A DNA stretch of 64,000 bases from Heptranchias perlo (GCF_035084215.1 NC_090340.1:5890001-5954000); one strand, 5' to 3'. Shown: positions 1 through 64,000, counted from the stretch's first letter. The notes: generated from the letters alone by a model not told the origin. A program made the numbers and translations.

Positions 1-2218
1 TATAGGACGAATGAGGAGGGGCAATATGAATTAAATGGTACAATTTTAAAGGGAGTGCAGGAAAAGAGAGACCTGGGGGTGTATGCACACATATCTTTCA
101 AGGTGGTACGATAAGTTCAGAATGCTGTTAAAAACGCATATGGAAGCCTGGGCTTCATTAGTAGAGGCATGGAGTAATAAAAGCAAGGAAGTTATGCTAA
201 ACCTTTATAAAACACAGGTCAGGCCTCAGCTGGTGTATTGCTTTCAATTCTGGGCAACCACACTTTAGGAAGGATCTCAAGGCCTTAGAGGCGATGCAGA
301 ACAGATTTCATAAAATGGCACCAGGATTTTTTTTTATTCGTTCATGCGATGTGGGCGTCGCTGGCAAGGCCAACATTTATTGCCCATCCCTAATTGCCCT
401 TAAGAAGGTGTTGGTGAGCCGCCATCTTGAACCACTGCAGTCCGTGTGGTGAAGGTTCTCCCACAGTGCTTTTAAGAAGGGAGTTCCAGGATTTTGACCC
501 AGCGACGATGAAGCAACGGCGATATATTACCAAGTCGGCTTGGAGGGGAACTGGTAGGTGGTGTTGTTCCCATGTGCCTGCTGACATTGTCCTTCTAGGT
601 GGCAGAGGTCACGGGTTTGGGAGGTGCTGTTGAAGAAGCCTTTGGCGAGTTGCTGCAGTGAATCCTATGGATGGTACACACTGCAGTCACAGTGCGCCGG
701 TGGTGAAGGGAGTGAATGTTTAGCGTGCCAATCAAGCGGGCTGCTTTGTCCTGGATGGTGTCGAGCTTCTTGAGTTGTCGGAGCTACACTCATCCAGGCA
801 AGTGGAGAGTATTCCATCACACTCCTGATTTGTGCCTTGTAGGTGGTGGAAAGGCTTTGGAGAGTCAGGAGGTGAGTCACTCGCCACAGAATACCCAGCC
901 TCTGACCTGCCCTTGTAGCCACAGTATTTATATGGCTGGTCCAGTTAAGTTTCTGGTCAATGGTGACCCCCAGGATATCGATGGTGGGGGATTCGGCGAT
1001 GGTAATGCCATTGAATGTCACGGGGAGGTGGTTAGACTCTCTTTTGTTGGAGATGGTCATTGCCTGACACTTTTCTGGCGCGAATGTTACTTGCCACTTA
1101 CCTGGATGTTGTCTAGGTCTTGCTGCATGTGGGCACGTACTGCTTCATTCCCTGAGTGGTTGCGAATGGAACTGAGCACTGTGCAATCATCAGTAAACAT
1201 CCCCATTTCTGACCTTATGATGGAGGGAAGGTCATTGATGACGCAGCTGATGATGGTTGGGCCTAGGACACCGCCCTGAGGAACTCCTGCAGCAATGTCC
1301 TGGGGCTGAGATGATTGGCCTCCAACAACCACTACCATCTTCCTTTTGCGAGGTATGACTCCAGCCACTGGAGAGTTTTCCCCCTGATTCCCATTTAATT
1401 AATTTTACTCGGGCTCCTTGGTGCTACACTCAGTCAAATGCTGCCTTGATGTCAAGGACAGTCTCTCACCTCACCTCTGGAATTCAGCTCTTTTGTCCAT
1501 GTTTGGACCAAGGCTGTAATGAGGTCTGGAGCTGAATGGTCCTGGTGGAACGCAAACTGGGCATCGGTGAGCAGTTTATTGGTGAGTAAGTATCGCTTGA
1601 TAACACTGTCGATGACATCTCCCATCACTTTGCTGAAGATTGAGAGTAGACTGATTGGCGGTAATTGGCCGGATTGGATTTGCCCTGCGTTTTGTGGACA
1701 GGACATACCTGCGCAGTTTTCCACATTGTCGGATAGGTGTCAGTTTTGTAGCTGTACTGGAACGCAGGACTTGAGTTATGTGGAGAGACTGGAGAAGCTG
1801 GAGTTGTTCTCGTTGGAGCAGAGAAGGTTCAGAGTGTATTTGACAGATGTGTTCAAAATCATGAATGGTTTTGACAAATTAAATAAGGAAAAACTGTTTC
1901 CAGTGGTAGCTGTATCGGTAACAAGAGTAAACATATTTACGATGATTGGCAAAAGAGCCAGAGGCGACATGAGGAAGTATTTTTTTATGCTACGAGTTGC
2001 ATGGAATGTATTGCATTAAAAGGTGATGGAAGCAGATTCAATGATAACTTTCGAAAGGAAATTGGATAAATACTTGAAGGGAAAAAAGTTGCAAGGCTAC
2101 GGAGAAAGAACAGCAGGGTGGGACTAATTGGATAGCTTTTTCAAAGAGCCGGCACAGGCACGATGGGCCGAATAGCCTCTTGCCGTGCTGTACCTACTAT
2201 GATACTATGACACTATGT
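1..2218 (+). mobile_element. CR1 LINE 3' part, interrupted by a nested LINE
   Basis: RT C-terminal motifs (YKTQVRPQLVYCFQFW; LEKLELFSLEQRR) and a ctatgata-type tail. The uninterrupted paralog is at 25313-26490. Confidence 0.85.
327..1764 (-). mobile_element. Non-LTR LINE family B (CR1/L2 group), 5'-truncated, unit-1 specific
   Basis: GVPQG.VLGP, FTDD, QQDLDNIQ motifs; poly-A tail at 327; absent at the paralogous site ~26050. Confidence 0.85.
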
Positions 2219-2499
2219 ATTCGTCTCAAACATCAGTTCCTTTACCTGTCGAGCACATCATCGAGGAACAGTCGGATAGCAACTTTCAGAAGTTATATTT
2301 AAAGAGATCTTCAGCTCTATTAAGGTGAATCTCTGGTTCGCTGGTTTAGGCTGCGCAGATGTTGTTAGTTTGAGCTGTTTTTCGATACTGTTTCGCTGTT
2401 AAATCCTATGGAAGAGCGAATTTGCAGAAGGCTACAACCGTTTCACTGATCTTTCTTGTTCCCAATTGATGAACATGTGAATGCTGCTGGGCGGACCAT

Positions 2500-2690
2500 T
2501 GAGCCTCGCAAATGAGGAAGAGGAGGAGCAGCAAGGAACGCAGCAAAGACCTGCACAGGCTGCTAGAAGAGGGGAAAGGAGGAAAGGTCTTACAGCATGC
2601 GGGTCGTCAGGACGTCATAGACAGCACGTACACAGCCCTGCATACTCCCCATCATGAAGCAGCTCTGTTTATGAACAGGAAGTACAGTAA
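2500..2690 (+). pseudogene. PIF/Harbinger transposase remnant, internally deleted
   Basis: VIDSTYTALHTPHHEAALFMNRK; paralog of 28050-28600. Confidence 0.6.
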
Positions 2691-3429
2691 GACCCGCGAT
2701 GAGTCTCAGACATGCTCAGTCCCATTGATAATGCCATTATATGGCGTGGTTAATGTGGCTCAGAAGAATGAGAACATACACTGCAGCACTACTGATTTGA
2801 ACTTTTTAATCGAAACACTGACACATGCTCCATATAGAAACCAATATTTTACTTACAAATTAATGAAACAATCAAGATATTTCTAAACACACGGATACCT
2901 ATCAGAGATATTGAAATTAAAATAAAGAGGGATATAGAACTTGGAATTCCAAAATTCAGGGTTGGGTTCCCTTCAGCTAAGACTGAATTTGGTACAATTG
3001 AGGGCCAGGGAGCAACGGATAACGGCAAAAGGAGAGCTGCAAGACTTAATTTTTAAATCCAACGGACGGTTTCTTGATAATATGGAATATTTGGGGGGGC
3101 CTTAGTATTCACTGTGGCGTTCAATATATTCTTTGTCTGTATCATGATGTGTCATTTTAACCGAATGAAAGTTAGACCAGCAGAACAACTGGCTCTAGAT
3201 AGCTCTGTGATGCCAACAAGGTGAGGTGTGGACCTTAGACATGACCCCAAGACCCAACAAAGAAGAGGGGGCTGTTAGAGACTAAGATTGAGAAGTAGTA
3301 AGGGAAACCATTTTCTTGGATTATTTCTGTCGATTAAAAACATCATATTAAAAGACTGACAGTCTATCTGTACCAAAGTTCGTGTGTAGCCTGTTGATAG
3401 GCCAAGTTTGTAAAAGTTTACCTTTAGAT

Positions 3430-4160
3430 ATGAAACATTGTAAAGCTGACATTGAAAAGGGTATGTCCACCTTGTGGAGGAGCAGAGAGATTTAAGGGTC
3501 CAAGTACAGAAAGCACTAAAAGCTAGTGGACGGATAAAAAAATAATATAAAAGGGTCAATAAAGCTGGAATGCAAACGGGTGGAAGTTATGCTATAGTTA
3601 TACAAAGTTATATATAACGCTCAGGTTCGACCCCATTTAGCGTTTTGGGGCAGCTTCTCAGGAAGAATAGATCAGCCTTGGATGGGTGCAGCGATGATTC
3701 ATCACAATAATGCCAGGCTAAAAGGGTAACATTCTGAGGACAGATTGCATAGACCAAGCGAGTATTCCCTTGAGCATAGAAGATTGAGGAGTGATCTAAT
3801 TGTGGGCTTTGAGATGATTAAAGGAATTGATAGGGTCGATAGAGGCAAACTATTTCCTCTGGTGGAGGAGTCCAGAACAAGGGGCATAATCTTAAAATTG
3901 GAGTTCGTACGTTCAGGGGTGATGCATTTCTTCACACAAAGGGTAGTGGAAATCTGTAACTCTCTCGCCAAAAAGTTGCTGAGGTTAGCTCAATTGAAAA
4001 TTTAAAAACTGAGAATGATAGATTTTTGTTAAGCAAGGGTATTAAGGGTTACAGAATAAAGGTCGGTAGAAGGAGTTAAGGCAGCGATCAGCCATGATTT
4101 AATTAAATGGCGAAATAGGATCGAGGGGCTGAATGGCCTACTCCTTCTCCAAAATCCTAA
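3430..4160 (+). mobile_element. CR1 LINE 3' fragment
   Basis: YSLEHRRLRSDLI...FFTQRVV motifs. Confidence 0.75.
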
Positions 4161-4423
4161 GTCGTCCCAAAGTGCCACCTGGTGATGAGAGCCTGCAACT
4201 ACATATTGACCGTTGGCATAACAAAGCCTGCAATGGTAAATGTTGAGAAGAAAGCGTGATCGGAAACTTTCACAACAGGAGCTAAGGTTTGCGGGCAGGA
4301 ATACGGCTCCGTATGGATGATTCTTCTAAATATATTTGGATATTTAGAAAATAACTATGGTTGAACATGCAATTATAAAACGCGTTAGCCTAAGGCTGGC
4401 GTAAGTGGATTGCTCGAGAGCAT

Positions 4424-5404
4424 CCAGTGTCCTAGGCCCAACCATCTTCAGCTGCTTCATCAATGACCTTCCCTCCATCATAAGGTCAGAAATGGGGATG
4501 TTCGCTGATGACTGCACAGTGTTCAGTTCCATTCGCAACCCCTCAGATAATGAAGCAGTCCGAGCCCGCATGCAGCAAGACCTGGACAACATCCAGGCTT
4601 GGGCTCATAAGTGGCAAGTAACATTCGCGCCAGATAAGTGCCAGGCAATGACCATCTCCAACAAGAGAGAGTCTAACCACCTCCCCTTGACATTCAACGG
4701 CATTACCATCGCCGAATCCCCCACCATCAACATCCTGGGGGTCACCATTGACCAGAAACTGAACTGGACCAGCCATATAAATACTGTGGCTACGACAGCA
4801 GGTCAGAAGCTGGGTATTCTGCGGCGAGTGACTCACCTCCTGACTCCCCAAAGCCTTTCCACCATCTACAAGGCACAAGTCAGGAGTGTGATGGAATACT
4901 CTCCGCTTGCCTGGATGAGTGCAGCTCCAACAACACTCAAGAAGCTCGACACCATCCAAGATAAAGCAGCCCGCTTGATTGGCACCCCATCCACCACCCT
5001 AAACATTCACTCCTTTCACCACCGGCGCACTGTGACTGCAGTGTGCACCATCCACAGGATGCACTGCAGCAACTCGCCAAGGCTTCTTCGACAGCACCTC
5101 CCAAACCCGTGACCTCTACCACCTAGAAGGACAAGAGCAGCAGGCCAATGGGAACAACACCACCTGCACGTTCCCCTCCAAGTCACACACCATCCCGACT
5201 TGGAAATATATCGCCGTTCCTTCATTGTCGCTGGGTCAAAATCCTGGAACTCCCTCCCTAACAGCACTGTGGGAGAACCGTCACCACACGGACTGCAGCG
5301 GTTCAAGAAGGCGGCTCACCACCACCTTCTCGAGGGCAATTAGGGATGGGCAATAAATGCCGGCCTCGCCAGCGACGCCCACATCCCATGAACGAATAAA
5401 AAAA
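4424..5404 (+). mobile_element. LINE family B, 5'-truncated, young
   Basis: 235-aa RT ORF (FADD) ending in the family tail ...cccacatcccatgaacgaataaaaaaa. Confidence 0.9.
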
Positions 5405-5639
5405 TTTTAAAAATGCTGTCTTTTCACATCTAAAGAACAGGCAAAAAGCCTAGTTAAATTGGATATAAAACCAATAATCCATATCTCCCTTATCGATTGG
5501 AACAGCTTGAGAAGGTAACAGAAAGATATTTGATAAAGTGCTACAATTGAGAAGTTAGAGAAGGTTAAAAAGTCGTGGGATTCGTGGCAAGTTAGCTACC
5601 TGGATTGGGAAACTACATGGAGAAGCAGAAGATCATAAC

Positions 5640-6000
5640 AAAACAAGTTGCATTCATATAGCGCCTATAGCGTTGCAGAACGTCCCAGGGCGCTTCACAG
5701 TTGCGTTATCACATAACACTTGACAGCGAGCCACGTAAGGAGATATTAGGACAGATGACCAAAAGTTGGGTAAAGGTATGGGTTTTAAGGAGTGTCTTAA
5801 AGGAAAGGAGGAGAGACAGGCGGAAAGGTTTAGGGAGAGATTTTCATAGCTTAAATCCCAGGCAGCTGAGGGCACGGCCGCCAATTGTGGACTGATGAAA
5901 ATCCAGGCTGCGCAAGAGGCCATAATTAGTGCAGCGCAGAGATCTCGGAGGGTTGACGGGCTGGTCGAGGTTACCGAGATAGGGAGAGGGATGCCGTGAA
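5640..6000 (-). mobile_element. L2 LINE 3' end
   Basis: Minus strand IGGRALSCLG.KL motif and ggcgctatatgaatgcaacttg-type 3' tail. Confidence 0.7.
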
Positions 6001-8448
6001 AAGAAACATCTGAGGGGAAGCGACAGCAAAGTGCACAGGCCGTACTCTGTGCCATCTAGTGTTTAAACTATGCATAAACCATTTGGACAAGAGTTCTATA
6101 TAGCATATGGCAATATTAAGCGATCATGCCATCTTATGTGTAAGTTGGTAAATGTAAAGGACGTAAATATCGTTCAGTGAGATTTTCTTCAACCAGGCCA
6201 GTTATGTAGATAATTTAAGGAACAGCAGTTGGGCTTTCATTTATAAATAAAAGTAACTTGAGCACATAAAATTAGATAATATAGATGATGAAAGGGTCTC
6301 TATTGCTGAAGGTTACTTGAGTGCGAAGCCTGAAAATTCCCTGGAATTTTTTTTGTGAAATTATTAACAACGAAGAAACGTAAAATGCATCTGGATGACT
6401 GTTTAATTGTAAGTGGAAACAACTTAATCTAAATTTCCAAAGATAGCTAGTGTGATTATTAAGTTATATTTTGCGTCTATCACCAAAAAGTTATTATATT
6501 TCCAGCTTGAGGAAACGTAAAATTGCGAAAACAGAAAACCACCGGACAAGATGGAGGTTGAAAATCTCCACAAGGTCCGGATCTGAACAGCAGCATCACT
6601 GCAGAGCAGGAATGGGAGCGAAAACTGCCATTGCTCTGCTGTCGTGTTCTCACCGACCAGCAGCAGCGTTATTGATGAGTCTGAACTGCTCACCACGAGC
6701 AGACAGCATCTGAGAATAATAAGGAAATAGGTCAGCAGGTGATAGAGATAAGAATTGGAAGGCGGCAGATATGAACAATCAGAGAACACACGCTGGATAA
6801 CAAATGACCGGAGCGAGGTAGAAGAATATGATTCGACGGAGGAGCTGGTGATGTCCCAAAACACGGAGAGCTATGCTCAAGCAGGTTGTTAAATTATAGC
6901 ATCCCCAAAGAGCTGCAATTATTGCGATTGATAAGGAGGGCTATGCACATCTTGGAGACCAATCCCACAATTGCTGCTGCTAGCCTATGGTTCGAACTGC
7001 TAGTGTGTTATCTCTAAACTGTAGTCCCCATAGAACAAATGTCACTTAGTTTGATGGTCCCTTGCACGAAAACTGTTTTCAGCTCGGCACATATACTTTC
7101 GGGTCTTTCTCCACTAATAGCAATTGAGTGGCTCACTCACAACCCCCAATAAACCTTGCCGCCACAGGACAAAAGGCAACTAAAGGAAAACGTTCGATCA
7201 GCTTAAAGCGGCGTTTCAATAACCAGGGCAGGAAAACTACAAAACGGATCAGACAAATCAATTGGAAACATGTAAAATGGACAGTCGGATGTCCACTGTC
7301 TGCAGGAGTTCGTAAGACAGCGTATCGGCACAGTGTCCTTTCACCTTTGGGAACTTAGTTCAGATTCAGCCCCTCGTGTTGATGTGATGCCCTTTTCTGC
7401 TGACTGTAAAAAATTTAATCGCGATGAATTTTAGCATTCATATCCAGTAATCAGTGGTTGTGAGTCCCTGATTCAGTTGGGAGGAGGTGAACTTCTCACA
7501 ACACGGCCCAGGCAGGGGAGGGTCTGGGGCTAAAAGGGAAGAAAATGTGGGAAAAGGAGGGCGAGGGCTCTCAATTGATGAATCGTTGCGTGACAAATGA
7601 GACAAAAATAAACGTTAAAAGGTAAGAAGAGAACAAAAAAGAACGAGAGCGGATTCTACTTATTGGAAGGGTAACAGGACGCATCAGTCAGGACCTCCTG
7701 GGGGACGTGAACCCACGGGTCATTAATGATTGGGGGCCGGTAACTGGAGTGTGTGGAGTGCAGATTTCAGTCTAAAGGGCGGCCTGACTTCTGAGTCTCG
7801 GTGGTTTCCTTCTTCAGTGCCAGCGATTATCCGAAATAAGAAATGAATGTCTTAGCTAAAAAGGGTACTGATTTGAAACGGTCCACAATGTGGGTAGGTC
7901 CCATCAGATTCAGCATTAACCCCACCAGGAAATGGCGCAGCCTGATGGTTTGGAATCGGTCCGTAGACTCTGCTGGGAAGCAAAAGAAGGGCAATTTAAA
8001 TGAGTTTAGTGAGAAACGGCAGAGTGAGAGAGAGAGAGAGAGCTAACTGAAGGCAGTGAGTACCTTGGGTACAAGGATTAAACGTTTCAGGGTTTATTTC
8101 AGCGGAGCTGTATTTACGTCAACCACAGCGAGTATAGATCACAGACAAATACCGAACGCTGAAACACATGTACAGATGAACAGCTTATTATCCGCAGCCC
8201 CGTGATCTCTCGCGTCTTCTCAAAGAACAACCCCCCAACTCCGCCCCACCAGCCCCACTGCAGATTGCACACTCTGTTTGGCAATGAGCTGTCAACTACT
8301 CTTCGCCACATCAAACCACTGACATCACTTCCCGTCTTCCTGCTTTATATTCAGTCTGAATTGTTCCAGTTTATTAAAGGTTAACGATTTTACTGTGTCC
8401 TGACTGTGGGGACTGACTACCTCCTCACCTGCGCACATTGTCTGACGG

Positions 8449-8560
8449 TGTAAAATGGTTGACAGCGAATTGGCCGCCCGTTTTACATTGACTTCAATGG
8501 AAATAAAAAATGGAGAGAGATGTAAAACGTGCTGCCGATTCGATATCAGCCGTTTTAGAC
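8449..8560. repeat. Imperfect palindromic MITE-like element (related copies ~35955-36070 and 36227-36338)
   Basis: tgtaaaatggttgacagcgaattggccgcccgttttaca is inverted against tgtaaaacgtgctgccgattcgatatcagccgttttaga. Confidence 0.5.
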
Positions 8561-8859
8561 AGTCACTCAAATTTAAAATTAAAATTATTACTAATCCATT
8601 TTCAACGGTGTTACACAATGGACATTAAAATCGAGCAGGTTCCTGAAGGGTTGGGCGGCCACACCGCCACTTTACCGTCCATGGGAGGAAGTTGAAAATC
8701 TACCACTGGCAGTGAAAACCAAATGGAGTCTTCATGTGGTGAAGTAATAGGGCGAGCCGATGGTGGACGGTGATGGTGGCAATAAAAGGGCCAGAGAGAG
8801 AGGCAGAACATGGACTACAGTAGGATTAAAGATCCGTTGTAACGTAAAGGAAGCGTTGG

Positions 8860-9180
8860 ATGCGAGACGGGGAGGGAAGGTAGGGACGGGTTTCATGCTG
8901 TGGGAGAAGCAGGAAGAGGAAGAGGGGACATGAGGAAGGGTGGAAAGACCTGAGGGGGAAGAGCAGGTAGGAAGAAAAGGAACGGAGGATAATAAGTAAA
9001 GGGAGAGGGGAGGAGTGAAGGCGTACAAGAACGGGAAGGAACGCGTGAGGAGGGGGAGGCGAAAACTGACAGGAGCAGGAGGGGAAGGGGAGCAGATTGA
9101 AGAGGAGAGGTTGAAGGAGGTATGGACTGGAGGATGAAAGGAAGGTGGAGTGGACAGAAAGGGACGCGAGGGCAATGAGT
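8860..9180 (+). repeat. GA-rich polypurine tract (paralog ~36680-36990)
   Basis: Low-complexity G/A sequence. Confidence 0.7.
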
Positions 9181-9920
9181 AGCCCAAACAGCAGAGAGCC
9201 ATCTTGGGGCCACGAGTGCCAGGGGGCACAGAACAAGACAGAAATGGGACGGCGGGACAGCGAAATAACTGCAGGGAATTAGCAGTGGCGACATGACAGA
9301 GACACTTGCGTGGACAGCGAGCGGAATGCATCTTGGGGAGGCAGACAATGATTGTGAGTTGGGGGGGGAGGGTGGGGGGTGGGTAGGGAGAGTAGACGGA
9401 AAAGAGAAGATAATATCTGTTGTCACAGCAGTTTTTCTGTGCTCTTTGTTTTTGTATTTTTTTTGCAGTTTAAGGGAAACAGACTGCATCTGGGATTGGG
9501 GCTGCTTAATTGCATCGGGCAGCAGAGGGTCTTGATCTCAGAGGCTGATGGACCCGCGAATCAGTGTCAGTCAAGACAAACACTTAAGGGAAGTGGAGAA
9601 AGGGGACTGGATTGAGGCCGATTGGAGCTGTAAGGGGACAGGTCGACCAGTGGGAATGGGCTACGGGCTACAGGCCCATGGCAGTGGGGAGCTGTGCTTG
9701 CCCAGCATTGTGAGTTGTCAGAGATATGGTCAGGTACTTCTACGAGGAGTGAACTTAAATGAACATTGTTATATGGACTCTGTGCCCTGGCTCAAGTATT
9801 GGCAAAGTGAAGCAGCAGAGGGATTGTGAGCGGCTGGAAGTTGGGCCCACCAAGAAAGAGTGCAAATAGCTTAGAGTAAAAAGATTAAGGTGATGATTAT
9901 GAGTTGGTTACGTATATACA

Positions 9921-10450
9921 GTCAATCACACATACATAGTACATATATGCACACGTATACATACAGAACTGAAGACGTCACCTGACAAATCAACCAAACA
10001 GAGCAGCGAAAAATAGACACACATGTACACACACCATATATACGCACACACATAATACAAACACAGACATATACATAACACAAACAAACATAACACACAC
10101 AAAACACACGCAGACACACATAATACAGGCACACATTGAGACACACATAACAGACACACACATCCACGAATGATATATAAACATGCGCACACGTACATAC
10201 ACATAACACGCACACACACTCAAATAAAATATACACATACATATACATACTTATAAAACTGAAGACTTCACGTGGAAAATCACCCTATCATTAGCTCCTG
10301 TAGCACAGCAGGGCAAGTAAACATACACTCACATAGCCACACACATACACCACGTAAGCACTTATAACACACACTGTACATAAGTATATACACATGCACA
10401 CATATAAAACATATACACGCATAACATCCACACACAAACACACATAACAA
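9921..10450. repeat. Degenerate (CA/TA)n microsatellite array
   Basis: Seen directly in the sequence. Confidence 0.9.
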
Positions 10451-10674
10451 GTGACTGTTAATTCTGTCCCGGATCTTCATTTCCAAAAGTTTCCCCACCA
10501 CTAAAGTTAAACTGATTGGCCTATAGTTGCTGGGTTAATCCTTACACTCTATTTTGAACAAGGGTGTAACGTTTGCAATTATCCAGTCCTCCGGCACTAC
10601 CCCTGTATCTATGGATGTTTGGAAGATTATGGCCATATCTCCGCAATTTCCACCCTTGCTTCCCTCAGCAACCT

Positions 10675-10981
10675 GAATTTAAATTCAATTAATTAAATAA
10701 AAATCTGGAATTAAAATACTAGTATCAGTAATGATAGCCATGAAACTACCGGATTGTCGTAAAAACCCATTTGGTTCACTAATGTCCTTTAGGGAAGGAA
10801 ACCTGCCGTCCTTACCCGGTCTGGCCTATATGTGACTCCAGACCCACAGCAATGTGGTTGATTCTTAATTGCCCTCTGAAATGGCCTAGCAAGCCACTCA
10901 GTTGTAAAAATCTCGCTAGGGATGCGCAATAAATGCCGGCCTTGCCAGCGACGCCCACATCCCGTGAACGAATAAAATAAA
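10675..10981 (+). mobile_element. SINE-like element carrying the LINE family B 3' tail; unit-1 specific
   Basis: Non-coding core plus tagggatg.gcaataaatgccggccttgccagcgacgcccacatccc tail; aacct repeated on both flanks; empty site at ~43655. Confidence 0.7.
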
Positions 10982-12048
10982 AACCTAGGATGCATCCCAT
11001 ACGGACCATGTGGCTTTGCTACTTTAAGTACAGCTAGCCTTTCAATTACCTCTTCTTTATCAATTTTTAGCCTGTCCAGTTTCTCAAATATATCTTCCTT
11101 TACTGAGACTCTGGCAGCATCTTCTTCCATGATAAAGACAGATGCAAAGTACACATTTAGTACTTCGGCCGTGCCCTCTGCCTCCATGAGTAGATCTCCT
11201 TTATGATCCCTAATCATCCCCACCCCTCCTCTTACTACCCGGTTACTGCTTAATGCAAGTAGAAGACTTTTGGATTCACTTTTATGTTGGCCGCCAGCTT
11301 ATTCCCACAGTCTCTCTTTGCCCCTCTTATTTCCTTTTTTCACTTCCCTCTGAACTTTCTATATTCTGCCTGGTTCTCACTTGCCTTATGAACCTGACAT
11401 CTGTCACATGCCCCTTTTCTTTCCATTTCATCTCACTCTCTATCTCCTTTGTCATCCAGGGAGCTCTGGATTTAGTTGCCCTACCTTTCTGCCTCGTGGG
11501 AATGTATCTGGTCGGTACACGAACCATTTCATCTTTAAAGGCCGCCCACTGTTCAATTACAATTTTGCCTGCCAGTCTGTGATTCCAACTTACCGGAGCC
11601 ATATCTGTTCTCATCCCATTGAAATTGGCTCTTCTCTAATTGAGTATTTTTACTTTAGAGTGGTCCGTGTCCTTTTCTATAGCTATTCTAAACCCTATGA
11701 TATTATCGCTGCTCTCTAATTGTTCCTGCACTGACACTTGCTCCACTTGGCCTGCCTCATTCCCTAGAACCAAGTCCAGCAATGCCTCCTTCCTCGTTGG
11801 GCAGGAAACGTACTGGTCAAGAAAGTTATCCTGAACACATTTCAAAAATTCCTCCCCCTCGTACTATTATTATTATCCCAGTCTATATTAGAATAGTTGA
11901 TGTCCCCAGTTATCACGATCGGTTTTGCAACTGTTAGTAACTTCACTGCAAATGTGCTGCTCTATATCCTTCCCACTAGTTGGTGGCCTATAGAATAAAT
12001 GTAAGGAATCTTACAACACCAGGTTATAGTCCAACAAATTTATTTTAA

Positions 12049-12089
12049 AATCACAAGCTTTCGGAGATTATCTCCTTCGTCAGATGATT
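12049..12089 (-). ncRNA. Minimal type I hammerhead ribozyme motif (Penelope pLTR type)
   Basis: AAUCAU CUGACGA A GGAGA UAA UCUCC GAAA GCUU GUGAUU: stem I, catalytic core, stem II and a palindromic AGCU in place of stem III. Confidence 0.7.
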
Positions 12090-12724
12090 GAATGAAAAGG
12101 TTCTCAAATCGCATATCTTATACGATGTTGGGACAGCATCACACCAATCAAAAGGTGTCGTTGTTATTCAAACAGGCCAGTCACGGAGAACAGCACGTCC
12201 CAGTACACTCGATATACATTGTGTCTTTTACACAGGCAGGCAGAAAGAAACTTAAAATGGCAGAGAGAGAGAGAGAGAGAATTTTAAAAAACATATAAAT
12301 TTTTTCCCCCTTTTTGCTGGTGGGGTTACGTGTAGCGTGACATGAACCCAAGATCCCGGTTAAGGCCGTCCTCATGGGTGCGGAACTTGGCTATCAACTT
12401 CAGAAGGCCTTAGAAGTTGATAGCCAAGTTCCGCACCCATGAGGACGGCCTTAACCGGGATCTTGGGTTCATGTCACGCTACACGTAACCCCACCAGCAA
12501 AAAGGGGGAAAAAATTTATATGTTTTTTAAAATTCTCTCTCTCTCTCTCTCTGCCATTTTAAGTTTCTTTCTGCCTGCCTGTGTAAAAGACACAATGTAT
12601 ATCGAGTGTACTGGGACGTGCTGTTCTCCGTGACTGGCCTGTTTGAATAACAACGACACCTTTTGATTGGTGTGATGCTGTCCCAACATCGTATAAGATA
12701 TGCGATTTGAGAACCTTTTCATTC

Positions 12725-12765
12725 AATCATCTGACGAAGGCGATAATCTCCGAAAGCTTGTGATT
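12725..12765 (+). ncRNA. Minimal hammerhead ribozyme motif with a stem II mismatch
   Basis: Same motif, but GGCGA instead of GGAGA at 12741. Confidence 0.62.
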
Positions 12766-13183
12766 TTAAAATAAATTTGTTGGACTATAACCTGGTGTTG
12801 TAAGATTCCTTACATTTGTCCACCCCAGTCCATCACCGGCATCTCCACATCATGCCTATAGAATACATCTAGTAATGTAATGGCACCTCTTTTATTTCTT
12901 AACTCTAATCAAATAGATTCTGTCCTTGACCCCTCCAGGATATCCTCTCTCTCCAGTATTCTCCTTAATCAATACTGCAACGCCCTCCCTCCTTTCTTTC
13001 ATTCCCTATCTTTTCTGAACACCATGTATCCAGGAATATTTAGTACCCAATCCTGCACTTTTTTGAGCCAGTTATCGCCAAGACATCATATTCACAGGTG
13101 GCTATTTGCGTCTGCAGCTAGCAACCTTGTTTACCATGCTGCGCGCGTTTACACACATGCACGGCAATCCAGTCCTAGACTTT

Positions 13184-14085
13184 AGAAACATAGAAAATAG
13201 GAGCAAGTGTAGGCCATTCGGCCCTTCGAGCCTGCTCGGCCATTCAATATGATCATGACTGATCCTCCATCGCAATACCATATTCCCGCTCTCTCCCCAT
13301 ACCCCTAGATGCCGTCTGTGTCGATAAATCTATCGATCTCCTTCTTAAATATATTAGGCGAGGTGGCCTCCACAGCCTTCTGTGGTAGAGAATTCCACAG
13401 GTTCAACATCCTCTGAGTGAAGAAATTTCTCCTCATCTCAGTCCTAAATGTCCTTCCCCACATCCTGAGTCTGTAGCCCCTCTTTGTAGATGCCCCATCC
13501 AGGGGAAATATCCTCCCTGCATCCAGTCTGTCTCACGCTGTCAGAATCTTGTACGTTTCAATGAGAACCTCTCATTCTTCTAAACTCTAGTAAACACAGT
13601 CCGGGTCGACCCAAACTCTCCTCATACAACAGTCTTGCCATCATAGGATTCAGTCTGGTGAACCATCGCTGAACTTCCTCTATGGCAAGTATATCCTTTC
13701 TTATGTAAGGAGACCAAAACTGAACACAATACTCCAGGTCTGGTCTCACCAAGGCCTTGTTTAACTACAGTAAGACATCTTTGCTCCTGTACTCAAATCC
13801 TCTTGTAATGAAGGCCAAATACCATTGGCCTTCCTAACTGCTTGCTGCACCTGCATATTTGCTTTCAGTGACTGGTGTACAAGGACAACCAGGTCCCTTT
13901 GTACATCAACATTTCTCTTACACCATTTAAATAATACACTGCCTTTCTGTTTTTTCCTTCCGAAGTGGATAATTTCACATATACCCATGTTATATTGCAT
14001 CTGCCATGTATTTCCCCACTCACTCAACTTGTCTCAATCGCCTTGAAGCCTCTTTGCATCCTTCTCACAACTCACAATCCTATCT
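13184..14085 (-). mobile_element. CR1 LINE 3' part (paralog ~44953-45860)
   Basis: VRPDLEYCVQFWSPY; tagaaacatagaaaatagg tail. Confidence 0.85.
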
Positions 14086-14207
14086 TTCTTGTACTCTCTC
14101 TTTGCAGACACAAATCAATCTCACCGCACGTTCACGTACATAGCTGCAAAAATGTGACCAATTTTGCGATTAGTCAAGAGCTGTATCAATTCGGAATCGT
14201 AAACGTG

Positions 14208-14330
14208 ATGCAAATCTCTTGACCACCAATGTGATCGAGGTCGTTATAATTTCAGCTCTGACGTAAATGTGAAACCAGTGCATTGAATTGCCGCTTCAGA
14301 TATCATATAGAGCGTCTCATTGATATATTA
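14208..14330 (+). promoter_or_regulatory. Candidate proximal promoter of copy 1
   Basis: Octamer ATGCAAAT 14208-14215, TGACGTAA 14259-14266, GTGAAAC, and an AT-rich tatatta ~14325, all upstream of the leader ATG. Motif matches only. Confidence 0.4.
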
Positions 14331-14442
14331 TGGAGCGTTTCATTGCAACACGCTCACCGCTAGATTATCTTCCGATCTCTCCGTCCCACGCACCTTCAGT
14401 GCTACCAGAAACGAGTGATGACGTTCATCGCCATTGCTCAGA

Positions 14443-14497
14443 ATGTCTGTACTTGATGTGCTGCTGTACCTCGCAGCCCTGGCCATTATTTGCACAG
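14443..14497 (+). CDS. Copy 1 exon 1, signal peptide MSVLDVLLYLAALAIICT
   Basis: ATG, hydrophobic stretch and phase-1 donor G|GTTTAT (weak but conserved in copy 2). Confidence 0.8.
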
Positions 14498-17400
14498 GTT
14501 TATTTACACCTGCCTTTTAAATATTAAAGTATGAATAAAACGTCCATTAGCAGTATGGAGGCAGCTTCTGTTCAATGTTTACTGTAGTTTTCTCATTTCC
14601 TTTCGTTCTACTTCTGCCGCATTCTTTCTTCCTTTTTAATCCCCATGATCACTACCGCTGAATATAACCTGTGTTTGTGTTTATTTCTGACAGTTATTAA
14701 TGGGACCGCTCTCACAGTGACTCAGCTCCCTGCCCGCCTGACTCCGGTGAAAGGCACAAATGTCTCCATGTATTGCTCTGTGCCTCGCTTCGATCAGAAC
14801 GCAATGGTGGATGTTTACTGGCGGAGATCCGGCCAGGACGGGATTTTGGATTCGAGTGCAGACAAAAGGAAAACATTTAAACCATTGAAGAAAGGATCTG
14901 CCGAGTTTCACCTGCTGAATGTAGGTTTCCAGGACTCTGGAATCTATTATTGCAGCATGAGAGATTGGAGAGGAAAGATTTCCAACGGGAATGGGACTGA
15001 GCTTATTGTGCATGGTGAGTATCGCTGAGAGTTAATGAACCTTCGTTATATTCTACGAGTATAGATTAGAGAATTTAACAATGATCAGCAATGATGCGTT
15101 TTCTGACAGGACTTTTGATGTTTCTCTCAGTTCGGTTCGGTGCGGCTCCTTTCCCCCTATTTGCAGTGAATCCTGTCAGTTTACACAGAGCAGCACCGAT
15201 TACCCTGCACGGGGCAGTGGAATTCAGATTGTCTCACTTCAGTCAATCGTTGTTCTCTTATCCCGTATCATTTATATAAATCTGGTTTACCTTTTTTTTC
15301 ATTAATTCTCGGGTTTTGGACATCGCTGGCACCGTCGGCATTTATTGTCCATTCCTAGTTGCCAAGGTGGAGGTGGGTCTTCTCCTTGAGCCACTGCAGT
15401 CCATGTAGTGAAGGTGCTCCCACAGTGCTGTTAGGTGGGGAGTTCCAGGATTTTGATTCAGCGATGATAAAGCAAGGGCGATATATGTCCAAGTGAGGAT
15501 GACGTGTGACTTGGAGTGGGGGAACTTGGAGGTGATGTTGTTCCCATGCACCTGCTGCCCTTGTCCTTCTAGGTGGTGGAGGCCTCGGGTTTGGGAGGTG
15601 CTGTCGAAGAAGCCTTGGCGAGTTTCTGCAGTGCATCCTGTAGATGGTGCACACTGCAGCCACAGTGCGCCGGTGGTGGACGTAATATAAAGTGATGGAA
15701 TAAGTGCCGATCAAGCAGACTGTTTTTGTTCAGGATATTGTCGAGCTTATTGAATGTTGTTGCAGCTGTACCATCCAGGCAAGTGGAGAATATTCCATCA
15801 AACTTCTGACTTGTCGGTGGCGGTGCCGCTTTGGGAAGTTAGGAGTTGAGTCAGTCGCAGAGGAATAACCAGCGTCTGACCTGCTCCAGGAGCCGCAGCA
15901 TTTATGTGGCCATTTATATCACATATTTACAAATCGAAAGAGTTGAATGAGATTGTTTTTGTTTATTTTTATACCTCTATCCAATAAGAAAAAAGTGTCT
16001 TGGACTCTGAATAGAATTCTGCCTGGAATCACTTCCTTCAATCCTCCAATCACTGAGGGGCCGCTCCCGACCCACCTTTTACCGCACTCCGAAGTCCAAC
16101 AGTAACTCTCCCCGAGTGTCTGGCAATTCAACCGTGGGAGACAAGAGTGAGATTGTCAATATCTATCAGAAAATAGATACAAGTACTATCACACTGACAG
16201 AACGGGGGGGGGGGCGGTGGAGGGGAGCCTGAGAAGACGAGGAGTGAGCAAAGAGATAATCAAATGGACAGAGAGATTCAATGTGGTTGCGAATAGATTT
16301 TATTTTCAGTGATAGATATATTTGCTCTGATAGATTTGATTTCGATTGATAGATTTGTTTATGTGGGAAATAGATTTTAGATGTTTACAGTTGGGAATGG
16401 GTTTTTCAAGCATTGGATAAGGAACATTTACATGAAACAGAACGAAACTCGGTGCCACGAAGCCTGTGAGTGGATCATCTGCTGTTCAAGCTCAGTCTGT
16501 GTCTCCAGTAAGATCTCGGCGGTGAAGGCAAAGTATCTCCCATGGATCCCAGTGCCAGAGTGGGAACCGTGGTTTAAAAAAGGGATGGAAGACACATTAG
16601 TGACACAAGATCATCGAAGGAAAAGAAGTTCACAAGGATCTGTAATCATCACCTGCAGGTCACGTGGAGATAACTTTCTTACTGGGGAGTGATGACATTT
16701 AGTGGATCTCCCAATTGTTGAGATGCAGTTTAGGATGGAGACGAAGGTACTTTTATGACCGGAATGGGATCACTGTTCTATACCTCGAAAAAAATATGGA
16801 TTAATTACATTTGGAACTCGGGGCTGAAATATTCCTGATCAAGCAGTTAGTGACTGATCAGTTTACAGTTCTCACCGAGCGACAGGTTAGTTGAGGGAGG
16901 GGGAGCTGTGGGCATCTGAATGGAGTTGAACTCCTGAAAATGAAATACCAGGTTTTAGATCGGGATTTTAAGAGCTCTAAGTGCAATCGACGAGTGTTGA
17001 ATAGGATGGAGATAAAGTTAATACGAACATTGAATAATTAGTCCCGCAATTCCAACATCAAACTGTGACCTCGTCAGTCTGAAGTTCTAACAAACAGCAT
17101 GAGGTTCGGGATTATTCTCAGATGAGGAATTATTGATAAACCGAACAAGATAAAGTGACATGGAAAGAGAGAAGACAAGGAGCGAGTGTGTGGGAGGATT
17201 GGGAGGAGTGAAAAATAGAGAAGGATTGGACCTTGATCATTTTTTAAATATGATCGATTGGCCCATGGATGAGGCAGATAGATAATGGGGTTTAGGATCG
17301 AGCGGTATTCCACATTTGCCTATTTAAAAGCCATTGACTAGGCCACAGTAGGAGCAGTGCGCGAAATTTTGATGTGAAGGAGAGGGTGTAAGATTTATAT

Positions 17401-20400
17401 ACTTGGTGATATCAGTCCTCGATTCCCTGAATCAAAAGACATTAAAGGGAGACCCAGTAGACGGGATCTGCGGCGAGTCCCATTAGTGATCAAGGGGAAT
17501 AAATGCAGAAAAAGTAAGAGGGGGTTAGAAGATTTTTTTTTACTCAAAAGATTATTAGTGCGTGGGGTAGATCGGCAGAAGGGCTATTGGCGGAAATCAA
17601 TCAAAGGGGTTAGGGGGGAATTACATTAATATTAATGGATGCCGGGGGAGGGTAGGGAACTGGACTGAGGTAGAGAGCTCTTTCTGAGCTTAACCTTCTT
17701 CAATTTAACCGGAAAGTAAATGGACACGGAACACGGAGACAGTAAAATTCAGCGAGACTCTGCCGATGAATGTGTCACAGATGGGTCACTCAACGAGGAA
17801 TCATCTTGCGCCAGCAAGGCTCCGAGTCGAGAGCGGAGATCCGTCGACTTACTTGATCCGTAAGAAGCGGTGGAGACGGATCTCTGTCACTGCAGAATAT
17901 TGGGAGGTTGGTTAATTTGATCCTACTTTGGACCCTCTCCCTTTTAAATCGGAAACGAACAAAGACTTGAAATAATTCACGCAGAGCGAGAACCGGGGTC
18001 AGGACCGGAACATTATCTGGGAAATGAATCGAGTGAGTGAGCTCTGGTACAGGACAACTGGACGCGTTTTGGACCGAAACAACGAGTCCCAGACTGGAAC
18101 AGAGACAATAATTTCCTTCATGCTTTTGTATTAATTTATCACTCTGTCAGTGAAACCATATTCTCGAATACTGTCTCCCTATTACCGACACAGAAACCTA
18201 TTTAGAACGTAGGCCTAAATCACAGTGAAACACCAGCAGAAATAGACACCGGGAGATTAAAGAGATCCCACGGGACGGGTTCGGTTTAACTCGAACTTAA
18301 ATTCATTTCAATGCCCAGACCTGGGGCCTTCCCGTCACCGAGTGCTGGGTAAAGACAAGAACGAAATAAATATCGCCATGTTCTGTTTCAAGCAAATCAA
18401 GCGTTCGTTATTAATTCAAATATGGCGGTAAAATTTTCCTCTTAAAGGGACTCTGCAGATGCTCCATGCTCTCCCTTCTCGCCCTCTGTTCTTTCCTTTC
18501 TCTAATATAATATACGAGTAGTGATTTCAACTCAATTCCTTTAACTCCTTTCCAGTGCCGCCAACTCCTGTGGAGATTACCCGCCTGCTCTCTCCGTCTC
18601 TCACACTCCTCTGCACAACGGCTGCTTTTTTCCCCGAGGAGTTTAACCTCACTTGGTATCAAAATGGCTCCGAAATTACATCTGGGATAAACTTGGAGCA
18701 GACACGGAGCGAAGAGGGATTGTATCAAGTTTCCAGCTCCCTCATCTCTGTGCAGAGCGGGACGGTTTATATCTGCCAGGTGTCGCATGCCTCTCTCCCG
18801 ATTCCAGCCAACGCCAGCTACACGGTTCGTGATCCGGGTAAGAGACCCACCTCCTCAGCACTGCAGTAAGCTGTATCTGTGTTACATATAGGAGCCATTC
18901 AGGGACTTTCTGTCACCACTAATCCGCACCAGAACATTGTCAATGTAGTGTGTTTGAAGGGGACTGAAGGTGGTCATTGCAGTCTCAAAAAGCTTTTGAG
19001 GCGACCCCTCACAGTGAACACTATACAAGATGGAGTCCTGCGCAATTGATCGGCGTATCCATGTTTGGTTGGGGAATTAATTGCATTCTCATTGACAGAG
19101 GGTAGTCATTACTAGTTGTGGGACAATGCGGCCAGTCAGGATACATGGAGGAGTGAGAGACGTTGGTACGTGCTGGTCAAAATGTTAAAATGAACCATAC
19201 TTTCGAAACACAGTACCTGACGTAATGCAATGAGCAGGGAACCCCATCTCCACTGCCCAGCTCTTCAACTACATGGGCAGGTCCTCCATTGTCTGCTACT
19301 CGAGGGGCCCATTAGGGATCGGTGTAAGGATGGCTCTTCTTGATTCATATCCATGATCTGGATTAAGGCGTCCACGAGTTCACTGATGGGACAAATATCT
19401 GTACAGACGTCAGAACCCTTAAGGAGAAAACATTTACGATCGGATCGAGATGCGATCGGGGAATGGGCCTGTATCTGTCAGATGCCAATTAATGTAGATA
19501 AATGCAGTCTAATGCATGTGGGTGGGTTTAATACCAAGCATGTGTGTACAGTGCTAGGCTCTGAATTGAAGAATTAAAGAGACATGGGTGATGGTGTGTG
19601 AATCTCCAAAGTTCCACAACCAAGGCCAAGAGGTGATGACCAAAGCAATTAGAGTATAATGATGTATAGCCGGGACAAACCAATAGAAACAAAGAGCACC
19701 ATAATGTCCTTTCCATTGGTCAGCCCTCATTTACAATATTGTGTCCAGTTCTGATTCCCTCATATGATGAGAGTTCTCGGGCATTGGGGAAAAAAGTTCT
19801 GCGCAGAGCCACTAGATTGGTATATTTTAAAAACCCTTGGGTATCACGATAGGTTCAAGGATTTGGGTATTTGTACTCTGGAAAAGCATAGACTTTGGGA
19901 CACTTAATTGAACGATGAAGGGACTAGACTGTGTACACGTGGATAGATTACTTGAATTAAATTATTAGCGAGAACGAGGGCTCATGGGTACATGTCATTT
20001 AAGCACAGAACAAGGTGAGATATTTGGAGGATAGTCTTCATCCAGAAGGTCACTGACCTTTGGATGAAATCGAAGTCTCGTGTAGTGAGTGCGGATTCTC
20101 TGCAAAGGTACGAAAGGAGCTGGACGAGTTCCTGAAGGAGGCTGATATCGTTGTGTAAAAAAGATAGGTGTGATGTTGCATGACGTACCTCAAAGTCAAT
20201 GTTATTTACTGGAAATCGTTTCTCATCACCTTCGGGTCGGAGAGAAATCTCCTATAATTCTGTGGGGGATTTTACCTCTCCCTGGAGACCAACCGGCACA
20301 AACAATCACGGGGAGAGAGACAGACAGACGCATCCATACAAAAAGACACCGCCACCTCCACCACCCCCCTCCCCCACTCCCCACACACACAAATATTACA

Positions 20401-22505
20401 TACACATGATGAACAAAACTGCATAATCATTAATTAAATACGATTATTAATCCGAATAAATTGCTGATATTTTCAGGCATGGAAAGTCCCTGTGTGTTTT
20501 ACACTACGCTGTATCTGATGTTGATTAAATATTTCGCAATATCTCGCCAATAAAATGCTGAAATTCCAATTTCTCTGTCCCTTTTAGCTGACGGGAACAA
20601 TACTTTCCTCTACCCCCTGGTGTCGGGGTGTGCAGCAGGCGGGTTAATAATTCTCGTGCTGGTAATTCTTGTCAAGCGATGCAATTTCGTCAGAACTGAA
20701 GGTAAGAACTGACACGATCCTGATTCAGAATTAGGTTTGTTAGTTACATTTCAGCACGGCGGCAGCGAGGGGGAGGGCACGGTGTCTCGGGCCCAGACTG
20801 GGATCTAGATTTTGGGAGCGGTGTCCGTTACACTAAGTGAGTTTATGTTCCTGGGGCCGAATGTTGTGACGAGGGCCAGACCTTAAACCCAAGAGATCCC
20901 TCAGAATAATTTCAGCAGGTCTGAACATTAAAGCGACCCGTAGTTTCGGTTCGAACTTAGTGCTTTACAACAACTGAAGGTGGTGATGTGAATATTTTAC
21001 AGTAAATGTAGGGTTCTGTCGGGAGGGGCGACAAACCTGGGGTCGACGGCGGTGGAACTGATGGTGGGAATGTGACACGTGGTGTTCGGTTGTGAAAGGG
21101 TCCGTGTCTCGCCCAGCAATAGTACCGTATGTGACGGGTCAAGTTCTAATCAGGAGAATTGAGTGACCGTTCAGACCATTTTCTATTGATCGGTGATTCT
21201 GGTCACTTTGCGGGAATGTTGGGTATATATTGGCGGACACATCGCGCATCTGGTTCATGGTGAAATTGATCATTGGTCTAAATTTATTTCTCTACTAGAC
21301 ACGGAGATTAGTGAGGAGAGAACCGGCCACTTCGAGGAGCAGGTCAGTATCATGCTGGTGTAACGAGAAATCGACTGCTATTGCTCAATTAATGCACATT
21401 TGTTCCACATTTAAACCGGTATCACGAGGACATCAGGACGGCTCTCAGTCACTGCGGAACGCACTGTAACCACTTGCGGGTTTATTATTTCCCAGATCCT
21501 TCCCTCAGCTGAAAGTGTAGTCTCTGACCTGTCAGTGCCGCGATTGTATCTGTATTAATGTAGCACTCCAGTTCTCGCAGGCGCTGTTGTCGATATTTGT
21601 GTCTTGTCAGTGAGGTCGATTGGCTATTCACCTTTCGGGAGCGTCATAGTTTTGCTCGATCCTGTTCTCACCTCACGTCTCCACCCATTACCTTTCCAGC
21701 AGGGTCTCTGGGTGTTGACCGGGACGGACTGCGAGCCGAGATTGCCCCCCTCCTGACCCAAAGGCACTGAAACCAATTGTCTATCCTGAGATGAGTAAGC
21801 TCAGAACTCGGAAGTGCGTTAACTACTCAATAGCTCACGGTCCAGGCCTTGATCCACAGGGCCAGGGTGAGCTCTGATAACATAGTTTGTAAATGTATAT
21901 TCAGGAGAATGTCTCCGGCTGGGAATTATTGTCCTCCCTTGTCCTTATCCGGCCTTCTATTACGCCGCCAGCGCCATTGGAGCAATCCCCTGCATTGATC
22001 AGACTTACCCAAACCTTAACCGATGCCATTGGGTTTTAGTGGCCCTGTACGGTGCTGTTTGTGATTTGATGCGGAGCTAATCTTTCTCCAAAAACTCTCT
22101 TCAGGCTGTGGGAGGAAGAGAGGACGGGAGTCCGTCTTACGCTGCTATCAACTTCAGCGGTCACAGGAACATTGGAAAACCCAGACGGCAGGAAGACAGA
22201 ACCATCTATGCCCAGGTACAGTCGGGAAACAGAGCAGCCCATACCAACCAGGAATGGTCCGGTACTGGCGTCTGACCTCAGTAATGCACATTGAAGTCAT
22301 AGAACGCTTAGTGTGAGTAACAGATCCTATTGATCTTTCATTGTTGCTTCCACAGACTAAGCAAGGGACGGATTGTGCACTGACTTACGCGTCTCTGGAT
22401 CTGACCGGCTCCCAGAAAATGGCAAGAAGGAAACACAAAGAAAACGTAGCGGAGTATGCGGCGATCAGGATCAACAAGCCAAGGGAAGAATACGGGATTG
22501 TATAA
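14443..22505 (+). CDS. VJ-C1-TM-ITIM/ITSM Ig-superfamily receptor, copy 1 (SIRP/NKp30-like; 7 exons, 358 aa)
   Basis: Exons 14443-14497, 14694-15014, 18556-18837, 20588-20701, 21299-21342, 22105-22215, 22356-22505. All introns GT-AG with phases 1,1,1,1,0,0. They join into 1077 nt with no internal stop, and the same structure is kept in copy 2. Confidence 0.88.
14694..15014 (+). CDS. Copy 1 exon 2, V-set Ig domain with joined J motif
   Basis: tttctgacag acceptor; C...VYW...DSGIYYC...GNGTELIV; G|GTGAGT donor. Confidence 0.93.
15300..15910 (-). mobile_element. LINE family B 3' fragment in intron 2 (paralog ~47075-47685)
   Basis: HHRRTVAAVCTIYRMHC...RLLRQHLPNP. Confidence 0.85.
18556..18837 (+). 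CDS. Copy 1 exon 3, C1-set Ig domain
   Basis: LLCTTAAFFPEEFNLTWYQNG...GLYQVSSSL...YICQVSHASL; cctttccag acceptor; G|GTAAGA donor. Confidence 0.93.
19300..20170 (+). mobile_element. Old eroded CR1 in intron 3 (paralog ~50450-51320)
   Basis: WQM.INVDKC and LVSPHLQYCVQF remnants. Confidence 0.6.
20588..20701 (+). CDS. Copy 1 exon 4, transmembrane
   Basis: (A)DGNNTFLYPLVSGCAAGGLIILVLVILVKRCNFVRTE; cttttag acceptor; G|GTAAGA donor; no charged TM residue. Confidence 0.9.
21299..21342 (+). CDS. Copy 1 exon 5, short cytoplasmic exon (D)TEISEERTGHFEEQ
   Basis: tctctactag acceptor and CAG|GTCAGT donor; converts phase 1 to phase 0 as the downstream exons require. Confidence 0.75.
22105..22215 (+). 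CDS. Copy 1 exon 6, cytoplasmic (PSYAAI, TIYAQ)
   Basis: AVGGREDGSPSYAAINFSGHRNIGKPRRQEDRTIYAQ; ctcttcag acceptor; CAG|GTACAG donor. Confidence 0.82.
22356..22505 (+). CDS. Copy 1 exon 7, terminal ITIM exon
   Basis: TKQGTDCALTYASLDLTGSQKMARRKHKENVAEYAAIRINKPREEYGIV*; ttccacag acceptor. This frame is not in the ORF track. Confidence 0.85.
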   Translation, partial: TKQGTDCALTYASLDLTGSQKMARRKHKENVAEYAAIRINKPREEYGIV

Positions 22506-23259
22506 ACAGCAGCAAATGTCCAGTGATGTTAACGTCACAAAGCGGCTGGCCACCTTGGCGTCTGTAGTCCACACCTATCTGTATTTAGTGGGGTGTTTGT
22601 AAACAGTATTGTCATTTATTGGAATGGGAGAATGAGTAGCAGCTTTTACTGGCAGAGGGAAACTGTGATCTGGAGGTTGAGCTTGTTCTTGAAATCTGCA
22701 CTTCCAGTGACTGGAGGAGTCAATGCTTAACTCTTTTATAGGTTTCAAATAGGACCAAAGGAAATGGGAGCGTCTTGTCTCGTCGGGTGGAAATGGATGA
22801 GGCCATTTATTGTGGGTCAGTTCTGTTAATTTAGAAGGATTGAGCAGTGGAGTTTATTTTGGGCCTGTGTCGCGAATATACCGGATTTCGGGGAGAGTTC
22901 TGAATGTATTCCATCTAAATATTAAATCATTATCAGGCTCCTAACGGGCCAACTGAATGGTGTTTGGTGACTGGACATCAATTACCGCGGCCTTTTCGAA
23001 GCAGAAACAACTATTCCTTCAGTTTCATTTCGTGAAATTCAATGTTGAGAATTCCTTTCTGTCCCGATTTTGCTCTTTCTGGGTGTATTTGACACTTTAA
23101 ATCCAATCTGTCCCGGTGCCGAACATTTCCATCTCTGTGTATTTTAATCACTCAATTTGCCTGTTGTGACAGAAATGAACCAGGTGTTTTCGAATGTGCA
23201 GTGGGACAGGCCTGGAACCTGCTCCGGCTCCCTGTCTCACTGTGAAATTGATAGAATTA

Positions 23260-24941
23260 CAGAGATTACATAGAATTTACAGCATCGAAACAGGCCATTC
23301 GACCCCATTAATCTGTCCTGGTGTTTATGCTTCACACGAGCCTCTTGCCATCCTACTTCATCTAACACTATGAGCAGATCGTTCTATTCCTTTCTCCCTT
23401 GTGTACTTATCTGGCTTCCCTGAAATGCATCAATGCTATTCGCCTCAACTGCTCCGCGTGGTAGCAAGTTCCGCATTCTAATCACTCGGGGTAAAGAAGT
23501 TTCTCCTGAATTCTTTCTTGGATTTATTAGTGACTATATAATATTTATGGCCCTTAGTATTGGACTGCCCCACAAGTGGAAACATCTTCTCTGCGCCTAT
23601 TGTATCAAAACACTTCATAATTTTAAGTTCTTCTATTAACAGCAGTGGGAGAACCTTCACCACACGGACCGCAGCGGTTCAAGAACGTGGCTTCCCTCCA
23701 CCTTCTCAAGGGCAATTAGGGATGGGCAATAAATGCTGGCCTTGCCTGTGACACCCACATCCCATGAACGAATTTAAAAAAAGCTCTCACCTCACACTGC
23801 TAATTTCTAGAGAAACGGGCCCCAGCCTAGTCATTCTTTCCTGATATTTAGAACCTCTCAGTCCTGGTATCATCCTTGTAAATCTTTTTTGCACCTTTTC
23901 CAATGCCTCTATATCCTTTTTGTAGTGTAGTGGCCAGAACACAGCATGGTGTAACCAATGTTCTATAAAAGTTTAACATAACTTCCATGCTTTTCAATTC
24001 TATCCTTCTAGAAATGAACCCCAGTGCATGCTTTGCATTGTTATGGCCTTGTTAACTAACGTTGCTATTTTTAGTGATTTGTGAATGTGTAACCCTAGAC
24101 CTCTTTTCTCCTGCATCCCATTTGGACTCTAATTTCCCAAGGAGTATGCGGCCACCTTATTCTCACTACTAAAGCACCTCACACTGAGCTATACTAAAAT
24201 TATTTCGCTATTTACACGCCCATTCTGCAAGTTTAACTTCATCTTGGATTTTGTTGCAGTTTTCTTTAGTATTAACGATGCCCCACAATTTGGAGTCAAC
24301 CGCCAATTTTAAAATTGTATTTCCGATTCTCGAGTTCAAATTGTTTGTAAAAACAATGAACAGCAGTGGTCCCAGCACCGATCCTTTTGGAGCACCAATT
24401 CCCAGCATCCGTCAGTCTGACTAACTCCCTTTAACCCCTACTTTCTGTTTTCTGTTTTGTAGCCAGCTAGCTATCAATTTTACTTCTTGTCCCGACTCCA
24501 CAGGCTCGCTCCTTAGTCATGAGTTTACAATGTGGTACCATATCGAAGGCCTTTTGAAAATCCAAGTATATTACATCGACTGCATTATTCTTGTCTACTC
24601 TTTCTGTTACTTCTTCAAAGAATTCAGTAAGGTTGGTCATGCATGACCTTTCCTTTTGAAATACATGTTGACTATTGTTTATTATTTCTTCGGTTTCTAG
24701 ATTTTTTTTGCATCTTTGAGTACGATTCTATTATCTATCCTACTAGCGATGAAAAGCCAACTGGTCTATCGTTCACTGGACTTGATGTATCGTATTTTTT
24801 CAATGTAGGAATAAAATTAATTGTCATCCAGTCCTCTGGCACTATACCGTTTTCTAACGAATATTTATACAATATATAATAGTGCCTCTCTGATCTGTTC
24901 CCTGGCTTCTTTTAGTCCGCACGGATATAATGCATCCAGAC
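23260..24941 (-). mobile_element. CR1 LINE with a nested family-B 3' tail (23637-23780); paralog ~54505-56220
   Basis: GSVLGPLLF and LDFQKAFD motifs. Confidence 0.8.
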
Positions 24942-25312
24942 CCGAGCATGCAGCAAGACCTGGACAACTTCCAGGCTTGGGCTCGTAAGTGGCAAGTAAC
25001 ATTCACGCCAGATAAGTGCCAGGCAATGACCATCTCCAACAAGAGAGAGTCTAAACACCTCCCCTTGACATTCAACGGCATTACCATCGCCGAACCCCCA
25101 ACTTCAATATCCTGAGGGTCACCATTGACCAGAAACTTAACTGGACCAGCCACATAAATACTGTGGCTACAAGAGCAGGTCAGAGGCTGGGTATTCTGCT
25201 GCGAGTGAATCACCTCCTGACTGCCCAAAGCCTTTCCACCATCTACAAGGCACAAGTCAGGAGTGTGATGGAATACTCTCCACTTGCCTGGATGAGTGCA
25301 GCTCCAACAACA
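24942..25312 (+). mobile_element. Doubly truncated LINE family B fragment at the unit junction
   Basis: MQQDLDNFQAW...SAAPT; no 3' tail. Confidence 0.75.
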
Positions 25313-26490
25313 TGGATTGCATCGTGGGGAACTGAGGGAAATAAGGATCGAAATTGTAGACGCTCTGGCCACAATCTTCCAATCCTCCTGAGATAGATAG
25401 AGAGAGAGAGAGAGATATTGGGGCAGTGCCAAATGACAGAGAGTTGTGGTGAACGGTTGTTTTTCTGACTGAAGGGAAGTATATCTTTGTGTTCCCTAGG
25501 GGTCGGAATTTGCCGAACTGCCCTTTTTAATATATATTCGTGACATGGACTTGGGTACACAGGGTATAATTTCAGAGTTTGCAGATGATATGAAACTGGG
25601 GATTACAATAAACAATGTGAAGGAGGACATAGACAGACAACAGACTTCTGGAGGACATAGACAGACTGGTGAAATAGGCACGTGACAGATGAAATTTAAT
25701 GCTAAGAAGTGTGCAGTGATACATTTTTCTAGGAAGAATGAGGAGGGACAATATGAAATAAATGGTACAATTTTAAAGGGAGTGCAGGAACAGAGAGAAT
25801 TGTGGATGTACATACACAAATCTTTGAAGGTGGTACGACAAGTTGAGAATGCTGTTAAAAAGGAATATGGGGTACCTGGGCTTTATTAGTAGAGGCATGG
25901 AGTATAAAAGCAAGGAAGTTGTGCTCAACCTTTGTAAAGCACTCGATTGGCCTCAGCTGGCGTATTGTTTTCAATACTGTGCACCGCAATTTAGGAAGGA
26001 TCTCAAGGCCTTAGAGGGGATGTCGAAGAGATTTAAGAGAATGGAACCAGGGATGAGGGACTTTAGTTATGCAGAGAGACTGGAGAAGCTAGGGTTGTTC
26101 TCCTTCGAGCAGAGAAGGCTAAGAGGATATTTGACAGATAAGTTAAAAATCATGAACGGTTTTGATAGAGAAAATAATGAAAAACTGTTTCCAGTGGTAG
26201 CTGTGTCGGTAACAAGAGTAAACATATTTAAGATCATTGGCAAAAGAGCCAGAGGCAATGTGATGAAATGCTTTTTTAGGCAGCGAGTTGTTATGATCTG
26301 GAATGCACTGCCTGAAAGGGTTCTGAAAGCAGATTCAATAGTAACTCCGAAAAGGGAATTGGATAAATACTTGAAGGGAAAAAAGTTGCAACCTACCGGG
26401 AAAGAGCAGTGGAGTGGTACTAATTAGATAGCTCTTTCAAAGAACCGGCACAGGCACGATGGGCTGAATAGACTCTTTCTGTGCTGTACC
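25313..26490 (+). mobile_element. CR1 LINE
   Basis: FADD, MKFNAKKC and RT C-terminal motifs. Confidence 0.85.
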
Positions 26491-26496
26491 TAATAT

Positions 26497-27745
26497 CAGT
26501 CTACTCTAAATCATCAGCAAAGTGATGGAAGCTGTCATCGAAAGTGCAATCAAGCGGCACTTACTCACCAATAACCTGCTCGCCGATGCTCAGTTTGGGT
26601 TCCGCCAGGCCCACTCGGCTCCAAACTTCGTCCAAACATGGACAAAAGAGCTGAATTCCAGAGTTGAGGTGAGAGTGACTGCCCTTGACATCAAGGCAGC
26701 ATTTGACCGAGTGTGGCACCAAGGAGCCCTAGTAAAATTGAAGTCAATGGGAATCAGGGGGAAAACTCTCCAGTGGCTGGAGTCATACATGGCACAAATG
26801 AAGATGGTAGTGGTTGTTGGAGGCCAATCATCTCAGACCCAGGACATTGCTGCAGGAGTTGCTCAAGGCAGTGTCCTAGGCCCAACCATTTTCAGCTGCT
26901 TCAACAATGACCTTCCTTCTATAACAAGGTCAGAAATTAGGACGTTCGCTGTTGATTGCACAGTGTTCAGTTCCATTCGCAACCCCTCAATGACCATCTC
27001 CAACAAGAGAGAGTCTAGCCATCTCCCCCTGACATTCAACGGCATTACCATCGCCGAATCCCCCACCATCAACATCCTGGGGTCACCATTGACCAGAAAC
27101 TTAACTGGACCAGCCATATAAATACCGTGGCTATAAGAGCAGGTCAGAGGCTGGGTATTCTGCGGCGAGTGACTCGCCTCCTTATTGCCGAAATCCTTTC
27201 CACCATCTACAAGGCACAAGTCAGGAGTGTGATGGAATACTCTACACTTGCCTGGTCGAGTGCCGCTCCAACAACACTCAAGAAGCTCGACACCATCCAG
27301 GACAAAGCAGCCCGTTTGATTGGCACCCCATCCACCACACTAAACATTCACTCCCTTCACCACCGGCGCACTGTGGCTGCAGTGTGTACCATCCACAGGA
27401 TGCACTGCAGCAACTCGCCAAGGCTTCTTCGACAGCACCTCCCAAACCCGGGACCTCTACCAACTGGAAGGACAAGAGCAGCAGGCACATGGGAACAACA
27501 CCACCTGCACGTTCCCCTCCAAGTCACACACCATTCCGACTTGGAAATATATCGCCGTTCCTTCATCGTCGCTGGGGCAAAATCCTGGAACGCCCTTCCG
27601 AACATCACTGTGGGAGAACCGTCACCACACGGACTGCAGCGGTTCAAGAAGGCGGCTCACCACCACCTTCTCAAGGGCAATTAGGGATGGGCAATAAATG
27701 CTGGCCTTGCCAACGATGCCCACATCCCATGAACGAATAAAAAAA
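26497..27745 (+). mobile_element. LINE family B, unit-2 specific
   Basis: QFGFR, ALDIKAAFDRV, QGSVLGP; poly-A tail; inserted in a CR1 tail and absent at ~2200. Confidence 0.88.
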
Positions 27746-28049
27746 TACTATGACATTATGTTTGCATCTCAACCATCAGTTCCTTAACCTGTCCAGCACA
27801 TCGTCGTGGAACAGTCGGAAGGCAACTTTCAGAAGTTCTATTTAAAGAGATCTTCAGCTCCATTAAGATGAATCTTTGGTTAACTGGTTTAGGCTGCGCG
27901 GATGTTGTTTGTTTGAGCTGTTTTTGGATACTGTTTCGGTGTTAAATCTTATTAAAGAGAGAGTTTGCTGAAGGCTACAACAATTTCACTGATTTTTCTT
28001 CTTACCAATTGCTGTACATGTGAATGCTGCTGGGCGGACCATTGAGCCT

Positions 28050-28600
28050 CACAAATGAGGAAGAGGACGAGCAGCAAGGAACGCAGTAAAGACCTGCACA
28101 GGCTGGTAGAAGAGGGCGAAAGAGGCAAGATCTTACAGCATGCGGGTCTTCAGGAACCGATCCTCATACCTGGACCTCACAGAGGAACAGAATGTATGGC
28201 GGCTGCGTTTCAACAGGGAATAAGTCACTTACATGTGCCACCTGTTGCAGTGAGAATTGGAACAGAGCACCAGGGTAGGCAACGTATTCCCTGTGGCAGT
28301 GAAAGTCACCCTCGCTCCAAACTTTGAGGCTTCTGGCTCCTTCTAAACTGCTTCTGGAAACATCAACAACATCAGTCAGTTTGTTGTGCAGATCACCATC
28401 CTACAGGACACTGTTGCACTGATATCTACGAGTCGGCAGCAGTTGGTCACCTTCCACATGGAAATTGACAAGCAGGAAGAAAGAATACCCGCATTGCTGG
28501 ATTTCCGCAGGGGCAGGAGATCATAGACTGCACGTACATAGAACTGCTTACTCCCCATCATGAAGCAGCTCTGTTTATGAACAGGAAGTACAGTAAGACC
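28050..28600 (+). pseudogene. PIF/Harbinger (HARBI1-like DDE) transposase fossil
   Basis: FPVAVKVTLAPNFEASGSF*TASGNINNISQFVV and RIAGFPQGQEIIDCTYIELLTPHHEAALFMNRK. Confidence 0.75.
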
Positions 28601-28766
28601 CGCGATGGGTCTCAGACATGCTCAGTCACATGGACAATACCATTATCTGGAGAGGTAAATGTGGCTCAGAAGAGTGAGAACATACACTGCAGCACTACTG
28701 ATTTGAACTTTTTTAATCGAAGCACTGACACATGCTCCGTAGAGAAACCAACATTTTACTTCAATG

Positions 28767-30325
28767 GAAACATAGCAAAATGTAGAAAATAGGAGCAGGA
28801 GTAGGCCATTCGGCCCTTCGAGCCTGCTCCGCCATTCAATATGATGATGCCTCTATCTCAATACAATATATCCGCTCTCTCCCCATACCCCTGTGCTTTT
28901 GTGTCTAGAAATCTATCTAGCTCCATCTTAAGTATATTCAGTGACTTGGACTCCACAGCTTTCAGTGGTGGAGAATTCCACAGATTCACCACCTTCTGAG
29001 TGAAGGATTTCCTCTTCAACTCAATCATAAATGTCCTACCCCGTATCCTGAGAGTGTGACCCCTCGTTCTGGTCCTCCCAGCCAGGGGAAACATCCTCCC
29101 CGCATCCAGTCTGTCTACCCCTGTCAGAATTTTATATGTTTCAATGAGATCCCCTCTCATTCTTCTAAACTCGAGTGAATACAGGCCGAGTCGACCCAAT
29201 CTCTCCTCATACAACAGTCCTACCATCCCAGTATTCAGTCTGGTGAACCTTCGCTGCACTCCTTCCATGACAAGTATATCCTTTCTTAGGTAGGAGACTA
29301 AAACTGCACACAATACTCCGGTGTGGTCCCACCAAGGCCCTGTATAACGGCAGTAAGACATCCTTGTTCCTGTACTCAAATCCACTTGCAATGAAGGCCA
29401 ACATACCATTTGCCTTCCTAACTGCTTTCTGCACCTGAATATCTGCTTTCAGTGACTGGTGTACAAGGACACCCAGGTCCCATTGCACATTAACATTTTC
29501 CAATCCATAAATACTTAAATAATACTCTGCCTTTCTGTTTTTGCTTCGATAGTGAATAACTTCACATTTATCCACATTATACTGCATCTTCCATGTATTT
29601 GGCCGCTCACTCAACTTGTCTAAATTGCCTTGAAGCCTCTTTGCATCCTCCTCACAACTCACGATCCCACCTAGTTTTTGTCGTCAGCAAACTTGGAAGT
29701 ATTAAATTTGGTTCCCTCATCTAAATCATTGATATATGTTGTGAATAGCTGGGACCCAAGCACTGATCCCTGCGGTACCCCACTAGTCACTGCCTGACAC
29801 CCCGAAAAAGACCCAATTATTCCTATTCTCTGTTTCCTGTCTGTTAACCAATTTTCAATCCGTGCCAGTATATTACCACCAATCCTATTTATTTTAATTT
29901 TGCAAACTAACCTCTTATATGGGACTTTATCAAAGGCCTTCTGAAAATCCGAATAAACCACATTCACTGGTTCTCCCTTATCTATTCTACCAGTTACATC
30001 CTCAAAAAACTCCACTTGGATTGTCAAACACGATTTCCCTTTCATAAACCCATGTTTACTTTGTCTAATCCCGTTGACTTTTTCTAAGTGTCCTTTTATC
30101 ACATCCTTTATAATCGACTCCAGCATTTTCCCTTCTAATGATGTTAGGCGAACCGATCTGTAGTTCCCTGTTTCCTTTCTCCCTCCTTTTTAAAATAGTG
30201 GGGTTACATTTGCCACCCTCCAATATGCAGGAACTATTCCATAACCTATAGAATTTTGGAAGATGACAACTAATGCATCCACTATTTCGAGGGCTACCTC
30301 TTTTAGTACTCTGGGATGCAGATCC
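28767..30325 (-). mobile_element. CR1 LINE, unit-2 specific
   Basis: [25 protein letters not shown]. Confidence 0.88.
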
Positions 30326-30361
30326 AGCAGAGTACAAATTAATGCAACAATCAAGACGAAA

Positions 30362-31592
30362 CATACAGACCGGTGAGCCTGACATCTGCAGTGGGTAAGT
30401 TGTTAGAGGGTATTCTGAGAGACAGGATCTACAGGCATTTGGAGAGGCAGGGACTGATTAGGAACAGTCAGCGTGGTTTTGTGAGTGGAAAATCATGTCT
30501 CACGAATTTGATTGAGTTTTTTGAAGGGGTAACCAAGAAGTTCGATGAGGGATGTGCAGTAGACGTGGTCTACATGGACGTTAGCAAAGCCTTTGACAAG
30601 GTACCGCATGGTAGGTTTTTACATAAGGTTAAATCTCACGGGATCCAAGGTGAGGTAGCCAATTGGATACAAAATTGGATTGACGGCAGAAGACAGAGGG
30701 TGGTTGTAGAGGGTTGTTTTTCAGACTGGAGGCCTGTGACCAGCGGTGTACCTCAGGGATCGGTGCTGGGTCCGCTGTTATTTGTTATTGATATTAATGA
30801 TTTGGATGAGAATTTAGGAGGCATGGTTAGTAAGTTTGCAGATGACACCAAGATTGGTGGCATTGTGGACAGTGAAGAAGGTTATCTAGGATTGCAACGG
30901 GATCTTGATAAATTGGGCCAGTGGGCCGATGAGTGGCAGATGGAGTTTAATTTAGATAAATGTGAGGTGATGCATTTTGGTAGATCGAATCGGGCCAGGA
31001 CCTACTCCGTTAATGGTAGGGCGTTGGGGAGAGATATAGAACAAAGAGATCTAGGAGTACAGGTTCATAGCTACTTGAAACACAGGTGGGTAGGGTGGTG
31101 AAGAAGGCATCCAGCATGCTTGGTTTCATTGGTCAGAACATTGAATACAGGAGTTGGGATGTCTTGTTGAAGTTGTTCAAGACATTAGTAAGACCGCACT
31201 TGGAATACTGTGTACAGTTCTGGTCACCCTATTGTAGAAAGGATATTATTAAACTAGAAAGAGTGCAGAAAAGATTTACTAGGATGCTACCGGGACTTGA
31301 TGGCTTGACTTATAGGGAGAGGTTGGATAGACTGAGACTTTTTTCCCTCGAGAGTAGGAGGTTAAGGGGTGATCTTATAGAAGTCTATAAAATAATGAGG
31401 GACATAGATAAGGTAGATAGTCAAAATCTTTTCCCAAAGGTAGGGGAGTCTATAACGAGGGGGCATAGATTTAAGGTGAGAGGGGAGAGATACAAAAGGG
31501 TCCAGAGGGGCAATTTTTTCACTCAAAGGGTGGACATGTTGGGCCGAAGGGCCTGTTTCCATGTTGTAAACCTCTATGATTCTATTCTATGA
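30362..31592 (+). mobile_element. CR1 LINE, unit-2 specific
   Basis: 242-aa and 168-aa RT ORFs; ctatgattctattctatg tail. Confidence 0.9.
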
Positions 31593-34198
31593 TACCCATC
31601 AGAGAGCTTGAAATTAAAATAAAGAGGGATATAGAACTTGGAAATCCGAAATTCAAGGTTCGGCTCCATTCAGCGAAGACTGAATTTGATACAATTGAGG
31701 GCTAGGGAGCAATGGATAACGGTGAAACGAGAGCTGCAAGACTTTTTTTAAATGCAAGGGATGGTTTCTTGATAATATGGTAGTATTTGGGGGCACCTTA
31801 GTTTTCACAGTTGATTTCTGTAATTTCTTTGTCTGTATCATGATGTTTAATTTTAACCGAATGAAAATTAGGACCAGCAGAGCAACTGGCTCTTGATAGC
31901 TCTGTGATGCCAACAAGATGAGGTGTGGATGTTAGACATGACTCCAAGTTCCAACAAAGAGGAGGGGGCTGTTAGAGACTAAGATTGAGAAGTAGTAAGG
32001 GAAACCATTTTCTTGGATTATTTCTGCAGCTTAAAAACATCATATTGAAAGACTGACAGTGTATTGTAAATGGAAACAACTTAATCTAAATTTCCAAGGA
32101 TAGCTAGTGAGATTATTAAGCTATATTTTGCGCGATCACCAAAAGGATATTATATTTCCAGCTTGAGGAAAAGTACAATTGCAAAAATAGAAAACCACTG
32201 GACAAAATGACGGGAGAAAATCTCCACCCGGTCCGGAAGTGAACAGCGGCGTCGCTGCAGAGCAGGAATGGGAGCGAAAACTGCCATTGCTCTGCTGTCG
32301 TGTTCTCACCGACCAGCAGCAGCGTCGTTGTTGCGTCTGAACCGCTCATCACGAGCAGACAGCATCTGAGAATAATAAGGAAATAGGTCAGGAGGAGAAG
32401 GAAAAAAGAATTGGAAAGCGGCAGATATCAACGATCAGAGAACAGACGCTGGATATCAAATGACCGGAGCGAGGTACAATAATATGATTCGACGGATGAG
32501 CTGGGTGATGTCCCAAAACACGGAGCGCTATGCTCAAACAGACTGTTAAATTCTAGCATCCCCAAAGAGCTGCAGTTATTGTGATTGATAAGGAGGGTTG
32601 TGCGCATCTTGGAGACCACAATTGCTGCTGCTAACCTATGGTTTGAACTGTTCGTGTGTTATCTCTAAACTGTAATCCGCATAGATCAAATGGTCACTTA
32701 GTTTGCACGAAAACTGGTTTAAGCTAGGCACATATACTTTCGGGTCTTTCTCCACTCATAGCCATTGAGTCGCTCACGCACAAGCCCGAATAGACCTTGT
32801 AGCCACAGCATAAGGGCGGCTAAAGGAAAACGTTGGATCAGCTTAAAGCGGTGTTTCAATAACCAGGGCAAGAAAACGACAAAACGGATGAGACAAATCA
32901 ATTGGAAACATGTAAAATGGACAGTCGGATGTCCACTGTCTGCAGGAGTTCGTAAGACAGCGTATCGGCACAGTGTCCTTTCACCTTTGGGAACTTAGTT
33001 CAGATTCAGCCCCTCGTGTTGATGTGATGCCCTTTTCTGCTGACTGTAAAAATTTTAATCGAGATGAATTTTCGCATTCATATCCAATAATCAGTGGTTG
33101 TGAGTCCCTGATTCAGTTGGGAGGAGGTGAAATTCCCACAACACGGCCCAGGCGGGGGAGGGTCTGGGGCTAAAAGTGAAGGAAATGTGGGAAAAGGAGG
33201 GCGAGGGCTCTCAATGGATGAATCGTTGCGTGATAAATGAGACAAAAATAAACGTTAAAAGGTAGTCAGAGAACAAAAAAGAACCAGAGCGGATTCAAAT
33301 AAGGAACCGTATCACTAGATACAAATTATGAGTTTATTGATAAAACGGATAGAAGTACTGCGCAGGACCGGCTGTGAAACTCCAGGTCCCTCAATAAAAC
33401 TGCTCCACTTATTGGAAGAGTAACAGGAAGCATCAGTCAGGACCTCCTGGGGGACGTGAACCCACAGGCCATTAATGATTGGGGGCCCGTAACTGGAGTG
33501 TGTGGAGTGCAGATTTCAGTCTAAAGGGCGGCCTGACTTCTCAGTCTCGGTGGTTTCCTTCTTCGGTGCCAGCGATTATCCGAAATAAGAAATGAATGTC
33601 TTAGCTTAAAAAGGGCACTGATTTGAAACGGTCCACAATGTGGGTAGGTCCCATCAGATTCAGCATTAACCCCACCAGGAAATGACGCAGCCTGATGGTT
33701 TGGAATCGGTCAGTGGACTCTGCTGGGAAGCAACAGAAGGGCAATTTAAATGAGTTTATTGAGAAACGGCAGAGCGAGCGAGAGATAGAGAGAGAGAGCT
33801 AACTGAAGGCAGTGAGTACCTTGGGTCCAAGGATTAAACGTTTCAGGGTTTATTTCAGCGGAGCTGCATTTACTTCAACCGCAGTGAGATAAGATCACAG
33901 ACAAATACCGAACTCTGAAACTCATGTACAAATAAACAGCTTTAATGTCCGCAGCACCGTGATCTCTCGCGTCTTCTCAAAGAACAACCCCCCAACTCCG
34001 CCCCACCAGCCCCTCTGCAGATTGCACAATCTGAAATGAGGCTGTCTACTCCTCTTCGTCACATCAATCCACTGACATCACTTCCCGCCTTCCTGCTTTA
34101 TATTCAGCCTGAATTTTTCCAGTTTACTGGAGATTAACGATTTTACTGTGTCCTGACTGTGGGGACTGACTACCTCCTCACCTGCTCACATGGTCCGA

Positions 34199-34277
34199 TT
34201 TGTTGGACTATAACTTGGTGTTGTAAAATTGTTTACAATTGTCAACCCCAGTCCATCACCGGCATCGCCACATCATG
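34199..34277 (+). mobile_element. Penelope-like 3' terminal fragment
   Basis: ttgttggactataacttggtgttgt...ccccagtccatcaccggcatcgccacatcat matches 12777-12853. Confidence 0.75.
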
Positions 34278-34534
34278 ATTTTTTGGAGTCAGGGCTGCAC
34301 CGGGTATTTTAAAAGTGAGTGTACCGTCCATCAGCGATCAGATTTATTGTCTGCAAGTATCTTAGCTTCCTCGGAAACCTGTTTTTTTTTACATTTTATC
34401 TGGTGCATTTTCCAACATTTTGGAGTCTAGTTTTTGTACATTCACAAATATTTTCTGACATGCACACGACTTCCAATGAGATCATTTGAGCTGTACAAAG
34501 AATAGACAGTGAATCAACACCCCAAACGCAGAGT

Positions 34535-34675
34535 TACTGATCATTTATCACATTATTGTTTGTGGGATCTTGCTGCACGCAAATTGGCTATACTTTAAAA
34601 ACAAGTCATTGGCTGCGAAACACTTTATGACGTCGTTAGAATCCGAAACACGCTTTGGAAATGCAAGCTCTTTTC
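34535..34675 (+). mobile_element. Eroded SINE 3' part (DeuSINE-like, L2-type tail)
   Basis: tcacattattgtttgtgggatcttgctgcacgcaaattggct...aatgcaag. Family recognised from memory only. Confidence 0.45.
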
Positions 34676-37600
34676 TTCTGATAATCTATTGGCAAACAAG
34701 TTTTGTTTCTTGTTGCAAATTCATACTTATTACTCCCAGTAAACAATTTTAAGCTTGAAAATTAATATTGGTGATCTTAGTCGCCAGATGATCCACATTT
34801 CGTAGTTTTCCTCTGTCCACTGCTTTATCGCAGGTGCTGCCTCATTTAGCTTAAAATGAATTTGCAGAAAATCAGGGCGGCACACCCGGTATTTCCGAAA
34901 TGCACTCCCGATGGGCAAAACTCCCTCTTGGGAGCATGTAATCAAAAAATTACCTTGTTGCCGCAAGCAACAAATTGATTGGCCCGACTTGTCTTTTCCT
35001 GACTGGTCCAATGAAGAGCGCAAATAATTCCGTGGAGGTCTTTCTGCTTTATCTTTTACTTAGTCCTTGAAATTCATCTTGCAGGATCACCGCTCCATTC
35101 CTTCCTATAAGGTCGGTTACCGCTCGCAATGCAACCTCCCTTTACACGTGTTTTTCCAGGTGCTGGCCAAGAGGATATCCTGGCACCTAAAAAGCAAGCA
35201 ACCATTGAGAGCTCCCAGTTGCTCTTGTACACCCCATTGTTTGCCCAGTGTGGAATCGATTATTAGAGAATGGCGCATAATAACAGAACGGAAATTTAAA
35301 GCAATTTCGTACGAATCTCCTCACTTGCTCGCAAGCTCTGAATTCTTGCAGTCGGCACTGTAGTTACAATCTTAACACTGATTGGACTGTACCCCGTGCA
35401 GGCTATTTATTTTCTGAGGTAAACGTTTGGCTGGCCCTTTGTCCGTCGGAAAATGTGATTTGTAGCTTTTTTTGGTGCATTTTTGAGTAGATTGCCTTCC
35501 TATCTCTAAGTATTTTTGCATTCTTCATTACTTCTCAAGACAGATTGTGCCAAATAAGCTGGACACTAAACCAGTCGGATGCAAATCATGTCCCTTCTGA
35601 CAATCTATTAGACAAATTATATTCTAGTTTCTTGAAAGTCATTTCATATTCTCTCTTATTCTATCACAAAACGTTTCCGCGTCTCCATGTTACTATTGTA
35701 GCGACGCCCACTGTAGCCGTCCCGTATCCCGCTGTCCACAACTCTAAAGGAGCTGTTGACCAGTTTATTTAAATGGGTTGATACTTCAACTAAATAGCGG
35801 ACAAAACAACGTGATAAGAAGGTATTAAGCCTTTGTTTGATCAGGTCGCCAACAGTAATGTCTGCGCTTTGCCCGTAAAACGAATCATTGTTAATATAAT
35901 AACACCAGTTGAGCTCCCGTGTCGTTACACCCAAGGGGTAGTTTTGATTTTGGGTGATAATGTAAAACGAACGATATCGATTCAGCCGCCGGCGATACAT
36001 CTCTCCTGATTTTCGTTTCCAATGGAAAGGTGTAGAACGGCGGGCTGAATTGATACCGTCAGTTTTATACCATTGTTCAAAGTCAAAATTACACCCAAGG
36101 AGCGAAGATCAAGTTTGGCTTCAAGTGAAGCAGGGTTTTGTGCAGGGGATAATTCAATAAGGGCCCATAGATATAATTCTGCCCCCATTTAAAGGTCATA
36201 GAGGCAATTTTGATATTGTGTGTTAGTGTAAAATGGTTGATAGCGAATTGGCCGCCCGTTTTACATTGACTCCAATGGAAATAAAAATGGGGAGAGATGT
36301 AAAACGTGCTGCCGATTCGTTATCAGCAGTTTTAGACTATCGCACAAATTTAAAATTACTCCATACATTCTGTCCTTTTAAAAATAATTTTGTACATTAT
36401 TACGAATCCATTTTGAACGGTGTTACACAATTGACATTAAAATCGAGTAGGTTCCATACGGGTTGGGCGGCCACACCGCCACTTTACCGTCCAAGGGAGG
36501 AAGTTGAAAATCTACCACTGACAGTGTAAACCAAATGGAGTGTTCAGGTGGTGAACTAATAGGGCGAGCCGATGGAGGACGGTGATGGTGGCAGTAAAAG
36601 AGCCAGAGGGAGAAGGCAGAACAAGGACTACAGTAGGATTAAAGATCCGTGGGAACGTAAATGAAGCTTTAGATGCGAGACGGGGAGGGAAGGTAGGGAC
36701 AGGTTTGATGCTGTGGGAGAAGCAGGAAGAGGAAGAGGGGAGATGAGGAAGGGTGGAAAGACCTGAGGGGGAAGAGCAAGTGGGAAGAAGAGGAAGGGAG
36801 GATGATAAGTAAAGCGAGAGGGAAGGAGTGGAGGATGACAAGAGCGGGAAGGAACGTGGGAGGAGGGAGAGGCGAAAGATGAGGCAGGAGGGGAAAGGGG
36901 AGCAGATTGATGAGGAGAGGTTGAAAGAGGGGTGGACTAGAGGAGGAAAGGAAGGCGGAGTGGACATAGAGGGAGACGAGGGCAACGAGTAGTCCAAACA
37001 GCAGAGAGCCACTTTGGCGCCACGAGTGCCATGGGGCACGGAACAAGACAGAAATGGAACGGCGGGACAGCGAAATAACTGTAGGGAATTAGCAGTGGCG
37101 ACGTGACAGAGAGACATGCTTGGACACCGAGCGGAATGGATCTTGGAGAGACAGACAATGATTGTGAGTGGGGAGGGGTAGGGAGAGTAGAGGGAGAAGA
37201 AAAGATAATATCTGTTGTCACAGCAGTTCTTCTGTGCTCTTTGTTTTTATGTAAGTTCTTGCAGTTTAAGGGTAAAATACTGCATCTGGGATTGGGGCTG
37301 CTTAATTCCAGCGGGAAGCAGAGGGTCTTGATCTCAGAGGCTGATGGACCCGCGAATCATTATCAGTCAAGACAAACACTTAAGGGAAGTGGAGAAAGGG
37401 GAGTGGATTGAGACATCAGCCGCGTCCGGCGATGGCACTGCCGACTGGAGCTGCAAGCGGACAGGTCGACCAGTGGGAATGGGCTACGGGCTACAGGCCC
37501 ATGGCAGCGGGGAGCTGAGCTTGCCCAGCATTGTGAGTTGTCAGAGATATGGTCAGGTGTTTCTATGAGGAGTGAGCTTAAATGAACATTTTTTATGGAC

Positions 37601-37739
37601 TCTGTGCCCTGGATCAAGATATGGAAAAGAGAAGCAGCAAGGGAGCGGCTGGAAGTGGGGCCCACCAAGAAAGACTGCAAATAAGCTTCGAGTAAAAATA
37701 TTAAGGTGATGATTATGAGTTGGTAACGTATATTCAGTT

Positions 37740-39240
37740 ACTCACACATACATAATACATATATGCACAAGTATACATACAGAACTGAAGACGTCACCTT
37801 GCAATTCAACCAAACAGAGCAGGGGAAAATAGACACATAAGTACACGCAACATATATATGCATACATGTAATACAAACACAGGTATATACATAACACAAA
37901 CAAACATAACACGCACAAAACGCACGCAGACACACATATCAAAGGCAAACATTTATACAGACATAACAGACACACACACAAATGATACATAAACACACGC
38001 ACACGTACACACATAACACACACACACACTCACATAACATTAACACATACATATACATATACATACTTATAAAACTGAAGAATTCACGTGGAAAATCAAC
38101 CTAACATTAGCTCCTGTAGCAGAACAAGGAAAGTAAACATACACTCACACAGCCACACACATACACACATAAGCACATATAACACCCATAGTACATAAGT
38201 ATATACACACGCACACAAATAAAACATATACACACAAAACATGCACACACAAACACACATAACACGCACACGTGTCCACATAATATGCACACATACGCAT
38301 ACACACAGACATATAACACACAGACACTGCATATAAACACATAACACGCACACAAAGATCTATTGTACACACAATAACATAACTCACATATACATGCGCA
38401 ACACACACATGTACACATGTACACGTACACACATTCACACATAACACACACGGATACACATGTATACATATAAAACTGAATAATGCGTGTGAAAAATCAA
38501 CCCAACAGTAGATCTTGCAGCAGACGCACAAACTTTCACACACACAGAAATCACACACATCTAAATACGGAGCCACACGGACACACACAAAAGGACACAC
38601 CTAACACAAACACATATACGGCACACATAATAAGCACATATATAAACACACACATATATAAGATTAAAAACAACAAGCAAATACACATATAACACATATA
38701 TGTACAGACAGGATATAAACACATGTTCATACACATATACATAAATGCACATAGAACACACACACAGACAACACATATATGCACATGATGCGCACGCACA
38801 CATGCATTTTACTTAAACACATAATTCATATTTACATTCATATACACATACACAAGCATACAAACACATATACTCATGTAGATATACACACATGCACACA
38901 TAACACACACAGATACGCAAAAATACATTAAAAAACTATATACCCGCACAGTATTTCCTATACGAGAGCAGGGGAAACACACACATATAACAGACGCATA
39001 ATACACACAAATACATTTATGCACACAGAACACATGGCCATGCTCACACAGATAAACAAACACATACACACAGAAACACACTCATAACAATCGCACATAC
39101 AGACAGAAACAGACACATACACACATATACACACATATATACACATACAGATATAATACACAAACATATGCACACAAATCACACAATCACCAGCAGCATC
39201 ACCCAGACACCAGCAGCATCACCCAGTCACCAGCAGTGAC
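37740..39240. repeat. Long degenerate (CA/TA)n array followed by a 20-bp tandem (caccagcagcatcacccag)x~2.5
   Basis: Seen directly in the sequence. Confidence 0.88.
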
Positions 39241-39559
39241 CAATGGCCATAAACTGGAACAGCTTACGCCAAGCTGTTAACAAATGCTGACCAAGCTTTG
39301 AGAACCGTATCATATAATTTGGGCTGAGCCTCCATTCAATCATTCCTATTAATCTCGTTGGTATCCGGAGCGGCCATCAATTTCAAAACTCCATGTTTGG
39401 TGAATGTCTGAGGGATTATCTTCAGATGGTATGAAGCAGCCTTGATACAAAGGGTCTCGTGTATTAACAATACAATGTTGTTCCGTCTTCTGGCTGAAAT
39501 TCCCGACATAGCCCCGGGAGTCTGAGGCTGAACCATGCATTGGAAAGGGGTCAAAGAAT

Positions 39560-42500
39560 CATAGACTCATAAAAAGGTTGCAGCTCGGAAGGAGGCCCAT
39601 CGAGTCCGCGCCGGGTCGATGCAAGAGCAATCCAGCTCGTCCCACTCCCCCGCCCTTTTCCCAAGTACTTGCTTTCAAGTACTTATCCAGTTCCCTTTCG
39701 AAGGCCATGATTGAATCTGCCTCCACCACCTCCTCGGGCAGTGCATCAGGTCAAACATGGGCAAGGAAACCTCCTGCTGATTACCACCTACCGCCCTCCC
39801 TCAGCTGATGAATCAGTCCACCTCCATGTTGAACAGCACTTTGAGGAAGCACTGAGTGTAGCAAGAGCACAGAATGTACTCAAGGTGCGGGATTTCAATG
39901 TCCATCTCCAAGAGTGGTTCGATAGCACCACTACTGAACGAGCAGGTCGAGTCCTGAAGGATATAGCTGCCAGACTGGGCCTGTGGCAGGTGGTGAGTGA
40001 ACCAACACGAGGGAAAAACTTGCTTGACCTCGTCCTCACCAAACTATCTGTCGCAAATGCATCTGTCCATGACAGTATTGGTAGGAGTGACGACTGCACA
40101 ATCCTCGTGGAGACGAAGTCCCATCTTCGCACTGAGGAAATCTATCCAAAGTGTTGTGTGGGATCACCACCATGCTAAATGGGATAGATTCAGAACAGAT
40201 CTAGCAGCTCAAAACTTGGCGTGCTGTGGGCCATCAGCAGCAGCAGAATTGCATTCCAGCACAATCTGTGACCTCATGGCCCGGCATATTCCTCACTCTA
40301 CCATTACCAACAAGCCAGGGGATCAACCCTGGTTCAATGAGGAGCGTAGAAGAGCATGCCAAGAGCAGCACCAGGCGTACCTAAAAATGAGGTGCCAACC
40401 TGGTGAAGCTACAACTCAGGACTACATGCATGCTAAACAGCGGAAGCAACATGCTTTAGACAAAGCTAAGCGATTCCACAACCAACGGATCAGATCAAAG
40501 CTCTGCAGTCCTGCCACATCCAGTCGTGAATGGTGGTGGACAATTAAACAACTAACGGGAGGAGGAGGCTCTGTAAACATTCCCATTCTCAATGATGGCG
40601 GAGTCCAGCACGTGAGTGCAAAAGACAAGGCTGAAGCGTTTGCAACCTTCTTCAGCCAGAAGTGCCGTTTGGACGATCCATCTCGGCCTCCTCACGATAT
40701 CCCCACCATCACGGAAGCCAGTCTTCAGCCAATTCGATTCACTCCACGTGATATCAAGAAACGACTGAGTGCACTGGATACAGCAAAGGCTATGGGCTCC
40801 GACAACATCCCGGCTCTAGTGCTGAAGACTTGTGCTCCAGAAGCAGCTGCGCCTCTAGCCAAGTTGTTCCAGTACAGCTACAAAACTGGCATCCACCCGA
40901 CAATGTGGAAAATTGACCAGGTATGTCCTGTCCACAAAAAGCAGGACAAATCCAATCCGGCCAATTGCTGCTCCATCCGTCTACTCTCAATCATCAGCAA
41001 AGTGATGGAAGGTGTCGTTGACAGTGCTATCAAACTGCACTTACTCACCAATAACCTGCTCACTGATGCTCAGTTTGGGTTCCGCCAGGACCACTCGGCT
41101 CCAGACCTCATTACAGCCTTTGACAAATGTGCTGAATTCCCGAAGTGAGGTGAGAGTGACTGCTCTTGACATCAAGGCAGCATTTGATCGAGCGTAGCAC
41201 GAAGGAGCCCGAGTAAATTTGAAGTCAATGGGAATTAGGGGGAAAACTCTGCAGTGCCTGGAATCATACCTAGCACAAAGGAAGATGGTAGTGGTTGTTG
41301 GAGGCCAATCATTTCAGCCCCAGGACATTGCTGCAGGAGTACCTCAGGGCAGTGTCCGAGGCCCAATGATCTTCAGCTGCTTCATCAATGACCTTACCCC
41401 CATCATAAGTTCAGAAATTGGGATGTTCGCTGATGATTGCACAGTGTTCAGTTCCATTCGCAACCCCTCAAATAATGAAGCAGTCCAAGCCCGCATGTAG
41501 CAAGACCTGGACAACATCCAGGCTCGGGCTCATAAGTGGCAAGTAACATTCGCGCCAGACAAGTGCCAGGCAATGACCATCTCCAACAATGGAGAGTCTA
41601 ACCATCTCCCCTTGACATTCAAACGGCTTTACCATCGTCGAATCCCCCACCATCAACATCTTGGGGATCATCATTGACCAGAAACTTAACTGGACCAGCC
41701 ATATAAATACTGTGGCTACAAGAGCAGGTCAGAGGCTGGGTATTCTGCGGCAAGCGACTCATCTCTTAACTCCCCAAAGCCTTTCCATCATCTACAAGGC
41801 ACAAGTCAGGAGTGTGATGAAATACTCTACACTTGCCTGGATGAGTGCAGCTCCAACAACACTCAAGAAGCTCGACAAAATTCAGGACAAAGCAGCCCGC
41901 TTGATTGGCACCCCATCCACCACCCTAAACATTCACTCCCTTCACCACCAGCACAATGTGGCTGCAGTGTGTACCATCCACAGGATGCACTGCAGAAACT
42001 CGCCAAGGCTTCTTCAACAGCACCTCCCAAACCCGCGAACTCTACCAACTAGAAGGACAAGAGCAGCAGGCAGATTGGAATAACACCAACTACACTGTCC
42101 CCTCCAAGTCACACACCATCCCGACTTGGAAATATATCACCGTTCCTTCATCGTCACTGGGTCAAAATCCCGAAACTCCATTCCTAACAGCAGTGTGGGA
42201 GAACCTTCACCATACGGACTACAGCGGTTCAAGAAGGCAGCTCACCACGACCTGCTCAAGGGCAATTAGGGATGGGCAGTAAATGCTGGCTTCACCAGCG
42301 AAGCCCACATCCCATGAACGAATAAAAAATTTCCATATCCTAACCACTCGCTGTGTAAAATGTATTTCCTCATGTCACCTTTAGTTCTTTTGCCAATCAC
42401 ATTAAATCTATGTCCTCGAGTTCTTGACCCTTACGCTGATGGGAACCGTATCTCTCTATCGATTCTGTCTAGACCCTTCATGATTTTGAATACCTCTATC

Positions 42501-44950
42501 AAATTTCCTCGCAACCGTCTCTGTTCCAAGGAGAACAACACCAGCTTCTCCAGTCTATCCACGTAGCTAAAGTCCCTCATCTCTTGTTTCATTCCAGTAA
42601 ATCTCTTCTGCACTCTCTCATGTCTTTACATCTCTCCTGAAGTTCGGTGCCAGAATTGGACACAATACTCCAGTTGTGGCCGAACCAGTGTTTTATAAAG
42701 TTTCATCATGACTTCCATACTTTTGTACTCTATGCCTTTATTTTTAAAGCCTAGGATCCCGTATGCTTTTATAACCGCTTTCTCAACCTGCCCTGTCAGC
42801 TTCAACGATTTGGGCACATATACCCTCAGATCTCTCTGTTCCTGTATCCCTTTTAGAGTTGTGCTCTCCAGTTTATATTGCCTCTCCCCGTTCTTCCTGC
42901 CAAAATGTATCACTTCGCAGTTTTCTGCATTAAATTTCATCTGCCACGTGTCCGCCCATGCCACCAGCCTATCTATATCCTCTTGAACTCTGCCACTACC
43001 CTCCTCACTGTTTATTAGCCTTCCAAGCTTTGTGTCATCTGCAAATGTTGAAATTGTGCCCTGTACACCCAATTGCAAGTCATTAATATATATCAAGAAG
43101 AGCAGTGGTCCCAGCACTGACCCGTGGGGAACAGCACGTCCCTCCAGTCCGAAAAACAACAGTTCACCACTACTCTCTGTTTCCTGTCACTCAGCCAATT
43201 CTGTATCCATGTTGCTACTGCCCCCTTTATTCCACGGGCCGCAATCTTGATGATAAGCTTACCATGAGGCACTTTGTCAAATGCCTTTTGAAAGTCCATG
43301 TACACCACATCAACTGCATTGCCCTCACCTACCCTCTCTGCTACCTCATGAAGAAGCTCTATCAGGTTAGTTAAACACGACTTGACTTTAATAATTCCAT
43401 GCTGGCATTCCCTAATCAATCCACACTCGTCCAAGTGACTGTTAATTCTGTGCCGGATTATTACTTCTAAAAGTTTCCCCACCACTGAGATTAAACTGAC
43501 TGGCCTATAGTTGCTGGGTTAATCCTTACAATCTTTTTTTGAAAAATGGTGTAACATTTGCAATTCTCCAGTTCTCTGGCATCACCCACGTATCTATGGA
43601 TGTTTGAAAGATTATGGCCAGTACCTCCGCAATTTCCACCCTTACTTCCCTCAGCAACCTATGATGCATCCCATACGGACCAGGTGACTTTGCTACTTTA
43701 AGTACAGCCAGCCTTTCTAGTACCTCCTCTCTATCAATTTTTATCCAGTCCAGTATCTCAAGTATTTCATCCTTTACTGAGAATCTAGGGCCTTCTTTTT
43801 CCTTGGTAAAGACAGATGCAAATTACTCATTTAGTACTTCGGCCGTGCCCTCTGCCTCCATGAGTAGATCTCCTTTATGGTCCCTAATCATCCCCACCCC
43901 TCCTCTTACTACCCGTGCACTGCTTACATGCCTGCAGAAGACTTTTAGATTCCCTTTTGTGTTGGCAGCCAACCTATTCCCATACTCTCTCCATGCCCCT
44001 CTTATTTCCTTTTTCACTTCCCTCTGAACTTTCTATATTCTGCCTGGTTCTCACTTGCCTTATGAACCTGACATCTGTCACACGCCCCTTTTGTTTTCCA
44101 TTTTATTTTACTCTCTATCTCCTTTGTCATCCAGGGAGATGTGGCTTTAGTTGCCCTACCTTTCTGCCTCGTGGCAATGTGCCTAGTCTGTACCCGAACC
44201 ATTTGATGTTTAAAAGCCGCCCACTCTTCAATTACAGTTTTGCCTGCAGATCTGTGATTCCAATTTACCCGAGCCATATCTGTTCTCATCCCATTTAAAT
44301 TGGCTCTCATCCAATTGAGTATTTTTACTTTAGAGTGGTCTGTGTCCATTTCTATAGCTATTCTAAACGTTCTGATACTATCGCTGCTCTCTAAATGCTC
44401 CTGCACTGATACTTGCTCCACTTGGCCTGCCTCATTCCCAAAAGCCGAGTCCAGCAATACTTCCTTCCTCATTGGGCCGGAAACGTACTGGTCAAGAAAG
44501 TTATCCTGAACACATTTCAAAAATTCTTGCCCCCGGTACTATTATTATTATCCCAGTCTATATTAGGATAGTTCAAGTCCCCAGTTATCACGATAGGTTT
44601 TGCAACTTTGCTGCTCTATATCCTTCCCACTAGTTGGTGGCCTATTGAATACACCCAGTAATGTAATGGCACCTTTTTTATTTCTTAACCCTAATCAAAT
44701 AGATTATGTCCTTGACCCCTCCAGGGCATCCTCTCTCTCCAGTACTGCAATACCCTCCCTCCTTTCTTTCCTTCCCTATCTTTTCTGAACACCATGTATC
44801 CAGGAATATTTAGTACCTAATCCTGCACTTTTTTGAGCCAGTTATCGCCAAGACATCGTATTCCCATGTGGCTATTTGCGTCTGCAGCTAGCAACCTTGT
44901 TTACCATGCTGCGTGTGTTTGCACACATGCACTGAAAACCAGTCCTAGAC
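39560..44950 (-). mobile_element. CR1 LINE with a nested family-B LINE
   Basis: 3' tail at 39560-39745 resumes at 42331; RT and APE motifs follow. Confidence 0.8.
39746..42330 (+). mobile_element. LINE family B, long copy (APE plus RT), degenerate
   Basis: TYRPPS, DFNVH, LDLVLT (APE); 383-aa ORF; FADD; poly-A tail. Confidence 0.9.
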
Positions 44951-45980
44951 TTTAGAAACATAGAAAATAGGAGCAAGAGTAGGACATTCGGCCTTTCGAG
45001 CCTGCTCCACCATTCAATATGATCATGACTGATCCTCTATCGCAATACCATATTCCCGCTCTCTCCCCATACCCCTCGATGCCTTCTGTGTCTCGTAATC
45101 TCCTTCTTAAATATATTAGGTGACGTGGCCTCCACAGCCTTCTGTGGTAGAGAATTCCACAGGTTCAACATCCGATGAGTGAAGAAATTTCTCCTCATCT
45201 CTGTCCTAAATGTCCTTCCCCACATCCTGAGTCTGTAGCCCCTCTTTGTAGATGCTCCAACCAGGGGAAACATCCTCCCTGCATCCAGTCTGTCGAGCCC
45301 TGTCAGAATTTTATACGTTTCAATGAGATCCCCTCTCATTCTTCTAAACTCTAGTAAACACAGTCCGGGTCGACCCAAACTCTCCTCATACAACAGTCCT
45401 GCCATCACAGGATTCCGTCAGGTGAACCTTCGCTGAACTTCCTCCATGGCAAGTATATCCTTTCTTAGGTAAGGAGACCAAAACTGCACACAATATTCCA
45501 GGTATGGTCTCACCAAGGCCCTGCATAACTGCAGTAAGACGTCCTTGCTCCTGTACTAAAATCCGCTTGCAATGAAGGCCAACATACCATTTGCCTTCCA
45601 AACTGCTTGCTGCACCTGCATGTATGCTTTCAGTGACCGGTGTACAAGGACACCCAGGTTCTTTTATATATCAACATTTCTCAATCTATCACCATTTAAA
45701 TAATACTCTGCCTTTCTGTTTTTTTCCTTCCGAAGTGGATAATTTCACATTTACACATGTTATACTCAATCTGCCATGTATTTGGTCACTCACTCAGCTT
45801 GTCTAAATCGCCTTGAAGCCTCTTTGCATCCTCCTCACAACTCACGATCCCACCTTTCCTGTACTCCCTCTTAGTCTGATCTCTTAGTCAGACACAAATC
45901 AATCCCACGGACATAGCTGTAAAAATGTGACCAACTTTGCGATTAGTCAAGAGCTGCATCAATTCGGAATCGTACACATG

Positions 45981-46100
45981 ATGGAAATCTCTTGAACACC
46001 AATGAGATCTGGGTCGTTATAATTGCAGCTCTGACGTAAAAGTGAAACCAGTGTATTGATTGCCCCTTCAGATATCATATAGAGCGTCTCATTGATATAT
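45981..46100 (+). promoter_or_regulatory. Candidate proximal promoter of copy 2
   Basis: TGACGTAA 46032-46039; IRF-E-like AAAAGTGAAACC 46038-46049; the octamer position reads ATGGAAAT. Confidence 0.4.
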
Positions 46101-46214
46101 TATGGAGCATTTTATTGCAACACGCTCACCGCTAGATTATCTTCCGATCTCTCCGTCCCACGCACCTTCAGTGCTACCAGAAACGAGTGATGATGTTCGT
46201 CGCAGTTGCTCAGA

Positions 46215-46269
46215 ATGTCTGCACTTGATGTGCTGCTGTACCTCGCAGTCCTGGCCATTATTTGCACAG
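46215..46269 (+). CDS. Copy 2 exon 1, signal peptide MSALDVLLYLAVLAIICT
   Basis: Paralog of 14443-14497. Confidence 0.8.
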
Positions 46270-49200
46270 GTTTATTTACAACTGCCTTTTAAATCTGGAA
46301 GTGTGAACAAGAAGTCCATTAGCAGTATGGAGGCAGCTTCTGTTCAATGTTTATTGCAGTTTTCTCATTTCTTTTCGTTCTACAACTGCCGCATTATTTC
46401 CTCCCATTTAATTCCCAAGATCAATATCCCTGACTATAACCTGTGTTTGTGTTTATTTCTGACAGTTATTAATGGGACCGCTCTCACAGTGCTTCAGATC
46501 CCCGCCCGCCTGACTCCGGTGAAAGGTGCAAATGTCTCCATTTATTGCTCTTTCCCGCTTTTCGATCGCAACGCATTGGTGGATGTTTACTGGCGGAGAG
46601 CCGGCCAGGACGGGATTTTGGATTCGAGTGCAGACAAAAGGAAAACATTTATACCATTCAAGAAAGGATCTGCCGAGTTTCACCTGCTGAATGTCGGTTT
46701 CCAGGACTCTGGAATCTATTATTGCAGCATGAGAGATTGGAGAGGAAAGATTTCCAACGGGAATGGGACTGAGCTTATTGTGTATGGTGAGTATCGCTTA
46801 GGGGTTAATGGACCTTCGTAAAATTCTATGAGTATCGATTAGAGAATATTTAACAAAGATCAGCAATGATGCGTTTTCTGACAGGACTTTTGATGTTTCT
46901 CTCAGTTCGGTTCGGTGCGGCACCTTTCCCCCTATTTGCAGTGAATCCTGTGAGTTTACACAGAGCAGCACCGATTACCCTGCACGAGGCAGTGGAATTC
47001 AGATGATCTGACTTCAGTCAATCGTTGTTCACTTACCCCGTATCATTTATGTAAACCTGTTTTTTAACTTTTCTCATTAATTCTCGGGATGTGGACATCG
47101 CTGGCACGGTCGGCATTTATTATCCATTCCTAGTTGCCATGGTGGCGGTGGGTCTTCTCCTTGAGCCACTGCAGTCCATGTAGTGAAGGTGCTCCCACAG
47201 TGCTGTTAGGTAGGGAGTTCCAGGATTTTGATTCAGCGATGATAAAGCAAGGGCGATATATGTCAAAGTGAGGATGACGTGTGACTTGGAGTGGGTGAAC
47301 TTGAAGGTGATGTTGTTCCCATGCACCTGCTGCCCTTATCCTTCTCGGTGGTGGAGGCCTCGGGTTTGTGAGGTGCTGTCGAAGAAGCCTTGGCGAGTTT
47401 CTGCAGTGCATCCTGTAGATGGTGCATACTGCAGCCACTGCGCGCCGGTGGTGGACGGAATATAAGCTGGTGGAATAAATGCCGATCAAGCAGACTGTTT
47501 TTGTTCTGGATATTGTCGAGCTTATTGAGTGTTGTTGCAGCTGTACCATCCAGGCAAGTGGAGAATATTCCATCAAACTTCTGACTTGTCGGTGGCGGTG
47601 CCGCTTTGGGAAGTTAGGAGGTGAGTTACTCGCCGAGGAATAACCAGCGTCCGACCTGCTCCAGGAGCGGCAGCATTTATGTGGCCATTTATATCACTTA
47701 TTTACAAATCGAAAGTGTTGAATCAGATTGTTTTTGTTTATTTTTATACCTCTATCCAATAAGAAAAAAGTGTCTTTGACTCTGAATAGAATTCTGCCTG
47801 GAATCACTTCCTTCAATCCTCCAATCACTGAGGGGCCGCTCCCGACCCACCTCTTACCGCACTCCGAAGTCCAACAGTAACTCTCCCCGAGTGTCTGGCA
47901 ATTCAACCGTGGGAGACAAGAGTGAGATTGTCAGTATCTATTAGCAAATAGATACAAGTACTAACACACAGACAGATATAAAGGACAGGGGAGAGGGGGG
48001 TGGGGGTGCGGGCTGTGTGAGGTTGGGGGGTTTGGTGGAGGGGAGCCTGTGAAGTCGAGGATCTGGCAAATAAATAATTAACTGGACAGAGAGGATTGAC
48101 AGGCTAAACACTGAACAACATTTTACTGCATGAAATAACAGATTTTATTAACACTATGGATTCATTTTGGTTCCTAATAGATTTTATTTTCAGAGATGGA
48201 TACATTTGCTCTGATAGATTTGATTTCGATTGATAGATTTGTTTACAAGGGAAATAGATTTTCGATGTTTACAGTTGGGAATGGGTTTTTCAAGCATTAG
48301 ATAAGAACATTTATATGAAACAGAACGAAACTCCGTGCCACGAAGCCTGTGAGTGGATCATCTGCTGTTCAAGCTCAGTCTGTGTCTTCAGTAAGATCTC
48401 GGCGGCGAAGCCAAAGTATCTCCCATGGATCCCAGTGCCAGAGTGGGAATCGTGGTTCAAAAAAAGGATGGAGCATATGTTTGGAAGACACATTAGTGAC
48501 ACAAGATCATCGAAGGAAAAGAAGTTAACTAGGATCTGCAATCATCACCTGCAGGTCACGTGGAGATAACTTTCTCACTGGAGAGTGATGACATTTAGTG
48601 GATCTCCCAATTGTTGAGATGCAGTTTGGGATGCAGACGAAGGTACTTTTATGACCGGAATGGGATCACTGTCATATACCTCGAAAAAAAATGGATTAAT
48701 TACATTTGGAACTCGGGGCTGAAATATTCCTGATCAAGTTAGTGACTGATGAGTTTACAGTTCTCACCGAGCGACAGGTTAGTTGAGGGAGGGGGAGATG
48801 TGGGCATCTGAATGGAGTTGAGCTCCTGAAAATCAAATACCAGGTTGTAAATGGGGATTTTAAGAGATCTAATTGCAATAGTCGAGTGTTGAATAGGATG
48901 GAGATAAAGTTCATACGAACATTGAATAATTAGTCGGGCAATTCTAATATCAAACTGTGACCTCGTCAGTCTGAAGTTCGAACAACCAGCATGAGGTTCA
49001 GGATTATACTCAGATGAGGAATTATTGATAAACCGAACAAGATAAAGTGACATGGAAAGAGAGAAGACAAAGAGCAAGCCTCTCCCTTTTAATTCGTGAT
49101 ATCGGAAACTAACGAAGTCTTGAAATAATTCACGCAGAGCGAGAACCGGGGTCAGGATCGGAACATTATCTGAGAAATGAATCGAGTGAGTGAGCTCTGG

Positions 49201-52200
49201 TACAGGACAACTGGACGCGTTTTAGACCTAAACAACGAGTCCCAGACTGGAACAGAGACAATAATTTCCTTCATGCTTTTGTATTAATTTATCACTCTGT
49301 CAGTGAAACCATATTATAGAATACTGTCTCCGTATTAGCAAAGTAGAAACCGATTTAGAACGTAGGCCTAAATCACAGTGAAACACCAGCAGAAATAGAC
49401 ACCGGGAGATTAAAGAGATCCCACGGGACGGGTTCGGTTTAACTCGGATTTAAGTTCATTTCAATGCCCAGACATGGGGCCTTCCCGTCACCGAGTGCTG
49501 GATAAAGACAAGAACGAAATAAATATCGCCATGTACTGTTTCAAGCAAATCAAGCGTTCGTTATTAATACTAAAATGGCGGAAAAAATTCCCTCTTAAAG
49601 GGACTCTGCAGATGCGCCATGCTCTCCCTTCTCGCCCTCTGTTCTTTCCTTTCTCTGATATAATATACGAGTAGTGATTTCAACTCAATTCCTTTAACTC
49701 CCTTCCAGTGCCGCCAACGCCTGTGAAGATTACCCGCCTGCTCTCTCCGTCTCTCACACTCCTCTGTACAACGGCTGCTTTTTTCCCCGAGGAGTGTAAC
49801 CTCACTTGGTATCAAAATGGCTCCGAAATTAAATCTGGGATAAACACGGTGGCAACAAGGAGCGAAGAGGGATTGTATCAAGTTTCCAGCTCCCTCATCT
49901 CTGTGCAGAGCAACACGGTTTATATCTGCCGGGTGTCCCATGCCTCTCTCCCGACTGCAGCCAACGCCAGCTACACGGTTCGTGATCCGGGTAAGAGACC
50001 CTCCTCAGCACTTCAATAAGCTGTATCTGTATTACATATAGGAGCCATTCAGGGACTTTCTGTCACCACTAATCTGCACCAGAACATTTTCAATGCAGTG
50101 TGTTTGAAGGGGACTGAATGTGCTCATTGCAGTGTCAAAAAGTTTTTGAAGCGGCCCCTCACAGTGGTCACTATGCAAGATGGAGTCCTGCGCAATTGAA
50201 CAGCGGACCCATGTTTGGTTGGGGATTTAATTGTATTCTCATTGACAGAGGGTAGTCATTAATAGTTGTGGGACAATGCGGCCAGTCAGGATATATGGAG
50301 GACTAAGAGAAGTTGGTACGATCTGGTCAAAATGTTAAAATGAACCAAACTTTCGAAACACAGTATCTGACGTAACGCACTGAGCGGGGAAACCCATCTC
50401 CACTGCCCAGCTCTTCAACGACATGGGCAGATCCTCCATTGTCTGCTACTAGAGGTGTCCATTAGCGATCGGTGTAAGGATTGCTCTTCTTGATTTATAT
50501 CAATGATCTGGATTAAGGCGTCCACAAGTTCACTGATGGGACAAATATCTGTGCTGACGTCAGAACCCTTAAGGAGAAAATATTAACAATCGGATCTGGA
50601 TGCGATAGGGGAATGGGCCTGTATCTGGCAGATGACATTTAATGTAGATAAATGTAATGTAATGCATGTGGTTAGGTTTAATACCAAGTATGTGTGAACA
50701 GTGCTAGGCTCTGAATTAAAGAATTAAAGAGACATGGGTGTTACTGTCTGAATCTCGAAAGTTCCACGACCAAGGCCGAGGGGTGATGACCAAAGCTAGT
50801 AGAATATAACGATGTATAGCCGGGACAAACCAATAGAAACAAAGAGCACCATAATGTCCTTTCCCTTGGTCAGCCCTCATCTACAATATTGTGTCCAGTT
50901 CTGATTCCCTCATATGATGAGAGTTATTGGGGCATTGGGGGAAAAAAGTTCAGCGCTGAGCCACAAGATTGATACTATTTTAAGAACCCTTAGTTATCAC
51001 GACAGGTTCAAGGATTTGGGTATTTGTACTCTGGAAAAGCGTAGACTTCTGGATACTTAATTGAACGATGAAATGACAAGACTGTGTACACGTGGATAGA
51101 TCACTTGAATTGAATTATTAGCGAGAACGAGGGCTCATGGGTACATGTCCCTTAAGCACAGAACACGGTTAGATATCTGGAGGATAGTTATCGTCCAGAA
51201 AATCACTGACCTTTGGATTAAGTCGAAGTCTCGTGTAGTGAGTGCGGATTCTCTGCAAAGGTACAAAAGGAGCTGGACGAGTTCCTGAAGGAGGCTGATA
51301 TCGTTGTGTACAAAAGATAGGTGTGATGTTGCATGACGGCCCTCAAGGTCAATGTTATTTACTGGAACTCGTTTCTCATCACCTTCGGGTCGGAGAGAAA
51401 TCTCCAATAATTCTGTGGGGGATTTTGACTCTCCCTGGAGAGCAATCGGCACAAACAATCACGGGGAGAGAGACAGACAGACACATCCATAAAAAAAGAC
51501 ACCGCCACCTCCTCTCCTCACCCCCACGCACACACACACAAATATTTACATACACCAGATGAACAAAACTGCATAATCATTAATTAATTACGATTATTAA
51601 TCCGAATTAAATGCTGATATTATCAGAAATGGAAAGTCCCTGTGTGCTTTACACTGCGCTGTACTTTGGCCGTTTGATGCTGAGATACGATGGAGTCGCC
51701 TTAGTATCTCGGTGAGAGGCGATAGCTGTGATATGTCGGTGCTGTAAAATATCTGCCTTTGATTGAATATTTCGCAATATTTCGCCTGTAAAATGCTAAA
51801 ATTCCAATTTCTCTGCCAGTTTTAGCTAACCGGAACAATACTTTCCTCTACTCCCTGGTGTCGGGGTGTGCAGCAGGCGGGTTAATAATTCTCGTGCTGG
51901 TAATTCTTGTCAAGCGATGCAATTTCGTCAGAACTGAAGGTAAGAACTGACACGATCCTGATTCAGAATTAGGTTTGTTAGTTACATTTCAGCCCGGCGG
52001 CAGCGAGGGGGAGGGCACGGTGTCTCGGGCCCAGACTGGGATCTAGATTTTTGGAGCGGTGTCCGTTACACTAAGTGAGTTTATGTTCCTGGGGCCGAAT
52101 GTTGTGACGAGGGTCAGACCTTAAACCCAAGAGATCCCTCAGAATAATTTCAGCAGGTCTGAACATTGAAGCGATCCGTAGCTGCGGTTCGAACTTCGTG

Positions 52201-53742
52201 CAAAACAACAACTGAAGGTGGTGATGTGAATCGTTTACAGTAAATGTAGGGTTCTGTCGGGAGGGGCTCCAAATCTGGGGTCGAGGGCGGTGGAACTGGT
52301 GGTGGGAATGTGACACGTGGTGTTCGGTTGTAAAACGGTCCGTTTCTCGCCCAGCAATAGTACCGGATGTGACGGATCAAGTTCTAAACAGGAGAATTGA
52401 GTGACCGTTCAGACCATTTTCTATTGATCGGTGATTCTGGTCACTTTGCGGGAATGTTGGGTATATTTTGGCGGACACGTCGCGCATCTGGTTCATGGTG
52501 AAATTGATCATTGGTCTAAATTTATTTCTCTACTAGACACGGAGATTAGTGAGGAGAGACCCGGCCACTTCGAGGAGCAGGTCAGTATCATGCTAGTGTC
52601 ACGAGAAATAGACTGCTATTGCCCATGTAATGCACATTTATACCACATTTGTACCGGTATCACTCGGACATCAGGACTTCCCTCCGTAACTACGGAGCAC
52701 TCCGTGACCATTTGCGGGTTTATTGTTACCCAGAGACCACCCCTCCACTGAAAGTGTAGTCTCTGGCCTGTCAGTGCTGCGATTGTATCTGTATTAATGT
52801 AGCCCTCCAGTTCTCGCAGGCGCTGTTGTCGATATTTCTGACTTGTCAATGCGTTCGATTGGCTATTCATCTATGGGAAGCGTCATAGTTTAGCTCAATC
52901 CTGTTCTCACCTGACATCTCCACCATGACCTTTCCAGCAGGGTCTCTGGGTGTTGACCGGGACGGACTGCTGGCCGAGATTGCCCCCCTCCTGATTCAAA
53001 GGCACCAAAGCCAATTGTCCATCCTGAGATGAGAAAGCTCAGAACTCGAAGTGCGTTAACTACTCAACAGCACACGGGCCAGGCCTTGACCCACAGGGCC
53101 AGGGTGAGCTCTGATAACATGGTTTGTAAATGTATATTCAGGAGAATGTCTCCGGCTGGGAATTATTGTCCTCCCTTTTCCGTATCCGGCCTTCTATTAC
53201 ACCGCCAGCGCCATTAGAGCAATCCCCTGCACTGATGAGACTTACCCAAACCTTAACCGATGCCAATGGGTTTTAGTGGTCCTGTACGGTGCTGTTTGTG
53301 ATTTGATGTAGAGCTAATCTTTCTCCAAAAATTCTCTTCAGGCTGTGGGAGGAAGAAAGGACGGCAGTCCGTCTTACGCTGCTATCAACTTCAGCGGTCA
53401 CAGGAACATTGGAAAACCAAGACGTGAGGAAGATAGAACCGTCTATGCCCAGGTACAGTCGAGAAACGGAGCAGCCCATTCCAACCAGGACTGGTCCGGT
53501 ACTGGCGTCTGACCTCAGTAATGCACATTGAAGTCATAGAACGCTTAGTGTGAGTAACAGATCCTATTGATCTTTCATTGTTGCTTCCACAGACCAAGCA
53601 AGGGACGGATTGTACACTGACTTACGCGTCTCTGGATCGGACCGGCTCCCAGAAAATGGCAAGAAGGAAACAGAAAGAAAACGTAGCGGAGTATGCGGCG
53701 ATCAGGATCAACAAGCCAAGGGAAGAATACGGGATTGTATAA
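46215..53742 (+). CDS. VJ-C1-TM-ITIM/ITSM Ig-superfamily receptor, copy 2 (7 exons, 358 aa)
   Basis: Exons 46215-46269, 46466-46786, 49709-49990, 51826-51939, 52537-52580, 53342-53452, 53593-53742. Exon lengths and phases are identical to copy 1 and the frame is open throughout. Confidence 0.88.
46466..46786 (+). CDS. Copy 2 exon 2, VJ Ig domain
   Basis: CSFPLFDRNALVDVYW...DSGIYYC...GNGTELIVY; canonical splice sites. Confidence 0.93.
49709..49990 (+). CDS. Copy 2 exon 3, C1-set Ig domain
   Basis: LLCTTAAFFPEECNLTW...YICRVSHASL; canonical splice sites. Confidence 0.93.
51826..51939 (+). CDS. Copy 2 exon 4, transmembrane
   Basis: (A)NRNNTFLYSLVSGCAAGGLIILVLVILVKRCNFVRTE. Confidence 0.9.
52537..52580 (+). 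CDS. Copy 2 exon 5, (D)TEISEERPGHFEEQ
   Basis: Paralog of 21299-21342 with splice sites intact. Confidence 0.75.
53342..53452 (+). CDS. Copy 2 exon 6 (PSYAAI, TVYAQ)
   Basis: AVGGRKDGSPSYAAINFSGHRNIGKPRREEDRTVYAQ. Confidence 0.82.
53593..53742 (+). CDS. Copy 2 exon 7, terminal ITIM exon
   Basis: TKQGTDCTLTYASLDRTGSQKMARRKQKENVAEYAAIRINKPREEYGIV*. Confidence 0.85.
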   Translation, partial: TKQGTDCTLTYASLDRTGSQKMARRKQKENVAEYAAIRINKPREEYGIV

Positions 53743-56700
53743 ACAGCAGCAAATGTCCAGTGATGTTAACGTCACACAGGGGCTGGCCATCTTGGTGTCT
53801 GAAGACCACACTTATCTGTATTTAGTGGGTTGTTTGTCAACTGGATTGTTATTTATTGGAATGGGAGAAGGAGTAGCAGCTTTTACTGGCAGAGTGCCAC
53901 TGCGATTTGGAGGTTGCGCTTATTCTTGAAATCTGCACTTCCAGTGAATGGAGGAGTCAATGCTTAACTCTTTTATAGGTTTCAAATGGGACCAAAGGAA
54001 ATGGGAGCGTCTTGTCTCGTTGGGGGAAATCGATGAGGCCATTTATTGTGGGTCAGTTCTGTTAATTTAGAAGGATTGAGCAGTGGAGTTTATTTTGGGC
54101 CTGTGTCGCGAATATACCGGATTTCGGGGAGGGTTCTGAATGTATTCCATCTAAATATTAAATCATTATCAGGCTCCTAACGGGCCAACTGAATGGTGTT
54201 TGGTGACTGGACATCAATTACCGCGGCCCATTCTGTGCAGAAACAACTATTCCTTCAGTTTCATTTAGTGAATTTCACACTTTCAATGTTGAGAATTCCT
54301 TTCAGTCCCGATTTCGCTCTTTCTGGATGCATTTGACACTTTAAATCAAATCTGTCCCCGTGCCGAACATTTCCATTTCTGGGTATTTTAATCACTCAGT
54401 TTGCCTGTTTTGACAGGAATGAACCAGGTGTTTTCGAATGTGCAGTGGGACAGGCCTGGGACAAACTCCGGCTCCCTTCCTCACTGTGAAATTTATGTAA
54501 TTCCATAGAATTTACAGCATAGAAACAGGCCATTCGACCCCATTAATCTGTCCTGGTGTTTATGCTTCACACGAGCCTCTTGCCATCCTACTTCATCTAA
54601 CGCTATGAGCAGATCGTTCTATTCCTTTCTCCCTTGTGTACTTATCTGGCTTCCCTTAATAGCATCCATGCTATTCGCCTCAACTGCTCCACGTGGTAGC
54701 AAGTTTCACATTCCAATCACACTGGGAAAAGAAGTTTCTCCTAAATTCTTTCTTGGATTTATTAGTGACTATCTTATATTTATGGCCCTTAGTATTGGAC
54801 TGCCCCGCAAGTGGAAACATTTTCTCTCAGCCTACTCTTTCTTACCACTTCACAATTTTAAGTTCTTCTATTAACAGCACAGTGGGAGAACCTTCACCAC
54901 ACGGACTGCAGCGGTTTAAAAAGGCGGATTACCACCACCTTCTCAAGGGCAATTAGAGATGGGTAATAAAGGCTGGCCTTGCCTGCGACACCCACAACCC
55001 ATGAATGAATAAAAAAAAGGTCACAGCTAATACTTCTCATTTCTAGAGAAAAGAGCCCCAGCCTCGTCATTCTTTCCTGATATTTAGAACCTCTCAGTCC
55101 TGGTATCATCCTTGTAAATCTTGTTTGCACCTTTTCCAATGCCTCTATATCCTTTTTGTCGTATAGTGGCCAGAACACAGCATGGTGTAACCAACGTTCT
55201 ATAAAAGTTTAACATAACTTCCATGCTTTTCAATTCTATCCTTCCAGAAATGAACCCCAGTGCATGCTTTGCATTGTTATGGCCTTGTTGACTAACGTTG
55301 CTATTTTTAGTGATTTGTGAATGTGCAACCCGAGACCTCTTTTCTCCTGCATCCCATTTGGACTCTTATTTCCCAAGGAGTATGCAGCCTCCTTATTCTA
55401 ACTATTAAATCACCTCACACTTAGCTGTACTAAAATTCTTTCGTTATTTACACGCCAATTCTGCATGTTTATTAACGTCTTCTTGGATTTTGTTGCAGTC
55501 TTCTTTAGTATTAACGATAATCCACAGTTTTAAAATTGTATTTCCGATTCCCGAGTTCCAATCATTTATAAAAATAGTGAACAACAGTGGTCCCAGCACC
55601 GACCCCTTTGGAGCACGACTTCCCAGCTTCCGTCAGTCTGACTAACTCCCTTTAACCCCGACTCTCTGTTTTCTGTTTTGTAGCCAGTTTGCTCTCCATT
55701 TTACTTCTTGTCCCGACTCCACATGCTTTGTCCTCAGTCATGAGTTTACCATGTGGTACCTTATCAAAGGCCTTTTGAAAATCCAAGTACACTACATCTA
55801 GTACATTAACCTTGTCTACTCTTTCTGTTCCTTCTTCAAAGAATTCAATAAGGTTGGACAAGCGTGACATTCCCTTTTGAAATACGTATTGACTATTCCT
55901 TATTAAATTTAGGTTTCCAGACATGTTTCTATTGCATCTTTGAGTAAAGGTTATATTATCTATCCTGCTACCGATGAAAAGCCAACTGGTCTATAGTTCC
56001 CTGGACTTGCTGTACCGCTTTTTTTAAATGTAGGAATAAAATTAACTGTCATCCAGTCCTCTGGCACTGTATCGTTTTCTAACGAATATTTATAAATATA
56101 TAATAATGCCTCTCTGATCTGTAACCTGGCTTCTTTTAGTACGCACGGATATAATGCACCCAGACCAAGGGTTTTACACTCTCTAAGCTTAATTAGTTGA
56201 TCAATCATCTCCCCCTTTTCTACCTTAAATGTCTTGATATCTTTTTGATCACGTACATTACATGTTCTTGAAGGGCTGTATTTGCACTTCCATTACTTAA
56301 ATATTTACATTAGTTCGGATTTTCCTCACAATCCCAAACGGTGACACTGCTCCCTGACGCTGGATTATACGGAATATAATCTATCGTACGGTATCAAGCA
56401 TATTACACGTACAGTTAACCTCGGCCCCCAAACAAGTCAACACCCCATCAACACCAGTTGAACCCGCGGAATATTCATGCTATGGCGGTGCTAACTCACT
56501 GCCCAGCTGCGGTTAACTGTAGGTTCAATGTCCAAGTGCCACCACGTTGCCAATTGCAATCTGAACCCCCCGCCCCCCCCCCCCCCCCCCGGCGAATGGC
56601 CAAGCTGGGCTGGACTGGCCAGGTCTAAGGTCGGCTAACTCGATGAAAAGTGTTCTCAACATGTCACCGATCTGCGTAATGTCTGGGAGGCGGATCATTA

Positions 56701-57049
56701 CCAGATGGAGCATGTTCTGGACCTCTGCTTCTGTGCGTGAACTGGATCGTGAATCGTGTACTTCAGCCCTGGAGTATACGGATAGTCTGGAATGTCTGCC
56801 TTCTGTTATCGGTACCGGTAAAGATCAGAAATCAGATTGGAGAGGATAAGAGGAATTTCATTGCAAGACATTACTGCCGGAGTTGTAGCGTGGGAACCCG
56901 CACCTCAGTGTGATTCAGTCGCACTAACTTGGTAGGGGGGTATAAGACGTGGAAGCAGTTAGCAAAGTAAAAGGGACACGGGTTGTAAAGGAGATAAGGA
57001 AAGCAGGAAAGTCATAAAGTAAATCAGAAAGAGGAGAATTAGAACGTGT

Positions 57050-58050
57050 AAGGATACCAAACAGAGAAGCAGTTTTGAGATGCATGACGCTTAATGCACA
57101 ATGTATTGTGAATCAAACTGGTGAGCGAGGGACACAAAATGCTGTGGTGGATGTTCGATATCACAGACTTAATAACGTCTCAGTTCAGGCTAAGGCAGGA
57201 CTGGGAGCTGAACTTTCCTGGTTCCAAAATACTCCAGTAGGTTAGAGTAGGAAAAAGGGAGTCAGGGTGATAGTATTAATGAAAGATTCCATTACAGTTG
57301 GAGGATAGAGGAATGGTATAAGGGTGGATCAAAAGCCAAATTTGTTTGCTTATAACTAAGAAACAAGAATTTGTCTATTGGGAATATACTATCGACCATC
57401 AGCGAGTGGAAATGAGATAAAGTGGCGAAATGTAGACAGATAGGAGAAGTGTGCAGATGCTATAGAACCTTCATGAAAGGTGACTTCAATTATCCAAAGA
57501 AGGACTGGAGTAAAAGTATTGGAGAAAGGGATGGGATTCTACATTGTGGCGCAGACTGTTTCATAGATCAATTTGCGTTCAATCCAATGAGCAAAGATGT
57601 AGTGTTGGTGATAGTTCTACCGAATTAAATGGGACAGATAGATTATAGAAGGTTTGGTGAACATCGAGAAGACAGTGATATAAAAATTGAAAAGGAAAGG
57701 GAACCGCTAAAAAATGATTGGAAATAAGACAACTTCGACGATATAGTAATGGAACTAACAGATACATTCGCAAAACATATTGGTAGATAAGATAGTGCAC
57801 AAAAGTTCAAAGACGAGATGCTTGGAGTACAAACTAGATACATTCCCGCATGAAGTAAGGGGGACAACAAAACCTGGAGTGTGGCGAATGAACGGAGAAA
57901 TTCTAATTCAACTGAGTCTTAGGGGTGTATCGCAAACCTAGAGCGAACAACACAAAATAAAATCATACAGATCATGGAAATTATAAAGGAGAAGCAAAAG
58001 AAAGAGAGGTAAATAGAGAGCTGTACATACAAGTTCACGGATGACACAAA
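57050..58050 (+). mobile_element. Old CR1 APE-domain remnant
   Basis: YYRP and GDFNYP motifs. Confidence 0.6.
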
Positions 58051-58064
58051 GAGAGGTGGCATAG

Positions 58065-60575
58065 GATCATAGAATGGTTACAGCCATGCGGCCCATCGAG
58101 ACGCAGCCAGATCCGGTCTTTGTAAGAGCAATCCAGTAGGTCCCATTTCCATCCTCTTTCCCCGTAGACCTGCAATATTTTCCCGTCAAGTATTTATCCA
58201 TGCCTTTAAAGTCATGATTAAATCTGCTTTCCCCACCTTTCAAGCAGTGCATCCAGACCTTAAATACTCGCTACATAAAAAAATGTTTTCCTCATTTAAC
58301 CTTTGGTTCGTTTGCTATTCACCTTAAACCTGTATCCTCTGGTTCTCGACCCTTCTGCCAATGTGAATAGTTTCCCTTTATTTACTTTATCTGAACTCTT
58401 CATGTCTTTGAGCACTTCAATCAAATCTCCTCTTAACCTTCTCTGCTCCAAGGAGAACAACCACAGCTTCTCCAGTCTATCCATGTCGCTGAAGTCCCTC
58501 ATCCCTGGAACCAGTCTAGTAAATCTCCTCTGCACCCTTTCTAATGCCTTCACATCCTTCCTACAGTGTAGTGCCCAGAATTGGACACAATACTCCAGCT
58601 GTGGCCGAACCAGTGTTTTATAAATGTTCAACATAACTCCCTTGCATTTAAATCCTATGCCTCTCTTTATAAAGCCCAGGATCCCGTATGCTTTTTAACT
58701 GCTTTCGCAGCCTGTCCGGCCATTTTAAAAAATCTGTGCACATATACCCCCAGGTCCCTCTGTTTCTACACCCACTTTAGAATTGTACCATTTAGCTTAT
58801 TTTGCATATCCTCGTTCTATCTACCAAAATTTATTACTTCGTACTTCCCTGTAAAATGTCATCTGTAACCTGTCCGCCTATTCTACCACCATAGGATCGT
58901 ATAATTATAGACATTTACGGCACAGAAGGAGGCCATTCGGCTCATCGTATCCGTGCCGGCCGAAAAAAAGATATCCTGCCTAATCCCACTTTCCAACTCT
59001 TGGTCCACAGCGTTGTCGGCTGCGGCATTTCAACTTCATATCCAGGTACTTTATGAATGCGACGAGGGTTTCTGCCTTTCGGACAGTGAGTTCCAGACCC
59101 CCACCACCTTCTGGATGAAAAATAGTCTCCTCAGTTCTCCTTTAATCTTTCTACCAAATACTTTAAATCTATGTCTCCCGTCTATTGACCTCTCTGCTAA
59201 GGGAAATAGGACCTTCTTATCCATTCTATCTAAGCCCTTCATAATTTTACACACCTCAATTAAATCTCCCCTAAGCCTCCTCTGTTCCAAAGTAAACAAC
59301 CCCAGAATATCTAATCTTTCCTCATAGCTAAAATTCTCCAGTCCTGGCAACATCCTCGTAAATCTCAACTGTACCCTTTCTAGTGCAATCACAAATTTCC
59401 TGTAATGTGGTGGCCAGAACTGTACGCAGTAATCTACCTGTTCCCTTACCAATGTTTTATACATTTCTAACATAACAGATCTGCTCTTATATTCTATGCC
59501 TTGGCTAATAAAGGAAAGTATCCCTTAAGCTTTATTAACCACCTTATCTATCTGTCCTGCTACCTTCAGGGATCTGTGGACATGCACTCCAATGTCCCTC
59601 TGTTCCTCTACACTTCTCAGTATCCTGCCGTTTATTGTGTATTCCCTTGCCTTGTTTGCCCTGCCCAAATGCATTACCTCACACTTCTCCAGATTGAATT
59701 CCATTTGCCACTTTTCTGCCCACCTGACCAGTTCTTTGAGATCTTCCGGCAGTCGACAGCTTTCTTCCTCACTATCAACCACACGGCCAACTTTTATATC
59801 ATCTGCAAACTTCTTAATCATGCCCCCAACATTTAAGTCTAAATCATTGATATATACCACAAAAGCAAGGAACCGAGTACGGGGTGCTGTGGATCTCCCT
59901 GGAAACAGCCATTCAGTCACAAAAATAGCCGTTGACCATTGACCTTTGCTTCCTGCTACTGAGCCAATTTTGGACCCAACTTGCCAATTTCTCTTGGATC
60001 CCATGGGCTTTCACTTTACTGACCAGTCTGCCATGTTGGAAATTGTGAAAAGCCTTGCTAAAATCCATGGACACTATTTCAAATGCGCCACCCTCGTTGT
60101 TACCGCCTCAAACAAAATCGATCAACTTAGTCAGACACGACCTTTCCTTAACAAATCCATGCGGACTGTCCTTGATTAATCCGTGCATTTCTAAGTGACG
60201 ATTAATACTGTCCCTCAGAATTTTTTCCAATAATGTACCTACCAACATAGGAAGTAGTGTAGACGGGAGCATAAAGTTGCAAAGAGAAATTGATAGTTTA
60301 AGCGAGTGGGCAAAACTGTAGCAAATGAATTAGAACACAGCTAAATGTGAGTTCATCTAATTTGGACGAAAAAAGGAATATTCCGAGCATTTTTAAAATG
60401 GTGAAAAGATTGAATCCATGGAGGTCCAAATCACTAAAATGTAGCGGTCAGGTAAAAAAAGTAATTTTTACAAGGGATATTTCGAGGGCTAAGATACAAA
60501 GGGAGGAAGTTTTGCTAAAGTTATACAAAGCCCTGGTTGGACCACATCTGGAGCACTGTGTACATTTCTGGGCCA
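58065..60575 (-). mobile_element. Cluster of CR1 fragments (58065-58890 -, 58895-60245 -, 60250-60575 +)
   Basis: RT C-terminal ORFs; FADD. Confidence 0.8.
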
Positions 60576-61699
60576 CAGAGCACAGCATGAACAGAACGTG
60601 CAGCACGCTGATCAGCTGCTGCTACTGCAATCCTCTCACCGACTAGCGGTGGCGCTAAAGAGCAGCCTGCTCACCACTAACCGAGAATAAAAGGGAAATG
60701 GGTCTGGAGGAAATCAAGAAAAGGAATTGAAGGAAAAGATAAGAGAATACACGCTGGATAACAAATGACCGGGGCGAGTTACAAGAGAGTGATTCGATGG
60801 CGGAGCTGGGCGATGTCTCAAACACGGAGAGCTATACTCAAACAGGTTGTTAAATTCGAGGAACCCAAATTTATTGTGATTGAGAAGGAGGGCAGGGACC
60901 CTTTTCATTTTACACCTGGGAGAGCAATCCCACAATTCCTGCTGTCAGCGTTCTATTCCCATAGATCAGAGGGCCAATTAGTTTAACGTTTCCTATTCTA
61001 CTAAAAGTGAACTCAAACAAGTACGTAAATGATAGGCTCTTTCTCCAACTATAATCTTTGAGTCACTCGGGCACAAACCCCAACAGAAGCTTGTACTCAT
61101 GATGGAAATACAAATGACAGCTGGATGGAAACTTTGCACCGACATAAAACAGGGTTTTATTAACCTGCGCCGTTGAACTCCATAATGGATGAGGCACTCT
61201 AAGGGGAAACACATAACGAGGAATGGCTGGATGGGGATTAAGCTTTGGAGTGAAGTCGCTGTTTTCTGTCTCTCGATGATCGAGTGAATTAGATGCCAGT
61301 TAAACTGTTGCTGGGATCTGTCTCCATTCACGCAATGTGCGAAACCCCTCTCATCGACCGAACTGACAGGAAAGTGCAGGGCGGTAGGTATGTCGAGATG
61401 GATGGGATAGCTGAGAGCTTAAATATCACATTAATTATACAATGTAACATCTGGTAGCGTCTTCTCCCTAATGGAAAGGCCACAGAAGCCTCACGTGAAA
61501 TGTACAGTGTTTTTTTTATAAAACTCTGGGCCCAATCTCCCGGGGCTGGAGGTTGGAGATTGGGTTCCTACATTTTGGGGCTGATTCTCTAAAGCATTTC
61601 CTCAAAGGACAATGCTAAAACTCGAAGCAGCAAGTTTGGCCTTTTGCTGTAATATTATGGGATATCATGGGCCATTGACCATCCCCTGGATAATGCATT

Positions 61700-64000
61700 C
61701 ATAGAGTCATAGAGTCATACAGCACGGATAGAGGCCCTTCGGCCCACCGTGTCCGCGCCGGCCATCAAGCCCAGTCTAATCTAATCCCATATTCCAGCAT
61801 TTGGTCCGTAGCCTTGTATGCTATGGCATTCCAAGTGCTCATCCAAATGCTTCTTGAATGTAGTGAGGGTTCCTGCCTCCACAACCCTCTCAGGCAGTGA
61901 GTTCCAGACTCCAACCACCCTCTGGGTGAAAAAGTTCTTTCTCAAATCCCCTCTAAACCTCCCGCCTTTTACCTTGAATCTATGCCCCCTTGTTATAGAA
62001 CCCTCAACGAAGGGAAAAAGCTCCTTAGTATCCATCCTATCTATGCCCCTCATAATTTTGTACACCTCAATCATGTCCCCCCTCAGCCTCCTCTGCTCCA
62101 AGGAAAACAAACCCAATCTTCCCAGTCTCTCTTCATAGCTGAAGCGCTCCAGCCCTGGTAACATCCTGGTGAATCTCCTCTGCACCCTCTCCAAAGCGAT
62201 CGCATCCTTCCTGTAGTGCGGCGACCATAACTGCACACAGTACTCCAGCTGTGGCCTAACCAGTGTTTTATACAGCTCCATCATAACCTCCTTGCTCTCA
62301 TATTCTATGCCTCGGCTAATAAAGGCAAGTATCCCATATGCCTTCTTTACCACCTTATCTACCTGTTCCGCCGCCTTCAGGGATCTGTGAACTTGCACAC
62401 CAAGATCCCTCTGACCCTCTGTCTTGCCTAGGGTCTTCCCATTCATTGTGTATTCCTTTGCCTTGTTAGTCCCTCCAAAGTGCATCACCTCGCACTTTTC
62501 CGGGTTAAATTCCATTTGCCACTGTTCCGCCCATCTGACCAACCCATCTATATCGTCCTGCAGACTGAGGCTATCCTCCTCGCTATTTACCACCCTACCA
62601 ATTTTTGTATCGTCAGCGAACTTACTGATCATACCTTTTACATTCATATCCAAGTCGTTAAGTTAGACCAGAAACAGCAAGGGACCCAGCACCGATCCCT
62701 GTGGTACCCCACTGGCCACAGGCTTCCAGTCACAAAAACAACCTTCGACCATCACCCTCTGCCTTCTGCCACTAAGCCAGTTTTGTATCCAAAGTGCCAA
62801 GGCACCCTGGACTCCATGGGCTCGTACCTTCTTGACCAGTCTCCTGTGCGGGACTTTATCGAAGGCCTTACTGAAATCCATGTATACCACATCCACTGCG
62901 TTACCCTCATCCACACGCCTAGTCACCCCCTCAAAAAATTCAATCAAATTAGTCAGACATGATCTTCCCTTGACAAAGCCATGTTGACTATCCCTGATTA
63001 ATCCTTGCTTCTCCAAGTGGAGACTAATTTTGTCCTTCAGAATTTTTTCCAATAATTTTCCTACCACTGATGTTAGGCTCACTGGCCTGCAGTTCCCCGG
63101 TTTTTCCCTACTCCCCTTCTTGAATAATGGTACTACATTAGCGGTTCTCCAGTCCTCTGGCACATCCCCTGTGGCCAGAGAGGTTCTGAATATATGTGTT
63201 AGAGCCCCCGCAATCTCCTCCTTTGCCTCACACAGTAGCCTGGGATACATTTCGTCCGGGCCTGGGGATTTATCCATTTTTAAGCCTGCTAAAACCGCCA
63301 ATACCTCCTCCCGCTCGATGTTAATATGTTCGAGTATATCACAGTCCCCCTGTCGTATTTCTATGTCTACGTCGTCCTTCTCCATAGTGAAAACATATGC
63401 AAAAAACTCATTTAGAACCCCTCCTACATCTTCCGGCTCCACACACAGATTGCCAATTTTGTCCCTAATGGGCCCTTTTTTCCCAAGTTATCCTCTTACC
63501 CTTAATATACTTATGAAACATCTTAGGATTTTCCTTTATTTTGCTCACCAGTGTTTTTTCATGGCCCCTCCTTGATCTCCTAATTTCCTTTTTAAATATC
63601 CCCCTGCACTTTTTGTACTCCTCTAGGGCTTCCTCCGTCCTTAGCCTTTTGTATCTGCCAAAAGCCCTCCTTTTTTTCCAAATCCATTCTCGTATATCCC
63701 CTGACATCCAAGGTTCCCTGGAGTTCTTGGAACCGCCCTTGACCTTTACGGGAACATGTTGCCATTGTATGGTCTCAATCTCCCTTCTGAAAGACGCCCA
63801 TTGCTCCGATGCGGATTTTCCTACAAGCAGCTGATCCCAGTCCATTTTGGCCAGATCCTGCCTTATCCTATTAAAATCGGCCTTCCCCCAAGTTAGAACC
63901 TTTATTTCCGGCCCCTCCCTGTCCTTTTCCATGACCACCTTAAATCTCACTGAATTATGGTCACTGTCACCAAAGTGCTCACCTACCAGCACTTCTTCCA
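61700..64000 (-). mobile_element. Young CR1 LINE running off the window
   Basis: ORFs of 175, 259 and 290 aa separated by one frameshift (~63470) and one in-frame stop (62663); atagagtc tail repeats. Confidence 0.92.

Follow-up and report, generated by a model that had tools for sequence, protein, structure and literature searches.

Tandem VJ-C1 receptor genes of the sevengill shark Heptranchias perlo look like members of the SIRP family

What kind of receptor is encoded by two neighbouring genes of the sevengill shark Heptranchias perlo? A sequence-only reading of a 64,000-nucleotide stretch of DNA (the window) had assigned it to a probable shark, which is correct, and had proposed a tandem pair of non-rearranging VJ-C1 inhibitory receptors from an uncharacterised family with relevance to pre-RAG antigen-receptor ancestry. 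The pair is real, with intact reading frames and splice sites. The genes look like new shark members of the known SIRP-type family of immune brakes, having a single C1 domain, and not like a new kind of receptor, because an antibody-like head and a tyrosine-bearing tail can be aligned end to end with SIRPalpha.

Both genes are intact and lie on the plus strand, gene A at 14443–22505 and gene B at 46215–53742; gene A starts with its ATG at 14443, and the gene B stop codon ends at 53742. The pair sits within a tandem duplication of about 31.8 kb (approximately 92% identity). By self-BLAST this segmental duplication extends over 2200–56166, approximately 2200–24942 corresponding to approximately 27745–56166 at 88–93% identity, with LINE insertions interrupting the match. 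Scanning the window with a family HMM gave exactly two exon sets, and the same search revealed no further V or C1 exon in the window on either strand. Each gene has seven exons, encoding a split leader, a germline-joined VJ, a C1-set domain, an uncharged transmembrane segment (TM) and, in three exons, the tail. All 12 introns are bounded by GT..AG. Their phases, 1-1-1-1-0-0, close, and with the stop counted the two genes have 359 and 361 codons. Gene B equals RefSeq XP_067853508 (360 aa); full-length analyses were run on this database protein, while gene A was searched exon by exon.

In gene A, the leader exon (14443–14497; MSVLDVLLYLAALAIICT plus 1 nt, phase 1) is defined by an ATG and a GT donor read directly and by a family HMM match. 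Exon 2 (14694–15014, phase 1-1) encodes the VJ (YYCSMRDWRGKISNGNGTELIVH), has AG and GT ends and crosses the V/J boundary without a recombination signal sequence (RSS). The single C1-set domain with its CxVxH motif, YICQVSHASL, follows in exon 3 (18556–18837), which is backed by Pfam and PDB matches. Exon 4 (20588–20701; sequence and family HMM) encodes a stalk, the uncharged TM (LYPLVSGCAAGGLIILVLVILV) and KRCNFVRTE. The tail is contributed by cyt-a (exon 5, 21299–21342, 44 nt, DTEISEERTGHFEEQ, phase 1 to 0), cyt-b (exon 6, 22105–22215) with the PSYAAI and TIYAQ tyrosines, and cyt-c (exon 7, 22356–22505) with the canonical ITIM LTYASL, AEYAAI, EEYGIV and the stop. Exons 6 and 7 were placed from the sequence, and a loose end among the RNA-type contigs is identical to the start of exon 6.

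These contigs stem from four runs of one sample in one study, labelled ‘RNA?’, and were mapped over 46650–52649 at a likeness of at least 95%. The runs are argued to be RNA because coverage is confined to exons and the joints (V to C1, C1 to TM, TM to cyt-a) are GT..AG; a loose end coincides with the cyt-b start. Spliced contigs leading from V through C1 and TM into the tail, the check that the sequence-only reading had proposed for its gene model, were obtained from these runs. They inform on splicing and not on expression level, tissue or copy-specific expression.

For gene B, exon 1 (46215–46269, split leader) was placed by the sequence and the RefSeq model. Exon 2 (46466–46786, VJ) is 100% identical to XP_067853508 and is joined by RNA at 46785>49708 (GT..AG, in X1–X3) directly to exon 3 (49709–49990, C1-set), which matches the family HMM and has RNA joints at both sides. 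The stalk/TM exon 4 (51820–51939) is placed by the joint 49989>51819, found in four of four runs, by the sequence and by the RefSeq model (...DPVLANRNN); its acceptor is shifted upstream by 6 nt relative to gene A, adding Val-Leu. Exon 5 (cyt-a, 52537–52580) shows the joint 51937>52535 (cut +2), again in four of four runs, and a loose end past 52581 that equals the start of cyt-b. Exons 6 (53342–53452; PSYAAI and TVYAQ) and 7 (53593–53742; LTYASL, AEYAAI, EEYGIV and stop) follow from the sequence and the RefSeq model. The step from cyt-a to cyt-b rests on the loose end, and that from cyt-b to cyt-c on the RefSeq model and conservation across species. The 44-nt cyt-a exon, which had not been named before, encodes DTEISEER(T/P)GHFEEQ between the TM and PSYAAI exons; it is needed to keep the reading frame between these two, and is backed by the RefSeq model as well as by the RNA joint.

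Both extracellular domains are readily classified. The V exon is a Pfam V-set (E 1.1e-8, 35.6 bits at a cut-off of 26) and the second domain a C1-set (E 3.4e-12, 47 bits at a cut-off of 21), on which I-set and C2-set score 18–22 bits. The V domain closes with the canonical J motif G-x-G-T-x-L-x-V, and the whole of YYC...GNGTELIV lies in one open exon. That V and J are contiguous in a single exon agrees with what had been read from the sequence. No RSS was found at the V/J boundary; the sole CACAGTG heptamer lies in FR1 and has no nonamer. In an AlphaFold model, in which pLDDT exceeds 90 for the greater part of both Ig domains, the ectodomain fits closest to the V-C pairs of TCR-beta and Ig light chains, in line with the shape that had been suggested.

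The TM segment, LY(P/S)LVSGCAAGGLIILVLVILV, contains zero charged residues, and an uncharged TM followed by a tyrosine-rich tail of about 110 residues is borne out in both genes. All the motifs quoted earlier occur on the plus strand in both copies: YYC...SNGNGTELIV(H/Y), PSYAAI, T(I/V)YAQ, LTYASL, AEYAAI and EEYGIV. The description of the tail as multi-ITIM holds for its tyrosine motifs but not for the strict ITIM consensus, since among the tail motifs only LTYASL fits [ILVS]xYxx[ILV]; in PSYAAI, AEYAAI and EEYGIV, which are of the YxxI/V type, position −2 is occupied by a non-canonical residue. Likewise T(I/V)YAQ stands, but the ‘V’ that follows it in the genomic sequence, giving an apparent ITSM T(I/V)YAQV, is intronic: T(I/V)YAQ is spliced to TKQ, so that this second tyrosine (Y2) has Thr at +3 (TVYAQT in gene B). 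The additional fifth tyrosine at the C-terminus, EEYGIV, was found in H. perlo only. An ITAM reading of the C-terminal YAAI-x8-YGIV, which has ITAM-like spacing, was dropped, the arrangement being absent in Heterodontus and Hemiscyllium.

The suspected family expansion proved extensive: relatives at E<1e-30 fall into 92 clusters (50% identity), and the sampled named matches, down to E~1e-29, are all from sharks, rays or chimaeras, most of them automatically named SIRPalpha-like. An ITIM-bearing tail was present in 41 of the 83 relatives scanned and a short, ITIM-less tail in 16; ten of these 16 carry a charged TM residue, and a TM type with conserved R...IIVDH recurs. One activating-type relative, XP_067853510, has an Arg-bearing TM (FCRFLLGLMVILLGTTIIVDH) and a tail of eight residues. 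It shares 99% identity with gene A in the V domain, whereas its C1 groups with that of gene B. With SIRPalpha chosen as their root and SIRP-like sequences as the only outgroups, Ig, TCR and PRARP being absent, the trees cannot show orthology.

The relationship to SIRP emerges from the full-length comparison. By hhalign, a 44-sequence family profile matched corvid SIRPalpha with 99.5% probability (E 3e-22) in one collinear alignment of 350 columns, running from the leader through V (domain d1) and C1 (d2), skipping SIRPalpha d3 as an insertion, to the TM and the entire tail. BLASTP paired the shark and SIRPalpha tyrosines in order: SYAAINF with TYADLNF, VYAQTKQ with EYACIQTNQ, LTYASLD with LTYADLD, and AEYAAI with SEYASV. 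Aligned with the SIRPalpha tail by themselves, the tails of five chondrichthyan species, including a chimaera, gave z values of 5.6–9.9 (8.5–8.6 for gene B), and none of 1000–3000 shuffles matched the observed score. As a control, the tails of two other ITIM-bearing VJ receptors gave z values of 1.3–5.9; convergence could account for some of the tail score, given that one control reached 5.9 and that YAxL/I motifs are common among inhibitory receptors.

On these sequence comparisons, genes A and B are probably two expressed products of a recent duplication, belonging to a large family of chondrichthyan VJ-C1 receptors that do not rearrange and are homologous to SIRP. The label ‘uncharacterised’ is not supported as it stood for a family whose 44-member profile can be aligned with avian SIRPalpha over its whole length and many of whose members are already called ‘SIRPalpha-like’ in RefSeq. 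Clear orthology to a characterised family had been named as the finding that would remove the novelty; what we find, well-supported homology to SIRP, goes largely but not fully that far. Shared with the SIRP family are a non-rearranging V whose G strand is J-like, the C1-set domain(s) behind it, the uncharged TM, a tail of about 110 residues whose four tyrosine motifs agree in order and are similarly spaced, and paired activating relatives with charged TM and short tail. Against the SIRP reading stand the single C1, aligned to d2, where SIRPalpha has two (d2 and d3), a difference in number and not in type, and the presence in H. perlo of one strict ITIM only, Y1 and Y2 deviating from the consensus. 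Unlike SIRPalpha, the genes add the tyrosine of EEYGIV; shark copy number is also much larger than in the SIRP family. SIRPbeta has a Lys in the middle of its TM, whereas the shark activating forms carry an Arg near the outer TM end and a VDH motif.

Each gene product is a type I membrane protein with leader, V domain with built-in J strand, C1 domain, uncharged TM and a tail in which four tyrosine motifs correspond one to one to those of SIRPalpha, with YGIV added at the C-terminus. Ligand binding by the V domain may lead to phosphorylation of the tail tyrosines by Src-family kinases, and the phosphorylated tail, judging from its motifs, could dock SHP-1/SHP-2-type phosphatases and so damp activation of the leukocyte carrying the receptor. 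The activating-type relatives, probably encoded elsewhere on the same chromosome, combine nearly the same ectodomain with an Arg-bearing TM and an eight-residue tail. Accordingly, the family would act as paired receptors like SIRPalpha/SIRPbeta.

It is possible, though in our judgement unlikely, that the genes form an independent, chondrichthyan-centred VJ-C1 lineage, sister to PRARP or UrIg or a relic of an antigen-receptor precursor, whose tail came to resemble that of SIRPalpha by convergence or exon shuffling and not by descent of the whole gene. The ectodomain itself resembles Ig light chains and UrIg2 no less than SIRPalpha: the family profile scored 71.1 bits with SIRPalpha d1–d2, 72.7 with Ig lambda V-C and 71.9 with Ig kappa V-C, and since the Ig scores are as high, similarity of the Ig domains is non-specific. 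In Foldseek searches against the PDB the top matches, about 50 at E~1e-14, were all TCR-beta or light chains, and being near-equal they cannot rank SIRP against antigen receptors. PDB profile searches placed SIRPalpha (2wng) and SIRPgamma among the best matches, with UrIg2 outranking SIRPalpha overall; UrIg2 (9dmx) came first or second for the family profiles as well as for the C1 exon, whose best matches were constant domains of IgA, UrIg2 and IgM. Proteins from outside the Chondrichthyes share only 24–30% sequence identity with these receptors. What speaks against independent origin is the single collinear SIRPalpha alignment from leader to C-terminus, the match in order of all four tail tyrosines, similarly spaced, across five species, one of them a chimaera, and the presence, as in SIRP, of activating partners.

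The non-rearranging order VJ, one C1, TM and cytoplasmic ITIM is reportedly that of PRARP in bony vertebrates. The tail of PRARP is reported to carry one ITIM in place of the four-tyrosine pattern of SIRP. PRARP is described as an MHC-linked VJ gene (PMC10751288). UrIg/UrIg2 share with our genes a shark non-rearranging VJ exon and a split leader followed by C1-type domains, of which they have three or more, unlike the single C1 exon here. UrIg2 comprises 9–11 C domains, forms disulfide-linked homodimers, lies within the antigen-receptor complex (Flajnik et al.; PMC12227049) and, as described there, lacks an ITIM tail and paired activating forms. Ig light chains and TCR chains resemble the shark genes in V-J-C1 order, split leader, phase-1 exons and predicted two-domain fold; the shark genes differ in lacking an RSS and a separate J and in having their own TM and signalling tail. 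NITR and NKp30 also have a non-rearranging V with a J motif, and many NITRs, which occur in bony fish, have ITIM tails and activating partners, but the second domain of NITR is I-type or missing and NKp30 is a lone VJ, whereas the shark genes have a clear C1-set domain. The suggested relevance to pre-RAG ancestry finds no footing in these comparisons: the family profile scores Ig V-C and SIRPalpha d1–d2 about equally, and a closer tie to the antigen-receptor precursor than that of SIRP itself is unsupported.

That one or both copies are non-functional duplicates and the apparent transcripts come from paralogues is very improbable. The ectodomain pN/pS between genes A and B is high (V 0.69, C1 0.86), paralogues can map when contigs are placed at a likeness of 95% or more, and some contigs show paralogue-type differences. 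Both copies, however, still have every splice site, the stop and all seven reading frames intact at approximately 8% neutral divergence. The pN/pS of cyt-b is 0.22, and exons are 93–98% identical while the flanking DNA is about 92%. A single 778-nt contig is approximately 99% identical to gene B over V, C1 and TM, and one loose end is exactly the gene A cyt-b start. High ectodomain pN/pS is usual in paired immune receptors.

Hardly credible is a B7-family ligand (CD276/B7-H3 or B7-H6-like) or a tapasin/MHC-related protein: discordant RefSeq product names in the clade (‘CD276 antigen homolog’, ‘NCR3LG1-like’, ‘tapasin-related protein-like’, ‘H-2 class I ... alpha chain-like’), CD276 among the PDB matches (E~3e-13) and ESM Atlas neighbours that are generic V/C1, B7 and butyrophilin clusters only (butyrophilin-like and PD-L1-like included) point that way, but the names conflict among near-identical paralogues and so reflect weak best matches of the C1 domain, CD276 is outranked by SIRPalpha, Ig and UrIg2 in both family profiles, a tapasin N-terminal domain and MHC alpha1/alpha2 are absent, and B7 ligands (CD276, B7-H6) have an IgV without J motif and no ITIM tail, where the shark genes close their V with a canonical J motif and have a SIRPalpha-like tail. 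The gene models are already in RefSeq, under inconsistent automatic names.

Against the SIRP reading, a recent survey places the origin of the SIRP family in Tetrapoda (PMC13262535). We found no literature on a shark SIRP-like VJ-C1 family, which is weak evidence of absence as subscription journals were not covered. If the homology to SIRP holds, SIRP-type paired inhibitory and activating receptors would predate the split of cartilaginous and bony vertebrates, and the two-domain VJ-C1 form would be either ancestral or a shark simplification. To the more far-reaching idea we give little credence: VJ plus a single C1 would be ancestral for the SIRP lineage and date back to the gnathostome root, members might pair with one another by V and C1 as light and TCR chains do, and the family would be a living, polymorphic, germline-encoded ‘antigen-receptor-like’ recognition system near the pre-RAG precursor, to which both kinds of signalling, inhibitory and activating, were already attached. 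By itself, the family adds no evidence on the origin of rearranging antigen receptors. Its members are numerous and evolve fast, with ectodomain exons exchanged between inhibitory and activating ones; this is the usual signature of pathogen-driven selection, which makes the family a good system for studying the origins of myeloid and lymphoid checkpoints.

The window holds a tandem segmental duplication: on self-comparison, approximately 2200–24942 matches approximately 27745–56166 at 88–93% identity, the match being interrupted by LINE-type insertions. Each duplication unit carries one gene on the + strand, termed gene A (14443–22505) and gene B (46215–53742). The unequal spacing of the two copies is due to the LINE insertions between the units. 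Several reverse-transcriptase-like ORFs of these insertions occur, in both orientations, at 26500–31600 and 39700–42300. Spurious Cys/Val/Tyr-rich ORFs (maximum 151 aa) on the − strand at 37700–39200 were rejected as a gene, being the product of a TG/CA-rich simple-sequence tract.

Exon boundaries were set from splice sites in the sequence, and the exons of gene A were searched singly, not as one joined product. Each gene has seven + strand exons: leader (A 14443–14497, B 46215–46269), VJ (A 14694–15014, B 46466–46786), C1 (A 18556–18837, B 49709–49990), stalk and transmembrane segment (TM; A 20588–20701, B 51820–51939), and three cytoplasmic exons, cyt-a (A 21299–21342, B 52537–52580), cyt-b (A 22105–22215, B 53342–53452) and cyt-c including the stop codon (A 22356–22505, B 53593–53742). 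The introns are GT..AG throughout, with phases 1-1-1-1-0-0, and the coding length with stop is 359 codons in gene A and 361 in gene B. In gene B, a CCC to CAG change (51801–51830 compared with 20570–20595) creates a stalk/TM acceptor that lies 6 nt farther upstream than the acceptor predicted in gene A. This upstream acceptor is used by the RNA contigs and the RefSeq model, and the stalk gains Val-Leu. A family HMM applied to the six-frame translation of the whole window found no V or C1 exons beyond genes A and B on either strand.

The sequence-only reading had described two such VJ-C1 genes, and this observation was confirmed with three small corrections. One is the 44-nt cyt-a exon, which that reading did not name and which is required to bridge phase 1 at the end of the TM exon and phase 0 at the start of the exon encoding PSYAAI. 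Both V exons contain a CACAGTG heptamer in FR1; as this sole heptamer has no nonamer and lies away from the V/J boundary, there is no RSS at that boundary.

A protein search with the V part of copy B identified the RefSeq protein XP_067853508 of H. perlo (P0001; 360 aa, 100% identical), which is annotated as ‘CD276 antigen homolog’ and encoded on a 66.5-Mb chromosome. Its sequence agrees with the seven-exon model, cyt-a included. Transcript evidence was taken from contigs of four runs of one H. perlo sample over 46650–52649, a 6-kb region that runs from within the VJ exon of gene B to just past cyt-a; placement at 95% likeness lets paralogues map too. Coverage within this region comprises the exons and one intronic repeat, and nothing else. 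Three GT..AG joints of gene B were recovered: V to C1 (46785>49708) in three runs, and C1 to TM (49989>51819) and TM to cyt-a (51937>52535) in four runs each. A loose contig end behind 52581 corresponds to the beginning of cyt-b, and a 778-nt contig is ~99% like gene B over V, C1 and TM. One further loose end is identical to the cyt-b start of gene A. Since spliced transcripts joining the exons exist, the gene model stands.

The intronic repeat (47050–47650, V–C1 intron of gene B) corresponds to the 3′ portion of a LINE-like element and has ORFs of reverse-transcriptase type close by. Related copies are located at 348–936, 4772–5413, 15293–15910, 27113–27745 and 41698–42236. Its summed contig depth is ~1e5 in all four runs, thousands-fold above exon depth; it represents either a highly abundant transposon transcript or a high-copy sequence.

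The V exon encodes a V-set domain (Pfam E 1.1e-8) and the C1 exon a C1-set domain (E 3.4e-12, 47 bits). The nearest solved structures are Ig light chains, TCR-alpha/-gamma, PD-1 and CD79b for V (E~1e-5), and the constant domains of IgA, UrIg2 and IgM for C1. An AlphaFold model built from an alignment of 44 sequences shows a TM helix, a disordered tail and, across most of the two Ig domains, pLDDT >90. Its Foldseek neighbours are V–C pairs of TCR-beta and light chains, so that ‘light-chain or TCR-chain shape’ is a fair description.

All peptide motifs of the earlier reading were found in both copies. The other two corrections concern the tail. In the apparent ITSM T(I/V)YAQV, the final V is read from the donor-site GTA, and the mRNA encodes T(I/V)YAQ-TKQ. 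Strict agreement with the ITIM consensus is limited to LTYASL; the other tyrosines are of the form YxxI/V, in which Pro, Ala or Glu occupies position −2. At the extreme C-terminus, YAAI-x8-YGIV has ITAM-like spacing (P0001 residues 345–360, window 53695–53739; gene A 22458–22502). Because its last tyrosine is missing in Heterodontus and Hemiscyllium, it is unlikely to be a conserved ITAM.

A family profile searched against 1.84 billion representatives matched 92 clusters below an E-value of 1e-30 and 499 below 1e-10. All named matches sampled down to E~1e-29 are chondrichthyan, with Heptranchias, Heterodontus, Scyliorhinus, Hemiscyllium, Chiloscyllium, Carcharodon, Cetorhinus, Mustelus, Stegostoma, Pristis, Mobula, Hemitrygon and Callorhinchus among the genera. 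Their automatic names conflict, the commonest being ‘tyrosine-protein phosphatase non-receptor type substrate 1-like’, i.e. SIRPalpha-like. Matches outside chondrichthyans start at E~1e-23 to 1e-25 and comprise ‘SIRPalpha-like’ or ‘tapasin-related’ proteins of coelacanth, lungfish and bichir, and genuine avian SIRPalpha.

Among 83 relatives scanned, 41 have an ITIM-bearing tail following a conserved TM of the type GCAxGGL...GK(R/Q)C. Another 16 have a short tail without ITIM, 10 of them with a charged TM residue. R(F/L)xLG...IIVDH, a further conserved TM type, is found repeatedly in this short-tail group. The short-tail type is represented on the same chromosome by XP_067853510, which is 99% identical to gene A in its V domain and clusters with gene B in its C1 domain; the V domains of genes A and B differ at 12 of 106 positions. 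This mosaic is the pattern produced by gene conversion between inhibitory and activating partners. Of these 12 differences, four are in the BC (CDR1-like) stretch, and the J-proximal half has none. The pN/pS values between the genes (V 0.69, C1 0.86, cyt-b 0.22) derive from small counts and are therefore read no further than as a relaxed or diversifying ectodomain and a conserved tail.

The opposite strand carries an orphan exon at 7860–7975 (−) in copy A and 33610–33725 (−) in copy B, ~6.5 kb and ~12.5 kb upstream of the respective leader exon. It reads ...STDRFQTIRLRHFLVGLMLNLMGPTHIVDRFKSVPF, is preceded by a good acceptor, and is homologous, at 47% identity over 58 aa (E 8e-8), to the activating-type exon that encodes TM and short tail in XP_067853510. 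Its TM core contains Asn and Pro. No V or C1 exon was found on its strand within the window. It looks like the relic of an inverted activating gene that was copied along with the duplication.

BLASTP aligned the gene B product with Corvus SIRPalpha in two segments: the V end and C1 on the Ig domains d1–d2 (28% identity, E 2e-14), and C1, TM and tail on d3, TM and tail (E 1e-9). The four SIRPalpha tyrosine motifs pair with four shark motifs in the same order. Local alignment of the tails alone scored 70 compared with 28 ± 4.9 for shuffled sequences (z 8.6; 0 of 3000 shuffles as high). Tails from Heterodontus, Hemiscyllium, Callorhinchus and Mobula gave z 5.6–9.9 when aligned with the SIRPalpha tail. 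Alignment with control tails from two other VJ receptors that carry ITIMs, a three-VJ protein of a snake and a single-V protein of a lungfish, gave z 1.3–5.9. Profile–profile comparison of 44 family members with corvid SIRPalpha (99.5% probability, E 3e-22) yielded a single collinear alignment of 350 columns covering leader, V on d1, C1 on d2, TM and the full tail, with d3 skipped. These alignments are good evidence for homology of the shark VJ-C1 family to the SIRP family, and fall short of proving orthology. For the Ig part alone, light chains (72.7 and 71.9 bits) are as close as SIRPalpha d1–d2 (71.1 bits).

The published shark non-rearranging VJ-C genes UrIg and UrIg2 carry numerous C domains and lack an ITIM tail (PMC12227049), whereas genes A and B have one C1 and an ITIM-type tail. 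UrIg2 outranks SIRPalpha overall in the profile search because of its many C domains. PRARP of bony vertebrates reportedly has the same VJ-C1-TM-ITIM plan as genes A and B; a PRARP-type relationship is a rival to the SIRP-family reading. PMC10751288 counts PRARP as another of the non-rearranging VJ genes. Distant matches include two other non-rearranging VJ receptors, a Thamnophis elegans protein with three tandem VJ domains and an ITIM tail (P0190, 451 aa) and a Protopterus annectens protein with a single VJ and an ITIM tail (P0191, 284 aa); VJ-plus-ITIM receptors evidently occur in several domain arrangements across vertebrates. SIRPalpha has a d3, whereas the single C1 of genes A and B leaves d3 without counterpart. 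Genes A and B are best classed as single-C1 shark representatives of the SIRP kind and not as a new kind of receptor. The earlier interpretation is half right. The genes are real and expressed, and they encode non-rearranging VJ-C1 receptors of inhibitory type that belong to an expanded family of paired receptors. The link to antigen-receptor ancestry that it proposed is not stronger here than it is for SIRP.

The analysis shows how the genes are built and spliced, which types of domain they encode, how large the family is, that the tail is SIRP-like and that activating-type partners exist. By analogy with SIRPalpha and other ITIM receptors, the V domain would engage a ligand, the tail tyrosines would be phosphorylated and recruit SHP-1/SHP-2, and activation of the receptor-bearing cell would be damped. 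The partners with Arg in the TM may pair with an Asp-bearing ITAM adaptor. No account of a shark VJ-C1 SIRP-like family was found in the open-access literature; its proteins are already in RefSeq, and Callorhinchus members have long carried SIRP-like names. A 2026 survey places the origin of the SIRP family in Tetrapoda (PMC13262535). The shark family points to an earlier origin.
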